The notes beneath the pieces were generated by a model that saw only the letters and a list, made by a program, of their open reading frames with translations, was not told the origin of the DNA and did not search any database. 64,000 nt of DNA, taken from positions 1-64,000 of IMG/VR virus record IMGVR_UViG_3300009164_000001; one strand, given 5' to 3'. A program made the translations under genes and the position numbers. Of the stretch, positions 1 through 64,000 are shown piece after piece; position 1 is the first letter of the stretch; each line of letters opens with the position of its first letter. Source of the DNA: a virus.

Positions 1-2
1 AG

Positions 3-191
3 TTGTTCAAGCACCCTAAATTGGTAGGTCTTCGTGCTCGTAAGAAGATTGCTGTACGTTTTACATTGGTAGATGATACTATCATCAGTAAGTCTAATGC
101 TAATGATTTAGATAACGTAGATCCTAATCAAATGGATCTAATGGAAGCTATTCAAGATCATCAAGCAGCAACTGAGGCTATCAGTAACTGA
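3..191 (+). CDS. hypothetical protein (5'-truncated by window edge)
   Basis: Open frame running in from the window edge, same strand as the downstream replication genes; no recognisable motif. Confidence 0.6.
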   Translation: MFKHPKLVGLRARKKIAVRFTLVDDTIISKSNANDLDNVDPNQMDLMEAIQDHQAATEAISN

Positions 192-256
192 GAGTTCCGT
201 CAGCAACAGGACATAGTTTATACAGCATATTTTCGTTAATTTAAATTCAAAATAAA

Positions 257-1024
257 ATGGCAATTGAGTCAAACAATTCAGAAGAAGTAGTAGCAGGTGG
301 TGGTTATCAGTTATACACTGGTATTGCAGCTGTTAGTGTAGTAGCGGTTAACCCTACTCAAGCAGAACTCCAAGAGATTGGAATTAATGCTAAAGAAGAG
401 CCTAAGTATAGTGTGGAAATCAATGGAGAAGAGTACAACAAGATTGTATTCTATCTTCGTCATGATGATCCAAACATCACTGTAAGATTCGACATTTTAA
501 CTAAGCCTGAGCACCGTATGTCAAAGAACGGTAAGGCAATGTGGATTAACAACGTAGGTCAAATGACATGGAGTGAAGAAGCTCCTGCATATGAGTGGTG
601 GAAGAACTCTGATACAAGCCGTAAAGCTTATGTTGGAGAGGATACACTTGTTAACTTCACTAAGGCATGGGCTAACGTAGCTAATGGTGGTAAGATTAGT
701 TTCGATACTATCGATGCTATCATGAAGGGAGATGTTAAAGAGTTGAAGCAGTTAATCAAAGCATTAGCTGCTAATAAACTTCGTGTGTTGATTGGTGTTA
801 AAGACGAGAAGTATCAGACAGTTTATAACCGTCACTTCGGCCGTCTTAAGCCAGCTAACGACAGTTTGTTTGTTAAGGCTCTTAACGAAGATTACGGTTC
901 ATTCAATGCTGAGTACACTAAGGATCTTAAGTTCGGGGTTTATTCTCCAACTATGATCGTAGCTGATGCTAAAGAAGAAAGCCCATTCAAGGCTGACGAC
1001 GATAGCAACGATGCTTGGATGTAA
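257..1024 (+). CDS. putative single-stranded DNA-binding protein (crAss-like)
   Basis: 255 aa; acidic C-terminal tail ending in aromatic/hydrophobic residues (DDDSNDAWM); directly upstream of primase; A-rich leader; followed by a terminator. Confidence 0.6.
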   Translation: MAIESNNSEEVVAGGGYQLYTGIAAVSVVAVNPTQAELQEIGINAKEEPKYSVEINGEEYNKIVFYLRHDDPNITVRFDILTKPEHRMSKNGKAMWINNVGQMTWSEEAPAYEWWKNSDTSRKAYVGEDTLVNFTKAWANVANGGKISFDTIDAIMKGDVKELKQLIKALAANKLRVLIGVKDEKYQTVYNRHFGRLKPANDSLFVKALNEDYGSFNAEYTKDLKFGVYSPTMIVADAKEESPFKADDDSNDAWM

Positions 1025-1042
1025 TTAGTTTCTAACAAAAGA

Positions 1043-1076
1043 ACAATAGGGGTCGATTATGACCCCTTTTGTTTTT
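1043..1076 (+). terminator. rho-independent terminator
   Basis: AGGGGTC-gattat-GACCCCT hairpin followed by TTTGTTTTT. Confidence 0.8.
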
Positions 1077-1090
1077 AATTTAGCCTCCTT

Positions 1091-2074
1091 ATGATTGAAT
1101 CAAGAAGCAGTGATGCATACTTGCATAAGGATTCTATTTTGTGTAAGATATCTGAGTACGATATATTCAGGTATTATTGTCACAATTTTAAGAATTTTGG
1201 TGACAAGTTTTGCAGTGAGTTAAGAGAGGATAGATCCCCTACATGCTCGATTGTACCTTGGAAAGGGAAAGTTATTTACAAAGATTTCGGTAGTGGAGAA
1301 AGTCACGATTGCTTTTCTTACGTACAAGCTAAATTTGGTCTAACATTCTCTGAAGCAATGAGAGTTATTGACACAGATTTCGGCCTTGGTTTACAAGCTG
1401 GAACTGTTATTAAAACTCAAATAGCTATTACATATGGTACCCAAGAAGTTATTGAAAGACGTCCAACTAAACTTGCAAAGAGGTCAAGAAGCTGGTCACT
1501 AGAAGATAAAGATTTCTGGGAAAAATTCCATATTAGTAAGAGTTTATTGATTAAATTTGGTGTCGAACCAATTGATTACTTTTGGATTAATGAAGCCCGT
1601 TACCGTTGCCACACTCCTAGTTATGTATATAACATTAATGGTCGTTACAAAGTCTATAGACCATTTGAAACAGAGGGTAAGTGGTACAGCAACACTTCTA
1701 AAGATGACATTCAAGGGTGGGAGCAACTAAAAGACAGTGGAGACATTGTATTTTTAGCCTCTTCTCTCAAGGATGTCATGTGCCTTAATGTATTGGGATA
1801 TGAAGCTATTGCTCTACAGAGTGAGATGCAAATGCCTGATCGAAAGCTAATTAATGAGCTACAAGAAAGATTCCAAGTTGTAGCTGTACTTTACGATAAT
1901 GATTTTGAGAAGGAAACAAATCCTGGCCAGACAATGGCTAATAAAATTTGTGCAGAATTCAATCTAATTAATGTAATTTTACCAGCACATTACAAATCCA
2001 AAGACATTTCTGACTTGATGAAAGATCATGGAGTAGAAATAGCTAAAAGGATTGTACAAATACAACTACCGTAA
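1091..2074 (+). CDS. DNA primase (DnaG-like, crAss type)
   Basis: N-terminal degenerate Zn-ribbon region (CSELREDRSPTCS...YKDFG..DCF) and TOPRIM-like C-terminus (SSLKDVM, LYDND, KDISD). Confidence 0.85.
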   Translation: MIESRSSDAYLHKDSILCKISEYDIFRYYCHNFKNFGDKFCSELREDRSPTCSIVPWKGKVIYKDFGSGESHDCFSYVQAKFGLTFSEAMRVIDTDFGLGLQAGTVIKTQIAITYGTQEVIERRPTKLAKRSRSWSLEDKDFWEKFHISKSLLIKFGVEPIDYFWINEARYRCHTPSYVYNINGRYKVYRPFETEGKWYSNTSKDDIQGWEQLKDSGDIVFLASSLKDVMCLNVLGYEAIALQSEMQMPDRKLINELQERFQVVAVLYDNDFEKETNPGQTMANKICAEFNLINVILPAHYKSKDISDLMKDHGVEIAKRIVQIQLP

Positions 2075-2077
2075 GCA

Positions 2078-2587
2078 ATGGCAAAAAAGACTCAAAGAAT
2101 TCGATCTAACACTGTTCAAAAAGCTAGACCTAAACCAGGAGGAAGACTAAAAGGTAAAGGGAAGATTCAAGCTAAACCAAAAGAGGTAGATGGGATTAAG
2201 TTCAAATCTATGCTTGAGGTATTTTGTTACAGAAAGTTAAAAGAACTTGGGGTTGATTTTACCTATGAGGAACACTCTTATCAATTGACTGATGCTTTCT
2301 ACTATCCTTGTCCAATCTTTGAAACCAAAGCTACGACTAAGGAATTTGTAGATAAGAGTAAGGATAAAATTAGAGGGATTTCTTACACACCAGACTTTGT
2401 GAGTCACGATGCAGATGGTAAGCTGCTATGGGTAATAGAATGTAAAGGTTTTGCTAATGATCGTTTTCCAAACACTTGGAAGAACTTCAAGAAGCACTTA
2501 ATGGACAATGATTCTGTCTGCCCGTTATTCTTACCAAAAGATCAAAAACAAATTTTACAAGTAATTCAGCTCATTTCTGAGCTATAA
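2078..2587 (+). CDS. PD-(D/E)XK endonuclease (T7 endonuclease I / Holliday junction resolvase-like)
   Basis: FKSMLE...YE...YTPDF...IECKG motifs. Confidence 0.8.
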   Translation: MAKKTQRIRSNTVQKARPKPGGRLKGKGKIQAKPKEVDGIKFKSMLEVFCYRKLKELGVDFTYEEHSYQLTDAFYYPCPIFETKATTKEFVDKSKDKIRGISYTPDFVSHDADGKLLWVIECKGFANDRFPNTWKNFKKHLMDNDSVCPLFLPKDQKQILQVIQLISEL

Positions 2588-2598
2588 ACTTAAACTTT

Positions 2599-2967
2599 AT
2601 GAGCTTCATTATTAATGAAGTCTCTAGTTATCTTAAGTCACATCAAATTCAAAAGGGAGATCTCATATACATTGCTGTAGGAAATGTTTTCCATTTTGGT
2701 ATTTATGATAGTTGTAAATCTAGAGGAAAGATTTATTATTATCATCTTGGAGGACCGTGGGCAAATCATGAAAATGCCTATTGTTTTAAGCATGTAGACG
2801 GAAACCCATCATGGTTGTATCAAAAAATTAACAATCCTGGAATAGGATCTGTTGATTTTACCAATACCCATGCAGATAAAAGGATATTTCCTATACCGAA
2901 AGAGATGTGTACTAAGTTATTATTAGAGATTCAACACGATTACAAAAAAGCTAGAAACTTATTATGA
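2599..2967 (+). CDS. hypothetical protein
   Basis: 122 aa ORF; ATGA overlap with the next gene. Confidence 0.7.
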   Translation: MSFIINEVSSYLKSHQIQKGDLIYIAVGNVFHFGIYDSCKSRGKIYYYHLGGPWANHENAYCFKHVDGNPSWLYQKINNPGIGSVDFTNTHADKRIFPIPKEMCTKLLLEIQHDYKKARNLL

Positions 2968-5783
2968 GTATCAAACAAATTGACAATGAATTTGTCGGTT
3001 CAGACACTGGTGTTGCTAAACGAATTAATCGTGGTGCAGAGAAGCTAGTGTTTGACATATTACAAGCCACTCAGTATTCTACCCCAATTCCTTCAACTGT
3101 CAGAGAGCTGGTAACAAATGCCTGCGATTCTCAACGAGAGAAGGAGATTGCCATAGAGATATTGACTGGCCAGAAAACTGTGGAAGATTATTACATCAAT
3201 CGAGAAGGTGAGCAGTACGAAGACAGTAACTTCGATCCTAGTTATTACAACATAACTAATCTTGATGTAGTAAACAAACACATTGACGTTATCTACAAGC
3301 ACAATGCTGGAGTTGGATATTGTGACCAGTTCACAATTAAAGACTTTGGTGTTGGTATCGGGGGTAGAAGATTAGAGGGTATCCTAGAACTAGGTTACTC
3401 AACTAAACGTAATACCTCAGAGAATTTTGGTGCCTTTGGTTTGGGTGCTAAGGTTGCATTATCTACCGGTGTAGACTTCTACACTATTGAAACTATTTAT
3501 AATGGGAAACGATTTAAAGCAAATTGTTTTAACTACAAAACAGATTTTCTCATTCCGAGATTTAATCTTAGTACTGGCCAAGAGAATCCATACATCGAAT
3601 TTACCGATGGGACTAAAGTCTATTATGAGCCGACTATTGAATTGAACAGAACTGAGATTTCGTTTGGAGTTAAGAAGCACAATGCAGATCGTTTCATGGA
3701 TGCAGTCAGTGAGCAGTTAACTTACTTGAGCAATGTTAGATTCTTTGTGGTTGAAGAGAACGATTATCGAAGAGAGGTCGACTTCAAGCCTAGTGTTATC
3801 TACAACTCAAAGCATTTAATTATCACTGAGAGTAACTACTATGCACGTCCACATATTGTCGTTGTTAAAGCAGAGGGTGCAACCACTGGTATTAACTATG
3901 GTCACGTGGATTTCCGAGAGTTGGAGATGGAGCAGTTATATGGGGCAGTTGGTCTGAAGTGTCCTATACGACAAGTGTACAAGAATGAACAGGGGGAAGA
4001 AGTAGTTATTCAAGATGGAGTCGATGTTACTCCGAGCCGTGAGAAAGTAATCTGGTCTGACCACACTAAACAGTTTGTGCAGAACTTGATTATCAAAGCA
4101 GGTGAGGAAGCAACAGAGCTTGTGCAAGAGAAGCTGAACGAAACAGATTTCTTGAAATGGGTAGATGCATGTAAGAATGTAGTTTTCTCAGGGAAAATTG
4201 CAGAAGATTATTCTGCTAATGGTAAAGTGCTGCAGTCTATGAGTAGAATCATTGATACTAAATCTTTGAAGCCGGTATATCCAGTGAACAAACGAATCAA
4301 GTTTGAGCACATGGGAAAGGTATTCGAAGGGTTTAATGTCAAACTTCACACTTTGACTAATAAGCTTGAGAACGGAGAGTTTAAGATAGTTTCTAATACT
4401 ACTGATGTTGATACTTGGGAAAAGTTTGACATTGCTAAGGTGTATTTCAGAAAAGAAGGATTTACCAGACTTAAAGATGCATATCTTATGAAGGAGAATG
4501 GTGGTTCTTTTATATCTATCAAGAAGAAATCCACTCAAGATTTAGAAGACAAGTGTGATGATCCTTCTACACTAGCACATGATTTAGTTCTGTATGAAGC
4601 TCAGTTAGGGAAGATTAAGAAGAACCAATTAGAAGTTGAGAAGTATTTATCAGAGTCAGAAAGCTACAGAGTTTATGATGATGTGATAGTTCCTGATGAC
4701 TTTGAGGCTAGTCTTAAAGAGGAGGAAGATACCCTGGCTGCTACAGGTGGAGGAACACTTAAACTTACTCCTGCTGAACTTCGTGAGTTGAACAAGCAGA
4801 TTGTAGGTTACACTGTTCGTGCTGCTACTGCTAGACATGCTAATAACTGGGATAATTCTGTGTGGGATAAGGTGGAACCAAAGTTATCAGAACTTAGAGC
4901 AACTAAGACTGTAATTTATTACGGTACAGATGCAGATGGTGAGAAACTTAAGTTAGCTGCTGAGATTTTACATCACTTTACCCCTGCAATTGGGCAAGTT
5001 TATGTTCAATCTAGTTATACTCCTCCTTATTCTAATGGTAGAAGTGATCCTATGCATTTCTATATGTGTGATCCTTCTAGGTTTCTCGATGTTAAAGGGG
5101 AGCTAACACATCACATGACAGGTACTATTAACAGGGATTACAATTGCCCACAGTTAATTAAGCTTAGTGAGACTAATGTAAAGCAAGTACAGAATGTAGA
5201 AAACATCAAGCATATTGACGAGTTCTTTTATGCTGTAGATGAGGATGACAATCTTACTTGTAGCTTCTACCTTAGAATGTATTATGCTGCACATACTATG
5301 GATATTGAGAGAGTTCAACCTTTCTTTGAGAACCTACAATCTATCAATCCTTTGTTTGCTCAAATCTATGAGAAGCTTGACTATGTAAAAGATAAGCTGT
5401 CTTACAAGTTGAAGGGTAAATCTCATGAGGTAATTGATGAGGTATTCACAAGATTGAATAAGATGGCTGCCTTAGAGTATGTATGCATGACTTCCCCTGA
5501 TGATAAAGAAGCAATTGCTGATACATCGAGTAAGTTGTTCATAGCATCTGATATTCCAGGAGCAAAGATCCGTATTCCAGGGTTAGAAGGCATGGTATCT
5601 TTTTATAAAGATTTCACAGAAAGTTCTCAACACGTACTTTCTCAAATCTCTAACTACAAGTATGAAGATGAGGCTACTAAACGTGAGATTCAGCTGTATC
5701 TTAAAGCAAAAGGGTTACTCGAAATGACCATTCCTGTTGAAGAAATTAATGAGTTCGAGTCATTTATTTCACTAAATTTGTAA
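2964..5783 (+). CDS. rIIA: RIIA-like protein (N-terminal GHKL/HSP90-type ATPase)
   Basis: GHKL motifs RELVTNACDS, DFGVGI, GYSTK, GAFGLGAK; VTPSRE motif; followed by an rIIB-like gene. Confidence 0.85.
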   Translation: MSIKQIDNEFVGSDTGVAKRINRGAEKLVFDILQATQYSTPIPSTVRELVTNACDSQREKEIAIEILTGQKTVEDYYINREGEQYEDSNFDPSYYNITNLDVVNKHIDVIYKHNAGVGYCDQFTIKDFGVGIGGRRLEGILELGYSTKRNTSENFGAFGLGAKVALSTGVDFYTIETIYNGKRFKANCFNYKTDFLIPRFNLSTGQENPYIEFTDGTKVYYEPTIELNRTEISFGVKKHNADRFMDAVSEQLTYLSNVRFFVVEENDYRREVDFKPSVIYNSKHLIITESNYYARPHIVVVKAEGATTGINYGHVDFRELEMEQLYGAVGLKCPIRQVYKNEQGEEVVIQDGVDVTPSREKVIWSDHTKQFVQNLIIKAGEEATELVQEKLNETDFLKWVDACKNVVFSGKIAEDYSANGKVLQSMSRIIDTKSLKPVYPVNKRIKFEHMGKVFEGFNVKLHTLTNKLENGEFKIVSNTTDVDTWEKFDIAKVYFRKEGFTRLKDAYLMKENGGSFISIKKKSTQDLEDKCDDPSTLAHDLVLYEAQLGKIKKNQLEVEKYLSESESYRVYDDVIVPDDFEASLKEEEDTLAATGGGTLKLTPAELRELNKQIVGYTVRAATARHANNWDNSVWDKVEPKLSELRATKTVIYYGTDADGEKLKLAAEILHHFTPAIGQVYVQSSYTPPYSNGRSDPMHFYMCDPSRFLDVKGELTHHMTGTINRDYNCPQLIKLSETNVKQVQNVENIKHIDEFFYAVDEDDNLTCSFYLRMYYAAHTMDIERVQPFFENLQSINPLFAQIYEKLDYVKDKLSYKLKGKSHEVIDEVFTRLNKMAALEYVCMTSPDDKEAIADTSSKLFIASDIPGAKIRIPGLEGMVSFYKDFTESSQHVLSQISNYKYEDEATKREIQLYLKAKGLLEMTIPVEEINEFESFISLNL
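5773..5780 (+). promoter_or_regulatory. Bacteroidota-type -7 promoter element upstream of rIIB
   Basis: TAAATTTG matches TAnnTTTG; 26 nt upstream of the ATG, followed by an A-rich leader. Confidence 0.45.
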
Positions 5784-5806
5784 TACAAACAATAACAAAA
5801 TCTTAT

Positions 5807-6976
5807 ATGATTAGTTTAAATGTAATCGATGGAAACATCGTAGGATCTTACGGAGAGAAGTCATTCTCTGTAAAGTACAAGGAAGAGTTGTACAAACAGA
5901 TGCAAGAGTTAGCTAACAAAGCTGACAAAGCAGAAACAATGGACGAGTTGAAAGGTATCATAGATACTTTCGATAGTTTGGCTGTTGAGGATTACACTCA
6001 ACTTATCGAGGATAAGTGTGAGCACATCTACGTTAATAGCACTACTGGAGAGTTCTTCTTGAAGACTGGTGAAGTGGTATCTAACGTTCCAATGCCATCG
6101 GCTTTAGTAGAGAGAATCTATGAGTCTATGGATATGGGATTAGATTTCATGCCACTTATCAAGATGTGGACTCGTTGGCTACGTAACCCAATTCTTTGGA
6201 AGAAGATGCATAATGGTACAGGGGTAGAATTCTCTGAAAGATTCTTCAACTTTATCAATCTAAAGTATGTTCACCCTGTTCTATTCAAAGAACTTGTTGA
6301 AGAGAAAGGATTGAGTGATGAAGTAGCTGAGAAGAAAGCTACTATGTATCAGATGAAGATCACCAAGGAAGGTTTATTGAACGGTTACAAAGTTTCTTCG
6401 GAAGTTTTGCACAAGTTCGATGCTGAAACTGGAGAGGTAGTAGATCGTTATGCACGTACATTCAATGTAGACACTGGAGAAATTGAGTCAGAAGGCTTAC
6501 CAGAGTTTGTAGAGGATCGTGTGTTCCAACCTGCTATCATGGGAGAAGGTGGAGATGCATTCTATTGTGAAGGTCCTAACGGTTATGCTAACCCTGGTCA
6601 CTTCATTAAAGTAGGATGTACTCATCGTCTTGGATCTTGGGATCAGGTGAATACTAATGACCGTCAAGCATGTGTACCTGGTTTACACTTCGGAGGTCTT
6701 GAGTATATCAACCGTATCTCAGGTGAGATTCACAACATCTTTGTAGACCCGATGCATATCGGTGCCGTTCCAGATGATAATACGGGTGCTATCCGTTGTC
6801 TTCAGTATTTTGTGCATTCAAGTTTGGCTGGTGTAAATGGTTCCATTTATCACTCTTCAACTTATGCAGCAAAGACTGATGAGGAATGGTCTATAGCTCG
6901 TAAAGAAGCAGTAGAGAAATCTTTCTCTCGTATTGAAGAAATAAAAGCAGCCGTTGCTAGAATAAACAACCTGTAA
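5807..6976 (+). CDS. rIIB: RIIB-like protein
   Basis: Follows rIIA; WLRNP, ITKEG.L.GYK, C..GLH.G..EY and VDP.HI.AVP.D..G.IRC motifs resemble RIIB. Confidence 0.8.
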   Translation: MISLNVIDGNIVGSYGEKSFSVKYKEELYKQMQELANKADKAETMDELKGIIDTFDSLAVEDYTQLIEDKCEHIYVNSTTGEFFLKTGEVVSNVPMPSALVERIYESMDMGLDFMPLIKMWTRWLRNPILWKKMHNGTGVEFSERFFNFINLKYVHPVLFKELVEEKGLSDEVAEKKATMYQMKITKEGLLNGYKVSSEVLHKFDAETGEVVDRYARTFNVDTGEIESEGLPEFVEDRVFQPAIMGEGGDAFYCEGPNGYANPGHFIKVGCTHRLGSWDQVNTNDRQACVPGLHFGGLEYINRISGEIHNIFVDPMHIGAVPDDNTGAIRCLQYFVHSSLAGVNGSIYHSSTYAAKTDEEWSIARKEAVEKSFSRIEEIKAAVARINNL

Positions 6977-6987
6977 ATTAAGCTAAA

Positions 6988-7767
6988 ATGGAAGAAATAT
7001 TAGACCAGAGTGTAGGACCAGTGGAACCGATATGTCTAATTGATGGAGATAGCTTAATTTATTATGAGATGGACAAGCCAACCCTGGAGGAAGCCTTACA
7101 AGGGCTAGACTCCAGGATCTTGTCTATTCTTGAACAATGCAAAACCCCTACATATGTTGGATTTCTTACAGATCATAACTGTTTCCGTTACAAAGTTAGT
7201 GCAGACTATAAAGCTAATCGGAAACATAGAGTTAAACCTGTTATCTTTCCTTCACTCAGAGAATACCTCAAACAAAAATGGGGATTCTACGGAGTCGAAG
7301 GATTAGAAGCAGATGACTTGGTCAGTTATTATGCTAAGAATGAGCCACGTAAAACTATTATCTGTTCACCTGATAAGGATGTTCTTTATCAGTGCCCAGG
7401 TATGCATTTCAATTATCGTACTTCTGAATTCTTGCACACATCACCAGATGATGCAGAAGAATTCTTGTGGAAGCAAGTGTTGATGGGAGACAGTACAGAT
7501 AATATTGCAGGCATACCAGGAGTTGGGATTAAGACAGCTGAGAATTGGTTAATGGGGAGAACTAATGATGTTGAAGCATTTGTTTTGAAGAAGTATATCG
7601 AGAAATTTGGGAGTACAGAAGGCATCATGCAGTTCTATACTAACTTTAAACTTGTATATTTACTTCAAAGCCCTGAGGATATTCTCAGAGAGCTTCAAAA
7701 TAACTTAGAACCCTTAAAACCTTTTACTTATATTGCTTATGAGCCAACAGATAGTGACGGATGGTAA
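6988..7767 (+). CDS. 5'-3' exonuclease (PIN/FEN fold, T7 gp6 / PolA 5'-exo-like)
   Basis: IDGDS, YKANR, EADD, DKD, GDSTDNIAGIPGVG.KTA motifs. Confidence 0.9.
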   Translation: MEEILDQSVGPVEPICLIDGDSLIYYEMDKPTLEEALQGLDSRILSILEQCKTPTYVGFLTDHNCFRYKVSADYKANRKHRVKPVIFPSLREYLKQKWGFYGVEGLEADDLVSYYAKNEPRKTIICSPDKDVLYQCPGMHFNYRTSEFLHTSPDDAEEFLWKQVLMGDSTDNIAGIPGVGIKTAENWLMGRTNDVEAFVLKKYIEKFGSTEGIMQFYTNFKLVYLLQSPEDILRELQNNLEPLKPFTYIAYEPTDSDGW

Positions 7768-8542
7768 GATAATTTTTGCCCCCGTGAATGGACGAACCAT
7801 TCGTATGACAGGGAGTGTTGCAGACTATTCTAGAGTTTATGATGAAGATGGAAAGACGGTAACTGCTTTGGTAAGTGGGAAATTAAAACATGATATCGGC
7901 TCTATTGTTAGAGGCCGTACAAAGAATCCCTACAAAGTAAACATCATCACTCCACTTTATAATGCTGTAAATCTTTTAGCTGGATATGATCTATCAGTTG
8001 CAAAAGCAACAAAGTCTACAATCTTTTTATGCCCAATGCTTGGAGGAAAGAGAGAGTTATTCTACTGGAATAATCTATTAGTAAATGCATTCTTTGCTAT
8101 ACCGAACGAGGAGAATGTGATTGCATTACTTTATAGATTTTCAGGAGATGCTACGTTCACAAAATTTGAACATGCTCTTGAAAAGTTTGGGACTTTTAAG
8201 TATAAGATTGATACTGACCCATACCATGTTTTGTTTGTATTTGGTGTCCCTGAGCATGCTCAAGGAGCTTATGAACATTTTATTAACGGTCGGTATTCAG
8301 AGATGGATGATATTATCAAACTTAAGATTTTGGATTATCATGGATTTAATATGGATGGGTCAACAGCTAAAATCCTATTCAAGTCTCCTTCGTTGAAGAA
8401 AGAACTTGAAGAACAATTAGACGTAACGATACCAGAAGAGAATGAACTTCATTCCCCACCAAAATTAAACGAAGAAACATTTGATCCAGAACTATATCAT
8501 ACAAGTAAATTAAAATTCGATAATACAAAATTCTTAAAATGA
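7733..8542 (+). CDS. hypothetical protein
   Basis: 269 aa ORF overlapping both neighbours in the operon; start may be the ATG at 7739. Confidence 0.7.
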   Translation: MLMSQQIVTDGKIIFAPVNGRTIRMTGSVADYSRVYDEDGKTVTALVSGKLKHDIGSIVRGRTKNPYKVNIITPLYNAVNLLAGYDLSVAKATKSTIFLCPMLGGKRELFYWNNLLVNAFFAIPNEENVIALLYRFSGDATFTKFEHALEKFGTFKYKIDTDPYHVLFVFGVPEHAQGAYEHFINGRYSEMDDIIKLKILDYHGFNMDGSTAKILFKSPSLKKELEEQLDVTIPEENELHSPPKLNEETFDPELYHTSKLKFDNTKFLK

Positions 8543-9294
8543 GTAAACTGCTTGAACAGATCGGGGATTGGGGACCTATTCATCAATCGATAGTAGAAAG
8601 CCACCCCGGTCTTTACAGGCAGCTCGTAGACTTTGTCCAATTTCATAGAACTAACTACACTGTTTATCCTTCTGCACCAGAAGTGTTTAGAGCATTCGAG
8701 TTATGTCAAATGAAGGACCTACGAGTTGTCATCATAGGGCAAGATCCATATCACAATGGAGCTGCTACCGGCCTTTGCTTTGGAGTTAAAGAGGGAATGA
8801 AAATTAATCCTAGTCTACGAGTGATACAGAAAGAAATCTGTAGATCCCATGGCATAGACGAATCAGATGCAAAAACAACTGAGTTCGATTATTCATTGTC
8901 GCACCTGGCCAAGCAAGGGACATTGCTACTGAACACTACTTTAACTGTTACTAAGGGTAAACCAAATTCACACGAACAAGTGTGGGGCTGGTACTCCAAG
9001 GAAATAGTTAAAGCAATATGTGAGAATCTAGACGGAGTCATCTTTCTACTTTGGGGTAAGTTTGCACAACATGCCTTTGGAGGAATAGTTAAAGAGGTGA
9101 ATAACTTGAAGGATAAATCACATATCATCTTTGCAGCGTCACATCCGGCTGCTGAGGTATATGGAGGTAATGCTAGATTTATTGGTTGTAATCATTTCAT
9201 TAAAGTTAATGAAGTAATTGCAGAGCCAATTAATTGGTTTACATTACCAGAAAAGAAAGAGGATGAATTAGAATCTCAATTTAATTTATTATGA
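8539..9294 (+). CDS. ung: uracil-DNA glycosylase (family 1)
   Basis: GQDPYH, GLCF, PSL, QG.LLLNT.LTV, SH, LWG and SHP motifs. Confidence 0.95.
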   Translation: MSKLLEQIGDWGPIHQSIVESHPGLYRQLVDFVQFHRTNYTVYPSAPEVFRAFELCQMKDLRVVIIGQDPYHNGAATGLCFGVKEGMKINPSLRVIQKEICRSHGIDESDAKTTEFDYSLSHLAKQGTLLLNTTLTVTKGKPNSHEQVWGWYSKEIVKAICENLDGVIFLLWGKFAQHAFGGIVKEVNNLKDKSHIIFAASHPAAEVYGGNARFIGCNHFIKVNEVIAEPINWFTLPEKKEDELESQFNLL

Positions 9295-9698
9295 AAGATA
9301 GAGAACAGCAAATTACAGATGTCTGTAACAAAATTAAAGTACTTTTGTTACTAAAGAACAAAGCTTACGGGGACTCAGCACTTGAGCCCGTAAGAATCTT
9401 TTCAAAAAGTGATTCTTTAGATGGATTACTTGTACGTATTGATGACAAGTTATCTCGTATTAAGAATGTAGGAGTTGCATCTAATGCTACTGAAGACACT
9501 CTTCTGGATCTGATTGGGTACTTAGTTCTTTTGAAAGTTCAATTGGATGAAAAAAACCAAAATCTATCTACAGTTTATGAAAAGTTTGATGGAGTAGATC
9601 AGTTAGGTTTACCAAAAATGAAACCTAATTACTCGTATGGTACTAATAAAGATATCGAGAAGATTCGATATACTAATGGTACTTTAACAGGATATTAA
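9291..9698 (+). CDS. DUF1599 / Nmad1-like all-alpha protein
   Basis: KN.AYGDS...R.DDKL.R....EDTL.DL.GY pattern. Confidence 0.7.
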   Translation: MKDREQQITDVCNKIKVLLLLKNKAYGDSALEPVRIFSKSDSLDGLLVRIDDKLSRIKNVGVASNATEDTLLDLIGYLVLLKVQLDEKNQNLSTVYEKFDGVDQLGLPKMKPNYSYGTNKDIEKIRYTNGTLTGY

Positions 9699-9735
9699 AA
9701 AGAAAAAGGAAAGGGGCAGTAGCCCCTTTTTTATT
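9699..9735. terminator. bidirectional rho-independent terminator at the convergence of the two modules
   Basis: AAAGGGGC-agta-GCCCCTTT hairpin with an A-run on one side and a T-run on the other, between convergent ORFs. Confidence 0.85.
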
Positions 9736-9739
9736 GCCC

Positions 9740-12700
9740 TTATTTATTGCTTCCTGCTCCAAGATCAAACCACTTAGCTGCGGCCCCTGGATCAGAAGAC
9801 TTTTCAATTCCTCCCCATATTGGGATAAGCTTTGCAATTTTTGCTTGTAACTTGCTGTCCCCTTTTTCGTGTATTCCAGAACGACGTTGGTAGTAAGAAT
9901 CTTCATCGTTTCCAGTTACAGTTCCTACAGCTGTAGAGAATGTTTGGTGAACAACATCTAAGAATCTTTGTAGCGGTCGAACAGTTGCTGTAGGACTTAC
10001 TGCAAGCTTTAAGAATTCTTCTGGGTTTATGAACTGAGTTAATTCAGAATTCATACGAAGAGCTTGATACATCAAGAATTGTTCTCCGTAGCTTTCATCA
10101 TCGTCATCTCCACCTAAAGCTGATAAGATTAGCAAGCATAATGTAAAGAAGGCCATTTGAACACTAACACGTTTTACGTTTTCTTTCTCAAAGTCTTCCA
10201 TCATTTTGTACACACTTACAAAGTTTCCTCCTTTTCTATATGTATCTCCAATGAAACGTTTCATTGTAGTAAGCATACCTTCTGAAATAGTTCCAAGCTC
10301 TAAGTCACGGTGGATACCCCCACGAAGTCCGTTGTGTCCAAAGTTTCTACGAAGAGATGGTACAAAGTAACGACGGAATAGCATGATTAATTTACCAAAT
10401 GATCTACGTTGAAGCATAGCATCATCAAACTTAGTTTTAACCTGGTTAGTTTTCTTAGTTAATCCAGAAATCTTTCCCATGAACTGCATTCTATTAAACT
10501 CCCCAAGTACTTCTATTGTGATATCATTACCATCTTCATCAATCTCATTTACTTTTTTCATCACACGAACCTTAGGGTCCACAGAATATCGGCCAGTCTT
10601 TTCATCTAAGACAAATACATCCCAAAGATTTGCATCTTGGCCTTCTGCATTCTTAAGCACTTGTCCATTTTCATCAAGTAACTTTCCTCTGTATGAATCC
10701 ATTAAAGCAAACATACGAGTAACAGCTGTCTCATGTTCAGGGATCTTTTGAAGGATCATTGGAATATCGTTAACAGCTTTTAATGCAAATGGTCCTGACT
10801 TCTTTTTGTTAGCTATGTCTAAGGCCTCTCCAAGAGCATCAAATTGTTGAATGGCTTGTACAAGTTTAGACTGTGGGGCAAATGAATCAAAGTCTTTAAG
10901 TGACGATAATCCTCCATTAGCAATAGAGTAGTACGTTCTCTTAGCCCATGCTAAGTTTGATTTATTAAAGAATTGATTGGCCACTCCTTCTTCTACCATA
11001 CGAACGTTATCTATCAAGAACTGGTTAGTAGCTTGAAGAGCATTGAATGCAAGGTTGTTTAAAGCTGTAAAGCTTGCAAGTTTGTTAGCTATTTTGTTGG
11101 CTGAAAATTCCCGTCCAAAGATATCGAGATTGGTTTTGAGATCCTTCTCTCCATAGAAGATAGTGTCAATCCATTCATTTAAATGTTTAAAGTCATTGCT
11201 ATCCCCTTTTTTAACTACGTGTTTGGTAAATTTAAGTTTCTTACCAAATGCATGGTAGATAGGATGGCCGGCAGAAGTTGTTTCGTATGTTATACGATTT
11301 TCTATTGCATCTCTCATCAATACAACAGCTCCATTAATCTGTGCTTTTCTTTTGAAGATGTTAGTCATTCCAGAGAACTGGACGATCGTGCTAGCCAAGT
11401 CACGACTAACTAATTTTTCTTCAAGAGGATTTACGTAGTAAACAGGTATTACTTTTTTAGTAGACTCTCTGTTTGCATTGATTGCATCCCCATAGCTTGT
11501 ATCTGTAGATAAGAATTGAAATGCTTCTTTAGTAGCATCTTTAGTTGCTGACCATGCTCCTTCTCTTTGTACTTTTTCTAAACCTTCTGCACGAATACTT
11601 GGGGCAATGTAACTAAAGTTATCCCAAGAGTTTTTTGGTTGCTGACTAGCCTGTCCTAAGATTTTTTGTTTCTCTTTGTAAAGGTCAAGCAATCCATTGT
11701 AATAAGCAAATGCTGCAGGGTTTGATTGAAGTTGTGCATATTTAGGGTTTGCATACTTAGCATTAGGTTGCACAGCATTGTATTTAAATACGTTTCTGTT
11801 AGTGTCGTAGATTTTATTAATCATAGACTCTACAGTGTCAAAGTCATACTTATACTTAGCCATCAGCTCTGGATCCGGTGTCTTTGGGTTACCGTCAGCA
11901 TCAATTCCACTTGACTCTTGAAGCATAAGATTGTAGTATGCATCTTTGTCAAGAAGCAATTTATCAAGACGTGCTTGAGAGTCTGGACTTGGTGTTGTAT
12001 TAGCTGCATACCATGCTGCTACCTCTGTGTAATATGCTGCTTTAGCTGGAGATTTTTTCCAAGTTTTTAATGCATCCTCGTCTGATTTTTCTGGCTTAGC
12101 ATATTTTGCAGCAAGCATGTCGTACATATCAGACTCATCTTTCTTAAATCTTTTTACGTCGTAAGGCTGTACAAAAGATAGTAATCTCATTACCTCTCTT
12201 TTACCACTTTCAGGATTGTAAATTCTATATTCTTGTGTTTCTAATAATGCATCGTTAAATGTATTAGGATTTACACTTCCTCCTACAGATTCTTCGTAGG
12301 CCTTGTAAAGAGCTGCTACTCTGTAAATATCTGCTTGTGTATCATCATTGGCTTGATACATTTTGTCTTTTAACATTGTTGCAAACATTTGCAAACCAAC
12401 TTTAGATGAGTAGATGATTGGGTCCATCAAGTAACTAAATGCAGATTTATCTGCTTGCCCTTCTTTAAACTCTCTGATTAAAGTTGCACGAGTAATTTTC
12501 TTATTTTTAAGCTGCTCAATATTTAATGCTTTTAACATTTCATGAGTCTCTTCTTTAGTAATTGTACCTTCTTTTTGTTGATTAAGAATATTGTAGTATT
12601 CTTCAGTACGTTCAATAGCAACTAAACGATCATTCTTTTCAATGTTAGCAACAGCAGAATCAATCTGATCATTAATTTCAGGAGTATTGTATTCTAACAA

Positions 12701-14476
12701 CAAGTCCACCATCATAGGTATACCTGTCTCTAAGTACTTATCCGACATACCTTTCATTACATCGACAGCACTTACAATACTCTGTTCTAAAGATGAAAGT
12801 TCTTTGTATTTAGGATCGGTTAATAACTGTTCTTTAGTAAGACCTTTTCTTTCAATCTTATAACGTACAAGCTCACGGATGGCTCCCATCATACTATCTT
12901 TAGCCTCTTTGGCTCCAAAGAAATCAGATAAGTTTTGGCCTGCAGAATGCAGTTGGTGGATAAGTTTTAAACGTTGGTCTGTTGATAAACCAGTACTATA
13001 CTCTTGATTAACTTGTTCTATTAATGTTTTAGTGTTGTCTACAAGAGAAACTGCATACTCAATAAATTCTCCTAAATCCTCAAGCTCTTTTGCTAATTCT
13101 AATTTAGCTTGAATATTTTTTATTTTTTCAATTTCTTTTTCACTTGCATTCTCCCCTTGACGTTGAAGATTGATCATAGCTTCTTCTAAAGCTATTTTAG
13201 CTTGTGTCAATACTTCATCAAATCTTTTCTTTTTCTCATTGTCTAGAGCTTTACTGTCTGCTGCAAGAAATCCTACTGACATATTTTTAAACAGTCTGCT
13301 ATCAATCTTATCTTTCATAAGAATTTGAGCAAGCTCTTCAACTGCAGACGGTCTTGCTTCTACACCAAAAAGTTTAGATAATGCACGAAAGATTCTATTT
13401 ACAATTGTTTGGAATTTGTTAGGATTCTTTCGTTGAATTTTTGCTCCAGCTATACCAATAGCAGTAGTCAAAACTTCATTATCTAATTGCTTCCCATTTA
13501 ATTCTGGGTAAGCTAGTTGTACTTGTTTATACAGATTGGTGTTACGAAGTTCTGCTATTGCTCTATTAACAACAGGGTTGTCTTCTCCAAGTAAATCTAA
13601 TAAGATGTGCCCAAACTCGTGGATAGCTGTATCCTCTGTCACCCTTGAAGGGTTAAGACGAATTATAGGTTTTTTACCAGGTGTAGAATCTACTCTACCT
13701 TTCCCATCTAATTCAGGATCAATAATGATTTCAATAGGGATACCAGCTCTTTCAAAAGCAACTCTCATTCTGTTGATACCCTCAGATATTGTTTCAATCT
13801 CAACATTCTGCATTCCCTCAATATCAATTCTGCTATCTTTTGACTCTTGTTCAAATCTAGCCATGATACTCTGGACATTCTCACGAGTCATTTTTGATTC
13901 AGCAACAGCTGCATCAAGAAGGTTTGGATTAAACTGATGTTTAAATTGTGAGGTTACTTGAGATGGTACCGGAACTACTGCTCTAGGACTTGCAACTCTA
14001 GCTGGACGTGGATCACCTGTAAGTGGAATGATAGGGTTAATATATCCATTGCTTCTTATAGGCTGTTCTAAAGCATACTCATAAGAGATTTGCTCGTTTT
14101 CAAATACTGGGGCAAGATTTGGTTGAATAGCACTAAGAATGTTTTCATTAAATCTTACAGCTATTTCTACATTGTTATTACGGCCTTCACGTTGTACTGG
14201 GGTAAGAGATATCACTGGGGCCGGTGCTCCGTAGTTAAATTGAAGAATTGCATTTAATTGCATAATATCTTCAATAGGAGATAAATCAAATCCAGTTTTA
14301 AGAATAGGGTTGAATAATCCCATTACATCAGCATCTGCTAATTCTCGTAATAAGTCTATAGCAGTAACATAACCTACCGAAGCAAGTTTGTTATCAATCA
14401 TGTTGATTACTCTAGTGTGGACAGGAGATTGTCTGATCTGTCCGTTTTGGTCTATTCTTAAATATGTACAAGGCAT
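9740..14476 (-). CDS. giant virion (ejected) protein with zincin-like domain and C-terminal hydrophobic helix
   Basis: 1578 aa; HEFGH motif (13607-13621) with downstream E (NEVL); C-terminal hydrophobic helix followed by DDDDE; downstream of the vRNAP, as in crAss-like phages. Confidence 0.75.
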   Translation of the reverse strand: MPCTYLRIDQNGQIRQSPVHTRVINMIDNKLASVGYVTAIDLLRELADADVMGLFNPILKTGFDLSPIEDIMQLNAILQFNYGAPAPVISLTPVQREGRNNNVEIAVRFNENILSAIQPNLAPVFENEQISYEYALEQPIRSNGYINPIIPLTGDPRPARVASPRAVVPVPSQVTSQFKHQFNPNLLDAAVAESKMTRENVQSIMARFEQESKDSRIDIEGMQNVEIETISEGINRMRVAFERAGIPIEIIIDPELDGKGRVDSTPGKKPIIRLNPSRVTEDTAIHEFGHILLDLLGEDNPVVNRAIAELRNTNLYKQVQLAYPELNGKQLDNEVLTTAIGIAGAKIQRKNPNKFQTIVNRIFRALSKLFGVEARPSAVEELAQILMKDKIDSRLFKNMSVGFLAADSKALDNEKKKRFDEVLTQAKIALEEAMINLQRQGENASEKEIEKIKNIQAKLELAKELEDLGEFIEYAVSLVDNTKTLIEQVNQEYSTGLSTDQRLKLIHQLHSAGQNLSDFFGAKEAKDSMMGAIRELVRYKIERKGLTKEQLLTDPKYKELSSLEQSIVSAVDVMKGMSDKYLETGIPMMVDLLLEYNTPEINDQIDSAVANIEKNDRLVAIERTEEYYNILNQQKEGTITKEETHEMLKALNIEQLKNKKITRATLIREFKEGQADKSAFSYLMDPIIYSSKVGLQMFATMLKDKMYQANDDTQADIYRVAALYKAYEESVGGSVNPNTFNDALLETQEYRIYNPESGKREVMRLLSFVQPYDVKRFKKDESDMYDMLAAKYAKPEKSDEDALKTWKKSPAKAAYYTEVAAWYAANTTPSPDSQARLDKLLLDKDAYYNLMLQESSGIDADGNPKTPDPELMAKYKYDFDTVESMINKIYDTNRNVFKYNAVQPNAKYANPKYAQLQSNPAAFAYYNGLLDLYKEKQKILGQASQQPKNSWDNFSYIAPSIRAEGLEKVQREGAWSATKDATKEAFQFLSTDTSYGDAINANRESTKKVIPVYYVNPLEEKLVSRDLASTIVQFSGMTNIFKRKAQINGAVVLMRDAIENRITYETTSAGHPIYHAFGKKLKFTKHVVKKGDSNDFKHLNEWIDTIFYGEKDLKTNLDIFGREFSANKIANKLASFTALNNLAFNALQATNQFLIDNVRMVEEGVANQFFNKSNLAWAKRTYYSIANGGLSSLKDFDSFAPQSKLVQAIQQFDALGEALDIANKKKSGPFALKAVNDIPMILQKIPEHETAVTRMFALMDSYRGKLLDENGQVLKNAEGQDANLWDVFVLDEKTGRYSVDPKVRVMKKVNEIDEDGNDITIEVLGEFNRMQFMGKISGLTKKTNQVKTKFDDAMLQRRSFGKLIMLFRRYFVPSLRRNFGHNGLRGGIHRDLELGTISEGMLTTMKRFIGDTYRKGGNFVSVYKMMEDFEKENVKRVSVQMAFFTLCLLILSALGGDDDDESYGEQFLMYQALRMNSELTQFINPEEFLKLAVSPTATVRPLQRFLDVVHQTFSTAVGTVTGNDEDSYYQRRSGIHEKGDSKLQAKIAKLIPIWGGIEKSSDPGAAAKWFDLGAGSNK

Positions 14477-14480
14477 AATA

Positions 14481-14488
14481 CAAAGATA
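14481..14488 (-). promoter_or_regulatory. Bacteroidota -7 element TATCTTTG
   Basis: Matches TAnnTTTG; 4 nt upstream of the ATG at 14476. Confidence 0.6.
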
Positions 14489-14494
14489 ATCAGA

Positions 14495-17400
14495 TTATAT
14501 AAAGCACGACATAGTTCCATCTTCATTTCCTATGTTATTCACTCCTGCTTCCCATACAGCATTTCTTCCAGAAGTTATGTAACTAACTAAATTAGTAGGC
14601 ACATCATTTTTAAGTACGTATGAAATACCAGTACCGTATAACTTTGTAGCTCCTCTAGCTGCAAATGATCCTGCTAGAGCTGTGTACATAGATACTTCTC
14701 TGGAATCATTTGGAATTCTTTGATATACTGCAGAAGTTTTAGCATCTTGGTTACGAACTATAACAAATGGTTTATGTATCTCTTTGCTAGTAATTATTGT
14801 TGCCATATCTGGTTTAAGCTCATCACTAGGGACAGTTGATAACATCCCTTGGCCAGCAGCTCTCATTTTACCAAACATAGTCATATATCTAACTAGATCT
14901 TTTGCATCAAAGTAATTACCATCTGCAAGTTTTTCTCTTTCGTTGTACATGAATTCTGAGATTGTAACTTTCTTATCAGAACCTTCTACTTCCATTGGAG
15001 TAGTAAAGAATTCAGATGGAACAAGGTCAGAGTATGAATCAGCACTTTGTCTAAAACCATTAGTAATAAACGTATGCATAACCAAGTCTCTCCCTAAACG
15101 TTTGATTTGATTAACTTGAGATTGAATCTCTGGACTGTATTTTCCATCAGGTCCTAAAAACTTTTGCTCAAGAGGAGCAGACACATATGCAACAGGATTG
15201 TACAGCATTGTACGAAGATTGTTTGTGTAAGCTTCTTTTGCTGAACGTGTAGGAGTTACAGAGTTATCAAACTTAATACCGTAGTAACCAGCTTGTGCAT
15301 TAACATCTAACTCTAAGTTAGCAATGAATGGTGCACTAGCTAAAGCTGGGTGCTTTGCTCTAAGTTTTAACATTCTTTCTCCAATGTTGTTAGAAGGACT
15401 GTCGTACAAATCTCCATAAGTAGTATTTGCAAAAAATGGAGATCCAGGCCTCATCAACATCATAAACATTAAGTTGTAGTCAATCAACTGATGCATTTCT
15501 GCATTGACATCATTTCTACCACTAGCTCTCTTTAAGTTTTCTTTGAAGTTGTTGAAAGCATTTGAAGTACGGATTGGAAAGTACATACCTGCAAGTTCCA
15601 ATCCATCTCTTAATAACTTTTCATAACCTCTTTCAAATCCGTAAATAGAATTTTCTCCAATGTATTGATCTACCACGTTACGGCCGGGGCTCATGCTGTC
15701 AAAGAATAAAACTTCTTTGTTTACTTTTCCATCTTCTGTATCGTAGTCCTCATCAAACTCAGCTTGCTTATCCTGGTACCCTTGAATAGAACCAATACGA
15801 TTCATACCATCCATAGAATCTGGAGTAATACGTTTGTACATGTTCATCAAGCTTCTACCAGCTTTTGAAAAGAATTCAAAGTTGTGTAGGAAGATTGCTT
15901 GTTCAGCCATATCTCTTCCTTCGATAAAATTAAATCCTGCTTGTTGAGTAGCGGCTTTAGAACCAGCAATGTTTGCAAGTTCAGAAGCTTTCATTGGAAG
16001 AGATTGAGCTAAGTTTATACCTTCTCCTTTAGGGATAAGATTATTTAAGTTATACTTTGTCTTGATAAAATCAATAGACTTAGTTAATTTTCTTAAATCT
16101 CCTCCATGCTTTGTTTCAAACACATCTATTAACTCTCTAATGATAGGCTGGTTCAAGAAGTTGGTGCATGTTTTAGAACTATACTCAGGAAAGAAACCTA
16201 AGAATAATGCACGTACTCTAGAGGTAAGCATGTTGTCATTTAACTCCGTATGAATAGGAACGTTTGAAGCATCCACAGCAGCTGATAAGAACAAAGATGT
16301 TGATCTGTCTGTAGGGATACCTTGTGCTTCTTTTACGTAGTTAATGTATTCAGTTATGTTTCCTGAGTCATCAATTATTTTAATAGCATGGCTTTTATTT
16401 ATAGCAATGTTACCGTGAGAAGCTACGTTACGTCCAGACAGCATGTTTGCATAGATACCACGAAGTTTGTTACCCTTGATACTACGAACAATAGTGTTAG
16501 CTTCAGTATCCCAAGCATTCCAGTCAGTAGCCATTCCAAGTTCAGGCTTTACTTTTCTAACACGAGCTGCTTCATTAGGAAGGGTCTTGTCATCGAGTGG
16601 AGCAAATACCTCATTGAAGTGAGCAGGATTAGAGTAGACTGCTTCAACTGTATCAAAGATAATGTTGTTTAGCATCTCTGGTGTTACAAGCTTTTCATTA
16701 GATAAAGCTGCTACATTTTTTGCAAGTGTCTTATAGTTTGGAATTACTTTTCTAATGCTGTATGGGTAATCTGGGGTCGGCTCAACTTTCTCTACCTCTG
16801 GGAAAAGTAAAGTTAATTTATCGACGTCATGGTCAGATCCCATCAACTTGATAAGCTGTCCTGGTACAACGATTCCTTTTTGGTAGTTGGCTGGTAAGAA
16901 CTTAGCAATTTTTAAAATAATGGTTGCAGACTTATCGGCATTAGGGGTACGGTAACCTATGATTCTACGTAGTTCTTCTGGTACATCGTCCAAAGATTCA
17001 CCTGGTTCAATCCCAAACTGACGAGCAAGGTCTTCACGAATCATGATCTCAGCATGAATAACTCTCTTACCGTCTTCAGAAATTTGTGTGAAGTTTAATG
17101 CATTGTCTACTCTGTGCCCACCTATCTGTGCAATCTGTACTGCATCGTATCCTTTAGCCTTTTGGTTAAACACTTTGTTGTTAACCAAAGACATGATGAT
17201 AGACTCATACTTCTTATTGTAGATAGGTAAGTCTAATGGAATAGAGAACCTTGGCATTCCTGTCTCATCAAAACTAATCTTGATAGCATCAGAATAATTT
17301 GAAGGAAGATCACTCTCATCAATCTGCTTTAACAAAATATCTCTTACCTTTTGCAAAACTTCTAGTTTTACTTTTTTAAGGTTATCAATATCTCCTAGTG

Positions 17401-20400
17401 CAGTTGCTTCTCTAAGCTTGTCAATCCCTAATTCTTCTTCTACTGCATTTGTATCTCTTCTAAGTTTCTCTTCAATAGCAGCATGGTATAGCTTCTTCAT
17501 TGCAGATCCAGTCAAGCTAACTTGAGAACCTAGTCCTGCATTTAAATCATAGATAGTCCCATCTGCAACATTAGCAATCATGTTCTTTTTCAACTGACGG
17601 CTGATGATAACTTTTGGATCAGGTTTCATCTCCCCAATGTTCTGAGGGAAACGAAGTTTCTTAGAGTTATTTTTATTTATAACCATATTACTGAGTTCCC
17701 CAATATTCCCAGTATGTTGGTATACCCCACGTTTTGCTACCTTCTTACCTGATACGTGATTTAATACGTGCAAAGGCTGTAAACCTTGTCCTGCATATTG
17801 TCCGTCAAGTTCCATACGTGAACGTATGTCTTCAAGGTGTGGGAAATCTTTTGTGTATTCTTTCAACAATACAGTGTACGAATTCTTTTCAGAAGTTGTG
17901 CTCATCATATTGTTTTCTTTGTCGTAGTGTACATCCTCATAGTATGGTTTATGTGGTGTAACAGGGACAGCTTCTCCTTCTTTATAACCTTTAGGGAGGA
18001 ATCCTTTTTGGTATACAAACTTACCAGTTTTCTTATATGCTTTGTAAGCCTCTTCTTCTTCTGTGCCCCATTTACCTTCTCCCATAGAGATGTATCTATG
18101 CATGTCTAAGCTAATAAAAGCCTGAGCATCTGTAGATTCAAAAGCTCCTGGACGATAAGCATCAGCAATAGCTAATGACTTTTCAAAAACTCTTGTAGTT
18201 GCTGGTAAAAGTGCAGCTATTTCTGTATTAATTTTTGCAGAAGAAACTCTTCCTTTAGAATTAGCTGCATTAATTGTAATATTTTTTCCTGAGATTTTTA
18301 CAGCTGGTTCTGTTTCAGTAGCTGTTGCATTGTATTCAAATGTAACTCTGTACTTGTTAACAGTTGGGCCTAGCTTTGATAACTCATTGTTGATAAGTCC
18401 CCTAGCAATGTTATCACAAGCTGCATGTCCTTGGGCAGTAAGTGCAGGAGTCAAGTCAAGATGCAAATCTCTCATTGTAACTTCATTGAACTCTTTTATC
18501 ATTCCATAAAGCTCTCCTTTAATGAATGTTCTTGCATTTGACAACTCTCCTTGTAAAGCCAATCTTGTACCAGGTGTAGTTAAATGGCCCATACGTTTGT
18601 AGAAGTTCTCTAAGTTCTTGTGATTTGCTCTGCTTCCACGGAACATTTTCACAATTTCATTTCTCATTAAAGCTTCTGTAACAATGAATCCTCTCATTGT
18701 AGTTTCAAGGGCACCTTTTTCTTGAGAGAAGTTTATGGCTCCTACTCCAAGGCTGCCTATTTTTTTACTATCTTTTAAAGCAACTGTTGCAGCCTCTGCC
18801 TGCTTTGTAAAATATTCACTCATTTTAAGAGTCATTTTAGCAAGCCTAGCATCTATATCAATAGTCTCTGCAGGAGTTAGTTTTCCTGCTACATAATCAT
18901 TTATTTTATCACTCAGTTGTTGAACACCGTTGTAAGCAACACTGTCTTCTTTTATTACTTCATCAGTTACAATGGTTAATCCGTCTGCATCTTTTGCAGT
19001 AAACTGGAAATAATCTTCATTAAAGGCATTCCCTAAATATTTATTGTCTTTTAGAATTCCTTCTTTTGTCGGGTTACCTGGCTCAGTGTGCACACCTTCT
19101 AAAAGTGTACTATAGTTCTTAGTTGTAATTGCAGTGTGTACAACTTGCTTAGCAGCTGATACACGTAACAAGTCTTGTACAATCTGTGCTTTTATTAAGT
19201 CAGCCTCAGAGTTATCGATACCATAAGGGTTTACTAAGACTCTTGGTACCTCAATGAAAGAATATTTGTTACGGTCAGATTGAACTGGTACAGCAATAAA
19301 GCAGGTCTCAGATCTTGGGTCATTGTTGATAAAGGCATTGATCCTTACAACTAAGTTATCAAGTTTTGAGAAGTCCTCGTAAGACATTGCATCATCAACT
19401 TTGTCCCCACTTTTAGCAGCATCAAAGTCAACTACTTTAAAATCTTTTAAGAATCCTGGAGTTTTTAAGTATCTAAATAATACACTTGCAAACTTAGGAT
19501 TGTTACCTCCATTAATGAATGGATCTGACATGTATTCTTTATACAGTTCAACACTCTCAGCACTTCCATCACTAAGGGTGTTAACAATATCATTCATGTT
19601 AGATGCAAGATTAGATGGGTACATAGCTTTACCCTTACTGTTCACAAAGCTTTCTCCAATTGTATTTAGCATTGGAGTAAAGTAATTAACAATACCTGTA
19701 ACTAATGCTTTATTTAAACTGATGTAGTCTGCTGTTGGAGTGATTGTCTCAAGCTGTTCTACAGTACTTTGTCTAGAAGGTGTGAATTTTGCAGACAGTT
19801 TTAATACTTTAGTTAAATCTGCTGCAAGTAATTTAAGTAATCCAGTTCCATTATAGTTTCTAACTAATCCATTAGGGGATTTAATTCCTACACCAACGTT
19901 TATTAAAGACTGTAATGCCCATTTAGTTTCAGCTATATTTGAAGAGTCAGTTCCGATGTGCATCCCTAAGGCCCACATTAATTCTGCTACTTTTTCTACA
20001 GTCTCATTGATAGATCCATCAGATGTTTGAACAACAAATGTTCTTGGATCAGATTTATTTAACCCTTTTTCTAAGTCTCTAACAATAGCAGCTGCTGCTA
20101 ATATTTTTTCTCTATCAGCTTCTAAGTATGTTACTGGACTTCCATCAGAGTTTATAGTTGGTTTACCTGCAGCATCAAGCACCGGTTTTCTTTGGTACAA
20201 GGCTCTAGGGTTCTCATTGTTATCTCTGATAAGTTGGGTTTTCCAACGGTCAATTGTCCCAGCTACTACGTCCTTTCTATTAGGATTGATTACGTCTGCA
20301 AATCTTTTATTGCCTTCAATACGATCTTTGATCATAATGAATTCAGTATTTACAAGAGCAAAAGCAGTGTAAAGCATTGCACAGTCACGGTCATCTAATT

Positions 20401-21988
20401 TTGACATGAAATCTGCTATAGGCTGTAGCACTGGTTTTAATTCTGCAGCTTTTTTTATTGCTGCATGCATAGATTCAAAAGTTTGTTTACCAGTAAATAC
20501 ACGTAGCATTTCTTGGTACACATCTTCTCTATTCATATAAGAACGTACCCCTAAAAGATTTGGTTCTATATTTCTGATAGTACTCAGCAATTCCTTAACC
20601 TTTCCCGTTAATCTTTTTGACGGAGATTCTTGTAAGGTAGTCATACTGTATATTTTCATAGTACCCTCATCAACTAACTTCATCTCTTCTTGAAGAGCAT
20701 CTAAATCTGCTGGGTCTAATTCATTGTTAGCATCTATATCAAAGCTGTCATCTTTATCTTCCTCTATATTTCCTTCAGCAGTAACTGTATTGTTAATCTT
20801 TATACCGGCCTCACGAAGTTTAATCTCTAAGAATGTTCTCCAACCTGTTTGTATTGAGTTTCCTGTAGCAGGATCGTACACATCATTCCACGTGGATGCT
20901 ACATTTTTGAATACATTTCGAAGAGTGATGTTCTCTTCCATCGTAAACTCTGCACCCACTTCTTCAAGTGCATTCCACATAGCAGCTTCTGCATCGTCAA
21001 GTGACTCTGGAGTAGCAGCATCCATTGCTGTCTCAGCTGCAAATAACTTGTTAGCTTCTGCAGCAGTGATAACACTCCCATCAGTTTTCTTGTACATCTG
21101 CATTTGAAACTGATCTACGATAGCACCGTTCTTTCCATCAACACCTAATTGCACTTGTGCACTAAATCTTCTTCCTAGATCTTTTTTAGTATCCATAAAG
21201 ATTGTGTAGATAGTATCTAACGATGCTTTAAACATTGCATCCCCCATTTCTGGACGGTACATGTAAGCTTTCTTTGGACCTTTAAATTTCTCTGGGTTTC
21301 TGAATACCCCTCTACCAAGAATAGAAGAATTCATTTTACCACTCTCAATTAAAGAGTATGCTTGACGAAGGCTAAGGTTGTTTGTAACTAATGCTTTGAA
21401 GAAGTTCCATAGATCTCTAAAGAACTTTCCAATTTTAGCAGGTAAACTTTTTTCAGTGTATCCTTCAGTTAGCACATAGTCTTTAAAGTCATCAGCCATT
21501 TTCTCTTCCAAAGCAGCTTTACGTGCTTCTTCATCAGAGATTTCTGGGAATGTTCTTTTGATGTATCGAATCTCTCCTGCAGTCGGTTCTCCAAATCTTG
21601 TAGCAGCTTCTGCATACAATTGCTCTCTTTGACTTTCAGACAACATAGTTCTGAATGACAAGTGATAAGCTTCGTGAAATTCTGTCCCAATATCAGAGTT
21701 AGTCCACATATGAACTACTGCATTCTCTACATAACCATGCACTTCTTCTGACCCAATTTTTTCAACAGTATCAAAAAGATTTGCTTCTATCCCTCTTGAA
21801 GTAAGCCAAGCTTTTTTTTGGTCTGGACTTAACAAAGTATCTATTGCAGAACCTTTAAGTTTATTTCCATAATAAAATCCTGGAACTGTACCACGAAACT
21901 TATCCCATAATTTATGAGCAATAGCATCACCTTGAACAGCTGCAAGATCCTTGTATTCTTTTGAATTAATATTGGGGCAAAAAGCCAT
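14495..21988 (-). CDS. virion-packaged two-barrel DNA-dependent RNA polymerase (crAss-like, single chain) with N-terminal zincin domain
   Basis: 2497 aa; YRTP and GSDHDVDK (DxDxD, 16820-16834); KR...TPG, TDAQ, SAAVD motifs; N-terminal FHEAYH...LEEKMAD zincin. Confidence 0.88.
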   Translation of the reverse strand: MAFCPNINSKEYKDLAAVQGDAIAHKLWDKFRGTVPGFYYGNKLKGSAIDTLLSPDQKKAWLTSRGIEANLFDTVEKIGSEEVHGYVENAVVHMWTNSDIGTEFHEAYHLSFRTMLSESQREQLYAEAATRFGEPTAGEIRYIKRTFPEISDEEARKAALEEKMADDFKDYVLTEGYTEKSLPAKIGKFFRDLWNFFKALVTNNLSLRQAYSLIESGKMNSSILGRGVFRNPEKFKGPKKAYMYRPEMGDAMFKASLDTIYTIFMDTKKDLGRRFSAQVQLGVDGKNGAIVDQFQMQMYKKTDGSVITAAEANKLFAAETAMDAATPESLDDAEAAMWNALEEVGAEFTMEENITLRNVFKNVASTWNDVYDPATGNSIQTGWRTFLEIKLREAGIKINNTVTAEGNIEEDKDDSFDIDANNELDPADLDALQEEMKLVDEGTMKIYSMTTLQESPSKRLTGKVKELLSTIRNIEPNLLGVRSYMNREDVYQEMLRVFTGKQTFESMHAAIKKAAELKPVLQPIADFMSKLDDRDCAMLYTAFALVNTEFIMIKDRIEGNKRFADVINPNRKDVVAGTIDRWKTQLIRDNNENPRALYQRKPVLDAAGKPTINSDGSPVTYLEADREKILAAAAIVRDLEKGLNKSDPRTFVVQTSDGSINETVEKVAELMWALGMHIGTDSSNIAETKWALQSLINVGVGIKSPNGLVRNYNGTGLLKLLAADLTKVLKLSAKFTPSRQSTVEQLETITPTADYISLNKALVTGIVNYFTPMLNTIGESFVNSKGKAMYPSNLASNMNDIVNTLSDGSAESVELYKEYMSDPFINGGNNPKFASVLFRYLKTPGFLKDFKVVDFDAAKSGDKVDDAMSYEDFSKLDNLVVRINAFINNDPRSETCFIAVPVQSDRNKYSFIEVPRVLVNPYGIDNSEADLIKAQIVQDLLRVSAAKQVVHTAITTKNYSTLLEGVHTEPGNPTKEGILKDNKYLGNAFNEDYFQFTAKDADGLTIVTDEVIKEDSVAYNGVQQLSDKINDYVAGKLTPAETIDIDARLAKMTLKMSEYFTKQAEAATVALKDSKKIGSLGVGAINFSQEKGALETTMRGFIVTEALMRNEIVKMFRGSRANHKNLENFYKRMGHLTTPGTRLALQGELSNARTFIKGELYGMIKEFNEVTMRDLHLDLTPALTAQGHAACDNIARGLINNELSKLGPTVNKYRVTFEYNATATETEPAVKISGKNITINAANSKGRVSSAKINTEIAALLPATTRVFEKSLAIADAYRPGAFESTDAQAFISLDMHRYISMGEGKWGTEEEEAYKAYKKTGKFVYQKGFLPKGYKEGEAVPVTPHKPYYEDVHYDKENNMMSTTSEKNSYTVLLKEYTKDFPHLEDIRSRMELDGQYAGQGLQPLHVLNHVSGKKVAKRGVYQHTGNIGELSNMVINKNNSKKLRFPQNIGEMKPDPKVIISRQLKKNMIANVADGTIYDLNAGLGSQVSLTGSAMKKLYHAAIEEKLRRDTNAVEEELGIDKLREATALGDIDNLKKVKLEVLQKVRDILLKQIDESDLPSNYSDAIKISFDETGMPRFSIPLDLPIYNKKYESIIMSLVNNKVFNQKAKGYDAVQIAQIGGHRVDNALNFTQISEDGKRVIHAEIMIREDLARQFGIEPGESLDDVPEELRRIIGYRTPNADKSATIILKIAKFLPANYQKGIVVPGQLIKLMGSDHDVDKLTLLFPEVEKVEPTPDYPYSIRKVIPNYKTLAKNVAALSNEKLVTPEMLNNIIFDTVEAVYSNPAHFNEVFAPLDDKTLPNEAARVRKVKPELGMATDWNAWDTEANTIVRSIKGNKLRGIYANMLSGRNVASHGNIAINKSHAIKIIDDSGNITEYINYVKEAQGIPTDRSTSLFLSAAVDASNVPIHTELNDNMLTSRVRALFLGFFPEYSSKTCTNFLNQPIIRELIDVFETKHGGDLRKLTKSIDFIKTKYNLNNLIPKGEGINLAQSLPMKASELANIAGSKAATQQAGFNFIEGRDMAEQAIFLHNFEFFSKAGRSLMNMYKRITPDSMDGMNRIGSIQGYQDKQAEFDEDYDTEDGKVNKEVLFFDSMSPGRNVVDQYIGENSIYGFERGYEKLLRDGLELAGMYFPIRTSNAFNNFKENLKRASGRNDVNAEMHQLIDYNLMFMMLMRPGSPFFANTTYGDLYDSPSNNIGERMLKLRAKHPALASAPFIANLELDVNAQAGYYGIKFDNSVTPTRSAKEAYTNNLRTMLYNPVAYVSAPLEQKFLGPDGKYSPEIQSQVNQIKRLGRDLVMHTFITNGFRQSADSYSDLVPSEFFTTPMEVEGSDKKVTISEFMYNEREKLADGNYFDAKDLVRYMTMFGKMRAAGQGMLSTVPSDELKPDMATIITSKEIHKPFVIVRNQDAKTSAVYQRIPNDSREVSMYTALAGSFAARGATKLYGTGISYVLKNDVPTNLVSYITSGRNAVWEAGVNNIGNEDGTMSCFI

Positions 21989-21998
21989 AGTTGATTAT

Positions 21999-24900
21999 TT
22001 ATTTTGGGTTACAAATTTCTTGTATGTTCTCTCCAGAGGTATCTAAATTAGATATCATGCTCTCTAAGGATTGATTTCCCATTGCAGCTAGCATGTCATC
22101 TGGTAAAGCACTCATATCTACTGCCCCACCTCCCATTGAAACTACTTTCATTCCTCCAGTTGTAGTTTGTGAAGTTACAACATTTTTCTTACTTCCAAAG
22201 AATGCAGAGTTTGTTTTTGGAGCCACAAGCCCATCAGTGCTTGCTACTACTGGTGTAGCTGCAGGTGGCCCAGGTACAGTTGGTGTAACAGGAGCTGCAG
22301 GTGTAGTTGGAGCAGGTGCTGATGGAGTTGACGGAGCTGCAGGACCTTGAGGGCCTGAACCTTTAATCATTCCTTCAACTCTTGGTGCATACGATACAGG
22401 AATTCCAGGTCTATTAAATAAAGATGTAATATTTCCATCTGCATCATAATTTATTTCAAAAGGCATAATGCCTAATTTTTTAACACTAAGTCCAAGCATC
22501 TTATTAAATAAATAAGCATACCCAGAGACTTGAAGCTGATGTTTTTCTTTTTTGCTAAGTTGCCCTGGAGCAAAAGATCGAGAATAGCTTTCCCAACTTT
22601 TTAACTTGCTAGTTTTAACATCGTAGATCATGTAGTTACCATCTTTGTCGACAGCTAAGATGTCAATCTCTCCTGCTACTTTAGAAACTTTATCATAGAC
22701 TACAAGATTTCTAGTTATATATCTTCCACCTACAGCATCTAATTCTTTCTTGATTTTGTTAAGCTTTGTCATAAGCATATTAAATGCTCCTTCAGAGATC
22801 CCCTCAGGTCTTGTAGTATCACCTTCATCAAAGAATCTTTTAACAATTTCGTCCACAGTGTTTCCAGCAACTCTGCTATTTTCGTATAAAGCAGGGTCTC
22901 CAGTAAAATCATCAGGAAGAACATTAGTCATACGTTTGTATAACTCTCCATCAATGATGTAGAATTGCTCGTCTGCTGTTTTACCTTCTACAAGCTTTTG
23001 AGATTCTGCTAGTAAAGTCTCAATGTCAACTGCATTACTAGGGGCTGCTGGAACTACTGGAGTTGCGGCCGGAGTAGAAGAAGTTTTAGGGAGTGCAGTA
23101 GTTACTACAGAGTTTGCAGCAACGTCAGCAGCTTTTTCAGCTGTAGCTCCTTTAACACCTACTGGGCCAAACTTCATATTAACATCATGGAATACAGATC
23201 CGTTTGCATTTGGAACTGTATCTACTGCTAAGATTGAATTGTGTCCCACTCCTTCTGTTCTAGCTTCTCCTGCAAATTGAGCAGAGTCAGAAAGGTACTG
23301 CATGTAAGGATGAGTCTTTCCGTCTTCGTAAGGATAAACAGTTCCATCAATTGGGCTAGTGAATGGCTCGTTAACTCCAAATTTAAATTTATCTACTTGA
23401 TATTTTTTAGACATCGTAGCCTCTTTAAATTCATCACCAACGTTGTTTTCTACAACTCCATAATCTGCAGGTTCTTTTTTAACAGCTGTGAATTTGATAA
23501 ATCCTTGGTCGTTGACTTCAGATTCTATGAAACTAAATTTAGGCCTGCTTCCATTTAAAGCTGCCTTCATTTCACTAGCATTTATTTTTATAAGGCTATT
23601 TGCAGATTTAGAATAGAATATAAATATTGTTTGCCCATCTTCTAACTGGTATGTAGATATAAATTTAGTTAAACTATCAGGACGTTTAAGTTCTTCTGCA
23701 AGAGACTTATCTGTTATAGCTACTTCATCAGACTCTGATTTAGCTTCTACCTCAAGTAAGTTACAACCTACAATCTGGCCGTACTTATATGCCTCAGGAA
23801 TTTCTTTGGTGATGTGGTTAAGTGCAGCTGTTGCTCCTCTTGTATCCATATCTTTTGTACTGGCCATAACCATTACAGGAGTACCATCTGGAGACTCAAC
23901 TAATACAGCAATTTGTCCTGGAGTAACTCCGGTTGATTCTGGGTCGGCCGGATCACGAGGGAATGGACGAGACCCAGTTGCAATAACTTCTGCATTACCT
24001 TCTTCAGAATCATGCATTACTTTCCAAACTAAATCACCATTCTCACTACCTACATAGAATAATGTTGGAGTAGGCTGCTTTGTGATCTTAGTCACAGGGT
24101 AGAAGAACACTTTTCCAGAAGAAGTTCTAGCATTACTTATCTCAGAAGTATCATTGAACTTTTCCATTACACTTACTGTAGGAGTAAACCCATCTAAGAA
24201 GTGCTGTACAATTTCACGACGTTTGTTTCCTTTAAATCCTTCTGGACTATCTTCTTTATATGCAGCCAATAATTGAAGACGTGTACCATCAGGAAGAGCT
24301 GCATAGATTGGAACGTTTTTCCAACCAACAGTCATCATCCACTCTTTAAACTTTTCTGGGTCAGTAGCTGTATCACTTACTTCTGCTTCATTAGGAATCT
24401 GGCTTTTAAACCAGTCAGTATCTATTGCTACAATTAAATCTAACGTAGTTCCAACTGGGACCATTTCTGAACTAGTCAAATGTTCTGGGAACATTAGCAC
24501 AGTAGAACCTTCAATTGTTTGCCCCATTTGACCACGTAGAGCTGGGTCATAGCCTGGCATATCTTTTTTAGGGGCTTCAGTTCTAGTCTGGCCATTAAGG
24601 TCTACTAAAACTTTTCCATTCTTTTTAACAACGGTTCCTTTTGCTAATTGAATATCATTAGCTTCTCCAGACACAACTGCTTTTGGGGCACCTGGATCCT
24701 CAGTAGGGGCTTCAAATACAGGATCACCTGCACCCATTCTTAGGACATCTTCAGCAAGTAAAGCTTCTTCTTTAGCTTTTCTTATAGCTTCGGCTTCTTC
24801 ATTGGTGATGGAGCCATCCATCCCTTCCGACGTAAGTCCTGCTGCAGGGTCGATATCCGCTGCTTGAGGCTCTTGCCCTTCAGGAGTAGAGCTAGGTCCT

Positions 24901-27900
24901 GCGGTACTGTCACCGTTTTGATTACGTTTCTCAAGTTCTCTTTGCTCATTGACTTCGTTTATTATGTTTTGTTGTCTTGTTATCTGTCCTTTCTTAGCAG
25001 AAATTTTTCTATCAGTAGCTAATTTAGAGTTTTTTGCAGCATCTACATCTTGTTCTCCATAAACACCGTCAATAATTTTTTGGTACTCATTGGATAAGTC
25101 TTCAAGCCTAGCTTTTTCTTTAGTTAATTCTTGAATTTTTGCATCAGCTGTAGCAATAATAGTGTTATATTCTATTTCTGTAGGAGATAATTCAATTTCC
25201 TCTTTAGCATCTAATCCTGCTTTTTCAGCAGCTTTCATTTTGCCTAGAACTTTGATCTTCTTTTTAAGAAGGTCATTCATTCTTTTTCTAAGTTCTAATA
25301 ACTGTGCAACTTGTGCATCAGCTTTAAACTCTTTCATGCTAAAGCCGGCCTCAAGTGCAACAGCTCTTTCCATTGCAAGAACCTCATCAAGTTCTTGAAG
25401 ATCTTGTTTGATTAACTCTACTTGATATCGAAGTTCATCCATGCTCAGACCTGCCGTCTTTGACATGTCTTTCATTTCTTTTTGCAGAGTATCTTCTTTA
25501 GCTAAGATTTCTTCAGTATCAGTGATTAAGTTTTCAGCTATTACAGCAATGTTTTCTTTAGACTCTTCTAAGGTAGTAGTATCAGTCTCTGATATTGGAC
25601 GAATCTTAGAAGCTTGCAATAAAAGATTGTATGCAAGTAATGTAGCAATTGCTGTTTCTCTTTCTATAGCAGCATTAGTTGCATCGGCCTGAGCTTCAGC
25701 TGCAATTTGAGCAGCCTCTCCAGGTTTCATTACTACTCCAGTTGACAGCTGAGTCTCTTGATAATCCTGTGGATTAACGTTAGCTACAGGGACAGTTGCT
25801 TCTTGTATTTTCCAAGTAACTTCATTTCCAGTTTGCCAGTCAGTAAGTTTTACTCCTACTACTTCTCCAGCATCATCTAGAATTAAAGCTTCTACTGGGT
25901 CAGCACTCTCCATGTAGTATTGCCTTCCATCAATATTAAATTGAGTTCCGTTTGGAGAAACCATTATCTCATCCAACAGAGTTTGCTCCATTTCAGACAG
26001 ATTGACAAGTCCTGCACTTTCCCCTCCAACAGTTTTAAATTCTTTTTCAGATTTAAGTTGATCGGGAGTAAGTCCTTTTTTTCTAGCTTCTTCAGTTTTA
26101 GCCTCCATTGCTTTCATCAATGCCGATTGAGACATTGCATCTAAGCTTTCCATGTCAATAGTTTTTAGATCTTCTAAATCCATTGTCATGTACTGAGCAA
26201 TCTTAGCTTTTTCTTCAGTTTCAAGTTGAGCACGTCTCTCTAAAGCAGCAGCTTTAACTTCTGGAGAAGCATCTGGATCCACAGCATCTGTAAGATCGTC
26301 TGCAGTTTCTGCTCCTGCAATTGCTTGTTTAGCTCTATCTTCTGCAGCTCTCTTCTGTTCTTGTTCCTGCAAAGCCATTTGAGCTTCTACGTACAAATCC
26401 ATTTGTTCTGGATTACGAGACAAGTTTTTAAATGCCTCTGAAAGACCTGCACGTTTGATTGACAGGTCACGAAGGTGAAGTAATTCAGCTTTAAACTCAT
26501 CAGCAGTTGCTACATCTAGTTCTGATTTAGCAGCATAGATTTCGTTAAGTTGTTTACCAAGATCCTCTTTAGGTTTAGCAGAAGCTGTTGTTTTAAATGA
26601 TGGATTACCATTTGAATCAAGTTCTACTCCCCCAACTTTGATCTGGAACTTCACTTCATCTGGATCTAGTTTTGCTAGAGCTGGAGCAAGCTGTACAAGT
26701 CTATCATATTGCTCGTCAATTCTACTATCAATAGTATCAATGTCAAGAAGATTGTGAGTTAAGATTTGTCCGTAAGTTCTACGTACAGCATCTTGAATCA
26801 GTTTGTTCTTTTTAGTTTCTTCTGTTTGAAGCCCTTCTTTAATCTTAGCCACTAGTGATGTACCAGGGTTAAACTGTGAAAGGATGTTGTGCACCTGCTC
26901 TGAACGTTTGATAGCAGATTGCATTTTAGTTTTTGTGTCCTCAATGATTTGCATCTGAGTTTTACCAGTCTGCTGCTCAAGAGTACGATTCATGTCATAA
27001 CCAAAAGCTTGCTTGAATTCTTTTTCCTCCATTGCAGCAGCATCATCAAACTGCTCCATTGCATAATCGATTGCCCCTAACCCATTCATCTTAGCAAAGA
27101 CTCCATGGATTAATCTCATACGAGCTGTTTCAGCTTTTAAATCGTTTTGACGTCTTTCAGCTTTTGTAATTCCTTCTCTTTCATTGTCAAGATTAGCATC
27201 ATTAATGTCTTTGATAAATGCTAAGTTCTCAGCACTTTGCTCTGCATTCTCGATAATTTTCTTAATAGCCCCTGAGTTAAGCATTTTTATAGCTTCAGTA
27301 GTATTAAGTCCTTTTTGAGCAAGAAGTTTTTTCTCAGCTCCCATAAGACGACTTACTGCTCCGGTACCACCTCCGACTAATGCTCCAATCAATATGTTCT
27401 CTAAACCTTCTTTAGTCCCTATAGTCGATGACAATGCTTTGCTCATTGCAGAAGCCATGTCTCCTGTACCATCGTTAAATTTTTCTCCGTAGTAGTTACG
27501 TGCATATTGAGACCCAGCAAACTGGCTGGCCTCTTGGAAACCTTCTTCAGCAGAAGTTTTAAGTACAGGCCCAAATGTTTTTTGTGCTCTACCATAAGCT
27601 TTTCCAAACTTAGAGCTTGCAGCTTTTTCAACCCATTCTTCCCCTGCAGTTAACCCTTTCTTCTCAATGTCGTACATTGTTTTTTCCCCAACACGGGCAC
27701 CCTGCATTGCTTTACCAAACATCAATAAGTTTGTAGCAGTTAAAAGAGGAAGGTTAATAGCAAACGTAGTATTACCTACAGCATTAGCACTTTGCAAAAT
27801 ACCGTCTTCTACATCTTTTGGCATAACCTGACCGGGGTTTTGCTCTTCCCACTCTGCTTTACGTTCTTCAATAAATGAGTTTTTAGCTTCACGAGCTTCA

Positions 27901-28817
27901 ACAGAAGATTCAGCTAATGACATTTGAGTTCCAACTGCTAGGTGTTTTGTAGCAGTTTTAATTTTAGCATATCTATCTAAAGCTTCTAACCCTTTACCAG
28001 CTGATTTAGCATCTTCTACTCCTTTGATAGTTTGGTATAAAATCTTTTCTTTACTACCTGCTTTAGCTGCATTACCTGCAACTTTTGCTAAGTCGTCGGC
28101 CACATTAAGTATGTCACCTGCAGCATCTGCAATTTTGGCTCCTTGTGCACCTTTTGCAACAAGTGAACCTAACTTAGCAGATAGTCCTAATTCTCCAACA
28201 CCAAGCCACATTGTAGCAATAGATCCAAGAGTATATCCTAAACCTCCTGCAAATTTATCTGCCCAGAAGTTAGCTGTAGCAAGATTAGATCCTAGACTTC
28301 CGTTTACCTCTGCTTTGGTATAATAGTTTGGGAGAGCTGATTGAGCCCATGTGTTCATCTCATCAACTTGTCTTCCAACAAAGTTGTCGTAGTATGAGCC
28401 ACCAGTCATCATAGAACCAACACCTGCTAATACCCCTACTGTATTTTCATACACAGAACCTAATGTAGTAAGACCTGCTTTAGTCAAACCATTCATCCAC
28501 TTTTGAGCAGTTCCTTGGTTCTGAGCACGTTCTTCATTCCAGTCGTTGAATGGATTTAATGCAACATTGTATGCTGCATATTTTCCAATAGGGTCAGTGT
28601 AGACATTAGTTAAGTCTACAGCTTGGCCACCAATATCTAAAGGACTATAGTTATTGTACTTAGGGGCTTTGTTTTCAAGTTTAGCCCTACCTCCAGACAA
28701 TGATTCAAAAGCACCTTTTATAGGGTCCCCATCAGGTTTACTTTTATTTACAAAAGATTCTTTTGGTTTTCCTGACAGGTTAGTAAAAGCATTGAGGATT
28801 GCGTCTGATTCAGCCAT
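21999..28817 (-). CDS. giant virion (ejected) protein with N-terminal membrane-like helices and C-terminal PD-(D/E)XK nuclease domain
   Basis: 2272 aa; Gly-rich hydrophobic N-terminal segments, long coiled coils, AGEIDIL...YDVKTS...QVSGYA motif. Confidence 0.75.
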   Translation of the reverse strand: MAESDAILNAFTNLSGKPKESFVNKSKPDGDPIKGAFESLSGGRAKLENKAPKYNNYSPLDIGGQAVDLTNVYTDPIGKYAAYNVALNPFNDWNEERAQNQGTAQKWMNGLTKAGLTTLGSVYENTVGVLAGVGSMMTGGSYYDNFVGRQVDEMNTWAQSALPNYYTKAEVNGSLGSNLATANFWADKFAGGLGYTLGSIATMWLGVGELGLSAKLGSLVAKGAQGAKIADAAGDILNVADDLAKVAGNAAKAGSKEKILYQTIKGVEDAKSAGKGLEALDRYAKIKTATKHLAVGTQMSLAESSVEAREAKNSFIEERKAEWEEQNPGQVMPKDVEDGILQSANAVGNTTFAINLPLLTATNLLMFGKAMQGARVGEKTMYDIEKKGLTAGEEWVEKAASSKFGKAYGRAQKTFGPVLKTSAEEGFQEASQFAGSQYARNYYGEKFNDGTGDMASAMSKALSSTIGTKEGLENILIGALVGGGTGAVSRLMGAEKKLLAQKGLNTTEAIKMLNSGAIKKIIENAEQSAENLAFIKDINDANLDNEREGITKAERRQNDLKAETARMRLIHGVFAKMNGLGAIDYAMEQFDDAAAMEEKEFKQAFGYDMNRTLEQQTGKTQMQIIEDTKTKMQSAIKRSEQVHNILSQFNPGTSLVAKIKEGLQTEETKKNKLIQDAVRRTYGQILTHNLLDIDTIDSRIDEQYDRLVQLAPALAKLDPDEVKFQIKVGGVELDSNGNPSFKTTASAKPKEDLGKQLNEIYAAKSELDVATADEFKAELLHLRDLSIKRAGLSEAFKNLSRNPEQMDLYVEAQMALQEQEQKRAAEDRAKQAIAGAETADDLTDAVDPDASPEVKAAALERRAQLETEEKAKIAQYMTMDLEDLKTIDMESLDAMSQSALMKAMEAKTEEARKKGLTPDQLKSEKEFKTVGGESAGLVNLSEMEQTLLDEIMVSPNGTQFNIDGRQYYMESADPVEALILDDAGEVVGVKLTDWQTGNEVTWKIQEATVPVANVNPQDYQETQLSTGVVMKPGEAAQIAAEAQADATNAAIERETAIATLLAYNLLLQASKIRPISETDTTTLEESKENIAVIAENLITDTEEILAKEDTLQKEMKDMSKTAGLSMDELRYQVELIKQDLQELDEVLAMERAVALEAGFSMKEFKADAQVAQLLELRKRMNDLLKKKIKVLGKMKAAEKAGLDAKEEIELSPTEIEYNTIIATADAKIQELTKEKARLEDLSNEYQKIIDGVYGEQDVDAAKNSKLATDRKISAKKGQITRQQNIINEVNEQRELEKRNQNGDSTAGPSSTPEGQEPQAADIDPAAGLTSEGMDGSITNEEAEAIRKAKEEALLAEDVLRMGAGDPVFEAPTEDPGAPKAVVSGEANDIQLAKGTVVKKNGKVLVDLNGQTRTEAPKKDMPGYDPALRGQMGQTIEGSTVLMFPEHLTSSEMVPVGTTLDLIVAIDTDWFKSQIPNEAEVSDTATDPEKFKEWMMTVGWKNVPIYAALPDGTRLQLLAAYKEDSPEGFKGNKRREIVQHFLDGFTPTVSVMEKFNDTSEISNARTSSGKVFFYPVTKITKQPTPTLFYVGSENGDLVWKVMHDSEEGNAEVIATGSRPFPRDPADPESTGVTPGQIAVLVESPDGTPVMVMASTKDMDTRGATAALNHITKEIPEAYKYGQIVGCNLLEVEAKSESDEVAITDKSLAEELKRPDSLTKFISTYQLEDGQTIFIFYSKSANSLIKINASEMKAALNGSRPKFSFIESEVNDQGFIKFTAVKKEPADYGVVENNVGDEFKEATMSKKYQVDKFKFGVNEPFTSPIDGTVYPYEDGKTHPYMQYLSDSAQFAGEARTEGVGHNSILAVDTVPNANGSVFHDVNMKFGPVGVKGATAEKAADVAANSVVTTALPKTSSTPAATPVVPAAPSNAVDIETLLAESQKLVEGKTADEQFYIIDGELYKRMTNVLPDDFTGDPALYENSRVAGNTVDEIVKRFFDEGDTTRPEGISEGAFNMLMTKLNKIKKELDAVGGRYITRNLVVYDKVSKVAGEIDILAVDKDGNYMIYDVKTSKLKSWESYSRSFAPGQLSKKEKHQLQVSGYAYLFNKMLGLSVKKLGIMPFEINYDADGNITSLFNRPGIPVSYAPRVEGMIKGSGPQGPAAPSTPSAPAPTTPAAPVTPTVPGPPAATPVVASTDGLVAPKTNSAFFGSKKNVVTSQTTTGGMKVVSMGGGAVDMSALPDDMLAAMGNQSLESMISNLDTSGENIQEICNPK

Positions 28818-28823
28818 ATTCTA

Positions 28824-28831
28824 CAAAGATA
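28824..28831 (-). promoter_or_regulatory. Bacteroidota -7 element TATCTTTG
   Basis: TAnnTTTG 6 nt upstream of the ATG at 28817. Confidence 0.6.
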
Positions 28832-31147
28832 TTAAAATTCTATTGCATAACTCTCAGTATTATTATCATAATAATTGACAATATCTTTTAAGTCTTGAGA
28901 GTCTAGTCTATGTTTTTGACTAAGTATTGCTGAGCTTCCTCCAAAGTTTTGCCAGTTTTGATCTACATATCTAATATAAGGATGCCCTGCCCCATCTGAT
29001 TCTACAACCATGTGTGCAGGCATACGTCCATTTTCCCCTAAAATTGTAACCTCTCTAGTAGAAACTTCTCCTTTTTTATGCATATCTAATTGTGCAACTA
29101 ATCCGGCCATCCTGTTTTCAGGAGTATTTAACATTTTGTCTAAAGTTGTGTTACGAATGTACTGCCCATCTAAGTGAACTGTTTTGTTTATAGGGGCATC
29201 TTTTGTTCCCCCAACAAGTTTTAATTCGTATATGTTGTTAGTCATATTCCACCCAACATCGGCTACTGTAAATCCTGCAAGCTGAGCTCCAGTAATAGTT
29301 GTAGCACCTTCTTCAGTAATATCTGTAAGTGTAAAGTCTGCAGTAATAGGTTTGTTTACAAAGAAATTTTGTATAGCAGATGTTAAATTTTTAGATGCTT
29401 CTAAAGTAGGAGCATCAATACGTCCGTAGTTAAACGTAGTAGAAGTTTTAATTTCTTTAAATTGACTGTTTATTCTATCGTCAAACTTATGTCCTAAATC
29501 AAGATCAATTGTTGTTGCTGCTGCTGTATTTTTATTTAATGCAAATGGGTCACCATATGCTCTACCTGTAACAATATCTTTTGCATCTTGTGTAGATGTC
29601 CCATTAGGTATACCTGTTTTTGAAGGATCATTTTTAACTCCTGTAAATTCTGTTCCGTATTTTTCTTTAAATTTATTTTTAAAGTTAGCATAATCTTGAC
29701 CATTTACATCGTCAGCAGCTTGTTGATATCTTATATATAATTCTCCAGGTTTTGCCCAAGGATATAATTCTTTTAAAACTGTGTAAGTTTGCCAAGCTGT
29801 TGGAGAAGATTTTACAATATCATTTTCACTAATAACTCCGTTAGCTGCAGTAAACATTTGTTGTTGAATAAGAAGAGCTTGATCTTTATAGGATTTTAAA
29901 GTAGCTCTTTCTGCTTTTAAAGATTTCGGAGATAAACTAGCTACGTAGTCTGGGTTATTTAATTTTTGCTCAAGTGCATATGCTGATGCAAATGCATTTT
30001 TCATGTTAGTTGTTTTTTCATCAAGATTAGCTCCGTTTCTATCTGCAAGGCTAACTTTACCCACAACTTGAAGACTTTGGTTAGCAAGTTCCCATTCTCT
30101 ATCTTTAAGATATGATTCAGAGAATTCTTTACTTCTAGTACTGCTTTCACTTCTTATAGCTTTCTTTTCTCCATAAGATTGGTAAGGAGCTATAATCTCG
30201 TCTTCGTATTTATTTTTAATGTAATCGTAAGACAGTTTTTCATCTGCTGCAACTTTTGTAGCTTTTGCAATTTCTCCAGTTAATGTTTCAATTTGATTTT
30301 TAATTTGAACTCTTTCGTCACTTTTAAGACTAGGGTCATCAAGCTTAGCAGTAAGTTTTCCAAGTACATTTGAGTAGTTGTCAGCCATAGAGGTTACAGT
30401 AGCAGATGCCCCTTGCCCTTTTGTAGCTGCATAAGCTTTCATATCTGCAAATTGATTTACATAAGCTTTTACATCTGGTTCAGAAAGTACAGCATCAATT
30501 ACGTCTTGAACATCTCTTTTATCAATTGTAATTACTTCAGTATCTGTAGTAAACTTGTACATGTTACCTTCTCCAGTGTACCCAGTAATTTTATTTTTAA
30601 AAGTTTCAGGTTGCAGGATAGCTAATCTAGCTTGTAACTTTTCCATAATTTTAGGATCTTTTACAGCAGTTGGAGCAGAGAACATTGTTCCTTGCTTTGC
30701 TCTTCCTGTAGCTTCGTCCATTTCAAACCCTTTATATCCCTTTACCATGTAAGATGGGAATAGGTTTGCATACTCTTCGTTAACATCTCCTTTCTTAACA
30801 CTTTCTTGAAGCTCAGTCATAGCTGCTGCATAACGAGTATAGTTCTCTTTGATAGGAGCATATTTACGAGAGAAGTCTTTTGCTTCTTTATGAATTACAA
30901 AACCTAAGTTTTCAAAGTCTCCACGATTAGCAATCTGTGCAAGCTTCTCATCTAATTGAGCTTGCAATTCCTTCTTCTTCATCATATCGTTTTCAAAAGG
31001 CAATGCAGCTTGCATCTGATCAACAGCCATAGCCAATTGATCATTTGCTTTGAAACTATCCATATAACGATTATGGAGAGTCTCCCCTATCTCTATAGAC
31101 TTTGGGTCTACATACTGACTTACATATTCACCAAATTTATACGGCAT
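28832..31147 (-). CDS. putative internal virion/cargo protein
   Basis: 771 aa, helical; lies between the cargo protein and the giant ejection proteins. Confidence 0.55.
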   Translation of the reverse strand: MPYKFGEYVSQYVDPKSIEIGETLHNRYMDSFKANDQLAMAVDQMQAALPFENDMMKKKELQAQLDEKLAQIANRGDFENLGFVIHKEAKDFSRKYAPIKENYTRYAAAMTELQESVKKGDVNEEYANLFPSYMVKGYKGFEMDEATGRAKQGTMFSAPTAVKDPKIMEKLQARLAILQPETFKNKITGYTGEGNMYKFTTDTEVITIDKRDVQDVIDAVLSEPDVKAYVNQFADMKAYAATKGQGASATVTSMADNYSNVLGKLTAKLDDPSLKSDERVQIKNQIETLTGEIAKATKVAADEKLSYDYIKNKYEDEIIAPYQSYGEKKAIRSESSTRSKEFSESYLKDREWELANQSLQVVGKVSLADRNGANLDEKTTNMKNAFASAYALEQKLNNPDYVASLSPKSLKAERATLKSYKDQALLIQQQMFTAANGVISENDIVKSSPTAWQTYTVLKELYPWAKPGELYIRYQQAADDVNGQDYANFKNKFKEKYGTEFTGVKNDPSKTGIPNGTSTQDAKDIVTGRAYGDPFALNKNTAAATTIDLDLGHKFDDRINSQFKEIKTSTTFNYGRIDAPTLEASKNLTSAIQNFFVNKPITADFTLTDITEEGATTITGAQLAGFTVADVGWNMTNNIYELKLVGGTKDAPINKTVHLDGQYIRNTTLDKMLNTPENRMAGLVAQLDMHKKGEVSTREVTILGENGRMPAHMVVESDGAGHPYIRYVDQNWQNFGGSSAILSQKHRLDSQDLKDIVNYYDNNTESYAIEF

Positions 31148-31156
31148 GGCATTTTA

Positions 31157-34100
31157 TTATATCGATTGTTTAGCTGTAGTATTTCTTTTAGTAGACAAAT
31201 CACCTAGACGAGATGTGTATTTTCTACCCATTCCACCAAATCTTTTCTCCTCTTTGTCATCTGCTAAAACTTGTACTACTTTATATCCTAAGTCAGAAGC
31301 AATTTGCTGAAGCTCTCCTTCTGATTTTTGGTACACAGGGCTTTCTGGATTCTTAGCTTGCTTTCTTAATTGCTCCATTATCTCGTAACGGTTAAGTGAT
31401 CCAGTTTTATCCAGACCTCTTGCAATTCTGTATTGCATATCAAGCTTACGTTGGTCCATTGACATTCCTGCAAGGCCTTTACCAAGAGCTTCTGCAACCC
31501 CTAAGTTACGTTCATCCATGTATTGGTTCTGATTGATATCAGCCATCATGTTTGACTTACTTGCTTCAAGTTGTGCAGCTTGGTTTCTTCCAGCAACTTC
31601 AGCAGCTATCTGTGCTTCTGAGTTTTTAATTGCTCTGTTTTCTTGATCTTGTCTTTGAGATATTTTAGCAATTTCATCAGCTGTTTTAGTTGCTACACTT
31701 TGCATGGCAATGATTTTACCAGGACCTAAGTTTGTATTCTTTAGGTAGGTATTCATAGCATTTTGTTGACGACGTGCATCTTCAATTTCTCCTGACTTAT
31801 CTACTCTTGCAAGACTTGGGGCAGTTACAGATTGAGCTGCAGCCATGCCAGCAGTCTTTTTATAAGGCTTAAGCATTGCATAAGCAGGCCCTGCTAACTG
31901 TGCTAAACCTCCAAGAAATCCAGGGTGCTCTTCTAACCAAGTCTTACTTAGATCTAATTTTCTTTCTGGATCTTTAGGAAGGTTTCCTGGCTCTCCATTA
32001 TCTTGAGGTCTAAAGTTATAATCTAAAAGCTCTTGCTTTAACCCATCTTGAACTTTAAGATCTGTTTTTGTAGAAACAGGAAATGGTATAGGCTGATTTG
32101 TTTTAGGATCTCTAATATAATCTCCAGTCTGGGCATCCATTCTATATTCAACAAGTTGGCCATTTAGCATAAATCCGGTGCTAGGCTCATTTGTAGGACC
32201 CGTTGGAAGATCGTAATTTTCCATCCCCGTATAATCTTTGAAATCTTTATATGATGATTTCTTTTTAGGATCTTTCTTTTTGCCACCTCCAGCATATTCT
32301 TGCATGCCACCAGTTCTAGCAATCTGTTTAGGATCACGGCCTGCTTGCTCTTCTTGCTGACGAGCTAAGTCTTTTATGATATTTTTTTTAGAAATAGGGT
32401 CTAAAGACGGATTAGAAGCAATAGCTTTATGTGCTTGAGAATACGGTTCTCCTTTTGGAGTTTTTAATACACGAGAGAAGAAGTATTGGTTTCCGTTAAT
32501 TTTAGTTCCAGTTTCTTTATCTTCTACTTCAGTATATTTATCAAGCTTAATTCCTCCTTCTTCATGGGTATTTCCTAAATACTCAACATCATTAGAGTTT
32601 GGGATAGGTTTAATCTTTCCACCTTCTGCATAACGAGTTCCTCCAAGGTCGTTGTAAGATCCTCCAAACTCATAGCAATTAGGATCCATCATTCCACCAT
32701 CAGCATGGCTGTTTACTTGTTGACAATGTTTGTTTAATTGTCTTTGAAAAAAATCTGCACCTGTCTGTCTTTTGCTGTGGTCACCTCCATAGTTAGCTTT
32801 ACCTTTTTTAGTAAATAAACCACGAAGACCTCCACCACCTCCACCAGAACTTTGCTCTTCTTCAACAGGCCTTTCTTGTCTAAAGCCTAAGTCTTGATCT
32901 CCTTCCATTAAGTTGTTGTTCCAGTCATTTAACATTCGAGTTCCTGGACGTTTAGGATCTGACTGATAATGGTCAAAGAAAGTTCCAGGCTCTTTTCCTG
33001 CATCCACACGACGCTGCTCTGCTGGAGAAAGAGGCATTTGTGGATAAGGAATTCTATCTTGAAGTGTATGAGGATCAGCAGAATCAATGTCTACTCTACG
33101 GGCTTTTGCCCAATCCATATTGTACTGCTGTTTCTTTTGCTGGTACTCTTTTCTAGCATTTCTTCTAGCACTTTGCTCATCAAACGAATTGTACATTTCC
33201 CCAGAAGCTTTGTCTTCCTCAGGGGCAACAGCAGGAGTAGTAAAGTAGTTAAATTGTGGAGTGGCTTGAGCTACTGGATCACATGCCCCTGTTGCAGGAT
33301 TGTATGTAGTTCCTGGAGGACATTCTGATCCACCCATAGCATATCTTTTCATACCACCGTTACGAGCCATTTGATTTCCTCCTCTATAGGAGTCCATCAT
33401 TTTGCTGTTAATGAAAGAATTATTAACTGCAGACATTTGATCTGTATCAGCCATAGCAAGTTTACCTGCTTCTTCTGTTGATGCTTTGTTATCTTTTATA
33501 GTGTCGTAAATTCCATAACCAAGTCCAGCAACTGCTCCTGCTAATGTTCCATATGGGCCTGCTACTGAACCGTAGCTTGCACCTTTTCCAACACTTGCCA
33601 TGATGTTACCTACACCATAATGGTTTCTTTCTTTTTTTGTAAAAGTAGCAGCGTTGTTATCACTACCAGTATTTTTAATTATTTCTCCACCAATATTTAA
33701 AGCTGCTGCTACAGGCTGTCCGTAAGAACTTACTCCTGCCATAAATGAGCCTGCAGTATTTGCAGCATTAACAGCAGTTGATCCAACACTAGCTCCAGTA
33801 GATGCAAGATCTACTCCTGCCTCTCCAGCCATTGCTGCATTTGTACCAAACTCTTTAGCTGCAGTACTAGCTACTGTTTTTGTAGCTGCGGCAGCTGCTT
33901 GTTTAGCAGCTCTTTCTGCAAAAATATCTTTACCAGTGCTAAGTGCAAGTTTACCCAGCTCCATACCAGATTGTTTAACAACATCTTGTTGCTGCTTTTT
34001 TTGGTCTTCATTAAGTTTTTTTAACTCGTCTTGAGTTTCTTTTAATGATTGTAAAGCAACGTTTTGATTTTTACCTGCCTCATCTGCTGCAGATTGCCCT

Positions 34101-34222
34101 AGGTAATATGAAGCCTGTGGAGCTTGTGAAACTCCACTTAGGTTATATCCAGCTAAAGAGTACTTCTTAACTTTCTTTAGTGCAGGTTTTTGTTGTTGTC
34201 TACTAATTAGTTTTTTGGCCAT
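31157..34222 (-). CDS. cargo/ejection protein (crAss cargo-1-like) with xxGG repeats
   Basis: 1021 aa; directly downstream of the muzzle; Gly/Ala hydrophobic helices, G.THEEGG...EVE..E motif, multiple [YFM]xxGG motifs. Confidence 0.65.
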   Translation of the reverse strand: MAKKLISRQQQKPALKKVKKYSLAGYNLSGVSQAPQASYYLGQSAADEAGKNQNVALQSLKETQDELKKLNEDQKKQQQDVVKQSGMELGKLALSTGKDIFAERAAKQAAAAATKTVASTAAKEFGTNAAMAGEAGVDLASTGASVGSTAVNAANTAGSFMAGVSSYGQPVAAALNIGGEIIKNTGSDNNAATFTKKERNHYGVGNIMASVGKGASYGSVAGPYGTLAGAVAGLGYGIYDTIKDNKASTEEAGKLAMADTDQMSAVNNSFINSKMMDSYRGGNQMARNGGMKRYAMGGSECPPGTTYNPATGACDPVAQATPQFNYFTTPAVAPEEDKASGEMYNSFDEQSARRNARKEYQQKKQQYNMDWAKARRVDIDSADPHTLQDRIPYPQMPLSPAEQRRVDAGKEPGTFFDHYQSDPKRPGTRMLNDWNNNLMEGDQDLGFRQERPVEEEQSSGGGGGGLRGLFTKKGKANYGGDHSKRQTGADFFQRQLNKHCQQVNSHADGGMMDPNCYEFGGSYNDLGGTRYAEGGKIKPIPNSNDVEYLGNTHEEGGIKLDKYTEVEDKETGTKINGNQYFFSRVLKTPKGEPYSQAHKAIASNPSLDPISKKNIIKDLARQQEEQAGRDPKQIARTGGMQEYAGGGKKKDPKKKSSYKDFKDYTGMENYDLPTGPTNEPSTGFMLNGQLVEYRMDAQTGDYIRDPKTNQPIPFPVSTKTDLKVQDGLKQELLDYNFRPQDNGEPGNLPKDPERKLDLSKTWLEEHPGFLGGLAQLAGPAYAMLKPYKKTAGMAAAQSVTAPSLARVDKSGEIEDARRQQNAMNTYLKNTNLGPGKIIAMQSVATKTADEIAKISQRQDQENRAIKNSEAQIAAEVAGRNQAAQLEASKSNMMADINQNQYMDERNLGVAEALGKGLAGMSMDQRKLDMQYRIARGLDKTGSLNRYEIMEQLRKQAKNPESPVYQKSEGELQQIASDLGYKVVQVLADDKEEKRFGGMGRKYTSRLGDLSTKRNTTAKQSI

Positions 34223-34233
34223 AATCGTAAGGT

Positions 34234-37200
34234 TTATCTACTCGTAGTACGGTAGTTAGCTTTAGCTGTATACAAATTTATTAAATTTTGAGCTCGGTTG
34301 TTAGAAATTAATCGTATTCCTAAGAATTTATCTATGAACTTTCTTTGCTCATACCAAGGTTTGTTTGGCTCTAAGTAAGCAGTGTTTACTATTCCTTCTG
34401 ATGTAAACATAGGAATTATACCTCCAGGAGCATATGTTCCTGTGTAATAGTCACCGTTTACATTTACTTGGTTTTGAGCCAAAGTTGTATTAAAATTTAT
34501 TTTTGATAAATCTCTGAAGTCATTAAACACCCAGTTGTGATCAACTTTTCTAATGTTTTTAAGGTAAGTTAAATCTTTAACCCCTGAAATTTGCTCAGTA
34601 GTGTAAACATAGAAACTGGTGAATCCAGGATTTAAAGTTGAAGTTACTTTAGAGATGTTATTAGCATCTGCTTTATATGTTTCTAAAAAATAAGTGATAG
34701 CCGAATATAGTTTATTATCACTTTTAGTAGTTGAAACAGCCCCCGTTTTAGACGTAGATACATCCCCAGTAGATATAAATTCAAACTCAAAATTAGATAC
34801 AACACCATAAAAATTACCAGGATTAACATAATCATTATGTACATAAAACTTCGATGTAGGTAATGAATTAAAGCTGTACAGGTATTTAGTATTGAATGCA
34901 TAAAGTGGTGGTATATAAGAGTGTCTACTAGCCCAAGCACCTGTGTCTAAAGATAATGAAATTGTCCATCCCCCTTTTGTGAAATTAGTTCCTTCTATAA
35001 GAGGTATTGGCTCTCTTTTAATTTTATCTGTAACAAGTCCTCCAGTGATAACAATGGTTCCTAAAGTAAGTTGTGAATTAAAAGCATTTGTAGGGATAAG
35101 GTCTCGTTTAGTTATGATAATTCTTTTTAACAATGGATCGTAACTAACAAGGTATCCAAAGTTATTTGTTGGGGCATCTAGGTTTATTCCAGCAAGAGAT
35201 GCTCCGTAGTTTTGTAAAGCAAATGGTACATTCTCTCTAGCCCAAGTTGATAATCCAAGGTCAGTTAAATCTTGTACTTTGTCTGTAATTAAGAAGATTT
35301 TTCTAGAGTTTCTAGATATAAACACATACCCATCTTTGGTTACTAAGGCTCCCATTTTATTGGTTAATCCCATGTACCCATCTGTAGATTGCACGAATTC
35401 ATCAGGTTCTTGTGCAAATAAGTCACCTGAACCAATGTATGCTTGAGATGCATCAGCTAACTCAAGGTTTTGTTTACCTTTTGTTTTGAACAAACTCTTT
35501 TCAGTATGAATGTAAATTAATGCATTCAAGTTGAAGATGTTTGTAATAGATCCTTTGTTTTGCCCAAAGTCTTTAAGATCAATTGCTAAGAAATAACGAT
35601 ATGAATCTGTAAAGTTACCGTCTTGAATTATTGATCTGATTACACGGTTAGGAAACAAGTTAGTAGATTTGTCTTTCTTTGGGTAAGGTATTGCTACTCT
35701 AATATCTTGTAAAGCAGAATAGTGTTCTTCGTAAAGTAAGTTTTCTTTTTTAGTAAGGTCATGTACAGGAGATCTCCACAATACATCTGTAGCAGTGTAC
35801 TTATCAAAGTACATACTATCAGCTGTGCTTACTCCTTTTTCTGTATCCCCACAATAACGGAAATTGATATTGTCATCAGATTCTATTATAATTTGATGTA
35901 AAATTGCATGAGGATCCCAATAAGCATTATCATCACCTAACCAGTTATTGTTATCAAGAATATCTGAATTGCTAGTATTAATTTGTTGATCAAGTGGTAC
36001 ATAAGAAAAAGTAGAATTAATGTTATCATCAACAATATTATCATCAAGAGAATTAGTAAATTCTGCGTAAAATGGTTCTTTTTGATTTCCAACTTCTTGT
36101 TTAAAATATCTAAATCCATATGCTTGAGACGTTAATCTATAAGCATATCTACATATGTAAGTATCTCCTCCAAAAATGTCAGGAGTACGTACTCCAGTAT
36201 AGTAATTACCTATTGTTGGATCATCTCCTGTAGTGATATTAACTTGTAATGTAGATTTATAGAATCCAGTCCACACTAATCTTTGAGCATCAAATGGTTC
36301 AAATACGTCTGTTTTTGTTGAACACAAATTTGCTATGTATATGTTTGGTCTTGAATATTGTCTAGTAGCCGAGTAATAAGGATTAACTTTTTTTAAAATT
36401 GAAGCATCTTCTCCAATATAAGGATATTTACCTGTACCATGTAAAGGTGGAATTCCCGATTTCAAACCAAGCACAATTGAGCTTTCTCCACTTAGATTTA
36501 ATAAGTATGTTGCTCCTTTAAATGCAGTTGAAGAACTGTTTTTAAGAATTGATAATCCTGCTAAATAACTTGCACTGTCTGGATCTAATGGAAATATAGT
36601 TTGATTTGCTCCTAAAAATGACTGGTTACCGTCGGCTGCTCCAACAGCTACTCCAAAATCTACTCCAGTAGTTCCAGGCATATTATATTGTGCTGCAACC
36701 ATTAAAAGTCCAAAAGCATTTGAAGTTCCATAAACAGGAGTGTCATCTGCATCATAATTATCTGTGTTTCCCAAAGTAGAACTTATCCATTGGTACTCTG
36801 TTTCTCCACTTCTAAATTGAGTAAAACTCCAACTACTATCTACTGCTGGTGGGTCCCCGGCATTCATGTACCCAGGTTGAATTCCTTTGTGCCTTCCTCT
36901 CCATTGTTGCATTGTTGCAACATATTGCAAATCTATATGAGTTGCTTGCCCTAAACTTTTTTGAGTTCTAAGTAAATTAAAGTCATGAAATTTAAATACT
37001 GATTGAGCTACTACGTTTTCGTTAGGTGTACTTGCCCAAGGATAGGCTGCATAAGCAAACGACTCCGTGTGAGGCAAAGCATCCATATACCATAAATGAT
37101 AATATGGACCAAATTTAGCATCATCTATTTTATTAAATAAATTTCCTGATTTAATCCATTTAGCTGGATGAAGCCCACTTTGTCCTATTATTGTCTTATC

Positions 37201-39087
37201 ACCTTGGTTTCTTTTTGCATAATACACTTTATATCCTTGTACTTGCTGAAGAATGAATTTAGGAATTTTTAAATTTGCTAATTTAAATCCTAGTATTCTA
37301 GTAGTTTCCTTAAATGTTGTTTTAGAAATATTTGAAATTTGTGCAGAAGTTAAAGGTGGGTTTGAAAAATTTGTATTAGTAACTAATGTAGAAAACGAAG
37401 GATTATGGTTAGAAGGCATTTTGTGGTGCCTAACTTTTGTGTTTCTTATAGTTTCTGTGTATACAGGTGTACCAGACCCATCTACACTAAATACATCAAA
37501 GTCTGGAGAATCTGGATAAGTTTCATTTTTGTTTTCCCAATATCCAGTTGTCTGACTTACATGCAAGCTTGTATCTAAATACTGATACATTGCTCCATTT
37601 GGATCTGTTTGTAAAAATTCTGCAGGGTTAAATCCTGAAACATCAACATTATTTAGAGAACCGTTTTCCCAAGATTTAACTACATTACGTCCAGGAATAT
37701 GATATGCATAACTTTCTGTACCATCTTTAAATATAAATGATATATAGAACGAGTATACTTCTCCTCTTCTGTAACTTTTTTCTTTAAACAATCTGTTTAT
37801 ATTTCTATATCCTCTGTCTTTCCCATTTTGCAATGGGTAAGTTATTTGAGAAATATAATTATAATCTACTGGAAAAGGATAGTTTAAATCTTGAGAAACT
37901 GCTGCATACCCATAATTAATATTGTATAGATCATAACTTCTAGGATCAAATTCTACAATATCTTTTGTAATGGCTTGCAACTGTATTCCGTTAGCAAATC
38001 TTTGAAATCCTAGGTCTTTTCTTCCAGTTAAGTTTGCAGCATACATTCTATTATCTAACTGTGCAATAGATTTTGCACTGAGATAATTGACTTTATCTAA
38101 TACTGCATCTTCTACAGTAGCTTTATCTACTTGTTCTAAACCACTATATGTAATGCTTATAGTTGTAGTTTTAATTTCTACAAACTCAAGTTTGTACACA
38201 AATTGAACATCTCCTATTTTTTGAAGTACATATGGTACAACGTATGTGTAGTCAATGTTTAAATTTGTTAAATCCCATTTGATAGATTTGTTTGTTTCAA
38301 CTCCACCTGGAGCTCCTCCAATCATTTCAAATGGAATATAGTTTTCTGAAGATGGGTGTACATATACTGGATTAGCCATCCCTAAAACATTAGTTTCAGT
38401 AAAGTCTTTATCTGCATATGCCACTGCTAAATAGTAAGCACCTGTTACAACTCCACCACCTTCTACTATAGATGCGGCATTAAATTCAGGAATTCTTCCA
38501 GAATCCATAAACATGTTAAGCATGGTTATATTCTGACCTGTAGATGTGTATAATTTGTTTGAGGTGCCTCCAGAAGCTAAGAAAGTCTGCTGTCTTGTAA
38601 CATTAAATACTCGTGGAGGATTATAGTACTCCGGGTATTCAATTTTAGTTACAGGCTCTACTGTGAACTTGTATTTGTTATCTGTGAAGTATATAATGAT
38701 TTCTCCTGTAGGAGAAACTCTAAATTCTCCCGTAATAGGGTTATCTATATCAAAATTTAAATGGCCAGTTGCTTCTCCAGTAGTTGTTGTAAGTAAAGCA
38801 AGTAAAATGTTTGTTGAAGTATTTACATAAAAAATACTTGAAGTAGATGTTGGAGTACCAGCTTTGTTAGCAAAAATTATAAAGTTGTCATCAGGAAGAG
38901 CAATCTGGCCGACAGGTAAAAATCCTGTTGGGAGATTTGCCACAAGTTTGTTTCCAAATTCATTGCTAATAGCTCCTTTATTAATGTCCACTACAGCATT
39001 AAGTGCATCTCTATATGTACCGTCGACCTGATCTGAAAGACCAGTATCTTTGTTCATCCCCTTTAAAAACTTTAATTCTGATGCCAT
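34234..39087 (-). CDS. tail muzzle / stabilization protein
   Basis: 1617 aa, beta-rich; N-terminal KGMNKD...YRDALN...NE.GN; YRRGEVY.F; GGDTYI; W.S.HSY.P; position after a ring protein. Confidence 0.75.
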   Translation of the reverse strand: MASELKFLKGMNKDTGLSDQVDGTYRDALNAVVDINKGAISNEFGNKLVANLPTGFLPVGQIALPDDNFIIFANKAGTPTSTSSIFYVNTSTNILLALLTTTTGEATGHLNFDIDNPITGEFRVSPTGEIIIYFTDNKYKFTVEPVTKIEYPEYYNPPRVFNVTRQQTFLASGGTSNKLYTSTGQNITMLNMFMDSGRIPEFNAASIVEGGGVVTGAYYLAVAYADKDFTETNVLGMANPVYVHPSSENYIPFEMIGGAPGGVETNKSIKWDLTNLNIDYTYVVPYVLQKIGDVQFVYKLEFVEIKTTTISITYSGLEQVDKATVEDAVLDKVNYLSAKSIAQLDNRMYAANLTGRKDLGFQRFANGIQLQAITKDIVEFDPRSYDLYNINYGYAAVSQDLNYPFPVDYNYISQITYPLQNGKDRGYRNINRLFKEKSYRRGEVYSFYISFIFKDGTESYAYHIPGRNVVKSWENGSLNNVDVSGFNPAEFLQTDPNGAMYQYLDTSLHVSQTTGYWENKNETYPDSPDFDVFSVDGSGTPVYTETIRNTKVRHHKMPSNHNPSFSTLVTNTNFSNPPLTSAQISNISKTTFKETTRILGFKLANLKIPKFILQQVQGYKVYYAKRNQGDKTIIGQSGLHPAKWIKSGNLFNKIDDAKFGPYYHLWYMDALPHTESFAYAAYPWASTPNENVVAQSVFKFHDFNLLRTQKSLGQATHIDLQYVATMQQWRGRHKGIQPGYMNAGDPPAVDSSWSFTQFRSGETEYQWISSTLGNTDNYDADDTPVYGTSNAFGLLMVAAQYNMPGTTGVDFGVAVGAADGNQSFLGANQTIFPLDPDSASYLAGLSILKNSSSTAFKGATYLLNLSGESSIVLGLKSGIPPLHGTGKYPYIGEDASILKKVNPYYSATRQYSRPNIYIANLCSTKTDVFEPFDAQRLVWTGFYKSTLQVNITTGDDPTIGNYYTGVRTPDIFGGDTYICRYAYRLTSQAYGFRYFKQEVGNQKEPFYAEFTNSLDDNIVDDNINSTFSYVPLDQQINTSNSDILDNNNWLGDDNAYWDPHAILHQIIIESDDNINFRYCGDTEKGVSTADSMYFDKYTATDVLWRSPVHDLTKKENLLYEEHYSALQDIRVAIPYPKKDKSTNLFPNRVIRSIIQDGNFTDSYRYFLAIDLKDFGQNKGSITNIFNLNALIYIHTEKSLFKTKGKQNLELADASQAYIGSGDLFAQEPDEFVQSTDGYMGLTNKMGALVTKDGYVFISRNSRKIFLITDKVQDLTDLGLSTWARENVPFALQNYGASLAGINLDAPTNNFGYLVSYDPLLKRIIITKRDLIPTNAFNSQLTLGTIVITGGLVTDKIKREPIPLIEGTNFTKGGWTISLSLDTGAWASRHSYIPPLYAFNTKYLYSFNSLPTSKFYVHNDYVNPGNFYGVVSNFEFEFISTGDVSTSKTGAVSTTKSDNKLYSAITYFLETYKADANNISKVTSTLNPGFTSFYVYTTEQISGVKDLTYLKNIRKVDHNWVFNDFRDLSKINFNTTLAQNQVNVNGDYYTGTYAPGGIIPMFTSEGIVNTAYLEPNKPWYEQRKFIDKFLGIRLISNNRAQNLINLYTAKANYRTTSR

Positions 39088-39097
39088 AATTTTAGTA

Positions 39098-39991
39098 TTA
39101 GAAGTATCCTCTTCCGTAAGCTCCTCTGTTTAATTCTTCTCTTGTTCCCAAATTCTCGAAGAAGTTTGCATGTCTGTTCAAGTTTGGGATAAGTCTTACC
39201 CACTGATTCATGAATGATTCGTACTTATCGATGCTTGGGAAGTTAGCTTGATTACGTGCTTGAGTACAGTAGTATTTCCACTTAGTATCTGCAAAATTGT
39301 AATCAATTCCATTCATAGCTGGGGTATATCCCCCTAATAACATTTGTTTGTAAATGTACCAAAACATAGCTTCTTTAAAGCTGATGTCGTCTGGCACCAT
39401 TGGGTAACAGTCTTCATCTACTGGAAATGCTGTGTAGCTAAAACAAACTACTCCTTTTTCAAATGAAGTATTAAGATAATCCCCATTGATTGTATAGGTG
39501 TCTTTTGATTTAGCAAACTTGTTTTCACATTGTTCACAGTGAAGTCCAATAGGGAAATTGTTTGTCCCGTACTGCAATGGTGATAATGGTTGCCCTGATG
39601 AAAGGTAAAGGTTTTCAATTACTGAAATCCTTGCATTTAACTCTCTAAGTTGGTAGTTAAATCCTGTAGCATCATCTGGGTTAGACTGAATAAGATCATT
39701 TAAAGCTTTTACCTCAGCAAGTAATTCAGTCAATTCAGTCGACATTGACGGACTAATTGTGTTGTTAATAGCCACTTGATTTATGTAATACAAATCAGCT
39801 GGCATTACAGTTTTGAAGTTTTCGATATTTAAAACACATCCTTTTTGAACAAGCTGTGGGGCAGAGCCAATATGCTCTAGAGCCTCTCCAGTCCATTCAA
39901 CAGCATCATCAATCCAGTTATCTCCAGGGGGTTTTAAGTCCCTCATGACTTTACGGATAATTACTTTGCTAGATACGTTTTTATAAATCAT
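39098..39991 (-). CDS. tail ring / head-tail adaptor protein
   Basis: crAss-like gene order (IHF, ring, muzzle); P.D.Y and YPMVPD motifs. Confidence 0.6.
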   Translation of the reverse strand: MIYKNVSSKVIIRKVMRDLKPPGDNWIDDAVEWTGEALEHIGSAPQLVQKGCVLNIENFKTVMPADLYYINQVAINNTISPSMSTELTELLAEVKALNDLIQSNPDDATGFNYQLRELNARISVIENLYLSSGQPLSPLQYGTNNFPIGLHCEQCENKFAKSKDTYTINGDYLNTSFEKGVVCFSYTAFPVDEDCYPMVPDDISFKEAMFWYIYKQMLLGGYTPAMNGIDYNFADTKWKYYCTQARNQANFPSIDKYESFMNQWVRLIPNLNRHANFFENLGTREELNRGAYGRGYF

Positions 39992-39997
39992 GACTAA

Positions 39998-40498
39998 TTA
40001 TTTTTTTGTCGGTGTGTATTTCTTGAACCTCAAATAAGCAATATCATCTTGTTTTAAAAGAGCTGTTAACTTCTCTTTATTCCCTTTCAATCCTCTAGAG
40101 GCGTCAAATCTGTAAGCAGTTTTGTTAGCCACTTTTGCTTTGTGTTTGGTCCAATGGAACTTACAGTAATACTTGTCAGTATAATATATGTGCCATTTTT
40201 GCCCTTCTCCAGTTGTACTATCGAACAACTTTACTCCTTTCTCAATAAGTTCTTTTTTGTACTTATTGGTTTCCATCCAATCAACTGTCAAGTTTCTTGG
40301 GTCCCGTTCTACTCTTTTAATCGATAATGTTCCGAGATTACTTTGCATGTTAAACTCATACCCGTCAAGGAGAGCTTCAACTATTGCTAGGTTAAACTCG
40401 GAACATATATCAGAAAACGTGTTGAAACTTATTTCGTCTTCAGTTTCAGTATTGTAGTCTTTATGAACGGCTTTTAAAGTGTGTGATTTGGCTTGCAT
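39998..40498 (-). CDS. IHF/HU-like DNA-binding protein (crAss tail-module IHF)
   Basis: HU-like pattern with LGTLSIK and basic C-terminus; conserved position upstream of ring/muzzle. Confidence 0.65.
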   Translation of the reverse strand: MQAKSHTLKAVHKDYNTETEDEISFNTFSDICSEFNLAIVEALLDGYEFNMQSNLGTLSIKRVERDPRNLTVDWMETNKYKKELIEKGVKLFDSTTGEGQKWHIYYTDKYYCKFHWTKHKAKVANKTAYRFDASRGLKGNKEKLTALLKQDDIAYLRFKKYTPTKK

Positions 40499-40502
40499 TC
40501 AA

Positions 40503-41384
40503 TCAACACATTTTGCCACCCATTTTCTTTTTACCTGCAGCAGCCATAGATTGGAATTTGCTTTTTCCGTATTTCTTACGACCAGCAGATGCTGCAATAG
40601 CTTCAGCAGATTCTTCAGACTTTCCTTCTTTCTTTAATCCTGAAACCATCTTAGCAAATCTTCCACCACCACCTGGCTCCATTGTTTTAGCTCCACCTTT
40701 TTTATACTTACCTCCCATCATTTTTTGAACAGGGTAGCCATCTTTATCATATCCAGTCTTTCCTTTATTAGCTTGCCTTGCTTGATTGCTTCTTGCAGTT
40801 TCTTCTCTTTTTCGAGATTCTTGAAAAGGTGTAGATTTAAAAATAGAGTCAAGAGAACTACCTGGTTTAGAATTTTTTACTAAATCTGCTTGTGTTTTAA
40901 ATTCAGCCTGTCTTTGATTAGAAAAATATACACTACTATCTGCAGTAGCTTTTAAAGGATCTCCTGGTTTTTGACCACCATCTTCGTATTTTTTAACTCC
41001 ACCAGTTTTATACATTTTCTTTTTACCAGCCATGGTAGCTTTACCTTCAGCTTGATTTTGACGAGCATTTGCTTGCATACCTGTCTCAAGACCACCCATC
41101 ATATATTTCATAGGAGGCTTAACACCTGGAGCTTCAAAGTTAATTTCTTTGTTCTCCTCCATAAAAGATTCTCCCTCTTTACGGGCCTCTTTCATTACTT
41201 TCTTTTTAGAGGTCTTGCCTCCTTTTTTATACATTGAGTTCATGTTTTCTTCTTTTTTAATTTTAGATTCTTGCTTAAGCATTTCTTTTGTAGGTTCTTT
41301 GCCAGAACCTTTATTTTTACGGATGTTATCCCAGAGCCCTCTCTTAGAGTATGAACCGTCTTTTCTTTTAATCAGCTTGCTCAT
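40503..41384 (-). CDS. basic Lys/Gly/Met-rich modular protein with xxGG repeats
   Basis: 293 aa; YKKGG, YMMGG, YKTGG, YEDGG, KMMGG, YKKGG, KKMGG. Confidence 0.7.
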   Translation of the reverse strand: MSKLIKRKDGSYSKRGLWDNIRKNKGSGKEPTKEMLKQESKIKKEENMNSMYKKGGKTSKKKVMKEARKEGESFMEENKEINFEAPGVKPPMKYMMGGLETGMQANARQNQAEGKATMAGKKKMYKTGGVKKYEDGGQKPGDPLKATADSSVYFSNQRQAEFKTQADLVKNSKPGSSLDSIFKSTPFQESRKREETARSNQARQANKGKTGYDKDGYPVQKMMGGKYKKGGAKTMEPGGGGRFAKMVSGLKKEGKSEESAEAIAASAGRKKYGKSKFQSMAAAGKKKMGGKMC

Positions 41385-41595
41385 CTTCTTTCGGTTTATC
41401 TAGCATTTGTCTTTCTTGACGTGCTTTAAGTGCTCTTTCAACATTGAACCAAATCAGGGTAATACCCCCGATTATTCCTATGATCCAAGTTATACTATTT
41501 GTAAACATGGCATATGATATTGTAGCCCATGCTACGTTTAATCCTGCCCATTCTCCGTATTCGGTTATTTTAGTTGTGTCAATGTTAAAGGCCAT
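41368..41595 (-). CDS. small membrane protein, holin-like
   Basis: 75 aa, one or two hydrophobic helices and a charged C-terminus. Confidence 0.5.
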   Translation of the reverse strand: MAFNIDTTKITEYGEWAGLNVAWATISYAMFTNSITWIIGIIGGITLIWFNVERALKARQERQMLDKPKEDEQAD

Positions 41596-41606
41596 TATAT
41601 TAAGTG

Positions 41607-41867
41607 TTACCAGTTACTGCAACTTCCACAGTTCCAGATTCTAAGTGATTTGTTAATTCTTGAGTTAGGATCATTTGCTGTTTTAGAGCTAGTAAGTTTG
41701 GCCTTCATCCCACACATTCTAGAACAGAATGAGTTTCTCCTGCTACCACCTTTAGGTTGAGGAGCTTTTAGGTTAGATCCAGGGTTAGCTTTTTCGTAAG
41801 ACTTTCTGCCTTTTTCGTTTAAACCTCCTTTTGGATTTTTACCTTCTTTATTTTGCCAAGCTGCCAT
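41607..41867 (-). CDS. small basic phage protein (DUF6321-like)
   Basis: AAWQ.KEGKNP.GGLN.KGR.SY...RR.SFC.RM...SRINKSLR.WNC; start placed at ATG 41867, behind a -7 element. Confidence 0.65.
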   Translation of the reverse strand: MAAWQNKEGKNPKGGLNEKGRKSYEKANPGSNLKAPQPKGGSRRNSFCSRMCGMKAKLTSSKTANDPNSRINKSLRIWNCGSCSNW

Positions 41868-41872
41868 AGTCA

Positions 41873-41880
41873 CAAAGTTA
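41873..41880 (-). promoter_or_regulatory. Bacteroidota -7 element TAACTTTG
   Basis: TAnnTTTG 5 nt upstream of the ATG at 41867. Confidence 0.55.
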
Positions 41881-41891
41881 GTTAAAATTTT

Positions 41892-42599
41892 TTATTCTTG
41901 AGCAGGTTGTTGTGCAGTTTGTGGGGCTCCTCCAGTTAAATCTTGTCCACGGTCAAGAGCAGTGTCAGAGAATGTTCCAGCTAACAATCGAAGTTCACCA
42001 TTCATCATACCTTGAGTAATACCTTGAACCATGTCCATAGGCATAGGAAATTGGCTTGCACCACTGTAACACACTTGTCCTTCACAATCAATGAATTCAG
42101 CAACTTCTTCTGGGTCTTCAAAGATTCCACGAATATTTACAGTAGACATGCCGTTAGGATTGAGGACATATAAGTAATCCTCAATCATAAAGGCTTTGGC
42201 ATTTTTACCAGTAAATTTATCTGCTGAAATGTAATTGGCCTCAAATGGTTTAATCATTTGGATACGGCCTAAACCCGATACATCACCTACATATGTAATG
42301 GCTTCTTCAAAGTTAAATCTTACTGTTCTTGGGATCTTTTTTATGCTTCTATAAGCTTGACATTTTAAATCGATGTTGCAACATTTTGATAAATCAACTT
42401 GTTTAAGTTGCACACACTTTAAATCTTGCTCTAAGTGACGAGTTACAAGACCATTTCTTGCATAGTCTCTACGTATAAATACAGCACGATAGTGCTTAAC
42501 GTTAAATTTGATTTGGCTCAAGGATATTACCTCATCCTGTGAGCTACGTCCACCTCTAAATAGATTTAAAAGGTTAAATGAAATTTCATCTAAAGTCAT
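41892..42599 (-). CDS. tail ring (tubular) protein
   Basis: crAss-like ring features (V.IRGIFEDP, FP.P); gene order. Confidence 0.65.
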   Translation of the reverse strand: MTLDEISFNLLNLFRGGRSSQDEVISLSQIKFNVKHYRAVFIRRDYARNGLVTRHLEQDLKCVQLKQVDLSKCCNIDLKCQAYRSIKKIPRTVRFNFEEAITYVGDVSGLGRIQMIKPFEANYISADKFTGKNAKAFMIEDYLYVLNPNGMSTVNIRGIFEDPEEVAEFIDCEGQVCYSGASQFPMPMDMVQGITQGMMNGELRLLAGTFSDTALDRGQDLTGGAPQTAQQPAQE

Positions 42600-42610
42600 C
42601 TTTCTGTATT

Positions 42611-43768
42611 TTATCTAACATTGCTTTGTAAATATCCTTCAAGTCCTTCGTCGTGATTCCAAATGAATGCCTGAGCTGCCCTGAGTGATTGGTATCCCAT
42701 CTTCTTATGCCATTCATCTAATGCACATATTGAAGGAAGGAATCTCACCTTAACACCTCGGTATTCGTTTACCTGTTCTTTGTGGTAATGCCCACAATGA
42801 GCTTCTCTAAACTCAGTTGTTGCAAACATTTCCGGTTGCTCGGTAGCCATTATTAGTGGCATATCAGCAGGTTTTTCGTTATCTCCGTGGGTAAACATAA
42901 TCATGTTTTTCCCGTACTTGTAATATTTTCTAGGCATTGTAGAGTTATCTACAGTCACACTTGGGTCGTTTCGGTACCACCCGGCCAGGACATCCCCAGC
43001 ATAAAACATTCTCTCATAATCATGGTTTCCTGATACAACAATAATATCAACGGGAGCCACATCTTTCAAGAAATCTACTGCTCTAACTATTAGAGTCCAG
43101 TATCCTTTAAATGATTCTTTCCACCCTACAGTATCGTGTTGAGGGGTACCCTTTGTTGTAGCCATTCTCATGCCGTCTGTATTCATTCCATCGTTTCCGA
43201 TTGGGAGAAGAATCTTTTCGATATTTATCCCTCGACCTTTGTTAACTAAGTCCTCAATTGTATCAAGGAATTGTTTCTCCATTTCTTCTAGGGTAATATC
43301 TGTTAACTTTCCATAGTGAATGTCGGGGAGAGAAATCTCTAAAGTTGATTTTACTTTGTAGTCATGCCCTCTCCCTTTAGTTATTACTCTAGCTTTAGGG
43401 CTATAACTAGCAGCAAATTCTTCAATGTCTTTTTGAATCTCTTCTGCTGACCTATCATTTTTGGTAACTACAGAGAACCGTTGTTCTCCCTTCATGTTTT
43501 GCCAGTATTTAACGGAATTGACCATTGAGTGATCAATCCCGTTTTTATCTAAATACTGTTCAAATTCTGTAATAACATTGTCAGAATCGTTAGATACTTC
43601 AACTGTTACAACTTTTCTATTAACTTCTCTACTCTTTGCCCTTGCAATTTTTAATGCTGCACTGGCATCGTGTAAACTAACTTTAAATTTTCTAGCTACT
43701 AAAGCAGGTCCTTTCTTTAAGAACCATGGCCTGGCCGTTAATGTCTGGGTTAGTTCTAGTAGAGTCAT
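42611..43768 (-). CDS. calcineurin-like metallophosphoesterase with N-terminal extension
   Basis: PDIHYG, GND, GNHD, THGD and GHYH metal-binding motifs. Confidence 0.85.
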   Translation of the reverse strand: MTLLELTQTLTARPWFLKKGPALVARKFKVSLHDASAALKIARAKSREVNRKVVTVEVSNDSDNVITEFEQYLDKNGIDHSMVNSVKYWQNMKGEQRFSVVTKNDRSAEEIQKDIEEFAASYSPKARVITKGRGHDYKVKSTLEISLPDIHYGKLTDITLEEMEKQFLDTIEDLVNKGRGINIEKILLPIGNDGMNTDGMRMATTKGTPQHDTVGWKESFKGYWTLIVRAVDFLKDVAPVDIIVVSGNHDYERMFYAGDVLAGWYRNDPSVTVDNSTMPRKYYKYGKNMIMFTHGDNEKPADMPLIMATEQPEMFATTEFREAHCGHYHKEQVNEYRGVKVRFLPSICALDEWHKKMGYQSLRAAQAFIWNHDEGLEGYLQSNVR

Positions 43769-44202
43769 TATGCTACATATAATCTTATTTTAAATACAAG
43801 TCCATACACAGGAATATGAGATCCTGCTCCATCACTGACTGGGTTAATTGTAAATTTATAATCTACTACTTCTGCAGCCCATTGTGTGATTCCAGCAGTA
43901 TAGGTGCTGTTCATTTCAGATATTAAAGTTGAGTCAATAATGCTTGCTAAAGACACTCTAATGTCTCTTGTAGCAGCATAAGGACTATTTGCAGGAAGTT
44001 CAGTCCCCATAGCTACGTAAGTTTCATTATATATACTTGGTATATTAGTATTGAAACCTGTAGGAACCTTTAAGTTGCTTAGTCTTAGGTTTGAACCTGC
44101 AATAACACCTGATTTATTTATCCAAAAGTTTGTAGACAATGGTTGTTCAAGCTCTTGACGAATATTTTCTAGTAGCTGGTCGGTAGTAGTATAGTACGGC
44201 AT
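43768..44202 (-). CDS. hypothetical protein
   Basis: 144 aa; TAATG coupling to the next gene. Confidence 0.7.
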   Translation of the reverse strand: MPYYTTTDQLLENIRQELEQPLSTNFWINKSGVIAGSNLRLSNLKVPTGFNTNIPSIYNETYVAMGTELPANSPYAATRDIRVSLASIIDSTLISEMNSTYTAGITQWAAEVVDYKFTINPVSDGAGSHIPVYGLVFKIRLYVA

Positions 44203-44206
44203 TATA

Positions 44207-44632
44207 TTAATTTATTAGTTTTGAAATCATTTCAAGTTGCTCTGCATTAAGGTCTTCTGGAAGAATTTTCTCATTAATCATCTTAAGTTCAAGAGTAACT
44301 TCTTCGTCAAGTTTTGCTTGCACTTCTGCTAACTGTGCTTTACGGCTTTCTACCAGTTCAGCATTTTCTTCTTCTAACTGTTTTAGGCCAGCTTCGTTTT
44401 CTTCTTTTATAAGTTGTTGAGCTTTCATTGAAAGTTCAATAAACTCTTGAGAAGGTGTTGCCATTGCTTCTAACTCATCTAATTGTTCTCTAATAACTTT
44501 AGAGTTGATTAAATTGATAGTAGCATACTTAACATTTTTAACATCTTTAGTTTCGTTAAAAACTTGAAACATGTTTAAAAATTCTCTTTTTGTCCCAGTG
44601 ATGTTCACACCGTTTCCTTTTGCTTGTAACAT
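44207..44632 (-). CDS. hypothetical coiled-coil protein (possible fibre chaperone)
   Basis: 141 aa acidic helical protein directly downstream of the tail fibre. Confidence 0.55.
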   Translation of the reverse strand: MLQAKGNGVNITGTKREFLNMFQVFNETKDVKNVKYATINLINSKVIREQLDELEAMATPSQEFIELSMKAQQLIKEENEAGLKQLEEENAELVESRKAQLAEVQAKLDEEVTLELKMINEKILPEDLNAEQLEMISKLIN

Positions 44633-44657
44633 ATAACTATTTGTATTGGTTTATTAT

Positions 44658-45932
44658 TTATTCTGCTGTAGCATACACTCTGATCCATGCATCTACACCG
44701 TTAATTTGTACTTTAATTGCTCCAGTTTTAGCTGCAGCTGATGCAGTTGAACTAGATAAAGAGTTAGCTGATGCTGCACCAACAGTTCCTTGGAAATTAG
44801 TAAAAGCTATTGTTGTTGAAGCAGCTGTTTGGATTACTTTACCTGCAGTTCCTGAAGTGGTGTTTCCAGGAGTAAGATTAATACTTCCTGCAGTACCACT
44901 TGTAGAGTCTCCTGCTACAAGATTAATTCCACCTGCAGACCCACTGTCTGCATTTCCTCCTCCTAATGTTATTTGACCACCTGCTCCAGATCCTGTAACT
45001 ACGCCTCCACCTGCAATGTTTACTTGACCTCCTGCACCTGTAGTGTTTCCAGTTCCAGCATATAACCAAAGTGTGCTTCCTGCTACACCTGCAGCAGTTG
45101 AATTTGCACCTTGAATTACAAAAAATCCTGGAGTTGCAGAACTTCCCATCGAAATGTATTGATTAACATTTCCGTTAAGTGCAATGCTATTGTTTACGTT
45201 AAGATCGTAAGTGTAGAAAGCTGTTGGAGTAGAGCTACCTACGAATACTCTTCCTGATGAATCTACTTTGATACCTTCATTGTTTCCATCCCCACTAATC
45301 CAACCTGTTCCGTAAATGTTATAAGTTGAAGCATTTAAGTTAGCAGTTAGGGTGCTTAAGTTAGCGGCAATTGTAATAGTACCAATACCGTTGGTAATTG
45401 TAACATTTGCTCCTGCAGTTAAGTTAGCAAGAACTGGAGATAAGCCTGTACGACCGATTGGAATCTGACCGTCAGTTGCAACTCCTAATGCTGTTAGAGC
45501 TGAAGTTCCGTTACCCACATACAAGCTGTTGCTTGTTAAAGTAGCTAGGCCGGTACCACCGTTAGCGACAGGCAGTGTTCCTGTTACTTGACTGGTTAAA
45601 CTTATTGTCCCAGATAAAAACTGAGATGTAGCATTATTACAAAGAGCTAAGTTGATGTTTGCAGGGTTAACCTGAAGAGTAATGTTATCACTTGCAGTAG
45701 CAACTGTTAGCAAACTATCTAGAGACTTTATCCCTTTAAAGTTTAGATTGTTTTTAGTTGTTACACTTATAAACAAAGCCTCACTACCAGTTCCTACTGT
45801 AGTTACTGTAGGAAACAAGTCTTGAATTAAAAACTTGTAGTTAGTTGGAACAGTTGAGTTAGCTATTAATAAGTAATCGGTTGCTCCGATACTTGTTTTA
45901 GCTAATGCTGGTAATGAGGTAATAGTTGCCAT
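44658..45932 (-). CDS. tail fibre / spike protein
   Basis: 424 aa, Thr/Gly/Ala/Ser-rich; GTLPVANGGTG motif; about 15-aa G.[IV].[LI].[AG]G repeats. Confidence 0.75.
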   Translation of the reverse strand: MATITSLPALAKTSIGATDYLLIANSTVPTNYKFLIQDLFPTVTTVGTGSEALFISVTTKNNLNFKGIKSLDSLLTVATASDNITLQVNPANINLALCNNATSQFLSGTISLTSQVTGTLPVANGGTGLATLTSNSLYVGNGTSALTALGVATDGQIPIGRTGLSPVLANLTAGANVTITNGIGTITIAANLSTLTANLNASTYNIYGTGWISGDGNNEGIKVDSSGRVFVGSSTPTAFYTYDLNVNNSIALNGNVNQYISMGSSATPGFFVIQGANSTAAGVAGSTLWLYAGTGNTTGAGGQVNIAGGGVVTGSGAGGQITLGGGNADSGSAGGINLVAGDSTSGTAGSINLTPGNTTSGTAGKVIQTAASTTIAFTNFQGTVGAASANSLSSSTASAAAKTGAIKVQINGVDAWIRVYATAE

Positions 45933-45939
45933 TTCTTTA

Positions 45940-46371
45940 TTATAAGTTTATGTTTCCACCGTTTTCTAGTGTAATTTCAGTTACACCATCTTCAGCAAAT
46001 AGTCTATATGTAGTAGCTGCTGCAGTAGTAGCAGGTACAAGGGTTGAGGTAATACAGTCTTTGCAAAATCTTGAGGCAAAATTTACAAAACTTTGCAAAT
46101 GCCCAGCAGAAGTAAGAGTTGTTTCAGAAAAATCTAATTGAACCATTCCTGGAAAAGCAGTTTCGTCAAATATACAGTCAAGGCCTATATCTGATCTATT
46201 CCCCAAAAGATAAATAATTAACTCTAACTTCAATAAATCAGAGTTACTGTATTTCATTCCTCCAACAAGTCTATTATGATACACAGTACCTTTAGTATCT
46301 AAGCAAGTTTTATAAGAACTTAGCAGAGTTGTAAAGGGTGTATTATTAATTGAGTTAGGAATGTATCCCAT
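45940..46371 (-). CDS. tail hub/collar protein (putative)
   Basis: Likely start is ATG 46371 (MGYIPN); lies between the auxiliary capsid gene and the fibre. Confidence 0.5.
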   Translation of the reverse strand: MGYIPNSINNTPFTTLLSSYKTCLDTKGTVYHNRLVGGMKYSNSDLLKLELIIYLLGNRSDIGLDCIFDETAFPGMVQLDFSETTLTSAGHLQSFVNFASRFCKDCITSTLVPATTAAATTYRLFAEDGVTEITLENGGNINL

Positions 46372-46382
46372 TTTATATATTT

Positions 46383-46853
46383 TTAGCAGCCACAGCCACA
46401 AGTTTCATCACAGAAACTTTTAGCAGTTTTGTACTTATTAATTGCATCGGTAATGTTGCTATTTATCACAGCATATTTTGCTGATTCTGATAACAAATGA
46501 ATTTTTTCAGCTTTTCTCAAGTCGTCATCACATTTACTGCAATTGCATGCACAGTCTATTGACGTCTGCAATAGATTTGCAACACAGCAGTCAAGTTCAC
46601 AAGTTCCAATTAAGTATGCTCTAGGAGTGTTTACATCTCCTATATCTTCTAACACTGTTAAAACACCACTTAAAGAAATCATGCTAGATGTAACAGTCCA
46701 AGTGTTGCCTACTACTCCTCCTGCAATACTTGCATAGATAGTTGCTCCAGATACTTCGTTAGTTAAAAGATCTGCGGCACCAGGAGCTGATGAATACACC
46801 AATGTTAGTGTTTTGCAATCTGCTGATAATGTGGAGCTGGTTAAAGTAGCCAT
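46383..46853 (-). CDS. Cys-rich tail hub protein (putative)
   Basis: CELDCC, CACNCSKC, CDETCGCGC; crAss-like hub position. Confidence 0.55.
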   Translation of the reverse strand: MATLTSSTLSADCKTLTLVYSSAPGAADLLTNEVSGATIYASIAGGVVGNTWTVTSSMISLSGVLTVLEDIGDVNTPRAYLIGTCELDCCVANLLQTSIDCACNCSKCDDDLRKAEKIHLLSESAKYAVINSNITDAINKYKTAKSFCDETCGCGC

Positions 46854-46880
46854 TGGAGATTAATTTAAGTGTAAAGATAA

Positions 46881-46912
46881 TAAAAAGTAGGGGATTGCTC
46901 CCCCACTTTTTA
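46881..46912 (-). terminator. rho-independent terminator after the auxiliary capsid gene
   Basis: Long hairpin; the A/C mismatch on + becomes a G-U pair on -, followed by a T-run. Confidence 0.8.
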
Positions 46913-46926
46913 GATTTAGTTTAAGA

Positions 46927-47952
46927 TTATACAGTCTGTAATACAAAGTCAGCAATTTGCTGCTCATCAACTCCAGCTGCAATACCAAGTGCAGTACCAA
47001 TAGTTCCAAGTGCGGCCAAAGCAGTAGAAGAAGTTCCTACGAAAATCTTCAATGTGTTGATTTCACCTGCACGAGCAATACCTGTAGAAGCTGGCCAATC
47101 ATGCTTGTACTGAATTTCAATCATATCGTACTTGTATCCAGGTTGAGCATAGTCAACTTGAGCTACAGGGAAATACATACGGTTGAAGTTACCATAACGA
47201 GCACGTTGTGATTTCTCTGCAGAAATTACTTGAGTGTAGTTAGTAGCAGGAGTAGTACGAGAAGGAGTAACAGTTCCAGCTGCTCCAGTTCCATCAGAAT
47301 TCTGAACAACTACATCAAATTCAACACCTACGTGACGAGCAGTCATAACTAAAGTAGTAGTACCACTTGTAGCAAAGATTGAATTTAAAGTTGGATTAGC
47401 AGCAATTGCATTTTTTACAAAAGTAACAGCAAGAGTAGGAGTAGCAGTAGAAACTACTGGAATCTCTACGTTGAAGATCTGACGACCAGCAGCAAAGTTA
47501 CCAACCAATGGGAATACTTTTCCAGCTCCTGTAGTATCTAAGTTAAGATTACTAGGATTTGCAAAAGCCTCATAATTGGTAGGAGCAGTACGAAGTGCAA
47601 TACGAACCATTACGTTCTTAGTTGTACCCATTGCTGGGGTACCTGCAGGATCCCAAGTTATAACTGCATTTGATTGAGCATCAAGTGCAAAACCGTTGTA
47701 GTTAATACGAACGATGTTAGCAACATCGATGATCGGGGTAGAGATAATATTACCCAATGTTTGCTGAGTAAATTGAACTCTTGTTACTGCAGTAGTAGCA
47801 AGGTCTGTTGCAAAGTAATCAGCTGTATCTACATTGTAGATTCCCATTTTAGTAGCATTTGCTGTAGCAGCAGAAGTGTTGAAAGCAACACCAGCAGCCA
47901 ATAGGGCTGTGTCATGTACTACGAACACTTGAGATAGATTAGTCGGTGCCAT
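46927..47952 (-). CDS. auxiliary capsid (decoration) protein, putative
   Basis: 341 aa, Ala/Thr-rich; has its own terminator (consistent with high expression); crAss-like gene order. Confidence 0.6.
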   Translation of the reverse strand: MAPTNLSQVFVVHDTALLAAGVAFNTSAATANATKMGIYNVDTADYFATDLATTAVTRVQFTQQTLGNIISTPIIDVANIVRINYNGFALDAQSNAVITWDPAGTPAMGTTKNVMVRIALRTAPTNYEAFANPSNLNLDTTGAGKVFPLVGNFAAGRQIFNVEIPVVSTATPTLAVTFVKNAIAANPTLNSIFATSGTTTLVMTARHVGVEFDVVVQNSDGTGAAGTVTPSRTTPATNYTQVISAEKSQRARYGNFNRMYFPVAQVDYAQPGYKYDMIEIQYKHDWPASTGIARAGEINTLKIFVGTSSTALAALGTIGTALGIAAGVDEQQIADFVLQTV

Positions 47953-47988
47953 TTTAATTTAGTTTTAGGCGTTTAACACATTATTTAA

Positions 47989-49122
47989 TTATTCACTCTC
48001 CAATGTTTCCATTGATTGAGTTTGATACCTTGGGTCTTGAATACCTTCTAGTATGCTTTTTATAGTCATTTCAATTATTTCGTGATGAGTGTGAACAGCT
48101 AGCTCACATCCAATTCCTTTTGTAATTGAAATTTCTAAAGGTTTCCGAATATACTTAATTGTAACTTTCGGAACTACAAATTCGTTATCGGTGTAAACAT
48201 CGATATAATTTCCTTCTATTGTATATGTTGGCTCTTTGTACCAAGCTTTATTAAATGGATCATCCATCATATACAGAATATCATCATGTTGGCCAAATGA
48301 GGCCAGTGAAGTCATTTGTTTAGACCCGTCAGACTTTCGAGTTGTTTTAGCAGCTACTTCGATTTCATTGCTAAAAACAGGTGGTAGTTGACCAGCCATA
48401 TTTCCATTTGATGGCATCCATGTTAAACTAACATAGTTAGGTCCGTACCAAATTGGATCTCCAGTGTAATCTGCATACTTAATCAAATACAAATGATTGC
48501 TATCAGCTTGTATAGGATCTTGAGTGGTAATCCCGTAGTTTACAACTTCAGCAGATGTTGCAGGCAAAATTCCAAAATTATAATTATTGTTGTTAATTAA
48601 TAAATCTGGGGTAATTTCCTGCCCTAAAGGTAGGTTAGTTATAATTTCATAAGTTCCTACTGAATTTCTTCTAGAAATAGCAGTTAAAACGTACCCAGGT
48701 GCAGGTGGAGTTAAATCTATTTTTATTGCTTTTGTAACAGTTTCTTCCGATACAATTGCAACAGCTCCTCCACATCCGTATTGAACAAGTGTTCTTACTG
48801 ATATAAGAAACAGATAGTCTAGTGGAAGGGTATACCTATCCACATAGACATCTGAATAATTTGAAGTATAAACTACTCCTTGGCTATCAGTAGAGTTTGA
48901 ATGTTCTACTAATAGTGTGCGAAGATCGTCTATTCTTTTTTGAGACTGCTCGAAACCTTTACCAATACGGTTAGACGTAGGGCTAAATCTTTGCTTGATA
49001 AATCTCATCATAGCAAGGTTCAACTCATGGTCTATCTCCTGAGGTAACAAGTTGTCAACCTGGAAGGATGCAATTTTTTGCACCCCTTGGTTGACAGCTA
49101 TATGCATTTCGTTAACAGTCAT
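47989..49122 (-). CDS. tail ring / head-tail connector protein
   Basis: E.D..LN.A, GFEQSQKRIDDLR.L, LP.DY, YIRKP, CEL...H.EI motifs typical of crAss ring proteins. Confidence 0.7.
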   Translation of the reverse strand: MTVNEMHIAVNQGVQKIASFQVDNLLPQEIDHELNLAMMRFIKQRFSPTSNRIGKGFEQSQKRIDDLRTLLVEHSNSTDSQGVVYTSNYSDVYVDRYTLPLDYLFLISVRTLVQYGCGGAVAIVSEETVTKAIKIDLTPPAPGYVLTAISRRNSVGTYEIITNLPLGQEITPDLLINNNNYNFGILPATSAEVVNYGITTQDPIQADSNHLYLIKYADYTGDPIWYGPNYVSLTWMPSNGNMAGQLPPVFSNEIEVAAKTTRKSDGSKQMTSLASFGQHDDILYMMDDPFNKAWYKEPTYTIEGNYIDVYTDNEFVVPKVTIKYIRKPLEISITKGIGCELAVHTHHEIIEMTIKSILEGIQDPRYQTQSMETLESE

Positions 49123-49140
49123 CGACTAGTTAGGTTTTGG

Positions 49141-49944
49141 TTAAGATACTTCTTTCAATCTTGCTTTCATTACATTAACTTGCCCAGAGTTTTTCTTGTT
49201 TTTGAAGTATGTGATTGTGTCTTTCATGTCTTCTCCAATTGTTTCGTCCCCAAAAATAATTTGGTTACCAATTTTACGAAGAACAGAAGCTTCAACCATT
49301 TCTTCAATTTCTGCTTGGATCTCAAGGTTTGGATCTTTGCAGTATTTCAAGAATCGTTCTGGGTTAGAATTTTTGTAATCATACAAGTTATTTTCTAATT
49401 CCAGTTCTGCCATTCTGTTAGGATCTGTGTTTAATAACACTCGTGCTAACACTTTCATTTTGTCAAGATCACTAGATACTTTGATAAACTCTCTATCAGC
49501 ATCTTTTCTTACTTGAACCTTTTCGTTACGTTTCAACAAATCTTTTTCTGGATCGTAAATGTAAAACCTTTTACCGGTTTGTTCTTTCATCTCCTCTTCG
49601 TTGATTGCAACTTGACGGTGTTTTAAAGCCCATTTGTAGATAATGTATTCCATTCTCTCTTCAGGTTCTCCGTCTTCATCTACAGTAATGTTCAATTCAA
49701 CCCCTTCAAATGGGACCTTAACACTAAGGCTTGCCCAAAAGTCTTTGGTTTTTTCTGGCCATTTCTCATGTCCAGGTGGTACATCAATAATTCCTTTTAG
49801 AAGTTTTGCTTCTTCTGTGTCAGTCAATCCTCTGAGTGGCTGACGGTCCACAAAAAGTGAACCTAATTTGATCTTTGCTCCTGCTCTGATCTCTTTTGGG
49901 AGGTGATTTAACACTTCCTTTCTTCTCAAAATAACTTTTCTCAT
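49141..49944 (-). CDS. conserved crAss-like protein downstream of MCP
   Basis: 267 aa; conserved position directly after MCP. Confidence 0.6.
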   Translation of the reverse strand: MRKVILRRKEVLNHLPKEIRAGAKIKLGSLFVDRQPLRGLTDTEEAKLLKGIIDVPPGHEKWPEKTKDFWASLSVKVPFEGVELNITVDEDGEPEERMEYIIYKWALKHRQVAINEEEMKEQTGKRFYIYDPEKDLLKRNEKVQVRKDADREFIKVSSDLDKMKVLARVLLNTDPNRMAELELENNLYDYKNSNPERFLKYCKDPNLEIQAEIEEMVEASVLRKIGNQIIFGDETIGEDMKDTITYFKNKKNSGQVNVMKARLKEVS

Positions 49945-50006
49945 TTTATAGTTCTTTTTTCTTTATCGTTAGGGGAAAGAATAACCTAACATGTTTTTAT
50001 ATAAGA

Positions 50007-50040
50007 TAAAAAGGAGCAGGCAGAACCTGCCCCTTTTTTA
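50007..50040 (-). terminator. rho-independent terminator after MCP
   Basis: AAAAAGG-a-GCAGG-cagaa-CCTGC-c-CCTTTTT; mismatch is G-U on the - strand. Confidence 0.8.
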
Positions 50041-50057
50041 GTGCAAACCAACACAAA

Positions 50058-51485
50058 TTACGATGCTACACATTGTAGATCTAAGCTGGTATCGAAACGA
50101 CGAAGTAAGATACCTGCAGTCTTCAACATGTGAACAGAAGCACCGTCAATATCACTTGCACGTGCATCAGTTCCAGTGAATCCTTTCGGAACAACTGAAC
50201 CTGCAACACACCAACGAAGTAACTCACGACCTTTCTTGTTGATCATTTGAAGGTTGTTTTCACCATCATAAGTAGATTGGTCAACAAATACCATACGGTA
50301 AGACTCCATAGGAAGACCAGAAACTGGATGCTTCTTAGAAGCTTGAGCAACTGGACCGTGATCAAACAAGTGAGATTTAACTACGTTCACAGAATAACCA
50401 TCAACGTGGTCATAGCTAGTGAAGTAACCAGTGATTCCCAAATTACGACCTGATCCAGTGATGAATTTAGGTTGAGTAGTTTGTAAGAATGGGCTACCAG
50501 AGTAGTATGTACGAAGAGCTTTGTCAAACTCACGAGCTCCACCGATACCAGTGTAAAGGGTAACTTGCTTGTCTGTAGCATCAGTCATACCATAGAACAA
50601 ATCTCCAATTGTTTCTTCAAGTTTAGTTTGAGTCAACGTAGAGTAAGTGTCTTTGTTGATGATTTGCTCAAGAAGACCAGGACCTGAAACAACTGGTTGG
50701 CCATTCTCATCCAACATGGTAGAAGCACCATTTGCATCGTGAGTTTTAGCTCCGTACCAGTAGTACATTTCACACTCTTCTTTGAACTTCAACATGTGAC
50801 GGTACTCTTCGTAATCCATCCACAACTTAGTTTTGCTACCTTCTTTCAAAGGAAGTTCGAATTGTGCAACATAATCTTTAGCATTTCCAGAGAAGTGGTA
50901 AGATTTACGGATAGTTCCAATCTTAGAACGAACTAAACCTGGAGCAGTCCAGTTAGAAGCATTTCCACGAGAGAAATCGATACCTACGTTAGCATACAAT
51001 TGACCCCAAAGAGCACCAGCAGCAATATCTCCACCAGCTGATGCAGACAATGCAGCAGTTTGATCAGGTGAAACACATTTCAAAGTGTATCTCCAACCAG
51101 CTCCATCAGGAACAGGCTCATCCATGATACGTGCCAACACACCTGATTGAGAAACCAATGTGTAAGGGAATACGAACCATTTGTCTGGGAAAGTTAATTG
51201 AAACGGTGCACCAGATGCTCCAGTACCGACATTAGCAATAACTGGACGAACATTAATTTCGTGTGTTTTAACACGGTACTCATACTCAAAACGATCGATA
51301 GATTTAGTGTTTCCAACACCTTCTGTTAAGAAAGACAATGGGAACTTTTTCTCTTCACGACCTGCTAAGTGAGTAATAATAGGAGATAACTCCTCTGGAC
51401 GTTCCATAAGTGCATTAACCAACGAGTTAGTGTCGGTCATTTGTGCATCGTTATAGTACGTTTTTAATACTTGCATTACTGACAT
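50058..51485 (-). CDS. major capsid protein
   Basis: 475 aa; G.GLLEQI and TG.GG..EF motifs; biased codon usage; follows the scaffold-like gene; own terminator. Confidence 0.88.
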   Translation of the reverse strand: MSVMQVLKTYYNDAQMTDTNSLVNALMERPEELSPIITHLAGREEKKFPLSFLTEGVGNTKSIDRFEYEYRVKTHEINVRPVIANVGTGASGAPFQLTFPDKWFVFPYTLVSQSGVLARIMDEPVPDGAGWRYTLKCVSPDQTAALSASAGGDIAAGALWGQLYANVGIDFSRGNASNWTAPGLVRSKIGTIRKSYHFSGNAKDYVAQFELPLKEGSKTKLWMDYEEYRHMLKFKEECEMYYWYGAKTHDANGASTMLDENGQPVVSGPGLLEQIINKDTYSTLTQTKLEETIGDLFYGMTDATDKQVTLYTGIGGAREFDKALRTYYSGSPFLQTTQPKFITGSGRNLGITGYFTSYDHVDGYSVNVVKSHLFDHGPVAQASKKHPVSGLPMESYRMVFVDQSTYDGENNLQMINKKGRELLRWCVAGSVVPKGFTGTDARASDIDGASVHMLKTAGILLRRFDTSLDLQCVAS

Positions 51486-51515
51486 GATTCTTAGTTTTTA
51501 AAGTTAATTTGCGTT

Positions 51516-52634
51516 TTATTCAAACAGCCTCTTTATATCCAGGTTATCTGGGTTAAATTTCTTATTTCCTCCTTTTTCTACTTTGCCCATGTTCTTCACA
51601 CGTTCTTGGTGTCCTTGGATTCTATCTCTTAGACCTTTAGCACTAACTGTTTTAGCTTTAGTGTTAATTATGTCTTCAAGTTTCAAACCCTTGTACATTA
51701 AGTAGTCCAAGGCTAATTTTACATCTATATTAGATTGAGCATAGTCCATATCTCTTTTTGTTTGGCCATTTTTGTTAGCTGGTGCAGAGATGTAGTCGAA
51801 GAATTTTGCTTTTTCACGATCAGGAATTCTGATACCAGCAAATTCATTTCCACTATCTATACGGCCAGCTACGTCCTCCCAAAATTCTTGTTGACGTTGT
51901 GCTTCTAATTGTTGTTGTTGACGTTGTTGTTGAACTAGTTCTCCTCTTTCTCTTTCTTGAATAGCCCCTAATTGCTTTTTAGCATGTTGGGCTTTATCGT
52001 AAAGTTTTCCAGAGTCTTCAAACTCTTCAAGCATCTCTTTGATAAACTCATTGTCATGGCCTTTGCTTTTGAAAAACTCTGCTACAATTCCTTTTTGAGT
52101 TCTTGTATCACTTGCATCAATTTCAATTCTGTTGAAATCTAATGCAGGATTGTAAGCATCGAAGAATTTTTCAGGATCCCCACCAGCCATTACAAAATCA
52201 AGATGTTTTTGTACTAGTGGGAACTGCTCAAATAATTCTTGCAGTTGTTCCTCGGCAATGTTCTGAGCAATGTCTTTTGTGAATTCAATTAAGCCTTCCT
52301 CTGTGTCTGCATATTCAGCATCCAATTCGTAGCCTAAAGCTTTTGCAATTGTATCTGCTACAGACCCAATAGAGTCGTCTTCATCTTCATCATCAAAATC
52401 ACCTTCGTCATCGTTATCGTCATTTACTGACTTATACTTTTGTCCAGGTTCATCATCAGAGTCATCATCATCAGGAAGATTTGGATCTTCATCCTCGTCC
52501 TCCTCAGGATCGTCTTCTAAATTGTCAATGTTTTTATCAGAATCCTCTTTAGGATCTGAGGGTGTCAGTCCGTCTCCTATCATGTCGTCGAAAGAGATGT
52601 CTGAGAAGTTAAGTTTTTGTTCTGGTTTACTCAT
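51516..52634 (-). CDS. acidic scaffold-like protein
   Basis: D/E-rich N-terminus and coiled-coil C-terminus; directly upstream of MCP. Confidence 0.65.
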   Translation of the reverse strand: MSKPEQKLNFSDISFDDMIGDGLTPSDPKEDSDKNIDNLEDDPEEDEDEDPNLPDDDDSDDEPGQKYKSVNDDNDDEGDFDDEDEDDSIGSVADTIAKALGYELDAEYADTEEGLIEFTKDIAQNIAEEQLQELFEQFPLVQKHLDFVMAGGDPEKFFDAYNPALDFNRIEIDASDTRTQKGIVAEFFKSKGHDNEFIKEMLEEFEDSGKLYDKAQHAKKQLGAIQERERGELVQQQRQQQQLEAQRQQEFWEDVAGRIDSGNEFAGIRIPDREKAKFFDYISAPANKNGQTKRDMDYAQSNIDVKLALDYLMYKGLKLEDIINTKAKTVSAKGLRDRIQGHQERVKNMGKVEKGGNKKFNPDNLDIKRLFE

Positions 52635-52638
52635 ATAA

Positions 52639-52646
52639 CAAAGGTA
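52639..52646 (-). promoter_or_regulatory. Bacteroidota -7 element TACCTTTG
   Basis: TAnnTTTG 4 nt upstream of the ATG at 52634. Confidence 0.6.
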
Positions 52647-52712
52647 TTGGTTTACTTTTAATCTTAAAGTATAAATTTATCTTTTATACTTTTACTTATT
52701 GTATAGCACTTG

Positions 52713-55292
52713 CTATAATTTTAGCTTAGCAAATTTTGAAGAAACTTTTGATTTAAGTCCTCCTTTTTTGAAGTAATAGTCAGCATTTACACCATTAGTA
52801 TTACCTGAGAATCTGTTAACTCCAGGGTCTTGCCAAGATTGTTCTGATCTTGGACCAGTTGTAGAGTTTGCATTAAGCATGTTTTTATTCATCCCTCCTT
52901 CTGCATATCCAGCAGAAGTTTTTCTTTTAAATGGTTCCTCTGGTTTAGGGGCTCCTTTAATAAATCCTTTCAAGCTTCTTCTAGTTTTAGTCTCAACACT
53001 GTTATAGTCTCCCTCATCGTACATGTCTTGTTTAATGACATAGTTTTGGTCACTACTTTTAGTTCTAGTGCTAAGTTCTTTAGTACGTTTTCCAGGATCT
53101 TCAAAACCACCCATAGCTTTTTTCTCCCTCTCTATTTCTTCTTGTGCTTTTTTTAATTTTGCTTTTTGTTTATCTTTTAACTGTTGCTCGTATTGTTCTT
53201 GAGCAGTTTTTTCTGTTTCCACTTGAGTCATTTCTTTTTGTAGGCTAGCATCACTTTTTGTTTTTAATCCTCTTTCACTTTCAACAATCTGAAGAGGTTC
53301 TTGCACATTAGAATATATTTTAGCTTTAGGATTATATTTTACAGATTTGCTTCCCCCTTTTGAACTAAAAAATTCATTTTCCTCTTCAGGAGTCATCCAG
53401 TCTCTAGTTAAAGTAGATCCTACTAGTTCTTGTTTAACAACATTTCCATTTTTATCACGAATTGTTTTGTGGACATAGGCAACACCTCCACCATTACCTG
53501 TTTGCTGCAGTGTATAAGATTCTTGTGGAAGTTGGCTTTCAATTTTAACAGGGGCAGATTTTGATTCAATTGGTTTCATTCCAATAGGTTCCATTGGTTC
53601 CCCAGCTGTTTCAAGAACATGGTGTTCCTGTGGGGCTGGGTAATATCCTATAGGATACCCCATTGGGTCATAATTTATATTACTATTAGCAACATTTTTA
53701 TAAAAATCATCATGCCAATTTGGTCCGTAACTACCTTTGTTAAAGTAACTTTGCACATAAACTTCTCCTGGAGTTTTACTTGGCCAAACTAGTCCACCAT
53801 TGGTAGGTTTAATTTCTTTTCCAGTAGCACTATTTACTGGTTTTTTTCTATTTTCTTTGGTTGTTGTTCCTGCAATAGCTATTTTTTTTTGAAAATCTTC
53901 TAATATTTCAGGAGGCATTACTACTGGTTTACTTCGTATCTGTGGATAAATTTTTAAATAGTTTATAAGGTCTTTTGATGCCTGGTGGGCAAATGAACTA
54001 TCTGCCTCTGCACCACTTGCTATTTGAAATTCTCTAGGATCAGTATGGTAAACAATCCTAGGGTTAGTTACAAAGTAATTAGGAGGAAAAGCTTGATTAG
54101 TAGATTTTTTAGCAGGTTCTTTCTTTTTAGATGGTCCTCCATTTTCATATTTGTATCCACCATAACGAGCTGCTTGAGGAAGACCGTAATCTTCTGTGTT
54201 TGTTTTGTTTTCTGCTACAGCATTGTGAGTAATTAGAAATCTTTTAACTGCGTCTCTTTTAGCTTGATTGTATTGTTCAAGTTCATCACCAGTAAGATCT
54301 TCAATATTTTTTCCATTTACAAATTTAGAAGATCCTGTAGGATAACCAATAGCTTGATAGAATCTTGTCATTTGCCCTTCTTCTGCACTTTCTTTATTAA
54401 AAAGCCCAGATTTACCTTTAGTTCTACCTGATTCTAAAATATCATACATTTCATCTTCAGTGTAGTTTTTTGTAGCATCTAAATTAAGGGCTTTTCTAGC
54501 AGTTTGTAGACTGGTGTAATATTCTTCTGGGTCTGCATAATAAGCTCCCATGCTTTTATCGACATCTTTGTATCCCATGCTATTTACTAAATCTGGAGTA
54601 ATAGTGTTTCCAAGTATTTCCATACCTGCAGCATGAGTGTTATTAGGAATTTGTCCAGCTATGTTTGAACCAATATGGTTAAGTTCCTCATAAGCTACAT
54701 AAGGCCTTGCTCCTTCTAGCCCTCTATAATACACAGAATTTGTATTTAAATAATCTTTTTCTCCAGCTTCATTTATTGTTTTCATGTACCCTTTTTCTAA
54801 TTTAGGAGAAGAGTAAGGATTGTTTTTTAAAGCTTCGTCTGCAGCATCTTGGATATTACCTGTTTGAATATTATCAAAAAGAGCAGGTGTAGCAGCAGTT
54901 GCTAAACTAGGTGCTTTTCCACCAAGGTAGTTTGTTTTATTATAAGCTTCTTCTGTAAAATATTGAGCTGGTGCAGAGTTCCTAAACGTATTTAAAAATA
55001 CATTTGATGTGTCTGTAAATTGTGGAAGTTGTTTTCTTTTTTCAAACCAATCATTTCCCCAAGATCTAGCTTCAGAGTCAGCTTTGTCAAAAACTTCTTT
55101 ATTAGCTTTATAATATTCTGGAAAAAATTGATCTTTTGCTGGGCCTCCTGTAGTTGTAATTGGATTTTCAGGATCTATTAAATTTTGCAGATCAAGATTT
55201 GCAGGACCACCTACAGCAAACTTACGGGTAACATTTGCTTTAAGGCTTTTTGCCTTAGCTATTGCTGTATTTTTTGATAATTTCTTAGCCAT
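52713..55292 (-). CDS. modular xxGG-repeat protein with degenerate zincin-like module
   Basis: Likely start ATG 55292 (MAKKLSK); FAVGG, ARYGG, YENGG, KAMGG, YAEGG, FKKGG; YEELNH...YYADPEE. Confidence 0.7.
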   Translation of the reverse strand: MAKKLSKNTAIAKAKSLKANVTRKFAVGGPANLDLQNLIDPENPITTTGGPAKDQFFPEYYKANKEVFDKADSEARSWGNDWFEKRKQLPQFTDTSNVFLNTFRNSAPAQYFTEEAYNKTNYLGGKAPSLATAATPALFDNIQTGNIQDAADEALKNNPYSSPKLEKGYMKTINEAGEKDYLNTNSVYYRGLEGARPYVAYEELNHIGSNIAGQIPNNTHAAGMEILGNTITPDLVNSMGYKDVDKSMGAYYADPEEYYTSLQTARKALNLDATKNYTEDEMYDILESGRTKGKSGLFNKESAEEGQMTRFYQAIGYPTGSSKFVNGKNIEDLTGDELEQYNQAKRDAVKRFLITHNAVAENKTNTEDYGLPQAARYGGYKYENGGPSKKKEPAKKSTNQAFPPNYFVTNPRIVYHTDPREFQIASGAEADSSFAHQASKDLINYLKIYPQIRSKPVVMPPEILEDFQKKIAIAGTTTKENRKKPVNSATGKEIKPTNGGLVWPSKTPGEVYVQSYFNKGSYGPNWHDDFYKNVANSNINYDPMGYPIGYYPAPQEHHVLETAGEPMEPIGMKPIESKSAPVKIESQLPQESYTLQQTGNGGGVAYVHKTIRDKNGNVVKQELVGSTLTRDWMTPEEENEFFSSKGGSKSVKYNPKAKIYSNVQEPLQIVESERGLKTKSDASLQKEMTQVETEKTAQEQYEQQLKDKQKAKLKKAQEEIEREKKAMGGFEDPGKRTKELSTRTKSSDQNYVIKQDMYDEGDYNSVETKTRRSLKGFIKGAPKPEEPFKRKTSAGYAEGGMNKNMLNANSTTGPRSEQSWQDPGVNRFSGNTNGVNADYYFKKGGLKSKVSSKFAKLKL

Positions 55293-55293
55293 G

Positions 55294-57501
55294 TTATCTT
55301 CTTTTTTTAAGTAGTTTTTTACCACCAGTAGCAAATTTAAATGATTGTTTAGCTTCGTTTTCTCTTCTTCTTTTTAATTGAATATTTTGTATGGCTGTTT
55401 CTTTTTGTTCATTTCTAAGTTTTTCAACTTCTTGAGTAGCATCATACATATCGTGATAAATCATGTGATCTGGGTCTTTATCTCTAGGATCGTAATCTAT
55501 TCTACTAGACATATCGTTATTGTCAAACTTTTTTTGATCTGCATCATTAAGCCAATCTTTAGCTAAAGATGGTCCTACTACTTTTTGAGTGTATGTTCCA
55601 TCATCATTATAGGTTCTTCCATGAATTACTCCAACTCCTGGGTTTCCACTAGGCATTAAAAAATATTCTGTTTTAGGTTTTGCAGGATAGGGGTTTGACA
55701 TTCTTGGTATATTTTGCAATTGTGGTTGCAAGTCTATTTTTGGAACAGGTAGTAATCCAGGCTCTTTCATTTTAGGTTGAGGTACTGGATTTTTTAAATC
55801 TTGAATACCTTGTTTAACACTTGCTTTATTTTTATAAGGAGTCCCACTTCCTCCGTATTGCTGAAGTCTTTTTAATTTTTCTGCATCTGAAAGGTCTTTC
55901 CACGGAGTTACTGCAAGCTTGTCATAACTAACAACTTCTGCAGCATCTCCATCTAGATATACTGTATATTTTTGAGGCAAGATTCTATCATCATATCTTG
56001 ATCTAGGAGCGTTTGGATTTAAAACTCCTGTAGTTAATTCTCTTTGCTCAAATCTGTGATTTCCTGGTGTATAATTTGTATATTCATCGTAAGACATGCT
56101 ACTATTAGGGTATCTTTTGTAATCTTCTCTAGTATTTTTAAGTTTTGTAAATATATCGTTTATATTACCAAGTGGTGGTTGTCCTTCATACAGTGTTGAA
56201 ATTTCTGCAGGGCTTAGAGATCTATATCCATCTTTTATGTAAAAATTATGTACTTCATTAGCTCTATCAGCTACATAACTTGAATCAGCTGCAGTAGCTA
56301 TGTTTGCTTTTTTAAGTGGGTCACCTTCTAGCCCTCCTGTTTCAAATTTAAAATGAGTTTTTCTTAGTTCAGGATTAGACAGCATTTCTATTGTACCTGT
56401 ACCTGTATTTGTAGGTGATGGTGAAGGCGGTGAAAAATAATCTGAAAATGTTTGACTAATTCCTGCTATTTTATTTGCTAAATCAATGTTTTTTAAAACT
56501 TTTACAGCTTTATTTCCAAGTCTTAATCCCGTTGCAACTTTTCCCCCTAAGACTGGGATAGCACTCATCATGTTTAAATAATCATCATAACTACCTTTTC
56601 CTTCTTTTACATTTTTATATCCTAAAGCAGCATCATTCCATGAAGATATTCCCGTTGGGTCAATTAATTCTATACCGTCTTCTATAGGGCTATCCCAATC
56701 TGCTGAAAGATCTCCCCCAATCCTTCCTGAAGGCATTTGTTTTGGGTAAAATTTACCGTTAGTGCTTAAACCTTTTTTTAAATAATCTATTTTAGAATTT
56801 TCTACAGTTGGGCCAGGATTTAAAAATGGGGGCCTAAATCCGGGATCTGGGTTATCTTCTCCCCATGTAGGAACTGGAGCATTTCTTTTAGCTACAATTT
56901 CAACAGTAGGTAAAGTATATGATGGAGGATCTTTTTTCATCCCCCCTACTGCATACTTTAATCCCCCAAATACATATTTTTTAGGATTTACCATTGTAAG
57001 GTCAGGGTGTTCTATTGTTGCATTGTGTGCAATAGACCCACGTTGTTCCTTAGAGAAAGGAAAGTGAGAGCTAAATTTATTATACTGGTCTTCTGTAAAC
57101 TTTTCTACAAATCCTCCTGTAGCCATTAGCACTTGCCCACCTGAAGATCCTTTTGCATTAGTTGCCATCCCAACAGGTTGTTGTTGAGTTGAATCTACTA
57201 AGTTAGGATTAGCTGGAGGTTGTGGACCTGGAAGACTTTGACCTTGAAGCCCCGGAGGTGGTCCTGCAGGAGCTTGGGGCATTTCCTGTGGAAGAGGTTG
57301 TTGCCCAGGAGGCATCATCCCAGCTTGTTGTGCAGCCATGTCAGACATTTGCTGACCTTGTTGTTGTTGCTGTTGCTGTTGGTATTCCCCAATTATATCT
57401 TTACCTTGCTCGTAAGCAGTAAACACATCCAAGATACTTCCTGGAAAGCCTGATTGACGAGCCTTAGATAAAAGCTCTCTTCGAGTTTGGTTATCCAACA
57501 T
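55294..57501 (-). CDS. modular xxGG-repeat protein with Q/P-rich N-terminus
   Basis: 735 aa; MATGG, YVFGG, YAVGG, FETGG, FATGG; poly-Q tract. Confidence 0.7.
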   Translation of the reverse strand: MLDNQTRRELLSKARQSGFPGSILDVFTAYEQGKDIIGEYQQQQQQQQGQQMSDMAAQQAGMMPPGQQPLPQEMPQAPAGPPPGLQGQSLPGPQPPANPNLVDSTQQQPVGMATNAKGSSGGQVLMATGGFVEKFTEDQYNKFSSHFPFSKEQRGSIAHNATIEHPDLTMVNPKKYVFGGLKYAVGGMKKDPPSYTLPTVEIVAKRNAPVPTWGEDNPDPGFRPPFLNPGPTVENSKIDYLKKGLSTNGKFYPKQMPSGRIGGDLSADWDSPIEDGIELIDPTGISSWNDAALGYKNVKEGKGSYDDYLNMMSAIPVLGGKVATGLRLGNKAVKVLKNIDLANKIAGISQTFSDYFSPPSPSPTNTGTGTIEMLSNPELRKTHFKFETGGLEGDPLKKANIATAADSSYVADRANEVHNFYIKDGYRSLSPAEISTLYEGQPPLGNINDIFTKLKNTREDYKRYPNSSMSYDEYTNYTPGNHRFEQRELTTGVLNPNAPRSRYDDRILPQKYTVYLDGDAAEVVSYDKLAVTPWKDLSDAEKLKRLQQYGGSGTPYKNKASVKQGIQDLKNPVPQPKMKEPGLLPVPKIDLQPQLQNIPRMSNPYPAKPKTEYFLMPSGNPGVGVIHGRTYNDDGTYTQKVVGPSLAKDWLNDADQKKFDNNDMSSRIDYDPRDKDPDHMIYHDMYDATQEVEKLRNEQKETAIQNIQLKRRRENEAKQSFKFATGGKKLLKKRR

Positions 57502-57512
57502 AATTTAAAAGT

Positions 57513-57938
57513 TTAAGACAAGAACTTAAGCTTGTATTTAGCAGAGTTCAATGTAGTTTTTACATTGTCTAATTCGTTATTAATTTCAGAAAAAGTGTTA
57601 ATATCTTGGATATCAGAAACTTTATCATGAAGCTCATCAATATACACAAGTGCCTCTTTAACACTTGACATTGCAGGTGCACATACGTATGAAGGCATAT
57701 CTGCAGGATATTTTGGAATTTCCCCAGTAGCTCCTTGATAGCTTTCAGCAATTCCGTCTGCCAGGTCAGGAAGAGCATCATATAATTCGTTTAATGCTTT
57801 GTGTGCTGCATAACTTCCAGGGCCTGTTACAGTCAAATGAAGAATGTGAAACTTAAGTGCTGCATCTAGCATCTCCACAACTAAGCCTGGAATGCTTGAT
57901 TTCTTTTTTGAATCTTTTAGTTTGTCAAGGTATCCCAT
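57513..57938 (-). CDS. ferritin/Dps-like four-helix-bundle protein
   Basis: H.LH...G..SYA.HKAL.ELY...D..AE..QG, resembling the Dps ferroxidase pattern. Confidence 0.75.
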   Translation of the reverse strand: MGYLDKLKDSKKKSSIPGLVVEMLDAALKFHILHLTVTGPGSYAAHKALNELYDALPDLADGIAESYQGATGEIPKYPADMPSYVCAPAMSSVKEALVYIDELHDKVSDIQDINTFSEINNELDNVKTTLNSAKYKLKFLS

Positions 57939-60154
57939 TATTGTGGAGTATTATTTATGGTTTGTGATTTAGCATCAATTGCTTTTTCTTTGATTGCTAA
58001 ATCTTGTTGTTTAAGTTGGAAGTCTTGCATCATTTTTTGAAGATTAGCTGATGCATTTTTCTCTGCAGATTCTGCTTGAATAAGAGCAATTTCAATTTGA
58101 GTTTGACGATCTTTTTCTTTATCCATTTCCTCCATTTCCATGGCCTGTTGTTTAAGTTGTTGATCTTGCTGTTTAGCTTGCTGTTCTGCTTGTTGTTGAG
58201 CTTGTTGCAATTGCTCTTGAGCTTTTTCAGCTTGTACGATTTTGTCTTTAATCTGACTTAAGCTGTCTGATTCAAACATAGATATAGCTGCAGAAAGTGG
58301 GAGACCATTTTGAACAGCTGCTTGAGCTAGTCCTTCTATCTTTTGCTTCTTCTCAAGATCTTTACCTGCATCAGTTACAAAGATTCCGTACTCAGTTTCC
58401 ATGTGAGTCATAGGATCTACGTCTACGTTAGCTAGAGTATTGTCAGGCATAACGTACATTGCTTTCTTCCCTTTGGCCCAAGCTTCTTTAGAGTAATCAA
58501 GTAATCCACGTAATTCTCTTTCTTCAAAGTAACTAAATTTACGGAAGATATCTTCTGTAATGTGAGAAGATTGTACGATAGATTGTTGAGATGTAGATTT
58601 ACCTTCGTAAGTTCCCATCTGCCCTTGACGTTGTCTAGTTACCCCACTTACCTTTTCCCACTCGACCATGATAGATTCAAGAAGTGTAAGATACTGAGAG
58701 ATTGTCTTGATAGACATGTCAAGCACTGATTGGTGTTGAGGAGACAACTGAATTCCTTCTTTGTTGTAGTCAACCCAAGCAATACCAGTACCTTCTACAT
58801 AGTACATAAACTTATCCATGTCCCAGTTCTTTGGGATCATGTTAATATCGAACTGTGCAATGATATCTTTTGATCTAGCTATAGCTAATTCAAGACGGTA
58901 TTTATAAATGTTGTAATTTAGCTGGTATGGAATACCTAAAGTTACAAGAGATATGTTTTGTGAATTAATATCAGAATACTTTCTTCCGTTAATTGGAAGC
59001 TTACATATGGATGGATTGTCTAAGCTATTTCTTTGGTTTAGACATGGACGAATGTTGATGTAGAATCTTCTATCAATACGAGTTCCCTCCCATACTTCGT
59101 TTACCCACTCCCATTCTAATTTAGCTCCAGCTTCTTTTAACTCTGGGGTTAATTTGTACCCTTCTGCTACGTCAAATGTTTCTTCAGCTCCTGTTTCAGG
59201 GTCCATGTATGTAACAAAGCCAATTCTTTTACGAGATTTCCAATACACGTGTGCAACCTCAGTAAGACGGTTACGATAAATGTTGTCATCTGCTCCTGAT
59301 GCTTCTGAACGATACAAAAGGTATGCTTCAGCCGAGGTGTGAGTTGGATTTTCTAATTCTAAGATTTGGTCATCTGATAAGAATTCCCCGTATACATCTA
59401 CTACTGTAGAGGCATGTGCAAAACGTCTTAGAATTGCCCAGTCACCGTCTTCTACAAAGTCAATATCTGGATCTTTATCGTAGTCAATGTCCAATGGATT
59501 AACTACATCATAGAATGGTTCGTTACGACGTACACCTTTGTGAGAATAACATTCACCAGTTACTAAAAAGTGGAACCATTGCTTTTGTAACTTGTCATAT
59601 ATTTCATTAAAATACATGATATAGTTAAGGGCAGCCTGTCCACTGATTGCTCTTTGGTCTACGTAACTTCTGTTAAACTCTTCTTGAATTTGCTTTGGAA
59701 GTGGTGGCTCTTCTTGCCCTTCTGGCATTTCCATTTCACCTTGTCTAGCAAGTTCTTGAATGAAGTGTGATTTAACATTTTGAAGAAGAAGATTTTTAAG
59801 AGCCTCTTCTTTTAAACTTACAGAGTCTGCATTTTGAACTGTAACTGTGTATTCTAAAGGACGTTTAGATTTTTCTCCTAGCAATAAGTCAATAATTGGC
59901 TTAATGATAGGGTAGTTTCTCATTTTAGACGGAAAGTTCTTTCGAGTTTTTCCGTACGGCTTTAATACATAGTTGTAATCTTCTTCATCGATTACTCCAT
60001 TGTAGTAGTCATACAGAGATTTAAGGTAGCTGCGACGTTCACTTATACCGAATTTGGATAAGTTGATGAATGCATCTACACAATCCTTTCTCCACTTGTC
60101 ATCCTTCTGGGTGAGTGGAATTCGTTGTTTAGGTATATGGGCTTGTCCGTACAT
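57938..60154 (-). CDS. portal protein
   Basis: 738 aa; downstream of TerL; NYPII.P.ID.L.GE and SGV.RQRQG motifs; Q-rich coiled-coil C-terminus. Confidence 0.88.
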   Translation of the reverse strand: MYGQAHIPKQRIPLTQKDDKWRKDCVDAFINLSKFGISERRSYLKSLYDYYNGVIDEEDYNYVLKPYGKTRKNFPSKMRNYPIIKPIIDLLLGEKSKRPLEYTVTVQNADSVSLKEEALKNLLLQNVKSHFIQELARQGEMEMPEGQEEPPLPKQIQEEFNRSYVDQRAISGQAALNYIMYFNEIYDKLQKQWFHFLVTGECYSHKGVRRNEPFYDVVNPLDIDYDKDPDIDFVEDGDWAILRRFAHASTVVDVYGEFLSDDQILELENPTHTSAEAYLLYRSEASGADDNIYRNRLTEVAHVYWKSRKRIGFVTYMDPETGAEETFDVAEGYKLTPELKEAGAKLEWEWVNEVWEGTRIDRRFYINIRPCLNQRNSLDNPSICKLPINGRKYSDINSQNISLVTLGIPYQLNYNIYKYRLELAIARSKDIIAQFDINMIPKNWDMDKFMYYVEGTGIAWVDYNKEGIQLSPQHQSVLDMSIKTISQYLTLLESIMVEWEKVSGVTRQRQGQMGTYEGKSTSQQSIVQSSHITEDIFRKFSYFEERELRGLLDYSKEAWAKGKKAMYVMPDNTLANVDVDPMTHMETEYGIFVTDAGKDLEKKQKIEGLAQAAVQNGLPLSAAISMFESDSLSQIKDKIVQAEKAQEQLQQAQQQAEQQAKQQDQQLKQQAMEMEEMDKEKDRQTQIEIALIQAESAEKNASANLQKMMQDFQLKQQDLAIKEKAIDAKSQTINNTPQ

Positions 60155-60159
60155 TAATA

Positions 60160-60167
60160 CAAAATTA
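60160..60167 (-). promoter_or_regulatory. Bacteroidota -7 element TAATTTTG
   Basis: TAnnTTTG 5 nt upstream of the portal ATG at 60154. Confidence 0.55.
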
Positions 60168-60231
60168 GGTTCGAAAAATCAGACAAGCTAAATTAATCCT
60201 TTTTTTCTTTACTTGTTATATTTATCCCACT

Positions 60232-62205
60232 TTATTCGTAGTTTTTATCAAACCAGTCATTGGTAGAATTGTCCCTATCGTCAAGTTTTAGCTCTTTATT
60301 GTACAACTCACGGGTGTGATACATACCAATCATCAAGGCCATGGCTCGGTCAAAGTTACCTTGACGGTTAAATTTAATAAGTTCTAACAAAAGAGCCGGG
60401 TCATAAATCTTATGCATGTTGAGGGTTACCTCCCCATCCTCGTTGGCCCCTCTACCACTAACTAACCAATCTCTGATGTACAATTCTCCTTGAGCTTTTC
60501 TCTGCTCGGTCATGTGCATACCGTACTGTCGTTTTACCGTTTTGCTTCTAAGCTCTCTTTTATCCAGCATTTCGAACTCTTCTTGCAATAAATGCATTTT
60601 TCGGAATCGTTTAGCATAGGCAATAACTTCTCCTCGGTCATTTTCAAAACCGATTTTAGCATTGTAGTATTCAGCCAGCATAAATAGATTTCTATTGTAT
60701 TCATCTTGTGACTGCGGTCTTCCGACATACGAAGCCACAATAATATCATCAGGTTTAGAAACATTGTTCGGAACTTTGATAACATAAGCAGCACCCAAAG
60801 ATGTAGCCGATGCAGATTTTCCTTGAGCATATGGGTCATGGCAAACTACGTATAAATTTTTTGGAATGTATTCTTCAACTTCAGTTCTGTATGGGGCTTC
60901 GTAAATTACAACTCCCCCAGTCAAGTTATCGTCTTTTCTGTGTGGGAATTTGACAATAGGTTTAAGGTTTCCGTCAGGTCTAAACTTAACTTTACCTGCA
61001 GAATCGTACAGCATTTCCCCAATTACTCCGATCTTCTCTAGACCGTTTGCAATTACACGATTGTACTGTTCTTTTAACGAAGCAGTGTCAAACGTATTTG
61101 CAGTAACTTGAAGGGTTGCCTCTTGTGGGGTAAACGGCATCTCGGCTATGTACTGGTCAAAAGCTTTTGGGTCGTTACCTTTCTTCTTCTTTTCTCTTTG
61201 AGATTCTTCGTAGGCCATTGCCTCGTCAATTAAACTGTTTCCGTCTTTATCAATGAAACCGTCTAAGTTTTTGTAGATTGGAACGAAGTAACCACACTGT
61301 GTACCCATGGCCCCAGCATCCCAATCGTTATCAAATGAAAGACAGTCATAAGCTTCGGGGTGATAGAACAATTCTTCCATACCTTCAAAGCCTGGCCCCT
61401 CTTCTCCACCTGTTCCAAAGGCAACCATTGTTCCTAAAGTCTTAGAACCTTGTCTCATTGTAGGCATGGCTATTTCCCAAGCTTTCAACAGTCCTGAGAA
61501 TGAACCTGCCTCTTCAAAGAAGATAAGTTCACCTGCTTTACCACGGATTTTGTCTGGGTCATCTTTTAAGGATACCCCGATTATCTGTGATTTAAATCCA
61601 AGAGTTACATCGGCCCCGTTTACATTCTTTTTGTACCCAGACTGCTTGTGCATCTCTCGGTCAATCAAACGTGGTTGGGTCCAAGCTGTGTTATCGTCTA
61701 CAAACGAGACAATGTCCCAAGCTTTAGATAGCATTCCATCTCCTGTTAAGTACTGCTTGTCAGAAGCAAATACAAAATTCTTAGAATTACGAATATGGAA
61801 GTAATTACGGCAGAGCATAGCTGCAGCCTTGTAGGAGAATCCTTTTCGACGGGCTTTAAGTACGACAAGATGCTTGTTGTCTCTACGTGCTTTATCCACC
61901 GAGCTGAAATACTCGTGGTCACCATCATAAAATGCTGGGAAACTTCGGTCACGTCGTGAAATAATTTCACCATCAGGTTGTTCTTCATCTATAATTCTAT
62001 CTATTGGACAATAGTTTAAATAAAAATAGTGGAATCCAGAAATCTTTACCCCATTAACTTCATACCCGTGCATGCATCTGAACTGCTCTGTGTCCCAGTA
62101 CTCATAGTACTGCTTTGTGCCAGGTAAAGCTGCAGTATAAAAGCCGTTCTCAATGTAATGGGCAGCGGCCGGAGCAAATAGGTGTGTGTCTTTAAGTTTA
62201 CTCAC
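60232..62205 (-). CDS. terL: terminase large subunit
   Basis: Walker A KARRKGFS, Walker B IFFEEAG, motif III GTGG, nuclease DPY and N.DR..A. Confidence 0.92.
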   Translation of the reverse strand: MSKLKDTHLFAPAAAHYIENGFYTAALPGTKQYYEYWDTEQFRCMHGYEVNGVKISGFHYFYLNYCPIDRIIDEEQPDGEIISRRDRSFPAFYDGDHEYFSSVDKARRDNKHLVVLKARRKGFSYKAAAMLCRNYFHIRNSKNFVFASDKQYLTGDGMLSKAWDIVSFVDDNTAWTQPRLIDREMHKQSGYKKNVNGADVTLGFKSQIIGVSLKDDPDKIRGKAGELIFFEEAGSFSGLLKAWEIAMPTMRQGSKTLGTMVAFGTGGEEGPGFEGMEELFYHPEAYDCLSFDNDWDAGAMGTQCGYFVPIYKNLDGFIDKDGNSLIDEAMAYEESQREKKKKGNDPKAFDQYIAEMPFTPQEATLQVTANTFDTASLKEQYNRVIANGLEKIGVIGEMLYDSAGKVKFRPDGNLKPIVKFPHRKDDNLTGGVVIYEAPYRTEVEEYIPKNLYVVCHDPYAQGKSASATSLGAAYVIKVPNNVSKPDDIIVASYVGRPQSQDEYNRNLFMLAEYYNAKIGFENDRGEVIAYAKRFRKMHLLQEEFEMLDKRELRSKTVKRQYGMHMTEQRKAQGELYIRDWLVSGRGANEDGEVTLNMHKIYDPALLLELIKFNRQGNFDRAMALMIGMYHTRELYNKELKLDDRDNSTNDWFDKNYE

Positions 62206-62695
62206 TGTACTTGTTTGTTTTTACTCCAGCTCTGTTAGGATTATCTTTAGCTTGTTGTTTTTGTACTAGTTCTTCTAACCTGTCTAAGCCTTCTACAACT
62301 TCTCCAACCTTAGATAGGTTAGCAACTAAGTCTTTTGCTTGGTAAAGAAGTTTACCATTGGCATCCATAGCTGTTAAGTCAATGTTCTGAAAGTATTTTT
62401 CAAGCTTGTTTACTGAAGATCTAGCTGCTTTCAAGAGTTTTATCCCGTGGGTTTCACTTAGCTCTTGGTATTTCTTTACGGCCCCTGCTAATTTTGGATT
62501 GACTTTTACTTTTAAGTCTTCTTCTAGTTTTGTTTGACGTTCTTCGTCATCATAAGCTGCATAGCTGGACCTGTGATCAGCATAAAAGAAGACAAAGCTC
62601 AACTCTTTGATTGATAACTTCTCAAATTCTGGAATAGTTAAAGCATACACTGATGGTATGACTACATTATTATTTACCGTTAGCAAGTCTCTCAT
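62198..62695 (-). CDS. conserved protein upstream of TerL (possible terminase small subunit)
   Basis: 165 aa, helical, overlaps the TerL start. Confidence 0.55.
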   Translation of the reverse strand: MRDLLTVNNNVVIPSVYALTIPEFEKLSIKELSFVFFYADHRSSYAAYDDEERQTKLEEDLKVKVNPKLAGAVKKYQELSETHGIKLLKAARSSVNKLEKYFQNIDLTAMDANGKLLYQAKDLVANLSKVGEVVEGLDRLEELVQKQQAKDNPNRAGVKTNKYSE

Positions 62696-62903
62696 TTTTC
62701 TTTCTTGTTAGCTCATTTAAGTAAGCAATCCTTGTTTTCTTTGCATGAAATTTTCCAAAATACGGAAGTCTTACAGACTGAAAGTTACCCTCTTTTATGA
62801 TTTTGGCCGTGTACTTAAACTGATGGTATATAATCTCTTCTATCTTGGCAAGTGGTAAGTTAAACTTGCTTGCAAGTTTTTGAATGATTATCTTTTCCTT
62901 CAT
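62670..62903 (-). CDS. HU/IHF-like DNA-binding protein
   Basis: II.KLA.K..L.....EEII...F......VRLPYFGKF, an HU signature. Confidence 0.75.
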   Translation of the reverse strand: MKEKIIIQKLASKFNLPLAKIEEIIYHQFKYTAKIIKEGNFQSVRLPYFGKFHAKKTRIAYLNELTRKKNERLANGK

Positions 62904-63184
62904 TTTTTTAAGTTAAGTTTTTTTCCTTCTTCCCCAACTACATGTCTATCCCATCTTTGTGGGGTGTCTGGACAAGTGCTGGTAGCCCACTTAGCTTTTG
63001 TTTCTACAAAGCAGCCACATAAGCCACATTGTTTTTCATCCACTAAATGTGGGCAAGAGTTACAAGCTTGTAGCCTTTGCTCGTACTTTTGATTTGATAC
63101 ATGCTCTGCACCTGTGGCCACGTGTTTAGCAACTGCAGACATCAAGTTTTTTGCCATCTGAAATTTACTCGGTAGTTTGCTCAT
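62900..63184 (-). CDS. Cys-rich Zn-finger protein (DUF6171-like)
   Basis: R...C..C......C..CGC....K......CP....W; start placed at ATG 63184. Confidence 0.65.
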   Translation of the reverse strand: MSKLPSKFQMAKNLMSAVAKHVATGAEHVSNQKYEQRLQACNSCPHLVDEKQCGLCGCFVETKAKWATSTCPDTPQRWDRHVVGEEGKKLNLKK

Positions 63185-63305
63185 CTTCAAAAATTATTTC
63201 AAGTAATTCTACTTTACCTTTTCCGTTTTGCACAACCCCTAACCGTACAGAATCCATGTAGAAATAGGTAACTACTTTGCTACTGGTTACTATTGTTGGG
63301 ATCAT
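63165..63305 (-). CDS. small hypothetical protein (46 aa, absent from the ORF track)
   Basis: MIPTIVTSSKVVTYFYMDSVRLGVVQNGKGKVELLEIIFEDEQTTE*; ATGA coupling to the upstream gene; fills the gap. Confidence 0.6.
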   Translation of the reverse strand: MIPTIVTSSKVVTYFYMDSVRLGVVQNGKGKVELLEIIFEDEQTTE

Positions 63306-63613
63306 ACTGGAATTACGTTAATTTGAACCTGTTCTTTCTTAAGTAGTGGAGATAACTCGTACCCGTTCTTTGTTTGAACTATGGCATTCTTATCTTTCAA
63401 CCTTTTAACGTAATTGTTTAAAGTATTGTGGTCTTTGATTTCCATTACTTCTGCTACTTTCTTTTTGTTAGCAGGAGAGCACAGGTTTACAGTCTCACTA
63501 TTGTCAATGAAACTAGCTAGAATTCTAAGTTCTGTGTCTGTTAATTCCAGTATCCCATTGAACACTTGTAAGAACTTTAACGTGTTGTCTGTTTTAATGT
63601 TAAACTTCCTCAT
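63302..63613 (-). CDS. winged-HTH DNA-binding protein (RepL/MarR-like)
   Basis: LT..EL.IL...KKVAE.M....NTLNNYVKRLK.K..I....Y.L.P. Confidence 0.6.
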   Translation of the reverse strand: MRKFNIKTDNTLKFLQVFNGILELTDTELRILASFIDNSETVNLCSPANKKKVAEVMEIKDHNTLNNYVKRLKDKNAIVQTKNGYELSPLLKKEQVQINVIPV

Positions 63614-63860
63614 CGTCTTCTTTAAGTTTGATTAATTGGATTTTTGCACGGCCATCCACGATGTGCACTTTGCAAGTTTTAGAGTAACTATTGAACTCTT
63701 CAAGATGTTCGTCAATATTTTCTCTTGTAACCAAGAAAGTAAGAAATACTTCAATCTCTTTAGTAGCTTGAAGTATATCTTTCTTTAATGATTGGAGATT
63801 TGGGGAAGCATCTCTAAGAGCATGATAGTCCTCTAGTGATAGAGTGACTGATCCGTTCAT
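63600..63860 (-). CDS. hypothetical protein
   Basis: 86 aa; TAATG coupling to the GroES gene. Confidence 0.65.
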   Translation of the reverse strand: MNGSVTLSLEDYHALRDASPNLQSLKKDILQATKEIEVFLTFLVTRENIDEHLEEFNSYSKTCKVHIVDGRAKIQLIKLKEDDEEV

Positions 63861-64000
63861 TACATTACCCCTAATACAGCCATTGACTCGTTAATCATAA
63901 CATAGTCATTGCCATCAATTTCAATGATTACTCCGTCACTTGCTGGGTGAATGTATACAACATCTCCAGGTTTGCATTTGCAATCTGGTCCTGCAGCTAG
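63860..64000 (-). CDS. groES: GroES-like co-chaperonin (C-terminal part; truncated by window edge)
   Basis: Manual translation LAAGPDCKCKPGDVVYIHPASDGVIIEIDGNDYVMINESMAVLGVM* matches the GroES C-terminal pattern. Confidence 0.8.
   Translation of the reverse strand, partial: LAAGPDCKCKPGDVVYIHPASDGVIIEIDGNDYVMINESMAVLGVM

Follow-up and report, generated by a model that had tools for sequence, protein, structure and literature searches.

No viruses of the human gut are more abundant than crass-like phages, which are common in water as well. How these phages pass a cargo of about 700 kDa, an RNA polymerase included, down their narrow tail has yet to be explained (PMC10172136). The stretch of DNA analyzed here, referred to as the window (64,000 nucleotides, positions 1 to 64,000 of IMG/VR record IMGVR_UViG_3300009164_000001), comes from a freshwater crAss-like phage and carries three consecutive giant genes of this kind, here called A, B, and C. 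We ask what holds their products together. We propose that a pair of cysteines, most likely joined as a disulfide, takes over the role of the peptide bond that is lacking at each break between these genes; to this explanation as a whole we would give a probability of about three in four.

The cargo block of the window

The genes, spacers, and motifs on which the argument draws are the following.

28832..34222 (-): two cargo-like genes upstream of A in the same operon, with products of 771 aa (0 Cys) and 1021 aa
21999..28817 (-): gene A, a cargo protein of 2272 aa homologous to crAss001 gp47, phi14:2 gp67, and p-crAssphage gp45
22011..22013 (-): TGT codon of A Cys2269, the fourth residue from the C-terminus; proposed partner B Cys4
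21989..21998 (-): spacer of 10 nt between the stop codon of A (TAA) and the start codon of B (ATG)
14495..21988 (-): gene B, a crAss-type virion RNA polymerase (vRNAP) of 2497 aa with an N-terminal zincin-like domain
21977..21979 (-): TGC codon of B Cys4, within the invariant motif M-x-x-C-P-N
21662..21676 (-): zincin motif HEAYH (HExxH) of B, aa 105-109
16820..16834 (-): RNA polymerase catalytic loop DHDVD of B, aa 1719-1723, with D1719, D1721, and D1723 invariant
14504..14506 (-): TGC codon of B Cys2495, the third residue from the C-terminus; proposed partner C Cys3
14477..14494 (-): spacer of 18 nt between the stop codon of B and the start codon of C
9740..14476 (-): gene C, a cargo protein of 1578 aa homologous to crAss001 gp49 and phi14:2 gp65
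14468..14470 (-): TGT codon of C Cys3; 10 diverse homologs all retain M1 and C3
13607-13621 (-): zincin motif HEFGH (HExxH) of C, aa 286-290

A profile of B (alignment A1) matched PDB 6VR4 chain A, which is phi14:2 gp66 (E 9.8e-33), and tblastn with B returned matches annotated "putative RNA polymerase" in Crassvirales. By its homology to gp66 and its DxDxD loop of the two-barrel RNA polymerases, B belongs with the virion RNA polymerases of the phi14:2 gp66 type. BLASTP matched A to gp47 (5e-26) and gp67 (1e-9) and C to gp49 (1e-32) and gp65 (9e-29); with these homologs flanking B, the locus is an RNA polymerase cargo block of the Crassvirales. Two crAss-type tail ring proteins encoded in the same structural operon place the phage itself in the Crassvirales: CrAss_Ring_1 at 39098-39991 (Pfam, 2e-58) and CrAss_Ring_2 at 41892-42599 (6e-33). 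Within A, a PHROG exonuclease-like match spans aa 2019-2117, and the C-terminal tail is rich in Pro, Thr, and Ala. The 1021 aa protein encoded upstream weakly matches the crAss001 cargo protein gp45. Identity between the window phage and cultured crassviruses is only about 25-30% over the RNA polymerase core. Cargo status is known from mass spectrometry for the phi14:2 and crAss001 homologs only (PMC10172136 for crAss001); by analogy with these, A, B, and C of the window are probably packed in the virion and injected.

Facing cysteines at the termini

The three proteins contain 10 cysteines in 6347 aa: two in A (C1685 and C2269, at -4 from the C-terminus), six in B (C4, C536, C896, C1191, C1941, and C2495, at -3), and two in C (C3 and C1447). 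These are the very counts that a preliminary description of this DNA had estimated by eye when it called the proteins poor in cysteine. The resulting rate of 0.16% (0.09% without the terminal cysteines) is far under the mean of 0.72% for the 34 remaining ORFs, a depletion of the type seen in N4 gp50 and DEV gp71. Purging is not absolute in the window, where four interior cysteines are found in B and one each in A and C.

The terminal cysteines face each other across the two breaks, at A -4 and B +4 and at B -3 and C +3. The translations read QEICNPK at the end of A, MAFCPN and MSCFI at the two ends of B, and MPCTY at the start of C, just as the preliminary description had quoted them, and its claim that the outer ends lack cysteine also holds (A starts MAESDAIL and C ends GAGSNK). 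Both upstream cargo-like proteins lack a terminal cysteine, so the chain would begin at A. No cysteine occurs within the first 10 residues of any of the 34 other ORFs. That each of the four facing stretches of 5 residues would hold a cysteine by chance has a probability of about 4e-9 if the proteins' own cysteine rate is assumed and of about 1.6e-6 at the background rate of the window. The start codons of A, B, and C are unambiguous, each being the first ATG, GTG, or TTG after an in-frame stop, and M1 and the near-terminal cysteine are invariant in alignments. Both C4 and C2495 of B are invariant columns, and in the last 150 aa of A the cysteine is the only invariant column of the alignment.

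Gene breaks and gene fusions in relatives

The cargo blocks of cultured crassviruses (phi14:2 gp67-gp66-gp65, crAss001 gp47-gp50-gp49, and p-crAssphage gp45-gp44) are homologous to that of the window and share its module order and its terminal-cysteine rule. In phi14:2, gp67 ends in its sole cysteine, the only two cysteines of gp66 are Cys3 and one at -2, and gp65 has only Cys3. In crAss001, the sole cysteine of gp47 is at -3, gp50 has Cys5 and one at -9, and the sole cysteine of gp49 is Cys5. In p-crAssphage, the C-terminus of gp45 reads SCM; gp44 is a B+C fusion that begins with MSC and lacks a C-terminal cysteine. Fused "polyprotein" forms of the block are known. The literature that we searched on this block in cultured crassviruses makes no mention of terminal cysteines or of a link between the proteins, and a search of the Crassvirales literature found no description of the facing pattern.

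We surveyed 41 lineages at ≤60% identity, including the window. Cysteine flanks both sides of all 45 cargo-block gene breaks, within the last 1-5 residues upstream (once at -9) and at position 3-6 downstream, which bears out the co-occurrence that the preliminary description had put forward as a check. Interior cysteines number 88 in 207,397 residues (0.042%), and the probability of the junction pattern is below 1e-90 even if 1% cysteine is assumed. In a set of 62 B homologs with identity down to about 25%, nearly all start M..CPN or MxC and have a cysteine in the final 2-6 residues; for many, these are the only two in about 2400 aa. At the outer ends, 4 of 31 N-termini and 1 of 38 C-termini do carry a cysteine; the simplest reading of these apparent exceptions, checked for crAss001 only, is that the partner gene is truncated or located elsewhere.

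Where genes are fused, the cysteines of the break are lost. Five A+B fusions (L014, L017, L025, L048, and L071) have a single, C-terminal cysteine, and the gene after each begins MAC, MSC, or MATC. Fusions of B+C or A+B+C (L013, L018, L019, L021, L022, L027, L035, L054, and P0061) have no cysteine at all, even in chains of up to 5639 aa. For example, SIENINNKQY of the fused L027 aligns opposite FCPNINSKEY of the window B. On the tree of the RNA polymerase core, the architecture has changed at least five times at A|B and at least four times at B|C. Phylogenetically independent contrasts are few: the six informative ones all agree, none opposes, and one further contrast is uninformative (two-sided sign test, p = 0.03). 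What the sequences show directly is where these cysteines sit, that relatives conserve them, and that they covary with the architecture of the genes. The result is a simple rule, with a cysteine pair at every cargo-block gene break, none in fusions, and hardly any cysteine elsewhere. The pair goes with the break itself rather than with any domain or nucleotide context. Pairing across the junctions in the order A-B-C is well supported because the cysteines are conserved at breaks, are absent in fusions, and stay with the break where its position or the order of the genes is different, as in crAss001.

Another account is that the pattern is coincidental, or that a signal at the nucleotide level (translational coupling or the start-stop context) happens to encode cysteine. 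In many lineages, the stop codon lies near the start codon or overlaps it (TAATG), and most junction codons are TGT. However, TGC is used as well, the offset varies (-1 to -9 and +3 to +6), and crAss001 gp47 keeps its cysteine despite being encoded on the other strand and not adjacent to gp50. Breaks in L065 and L015, probably made by insertion or frameshift, carry no such pairs. With the probability of chance being negligible, we regard this reading as refuted in practice.

The zincin part of the block lies on gp47 in crAss001, on the A-like protein in p-crAssphage, and on B in the window. The N-terminal cysteines of B and C might be thought to cap the zinc of the adjacent HExxH domain, as does the "cysteine switch" of MMP pro-domains. 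In the window, Cys4 of B accompanies HEAYH at 105, Cys3 of C accompanies HEFGH at 286, and A has neither an N-terminal cysteine nor HExxH. In many B homologs, however, the cysteine is kept without HExxH (P0046, P0049-P0056, L009-L011, L016, and L034), insertions of 170-500 aa separate the two in others, and the fused L027 and L035 have an intact HExxH and zero cysteines. The C-terminal cysteines would also be left unexplained. A switch of this kind is very improbable, and the MMP-like cysteine-switch zincin was rejected as a candidate class, given that cysteine and motif are each kept without the other.

The nature of the proposed link

A physical bond between facing cysteines has been seen in cyanophage A4 (Anabaena phage A-4L), where cryo-EM of the virion resolved a disulfide between gp27 Cys1715 and gp26 Cys5 of the pre-ejectosome (PNAS 2025; PMC12002296). 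In the A4 genome, gp27 (1717 aa) has its sole cysteine at -3 and gp26 (1114 aa) at +5. The two are consecutive large ejection proteins, and their cysteines are arranged just as at the A|B and B|C junctions of the window, where near-sole facing cysteines sit at -4/+4 and -3/+3. It should be noted that the bond was seen by cryo-EM in A4 only, while the crAss case comes from sequences. A4 belongs to a different family (Saffermanviridae), has one link and not a three-protein chain, and involves no RNA polymerase; covariation with splits or fusions was not reported for it. Comparing A4 gp26 and gp27 with the ORFs of the module gave no BLASTP match at E < 0.1 and no phmmer match. Membership of A, B, and C in the gp26/gp27 family was rejected for lack of sequence homology, and A4 serves as an analog only.

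Disulfides are also present in crAss001 virions, where the tail and portal-vertex proteins are rich in them (PMC10172136). Together with the A4 precedent and the lack of a second conserved ligand, this favors a disulfide over a shared metal site. The preliminary description had left both options open for an in-order joining of the three proteins; the A-B-C order of pairing stands, and the metal site is the less likely of the two.

A clasp in which each facing pair shares a Zn, Fe, or Cu ion nevertheless deserves consideration. The HExxH motifs of B and C imply metal in these proteins, and covariation reveals pairing and is silent on chemistry. Known inter-chain clasps have two cysteines per partner, as in the CxxC hook of Rad50 and the CD4-Lck clasp. 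Here, each terminus offers one cysteine, and no second conserved ligand (His, Cys, or Asp) was found near the junctions across the 45 junction pairs. Moreover, junction cysteines occur in B proteins without HExxH, fusions with HExxH lack them, and the only solved case of the pattern, A4, is a disulfide. A metal clasp is therefore unlikely. The inter-chain zinc hook of Rad50 (CxxC) and the zinc clasp of CD4-Lck were rejected as classes, as the two ligands per partner are not found.

It is also conceivable that each terminal cysteine acts independently, in homodimers, in cyclization of B, or in a bond to the portal, an inner capsid protein, or some other component of the virion. B bears a cysteine at both ends and could form an intramolecular bond, and the tail and portal-vertex proteins of crAss001 are disulfide-rich. 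However, the A+B fusions and the C protein after each have one cysteine apiece, which makes cyclization impossible there. Independent action also predicts cysteines on the outer ends, where they are missing apart from the exceptions given above. Both cysteines are lost together upon fusion, and the A4 bond is heterotypic. We find independent roles decidedly unlikely and retain the disulfide between neighbors as the preferred reading.

Proposed mechanism and implications

The chemistry of the bond and its functional consequences are what we infer from these patterns. Together, A, B, and C would make up a very large polyprotein for cargo or ejection, encoded in other crAss-like phages as a single chain of 5000-5600 aa. 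At each cut, an upstream cysteine 1-5 residues from the C-terminus and a downstream cysteine at position 3-6 would tie the pieces end to end; the tie would most likely be an inter-chain disulfide that forms within the particle. This would leave the virion with a near-linear thread, A-S-S-B-S-S-C, of about 6350 residues, from which only short stubs of a few residues protrude at the sides. Purging of cysteine elsewhere, as in other ejected phage proteins, would mean that wrong cross-links cannot block partial unfolding or passage through the tail; in crAss001, gp47, gp49, and gp50 are carried in the capsid and cannot exit without partial unfolding (PMC10172136). The tether may maintain a 1:1:1 stoichiometry, the leading protein may pull the next one along into the tail channel, and the three proteins may then be separated by reductants in the cytoplasm of the host.

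The more specific idea, in which a split polyprotein of 5000-6500 residues is stitched by disulfides inside the capsid, exits as a thread in fixed order, and is cut by cytoplasmic thiols, with redox-gated release in place of the peptide bond of the fused forms or its proteolysis, is held tentatively, at somewhat less than even odds. Two points count against a disulfide. The proteins are made in a reducing cytoplasm, so oxidation would have to occur in the capsid or after lysis, and the habitat of gut crassviruses is largely anoxic. The A4 disulfide is described as stapling an ordered pentameric ring and not a linear thread; consequently, a thread function is not implied by that precedent.

Analogous strategies are known elsewhere. 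N4-like ejection proteins (N4 gp50 and DEV gp71, gp72, and gp73) are depleted of cysteine, for which the authors cite passage through the oxidizing periplasm (PMC11445570). They share with the crAss block a giant virion RNA polymerase that is ejected along with its partners, and a strong suppression of cysteine. However, the N4-like proteins are essentially free of cysteine, termini included, whereas the crAss block retains exactly the junction cysteines. In AB toxins, such as diphtheria toxin and the clostridial neurotoxins, one inter-chain disulfide holds the two chains together while they are translocated; its reduction in the cytosol of the target cell then frees the active chain. This is an analogy of mechanism only, as homology is absent, the toxin chains come from nicking of one polypeptide, and their bond is not at the extreme termini.

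A covalently chained cargo thread is a concrete hypothesis that can be tested cheaply in phi14:2 and crAss001. If true, it would account for stoichiometric packaging and ordered ejection, as well as for the purging of cysteine and the free tolerance of gene fusion and fission, and a single structural observation in A4 would become a general ejection device of podophages. For annotation, terminal-cysteine pairs flag true gene ends and chain order, even where the genes are not adjacent.

Identity of the block and its phage

Three giant genes, A, B and C, lie in a tandem array on the minus strand, with spacers of 10 nt (A/B) and 18 nt (B/C):

21999-28817, minus strand: gene A, 2272 aa
14495-21988, minus strand: gene B, the virion RNA polymerase (vRNAP), 2497 aa
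9740-14476, minus strand: gene C, 1578 aa

In comparisons with Crassvirales genes annotated as 'putative RNA polymerase', the match to B was confined to the catalytic core, at about 30% identity. A profile built from 15 diverse B homologues matched the phi14:2 gp66 polymerase (PDB 6VR4, E 9.8e-33), whereas B searched as a single sequence with phmmer found no match in the PDB. The Pfam search gave no match for A, B or C; the PHROGs search gave none for B or C and matched A only to an exonuclease-like family and a family of unknown function. Homologues of A include crAss001 gp47 and phi14:2 gp67, and those of C crAss001 gp49 and phi14:2 gp65. Upstream of the block are the genes for crAss tail ring proteins 1 and 2, and two more cargo-like genes whose products have no terminal cysteine. 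Because of these homologies and neighbors, we assign A-B-C, on sequence grounds, to a distant crAss-like phage as its RNA-polymerase cargo block. The homologues gp47, gp49 and gp50 are carried as cargo in the crAss001 virion and have to unfold partially to exit via the tail (PMC10172136). A single sequencing run, labelled freshwater metagenome, contains the entire stretch; other runs share small parts of it and give no evidence of habitat. This run is probably the source, and the phage habitat, resting on that one probable source run, is probably freshwater.

Cysteines at the facing termini

The preliminary description held that these proteins are very poor in cysteine (by eye about 2, 6 and 2 residues in A, B and C) and that a cysteine nonetheless sits at each facing terminus but at neither outer one. 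The translations agree exactly, both in the counts and in the termini quoted: A ends ..QEICNPK, B begins MAFCPN and ends ..MSCFI, and C begins MPCTY, while the A N-terminus and the C C-terminus have no cysteine. Counting residues from the N-terminus (+) or C-terminus (-), the junction cysteines are at A -4, B +4, B -3 and C +3. In the window's remaining 34 ORFs, cysteine makes up 0.72% of residues on average and is absent from the first ten residues of each. If the proteins' own cysteine rate is assumed, all four facing five-residue windows would contain a cysteine with a probability of about 4e-9, and with the window's background rate the figure is 1.6e-6; chance is in practice excluded.

The termini are also conserved. 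The 62 homologues of B taken from the databases reach as low as about 25% identity, and almost every full-length one starts with M..CPN or MxC and carries a cysteine 2-6 residues before the C-terminal end; in many, these two are the only cysteines in about 2400 residues. The invariant columns of the B alignment are M1, C4, P5, N6 and C2495. The last 150 residues of A form a poorly conserved Pro/Thr/Ala-rich tail in which the sole invariant column is the cysteine, and the first 240 residues of C have M1, C3, G12 and L46 invariant. An AlphaFold monomer of B aa 1-260 (8-row alignment) was of low confidence (mean pLDDT 58.5); in it, residues 1-9, including Cys4, are coil, followed by two fairly confident helices.

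Covariation with gene splits and fusions

For comparison among relatives, 81 IMG/VR loci were retrieved, ORFs were called with TAG recoded to Gln where needed, modules were assigned by BLAST against A, B and C, and the loci were thinned to 41 lineages at no more than 60% identity. The expectation that facing terminal cysteines would be conserved and co-occur was borne out: a cysteine stood on either side of the break at all 45 gene borders within the block, at -1 to -5 in the upstream protein (once -9) and +3 to +6 in the downstream one, and the pair was gone in fusions. Interior cysteines across these lineages number 88 in 207,397 residues (0.042%). Fusions of A and B, 3700-4500 aa long, have one cysteine each, at the C-terminus, and the gene that follows begins MAC, MSC or MATC. 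Fusions of B+C and A+B+C, up to 5639 aa, have none at all; FCPNINSKEY of the window's B aligns with SIENINNKQY in one fused protein (L027). Cysteines occur at 4 of 31 outer N-termini and 1 of 38 outer C-termini, at loci whose partner gene seems truncated or situated elsewhere, as confirmed for the crAss001 type only. In some loci (L066, L069, L070, L074-L077 and L080) the cargo genes are open only with TAG as a sense codon, assumed to be Gln, with about 60 TAG codons in one 4500-aa A+B fusion; so read, the junction has its pair (..KKRRKECE facing MQCLNLKN).

Mapped onto an RNAP-core tree, gene architecture switched between split and fused five or more times at the A|B border and four or more times at B|C. 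Independent contrasts were few: six were concordant, none opposite and one uninformative (two-sided sign test, p = 0.03). Taken together, the data show the cysteines on either side of a break to work jointly and to be dispensable once a peptide bond joins the pieces; the outer ends have no need of one. Neither the joint loss upon fusion nor the cysteine-free outer ends would be accounted for if each cysteine had an independent role, in homodimers, cyclisation or attachment to other parts of the virion. A cysteine switch for the zincin, the metal-site domain with an HExxH motif in B and C, is contradicted from both directions: some B proteins have the cysteine without HExxH, and fused proteins with an intact HExxH are cysteine-free.

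Cultured phages show the same arrangement. In phi14:2, the sole cysteine of gp67 (1797 aa) is its final residue, gp66 (2180 aa) contains just two, Cys3 and Cys2179, and gp65 (1421 aa) just one, Cys3. In crAss001, gp47 (2341 aa) has its sole cysteine at -3, gp50 has Cys5, one interior cysteine and one at -9, and the sole cysteine of gp49 is Cys5. In p-crAssphage, gp45 ends ..SCM, and gp44, a B+C fusion, begins MSC and has a C-terminus without cysteine. In the window, the zincin segment is N-terminal in B (aa 96-186); in crAss001 it is not on the polymerase but is C-terminal in the A-like gp47 (gene at 8120-15145), and p-crAssphage gp45 is annotated as a zincin fusion. Since the zincin sits on gp47 in one case and on B in the other, the A|B break point differs among lineages, with the cysteine pair staying at the break. 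As gp47 is moreover encoded on the opposite strand, the pair tracks the protein break and not domain, operon position or nucleotide context. A signal at the RNA level or for translational coupling is likewise excluded in practice by that strand, by the use of both TGT and TGC at junction sites and by the variable offsets. Separately, a thioredoxin and a truncated thioredoxin are annotated in p-crAssphage (BK010471, 24369-24647 and 25367-25636) within a few kb of the cargo block, and could be relevant to redox handling of the cysteine-tipped cargo.

Breaks of other kinds and inserted segments

Breaks that resemble insertions or frameshifts (L065, L015 and L004) are without the cysteine pair. 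In L065 (4620-13495), about 1.3 kb with a 255-aa ORF interrupts the polymerase gene, and the halves are cysteine-free at the interruption (..STTKVGKV and MTKKEWLD). The interruption resembles an intron or a mobile insert more than a true protein break, and it provides a natural negative control. For L015 and L004, the unusual ends seem to belong to frameshifted fragments, with cysteines retained at the true ends.

Two distant lineages have a 162-163-aa ORF in a gap of about 500 nt that separates the polymerase gene from its C-like neighbor:

L024, 16874-17365: gap ORF
L033, 8776-9264: gap ORF

These have 4-5 interior cysteines, and the flanking pair is retained; we rejected them as additional chain links and regard them as ordinary cysteine-containing inserts. 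Several B homologues (P0015, P0018, P0020-P0023, P0031, P0042 and P0044) have additional segments of 170-500 aa between the M..CPN module and HExxH, which look like accessory domains carried in the ejected polymerase. Some of these proteins have, somewhere along their length, precomputed Pfam matches to PF13671 (AAA_33) and PF18760; PF02195 and PF25176 were found in other B homologues (P0048, P0037).

Chemistry and possible mechanism

An inter-chain disulfide would be the most economical chemistry for the facing pair, because each terminus has one cysteine and no second conserved ligand, disulfides are present in crAss001 virions (PMC10172136) and a comparable bond is known. In the pre-ejectosome structure of cyanophage A4 (Anabaena phage A-4L), gp27 Cys1715 is joined to gp26 Cys5 by a disulfide (PMC12002296); in the A-4L genome, gp27 (1717 aa) and gp26 (1114 aa) have their sole cysteines at -3 and +5. 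Like the crAss junctions, this is a pair of near-terminal facing cysteines in large ejection proteins. As a sequence comparison of the crAss block with the A4 ejection proteins found no similarity, we treat A4 as an analogue. A metal clasp joining the facing cysteines is possible, but the ligands for it are wanting. Cysteine depletion is known in N4-like ejected proteins (PMC11445570), which the crAss cargo resembles outside its junctions.

Because the cysteines lie a few residues from the ends and not just on a surface, and single-chain fused forms exist, the data suggest that selection maintains a near-linear continuity of the cargo chain. The cargo could then be a thread drawable through the tail, which cytoplasmic reductants would subsequently cut. 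The sequence data would fit a structural 'staple' function of the kind seen in A4 equally well.

In the openly accessible literature, we found no mention of terminal cysteines or of links between crAss cargo proteins. The phi14:2 preprint notes just the existence of fused 'polyprotein' forms, and the A4 paper gives its single such bond as a structural detail (PMC12002296).

Other cysteine oddities in the window

Two further proteins have unusual cysteines:

46383-46853, minus strand: 156-aa protein with 12 cysteines (7.7%), ending ..DETCGCGC
40503-41384, minus strand: basic, GG-rich protein of 293 aa, encoded between the two crAss tail ring genes

The first has no Pfam match and is by far the most cysteine-rich ORF of the structural operon. 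In the second, the single cysteine is the last residue (..KKMGGKMC), and none of the neighboring genes has an N-terminal cysteine; it may form another terminal disulfide, either in a homodimer or with a protein of the tail.

What the first reader, a model, noticed from the sequence alone, without database searches (positions are those of the whole stretch)
31157..57501. Four late proteins punctuated by a shared [YFM]xxGG motif: candidate polyprotein or capsid-cargo 'address' system
Seen in sequence: four ORFs carry 5-10 copies each of a short di-Gly motif, usually preceded by Lys/Arg and an aromatic or Met residue. 735 aa ORF: MATGG, YVFGG, YAVGG, FETGG, FATGG. ORF 52713-55292: FAVGG, ARYGG, YENGG, KAMGG, YAEGG, FKKGG. 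293 aa ORF: YKKGG, YMMGG, YKTGG, YEDGG, KMMGG, YKKGG, KKMGG. 1021 aa cargo ORF: ARNGG, YAMGG, HADGG, YEFGG, YAEGG, ARTGG, YAGGG, KRFGG. The motifs sit at the borders of otherwise unrelated modules and are often followed by a short basic/DP linker (GGMKKDP, GGGKKKDP, GGFEDP, GGLEGDP, GGQKPGDP). All four proteins end with a GG motif plus a short basic tail. Inference: the motif is either a cleavage site (di-Gly, as in ubiquitin-like or viral polyprotein processing) that releases separate effector modules, or a repeated docking signal that loads cargo into the head. Either way it would form a plug-in cassette for delivering variable effectors at infection.
Basis: partly seen in the sequence, partly recalled or inferred. 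Interest (0 to 1): 0.85.

Follow-up and report, generated by a model that had tools for sequence, protein, structure and literature searches.

The report
Gly-Gly seam motif in crassvirus cargo
Four proteins that this uncultured crAss-like phage probably carries inside its particle are chains of swappable modules joined by one short peptide (aromatic/Met-x-x-Gly-Gly); the same peptide lies where phage T5 cuts its tail ruler protein and where lambda probably does, so it is most likely a cutting site, but no cut has been shown here.

Summary
The window is the first 64 kb of an 83.6-kb crAss-like phage with terminal repeats. [YFM]xxGG occurs 19 times in the four ORFs (2,922 aa) and 11 times in the other 23,580 aa, a 14-fold higher density. 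All listed motifs, DP linkers and GG-plus-basic tails are present.

- **Conservation:** homologues keep the motif. Nine GG pairs are invariant in 16 ORF1021 relatives at 42-89% identity.
- **Module borders:** similarity between relatives breaks off at the motifs. 45-52% of internal breakpoints lie within 8 residues of one, against 9-10% by chance.
- **Level of selection:** codons vary freely, so selection acts on the peptide.
- **Structure:** in the ORF735 model the motifs lie in low-confidence segments beside confident domains.
- **Relatives:** they carry other modules in the same slot, such as glucosaminidase and DUF192.

Function is unproven. I favour limited proteolysis (0.4). T5 pb2 is cut at R|AEGG. 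Lambda gpH carries FATGG/YATGG where gpH* is made. The resolved pieces of crAss001 gp45 begin at such motifs. TP901-1 Tal is cut at a Gly-rich junction. Docking without cutting (0.3) remains open. No protease was found.

The scan has noted the same kind of motif in other phage genomes. I found no description of it in the papers I searched.

The parts
55294..57501 (-). ORF735, the variable-slot protein after portal and DUF5856. It has a conserved N-terminal helical anchor (aa 1-55), a Q/P-rich linker, and modules bounded by MATGG 126, YVFGG 176, YAVGG 183, FETGG 386 and FATGG 723. It ends in the tail KKLLKKRR.
   Evidence: sequence; 30 homologues with mosaic coverage. HSPs break at aa 192, 384 and 599; the AF2 model is confident for aa 1-55 and 400-550, and all motifs lie in segments with pLDDT below 50.
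52713..55292 (-). ORF859 (873 aa if read from the TTG at 55334). It has a basic leader MAKKLSKNTAIAKAKSLKANVTRKFAVGG, modules bounded by ARYGG/YENGG, KAMGG and YAEGG, and the tail FKKGGLKSKVSSKFAKLKL.
   Evidence: it shares a paralogous module with ORF735 (23% identity over 191 aa, E 9e-7). P0019 is a relative with the same leader and tail but carrying ORF735's module.
40503..41384 (-). ORF293, a Lys-rich and mostly disordered protein between the Ring 2 and Ring 1 genes. It has 7-8 motif copies, several in tandem at 7-residue spacing, and the tail KKMGGKMC.
   Evidence: relatives are 200-391 aa long with 4-9 motifs; the Atlas model has pLDDT 0.55 and pTM 0.20.
31157..34222 (-). ORF1021, at the position of crAss001 cargo protein C1 (after the muzzle-like gene). 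In order it has a basic leader with invariant KKYSLAGYN, a coiled coil, a glycine zipper, ARNGG-YAMGG, a variable insert, a conserved His/Glu domain, ARTGG-YAGGG, a hypervariable insert, a conserved C-terminal domain, and KRFGG plus a tail.
   Evidence: alignment A1 has 9 invariant GG pairs, and hypervariable inserts start right after aa 298 and 647. BLAST to gp45 gives 21% identity over 593 aa, E 3e-8, without composition correction; hhalign finds only the glycine zipper (70%).
32273..32680 (-). Conserved domain of ORF1021 (aa about 515-650), flanked by motifs on both sides. H553, E565, E567, E570 and H598 are invariant.
   Evidence: 208 clusters at E<=1e-3 among 1.84 billion representatives; hits are flanked upstream by ..[QTK]xGG..LPGG and downstream by ..LGGxxKYxxGG; invariant columns; no Pfam family.
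57337..57501 (-). N-terminal three-helix domain of ORF735 (aa 1-55). It is the only part shared by all slot proteins and is a candidate virion anchor.
   Evidence: pLDDT 80-84; the sequence M.N.TRR.LL..AR..G.PGSIL is conserved in all relatives.
55852..56304 (-). Confidently folded module of ORF735 (aa 400-550). It starts about 10 residues after FETGGLEGDP.
   Evidence: pLDDT 73-90; no fold match.
57938..60154 (-). Portal protein (context).
   Evidence: phrog_6547, E 7.7e-121.
51516..52634 (-). Scaffold-like protein with an extremely acidic N-terminal arm and a coiled coil, just upstream of the MCP gene (context).
   Evidence: sequence; phrog_16294, function unknown.
50058..51485 (-). Major capsid protein of crassvirus type (context).
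   Evidence: PF23898, E 6e-78.
34234..39087 (-). Muzzle-position structural protein, 1617 aa (context). Ring 1 lies at 39098-39991 and Ring 2 at 41892-42599.
   Evidence: phrog_15100, E 6e-65. PF24228 E 2e-58 and PF25702 E 6e-33.
13607..13621 (-). HEFGH in the 1578-aa giant protein (aa 286-290). A second HExxH, HEAYH, lies at 21662-21676 in the 2497-aa giant. These are the only protease-like motifs in the genome.
   Evidence: No family support. About 0.6 HExxH are expected by chance in this proteome (my estimate).

Best explanation
The four genes encode internal (cargo or ejection) proteins of a crAss-like podophage, built as beads on a string. Short basic leaders and tails and unrelated modules are joined by a conserved peptide. 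Its consensus is [KR]-[YFM]-[AEK]-x-G-G-[FLMPV], and it lies in flexible linkers.

The peptide is most likely a recognition site for limited proteolysis, during particle maturation or after ejection. Cutting would trim the basic end peptides and free the modules.

By analogy with T5, the cut would fall just upstream of x-x-G-G, after the aromatic or basic residue, rather than after the second Gly. The enzyme is unknown. Candidates are a host peptidase, the HExxH regions of the giant virion proteins, or the conserved His/Glu domain that sits next to the motifs in ORF1021.

Shown: the motif, its enrichment, its conservation, peptide-level selection, its place at module borders, and module exchange.

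Inferred: the virion location, any cutting, and the register of the cut.
For: In this phage and its relatives:
1. Enrichment and conservation are real.
2. Selection acts on the peptide, because Gly and flanking codons vary freely.
3. The motifs lie at module borders. Of 85 internal HSP ends of ORF735, 45% lie within 8 aa of a motif, against 9% at random. For ORF1021 the figures are 52% of 27 against 10%.
4. Inserts begin right after YAMGG 298 and YAxGG 647.
5. In the AF2 model of ORF735, motifs lie in low-confidence linkers, and a confident module starts about 10 residues after FETGG.
6. The ends look like propeptides. Basic leaders of about 20-30 aa stop at a motif (ORF859, ORF1021, crAss001 gp45 MAKKKIKRRGKMPPNIFDTGG). 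In 96 of 143 diverse relatives a motif lies in the first 45 aa. All four proteins end in a motif plus a basic tail.

Precedents I checked:
7. T5 pb2 is cut after R1127 by mass spectrometry (PMC10038345), and the sequence reads FVPR|AEGGMM.
8. Lambda gpH carries KFHFATGGF at 729-738 and GYATGGY in its C-terminal part. The expected count of [FY]ATGG is 0.003 and 2 are observed. FATGG is the commonest form in ORF735 relatives.
9. Lambda gpH residues 1-732 weigh 79.6 kDa, against about 78 kDa reported for gpH*. The paper says it is unknown how the cleavage is catalysed.
10. The 20-aa leader of P22 gp7 is removed by host OpdA just before KGGKGG.
11. TP901-1 Tal is processed at a Gly-rich junction in front of its lytic domain, and Gly-to-Arg changes block this (PMC11409707).
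12. In crAss001 gp45, the portal-bound piece (aa 425-552) starts at A425 of NAFGG and ends before FAYGG 559-563. The tail-bound helix (aa 214-245) follows SAYGG 206-210. The two pieces lie on opposite sides of the portal, 420 Å apart.
Against: - No cut has been observed in this phage or in any crassvirus.
- No protease family was found in nearly all ORFs of 120 aa or more (Pfam; PHROGs for the structural module and the giant proteins). The two HExxH motifs have no family support.
- The authors of the crAss001 structure treat gp45 as one chain. Their model runs uncut through two internal GG pairs (QGG 434-435, EGG 447-448). Virion gel bands at 85 and 100 kDa could be full-length gp45.
- The mapped cuts differ in register and in the residue before the cut: T5 R|AEGG, P22 E|KGG.
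- The lambda site is not mapped.
- ORF1021 does not match the gp45 domain family PF25725.
- A conserved junction peptide could equally be a binding site.
Confidence: 0.4

Rival explanations
1. Docking or packing signal without cleavage. Each motif, an aromatic or Met anchor with basic neighbours and a Gly-Gly turn, binds a site inside the particle, such as the portal wing, the tail rings, the scaffold or the DNA. Cargo is loaded and held in order in this way. Tandem copies add avidity, and the modules stay joined.
For: - In crAss001 the piece that starts at AFGG is bound to the portal wing, and the helix after SAYGG is bound to the tail rings.
- Motifs often come in tandem at 7-residue spacing: KKYVFGGLKYAVGG, ARNGGMKRYAMGG, KLGGVMKYQTGG.
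- All four proteins end in a motif plus a basic tail, and the neighbouring scaffold-like protein has a very acidic arm.
- Short targeting peptides are known. The N-terminal signal of P1 DarB can carry a foreign protein into the capsid (PMC9024508). From my own knowledge, T4 has a capsid-targeting sequence and encapsulins have cargo-loading peptides.
Against: - The giant proteins and the 771-aa protein at the C2 position, which must also be packaged, are not enriched.
- The motif sits at nearly every module border rather than at one end.
- No partner was found.
- It does not explain the mapped T5 cut at such a motif.
Confidence: 0.3
2. Passive joint. The motif is only a favoured flexible hinge between modules, useful for stepwise unfolding through the portal and tail channel. 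It persists because modules are copied together with their flanks when they recombine.
For: - The motifs lie in disordered linkers.
- Modules move together with a flanking motif. For example, P0002 has an extra module inserted between KFATGG and the KLLKKRK tail.
Against: - A plain hinge does not need a conserved aromatic or Met at -3, a basic residue at -4 and a hydrophobic residue at +1.
- The GG pairs are invariant at 42% identity while the flanks diverge.
- There is no shared DNA sequence to guide recombination.
- The same pentapeptide, FATGG, recurs in lambda gpH, which is otherwise unrelated.
Confidence: 0.15
3. Self-processing. The conserved His/Glu domain next to the motifs (ORF1021 aa 515-650; analogous regions follow the motif in T5 pb2C and lambda gpHC) is itself the peptidase that cuts at the motifs, first at its own border and then in the other cargo proteins.
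For: - The domain is always flanked by motifs.
- It has invariant H553, E565, E567, E570 and H598.
- T5 is cut exactly in front of a region with GEHGTEVV, which the authors call a metallopeptidase motif with muralytic activity.
- Lambda has GIVHRGEFVF after FATGG.
- No protease is known for either cut.
Against: - The domain has no family or fold assignment, and the AF2 model of this region is poor.
- The resemblance to the T5 and lambda regions is by eye only.
- The T5 domain is described as a cell-wall hydrolase, not a protein-processing enzyme.
- This genome has only one copy of the domain.
Confidence: 0.1

Closest known systems
Polyvalent proteins of phages and conjugative elements, with zincin-like metallopeptidase hubs (Iyer, Burroughs, Anand, de Souza, Aravind 2017, PMC5512222)
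   Same: Large virion-delivered proteins made of many unrelated, shuffled modules. Processing into separate domains is predicted. HExxH regions are present in the same virion gene set.
   Different: - That paper names no junction or cut-site motif ('linker' occurs 0 times).
- Here the modules are mostly of unknown function.
- The HExxH motifs are in other proteins and match no family.
Phage T5 tape measure protein pb2, matured into pb2* and pb2C (Linares et al. 2023, PMC10038345)
   Same: - A mapped cut lies at ...FVPR|AEGGMM, a [KR]-A-x-G-G site.
- The cut lies between a hydrophobic Gly-rich stretch and an enzymatic module.
- Both fragments stay in the virion.
- ORF1021 has ARNGG, ARTGG and RYAEGG sites in a comparable layout.
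   Different: - T5 has a long tail and its protein is a tape measure.
- It has one site, not many.
- It has Arg rather than an aromatic at -3.
- No sequence family is shared.
Lambda gpH, cut into gpH* and gpHC (Tsui and Hendrix 1983; PMC12617516)
   Same: - FATGG and YATGG are identical to the consensus of the ORF735 family.
- They lie after a glycine zipper, in the region where the cut occurs.
- The fragment mass fits a cut at F732/A733.
   Different: - The cut site has never been mapped and the enzyme is unknown.
- The motifs lie outside PF09718, which covers aa 627-701.
Cargo protein 1 (gp45) of Bacteroides phage crAss001 (Bayfield et al. 2023, PMC10172136; Pfam PF25725 crAss_CARG1)
   Same: - Same gene position after the muzzle gene.
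- A basic leader ending in IFDTGG, a glycine zipper, a GG-rich middle part with SHEE (ORF1021 has THEE), and a KAKGG-plus-basic tail.
- The resolved pieces are bounded by A[FY]GG motifs.
   Different: - The aromatic residue is at -1 in gp45 (AFGG, AYGG) and at -3 here.
- ORF1021 does not match PF25725, and hhalign finds only the glycine zipper.
- gp45 is described as one uncut chain.
Tail-associated lysin Tal of lactococcal phages TP901-1 and Tuc2009 (Stockdale et al. 2013, as cited in PMC11409707)
   Same: - A Gly-rich junction (NGGGNSGGGD) lies in front of a cell-wall-degrading module and is cut in part of the virions.
- Gly-to-Arg changes block the cut.
   Different: - The Tal site is a pure Gly/Ser/Asn run without the aromatic and basic flank.
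- Tal is an external tail-tip protein of a Gram-positive siphophage.
Head-protease maturation codes: T4 gp21 (L/I-x-E) with capsid-targeting sequences, and phiKZ/SPN3US (x-x-E). Gly-Gly codes of adenovirus protease ((M/L/I)-x-G-G|x) and ASFV pS273R. From my own knowledge and PMC10052503.
   Same: A short motif recurs in many internal proteins. It trims leaders and separates polyprotein parts inside the particle.
   Different: - No prohead protease or clan-CE cysteine protease was found here.
- The hydrophobic residue is one position further from GG than in the adenovirus code.
- Pro often follows GG.

Membership tests
Crassvirales virion (context of the finding) | Crassvirus MCP, portal, terminase and ring proteins in conserved order | tested here: met
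   PF23898 E 6e-78. Portal and TerL PHROGs at E 1e-120. Ring 1 and Ring 2 Pfam families. Muzzle-position protein phrog_15100.
Crassvirus cargo protein 1 (PF25725 crAss_CARG1) | Match to the portal-bound domain model | tested here: not met
   gp45 matches at E 2.3e-66. ORF1021 aa 505-660 has no match at E<=1. hhalign of A1 against gp45 finds only the glycine zipper.
Crassvirus cargo protein 1 (PF25725 crAss_CARG1) | Gene position after the muzzle gene; basic leader, glycine zipper, GG-rich centre, basic tail | tested here: met
   Gene order. Sequence features. BLAST gives 21% identity over 593 aa, E 3e-8, without composition correction.
Polyvalent proteins (Iyer et al. 2017) | Several unrelated domains in one polypeptide, shuffled between relatives | tested here: met
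   Mosaic coverage of homologues. Glucosaminidase, DUF192, CBM14, lysozyme and SLT modules in relatives.
Polyvalent proteins (Iyer et al. 2017) | Zincin-like metallopeptidase domain in the protein or system | tested here: inconclusive
   HExxH occurs in the 1578-aa and 2497-aa giants and in one relative's slot protein. No family match.
Polyvalent proteins (Iyer et al. 2017) | Packaged in the virion and delivered to the host | not testable with these tools
   Inferred only from gene position among the portal, MCP, ring and muzzle genes.
Lambda-type tape measure C-terminal region (PF09718 / TIGR01541) | Match to the family model | tested here: not met
   No Pfam match for the four ORFs or for ORF1021 aa 505-660. 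In gpH itself the model covers aa 627-701, upstream of FATGG.
Gly-Gly-directed polyprotein processing (adenovirus protease, ASFV pS273R, Ulp1-like clan CE) | Clan CE cysteine protease encoded by the virus | tested here: inconclusive
   No peptidase family in nearly all ORFs of 120 aa or more. HMM absence in very divergent proteins is not proof.
Gly-Gly-directed polyprotein processing (adenovirus protease, ASFV pS273R, Ulp1-like clan CE) | Site form: hydrophobic residue at P4, Gly-Gly at P2-P1, cut after the second Gly | tested here: not met
   The aromatic or Met residue would be at P5. Pro follows GG in about 14% of sites. The one mapped relative (T5) is cut three residues before the GG.
Prohead-protease maturation with targeting sequences (T4 gp21 and CTS; HK97-type) | Prohead protease gene near the portal, scaffold and MCP genes | tested here: inconclusive
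   None found by Pfam or PHROGs in the structural module.
Cargo-loading peptides (encapsulin CLP, P1 DarB signal) | Short terminal peptide that binds the shell or portal and is enough for loading | not testable with these tools

The most novel reading that the evidence does not exclude
Aromatic/basic-x-x-Gly-Gly is a widely shared maturation code of proteins that tailed phages eject. It would run from the tape measure proteins of lambda and T5 to the cargo proteins of crAss-like phages. The cut would fall just upstream of x-x-G-G, made either by the conserved His/Glu domain beside the motif or by a conserved host peptidase. Strings of effector modules would then be stored as one chain and released as separate proteins. 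This would also name the long-unmapped cut site of lambda gpH, at FATGG around residue 732.
Probability: 0.2. Interest if true: 0.85.

Novelty: new variant of a known kind. Interest (0 to 1): 0.6.

Why it matters
- Crassviruses are among the most abundant phages known, yet how their cargo proteins are loaded, stored and released is open.
- A defined junction peptide gives a concrete handle. It predicts where to look for new termini in virion proteomics. It could explain how pieces of crAss001 gp45 lie on both sides of the portal.
- It shows how these phages swap effector modules, such as cell-wall hydrolases and binding domains, without disturbing assembly.
- The identity with FATGG/YATGG of lambda gpH and with the mapped T5 site turns an old question into a simple mutational test in laboratory phages. 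That question is where, and by what, lambda gpH is cut.
- If the peptide proves to be a docking tag instead, it would be a portable signal for loading foreign proteins into phage particles.

Tried and rejected
**Rejected**
- DNA-level recombination linker: the 23 motif copies use all Gly codons and varied flanking codons.
- Chance or composition artefact: shuffles and the rest of the proteome rule it out.
- Cut directly after Gly-Gly by an adenain-like enzyme: judged less likely, given Pro after GG, the T5 register, and no such protease.

**Led nowhere**
- The four ORFs have no Pfam or PHROG family and no PDB relative by sequence.
- ORF735, ORF1021, the ORF1021 domain and a representative of its family have no tblastn match in 50,697 GenBank phage records.
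- The AF2 model of ORF1021 is poor (pLDDT 42), so the domain could not be compared with crAss001 gp45.
- Foldseek and VIA searches with the ORF735 model matched only a long helix.
- The Atlas search for ORF293 gave only leads below 0.9.
- The crAss001 gel and MALDI data and supplements do not say at what size gp45 runs.
- The papers on N4 and P1 virions gave no Gly-Gly sites.

**Not available**

Full report
**What the window is**

The window is bases 1-64000 of an 83,556-bp IMG/VR virus record with direct terminal repeats. The late genes lie on the minus strand in crassvirus order.
- Terminase is at 60232-62205 and the portal at 57938-60154 (PHROGs, E about 1e-120).
- A DUF5856 protein follows, then ORF735, ORF873/859, an acidic scaffold-like protein and the crassvirus MCP (PF23898, E 6e-78).
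- Further on lie Ring 2, a DUF6321 protein, ORF293, Ring 1 and a 1617-aa protein at the muzzle position.
- ORF1021 comes next, then a 771-aa protein and three giant proteins of 2272, 2497 and 1578 aa.

The MCP is only about 29% identical to that of cultured crassviruses. At least 595 IMG/VR stretches encode an MCP relative, and the 80 loci kept are 83-98% identical. This is an abundant uncultured lineage.

**The observation**

- [YFM]xxGG is 14 times denser in the four ORFs than in the other 77 ORFs of the genome: 19 in 2,922 aa against 11 in 23,580 aa.
- The form with a preceding Lys or Arg occurs 11 times inside and once outside.
- Shuffling each protein gives p between 0.02 and below 0.0002.
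- GG itself is doubled only in these four proteins. Given a GG, an aromatic or Met at -3 is 4.3 times more likely in them (p = 0.001).
- Capsid, portal, ring, muzzle-position and giant proteins are at background level.

**Conservation and level of selection**

Thirty homologues of ORF735 keep the motif.
- The commonest forms are FATGG (25 occurrences) and YVFGG (21).
- The consensus is [KR][FY][AE]xGG[FLM].
- They share three types of basic C-terminal tail.

In 16 relatives of ORF1021, at 42-89% identity, nine GG pairs are invariant. The segments right after YAMGG 298 and YAxGG 647 are hypervariable.

The 23 copies in the window use all four Gly codons and varied flanking codons. The peptide is what is conserved, not a stretch of DNA that could guide recombination.

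**Module borders**

BLAST alignments between ORF735 and its relatives stop and restart at aa 192, 384-385 and 599.
- Of 85 internal alignment ends, 45% lie within 8 residues of a motif, against 9% for random positions.
- For ORF1021 the figures are 52% of 27 against 10%.
- These ends are not independent, so I read this as a strong tendency rather than a test statistic.

Three cases show modules moving.
- P0005 lacks the aa 190-385 module, so its next module follows the motif at aa 187 directly.
- P0002 has an extra module inserted between KFATGG and the KLLKKRK tail.
- P0019 has the leader and tail of the ORF873 type but carries ORF735's aa 385-694 module right after its leader motif.

In near relatives the slot between DUF5856 and the scaffold-like gene holds one or two proteins of 235 to 1,048 aa. 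All have the same N-terminal 45 residues. Their modules include a glucosaminidase (PF01832), DUF192 and an HExxH region. ORF1021 relatives carry a chitin-binding module.

The AF2 model of ORF735 is confident for aa 1-55 and 400-550. It places every motif in a segment with pLDDT below 50. ORF293 is predicted to be disordered.

**A widespread flanked domain**

ORF1021 aa 505-660 finds 208 clusters at E<=1e-3 among 1.84 billion representatives. The hits are in proteins of 81 to 1,490 aa and at varied positions.

The domain is nearly always preceded by ..xGG..LPGG and followed by ..LGGxxKYxxGG. It has invariant His and Glu residues and no Pfam family.

Some members also carry lysozyme, SLT or glycine-zipper domains. 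That fits proteins that cross the envelope. Of 143 members that start with Met, 96 have a motif in the first 45 residues.

**Links to studied phages**

Earlier notes of this scan pointed to T5 and lambda, and I checked both.
- **T5.** pb2 is cut after R1127 by mass spectrometry (PMC10038345). The sequence there is FVPR|AEGGMMYPG. The cut lies three residues before the GG, between a hydrophobic Gly-rich stretch and the lytic module.
- **Lambda.** gpH has KFHFATGGFTGTGG at 729-743 and GYATGGY at 778-784. The expected count of [FY]ATGG is 0.003 and 2 are observed. Residues 1-732 weigh 79.6 kDa, close to the roughly 78 kDa reported for gpH*. The authors say it is unknown how the cleavage is catalysed.
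- **P22.** gp7 loses a 20-residue leader to host OpdA just before KGGKGG.
- **TP901-1.** Tal is cut at a Gly-rich junction before its lytic domain, and Gly-to-Arg changes block the cut.
- **crAss001.** gp45, the positional counterpart of ORF1021, has a leader ending in IFDTGG and a KAKGG tail. Its portal-bound piece (aa 425-552; PF25725 covers 424-555) begins at A425 of NAFGG and ends before FAYGG. Its tail-bound helix (aa 214-245) follows SAYGG.

The two gp45 pieces lie 420 Å apart on opposite sides of the portal. The authors bridge them with one chain per copy. Cutting at the motifs would be another way to explain this, but that is my inference.

Against a simple 'every GG is cut' reading, their model runs uncut through two internal GG pairs.

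**What cuts, if anything**

I found no peptidase family in nearly all ORFs of 120 aa or more. The only protease-like features are HExxH at aa 286 of the 1578-aa protein and at aa 105 of the 2497-aa protein.
- About 0.6 such motifs are expected by chance (my estimate).
- Zincin-like domains are, however, reported in this gene set of crAss-like phages and in polyvalent proteins generally.

**Verdict**

The 'module cassette' reading is supported by comparison with relatives. The choice between cutting and docking is not settled.

My odds are: cutting 0.4, with the cut probably just upstream of x-x-G-G; docking without cutting 0.3; a passive joint 0.15; self-processing by the neighbouring His/Glu domain 0.1. 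The last is a special case of cutting and is counted apart here.

The motif as a junction code is not in the papers I searched. The scan has met the same kind of motif in other phage genomes.

Noticed in passing
window 51516-52634 (-): A 372-aa protein just upstream of the MCP gene. Its N-terminal ~100 residues are very rich in Asp/Glu, a coiled coil follows, and it ends ...KVEKGGNKKFNPDNLDIKRLFE. It looks like a scaffold protein. Its acidic arm could pair with the basic leaders and tails of the GG proteins.
   Followed up: no
window 32273-32680 (-), ORF1021 aa 515-650: A conserved domain with invariant H553, E565, E567, E570 and H598. It is found in 208 protein clusters, has no Pfam family, and is always flanked by the motif. 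It may be an enzyme.
   Followed up: partly
window 42611-43768 (-): An SbcD-like DNA repair exonuclease / metallophosphatase (phrog_704, E 8.5e-62) sits in the middle of the structural gene block. This is an odd place for a DNA-metabolism gene.
   Followed up: no
window 21999-28817 and 14495-21988 (-): The 2272-aa giant has an exonuclease-like domain at aa 2019-2117 (phrog_298). The 2497-aa giant has GSDHDVDK at aa 1719, a candidate DxDxD site of the virion RNA polymerase. Neither matches a Pfam family.
   Followed up: partly
L084 (lambda gpH aa 705-716) and L085 (crAss001 gp45 aa 44-55): The glycine zippers are almost identical: SIGSAIGGAVGG in lambda gpH and SIGSIGGAVGG in crAss001 gp45. This suggests that crassvirus cargo protein 1 and tape measure C-terminal regions share a membrane-insertion layout.
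   Followed up: no
loci L008, L024, L028, L060, L076 (slot between DUF5856 and the scaffold-like gene): In phages with an 83-98% identical MCP, this slot holds proteins of 235, 371, 567, 638+493 or 1,048 aa. They share only the first ~45 residues and a basic tail, so this is a hot spot of module turnover.
   Followed up: yes
window 41607-41873 (-) and 40503-41384 (-): An 88-aa DUF6321 protein lies next to ORF293. The N-terminus of ORF293 (KRKDGSYSKRGLWDNIRKNKGSGK) is a small module common in uncultured phage proteins, function unknown.
   Followed up: no
P0037 aa 302-319 (relative of ORF1021): A chitin-binding peritrophin-A (CBM14) match (E 1e-5) lies in the variable insert right after YAMGG. 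The window's own protein has a Cys-containing PPGTTYNPATGACDP segment at that place.
   Followed up: no
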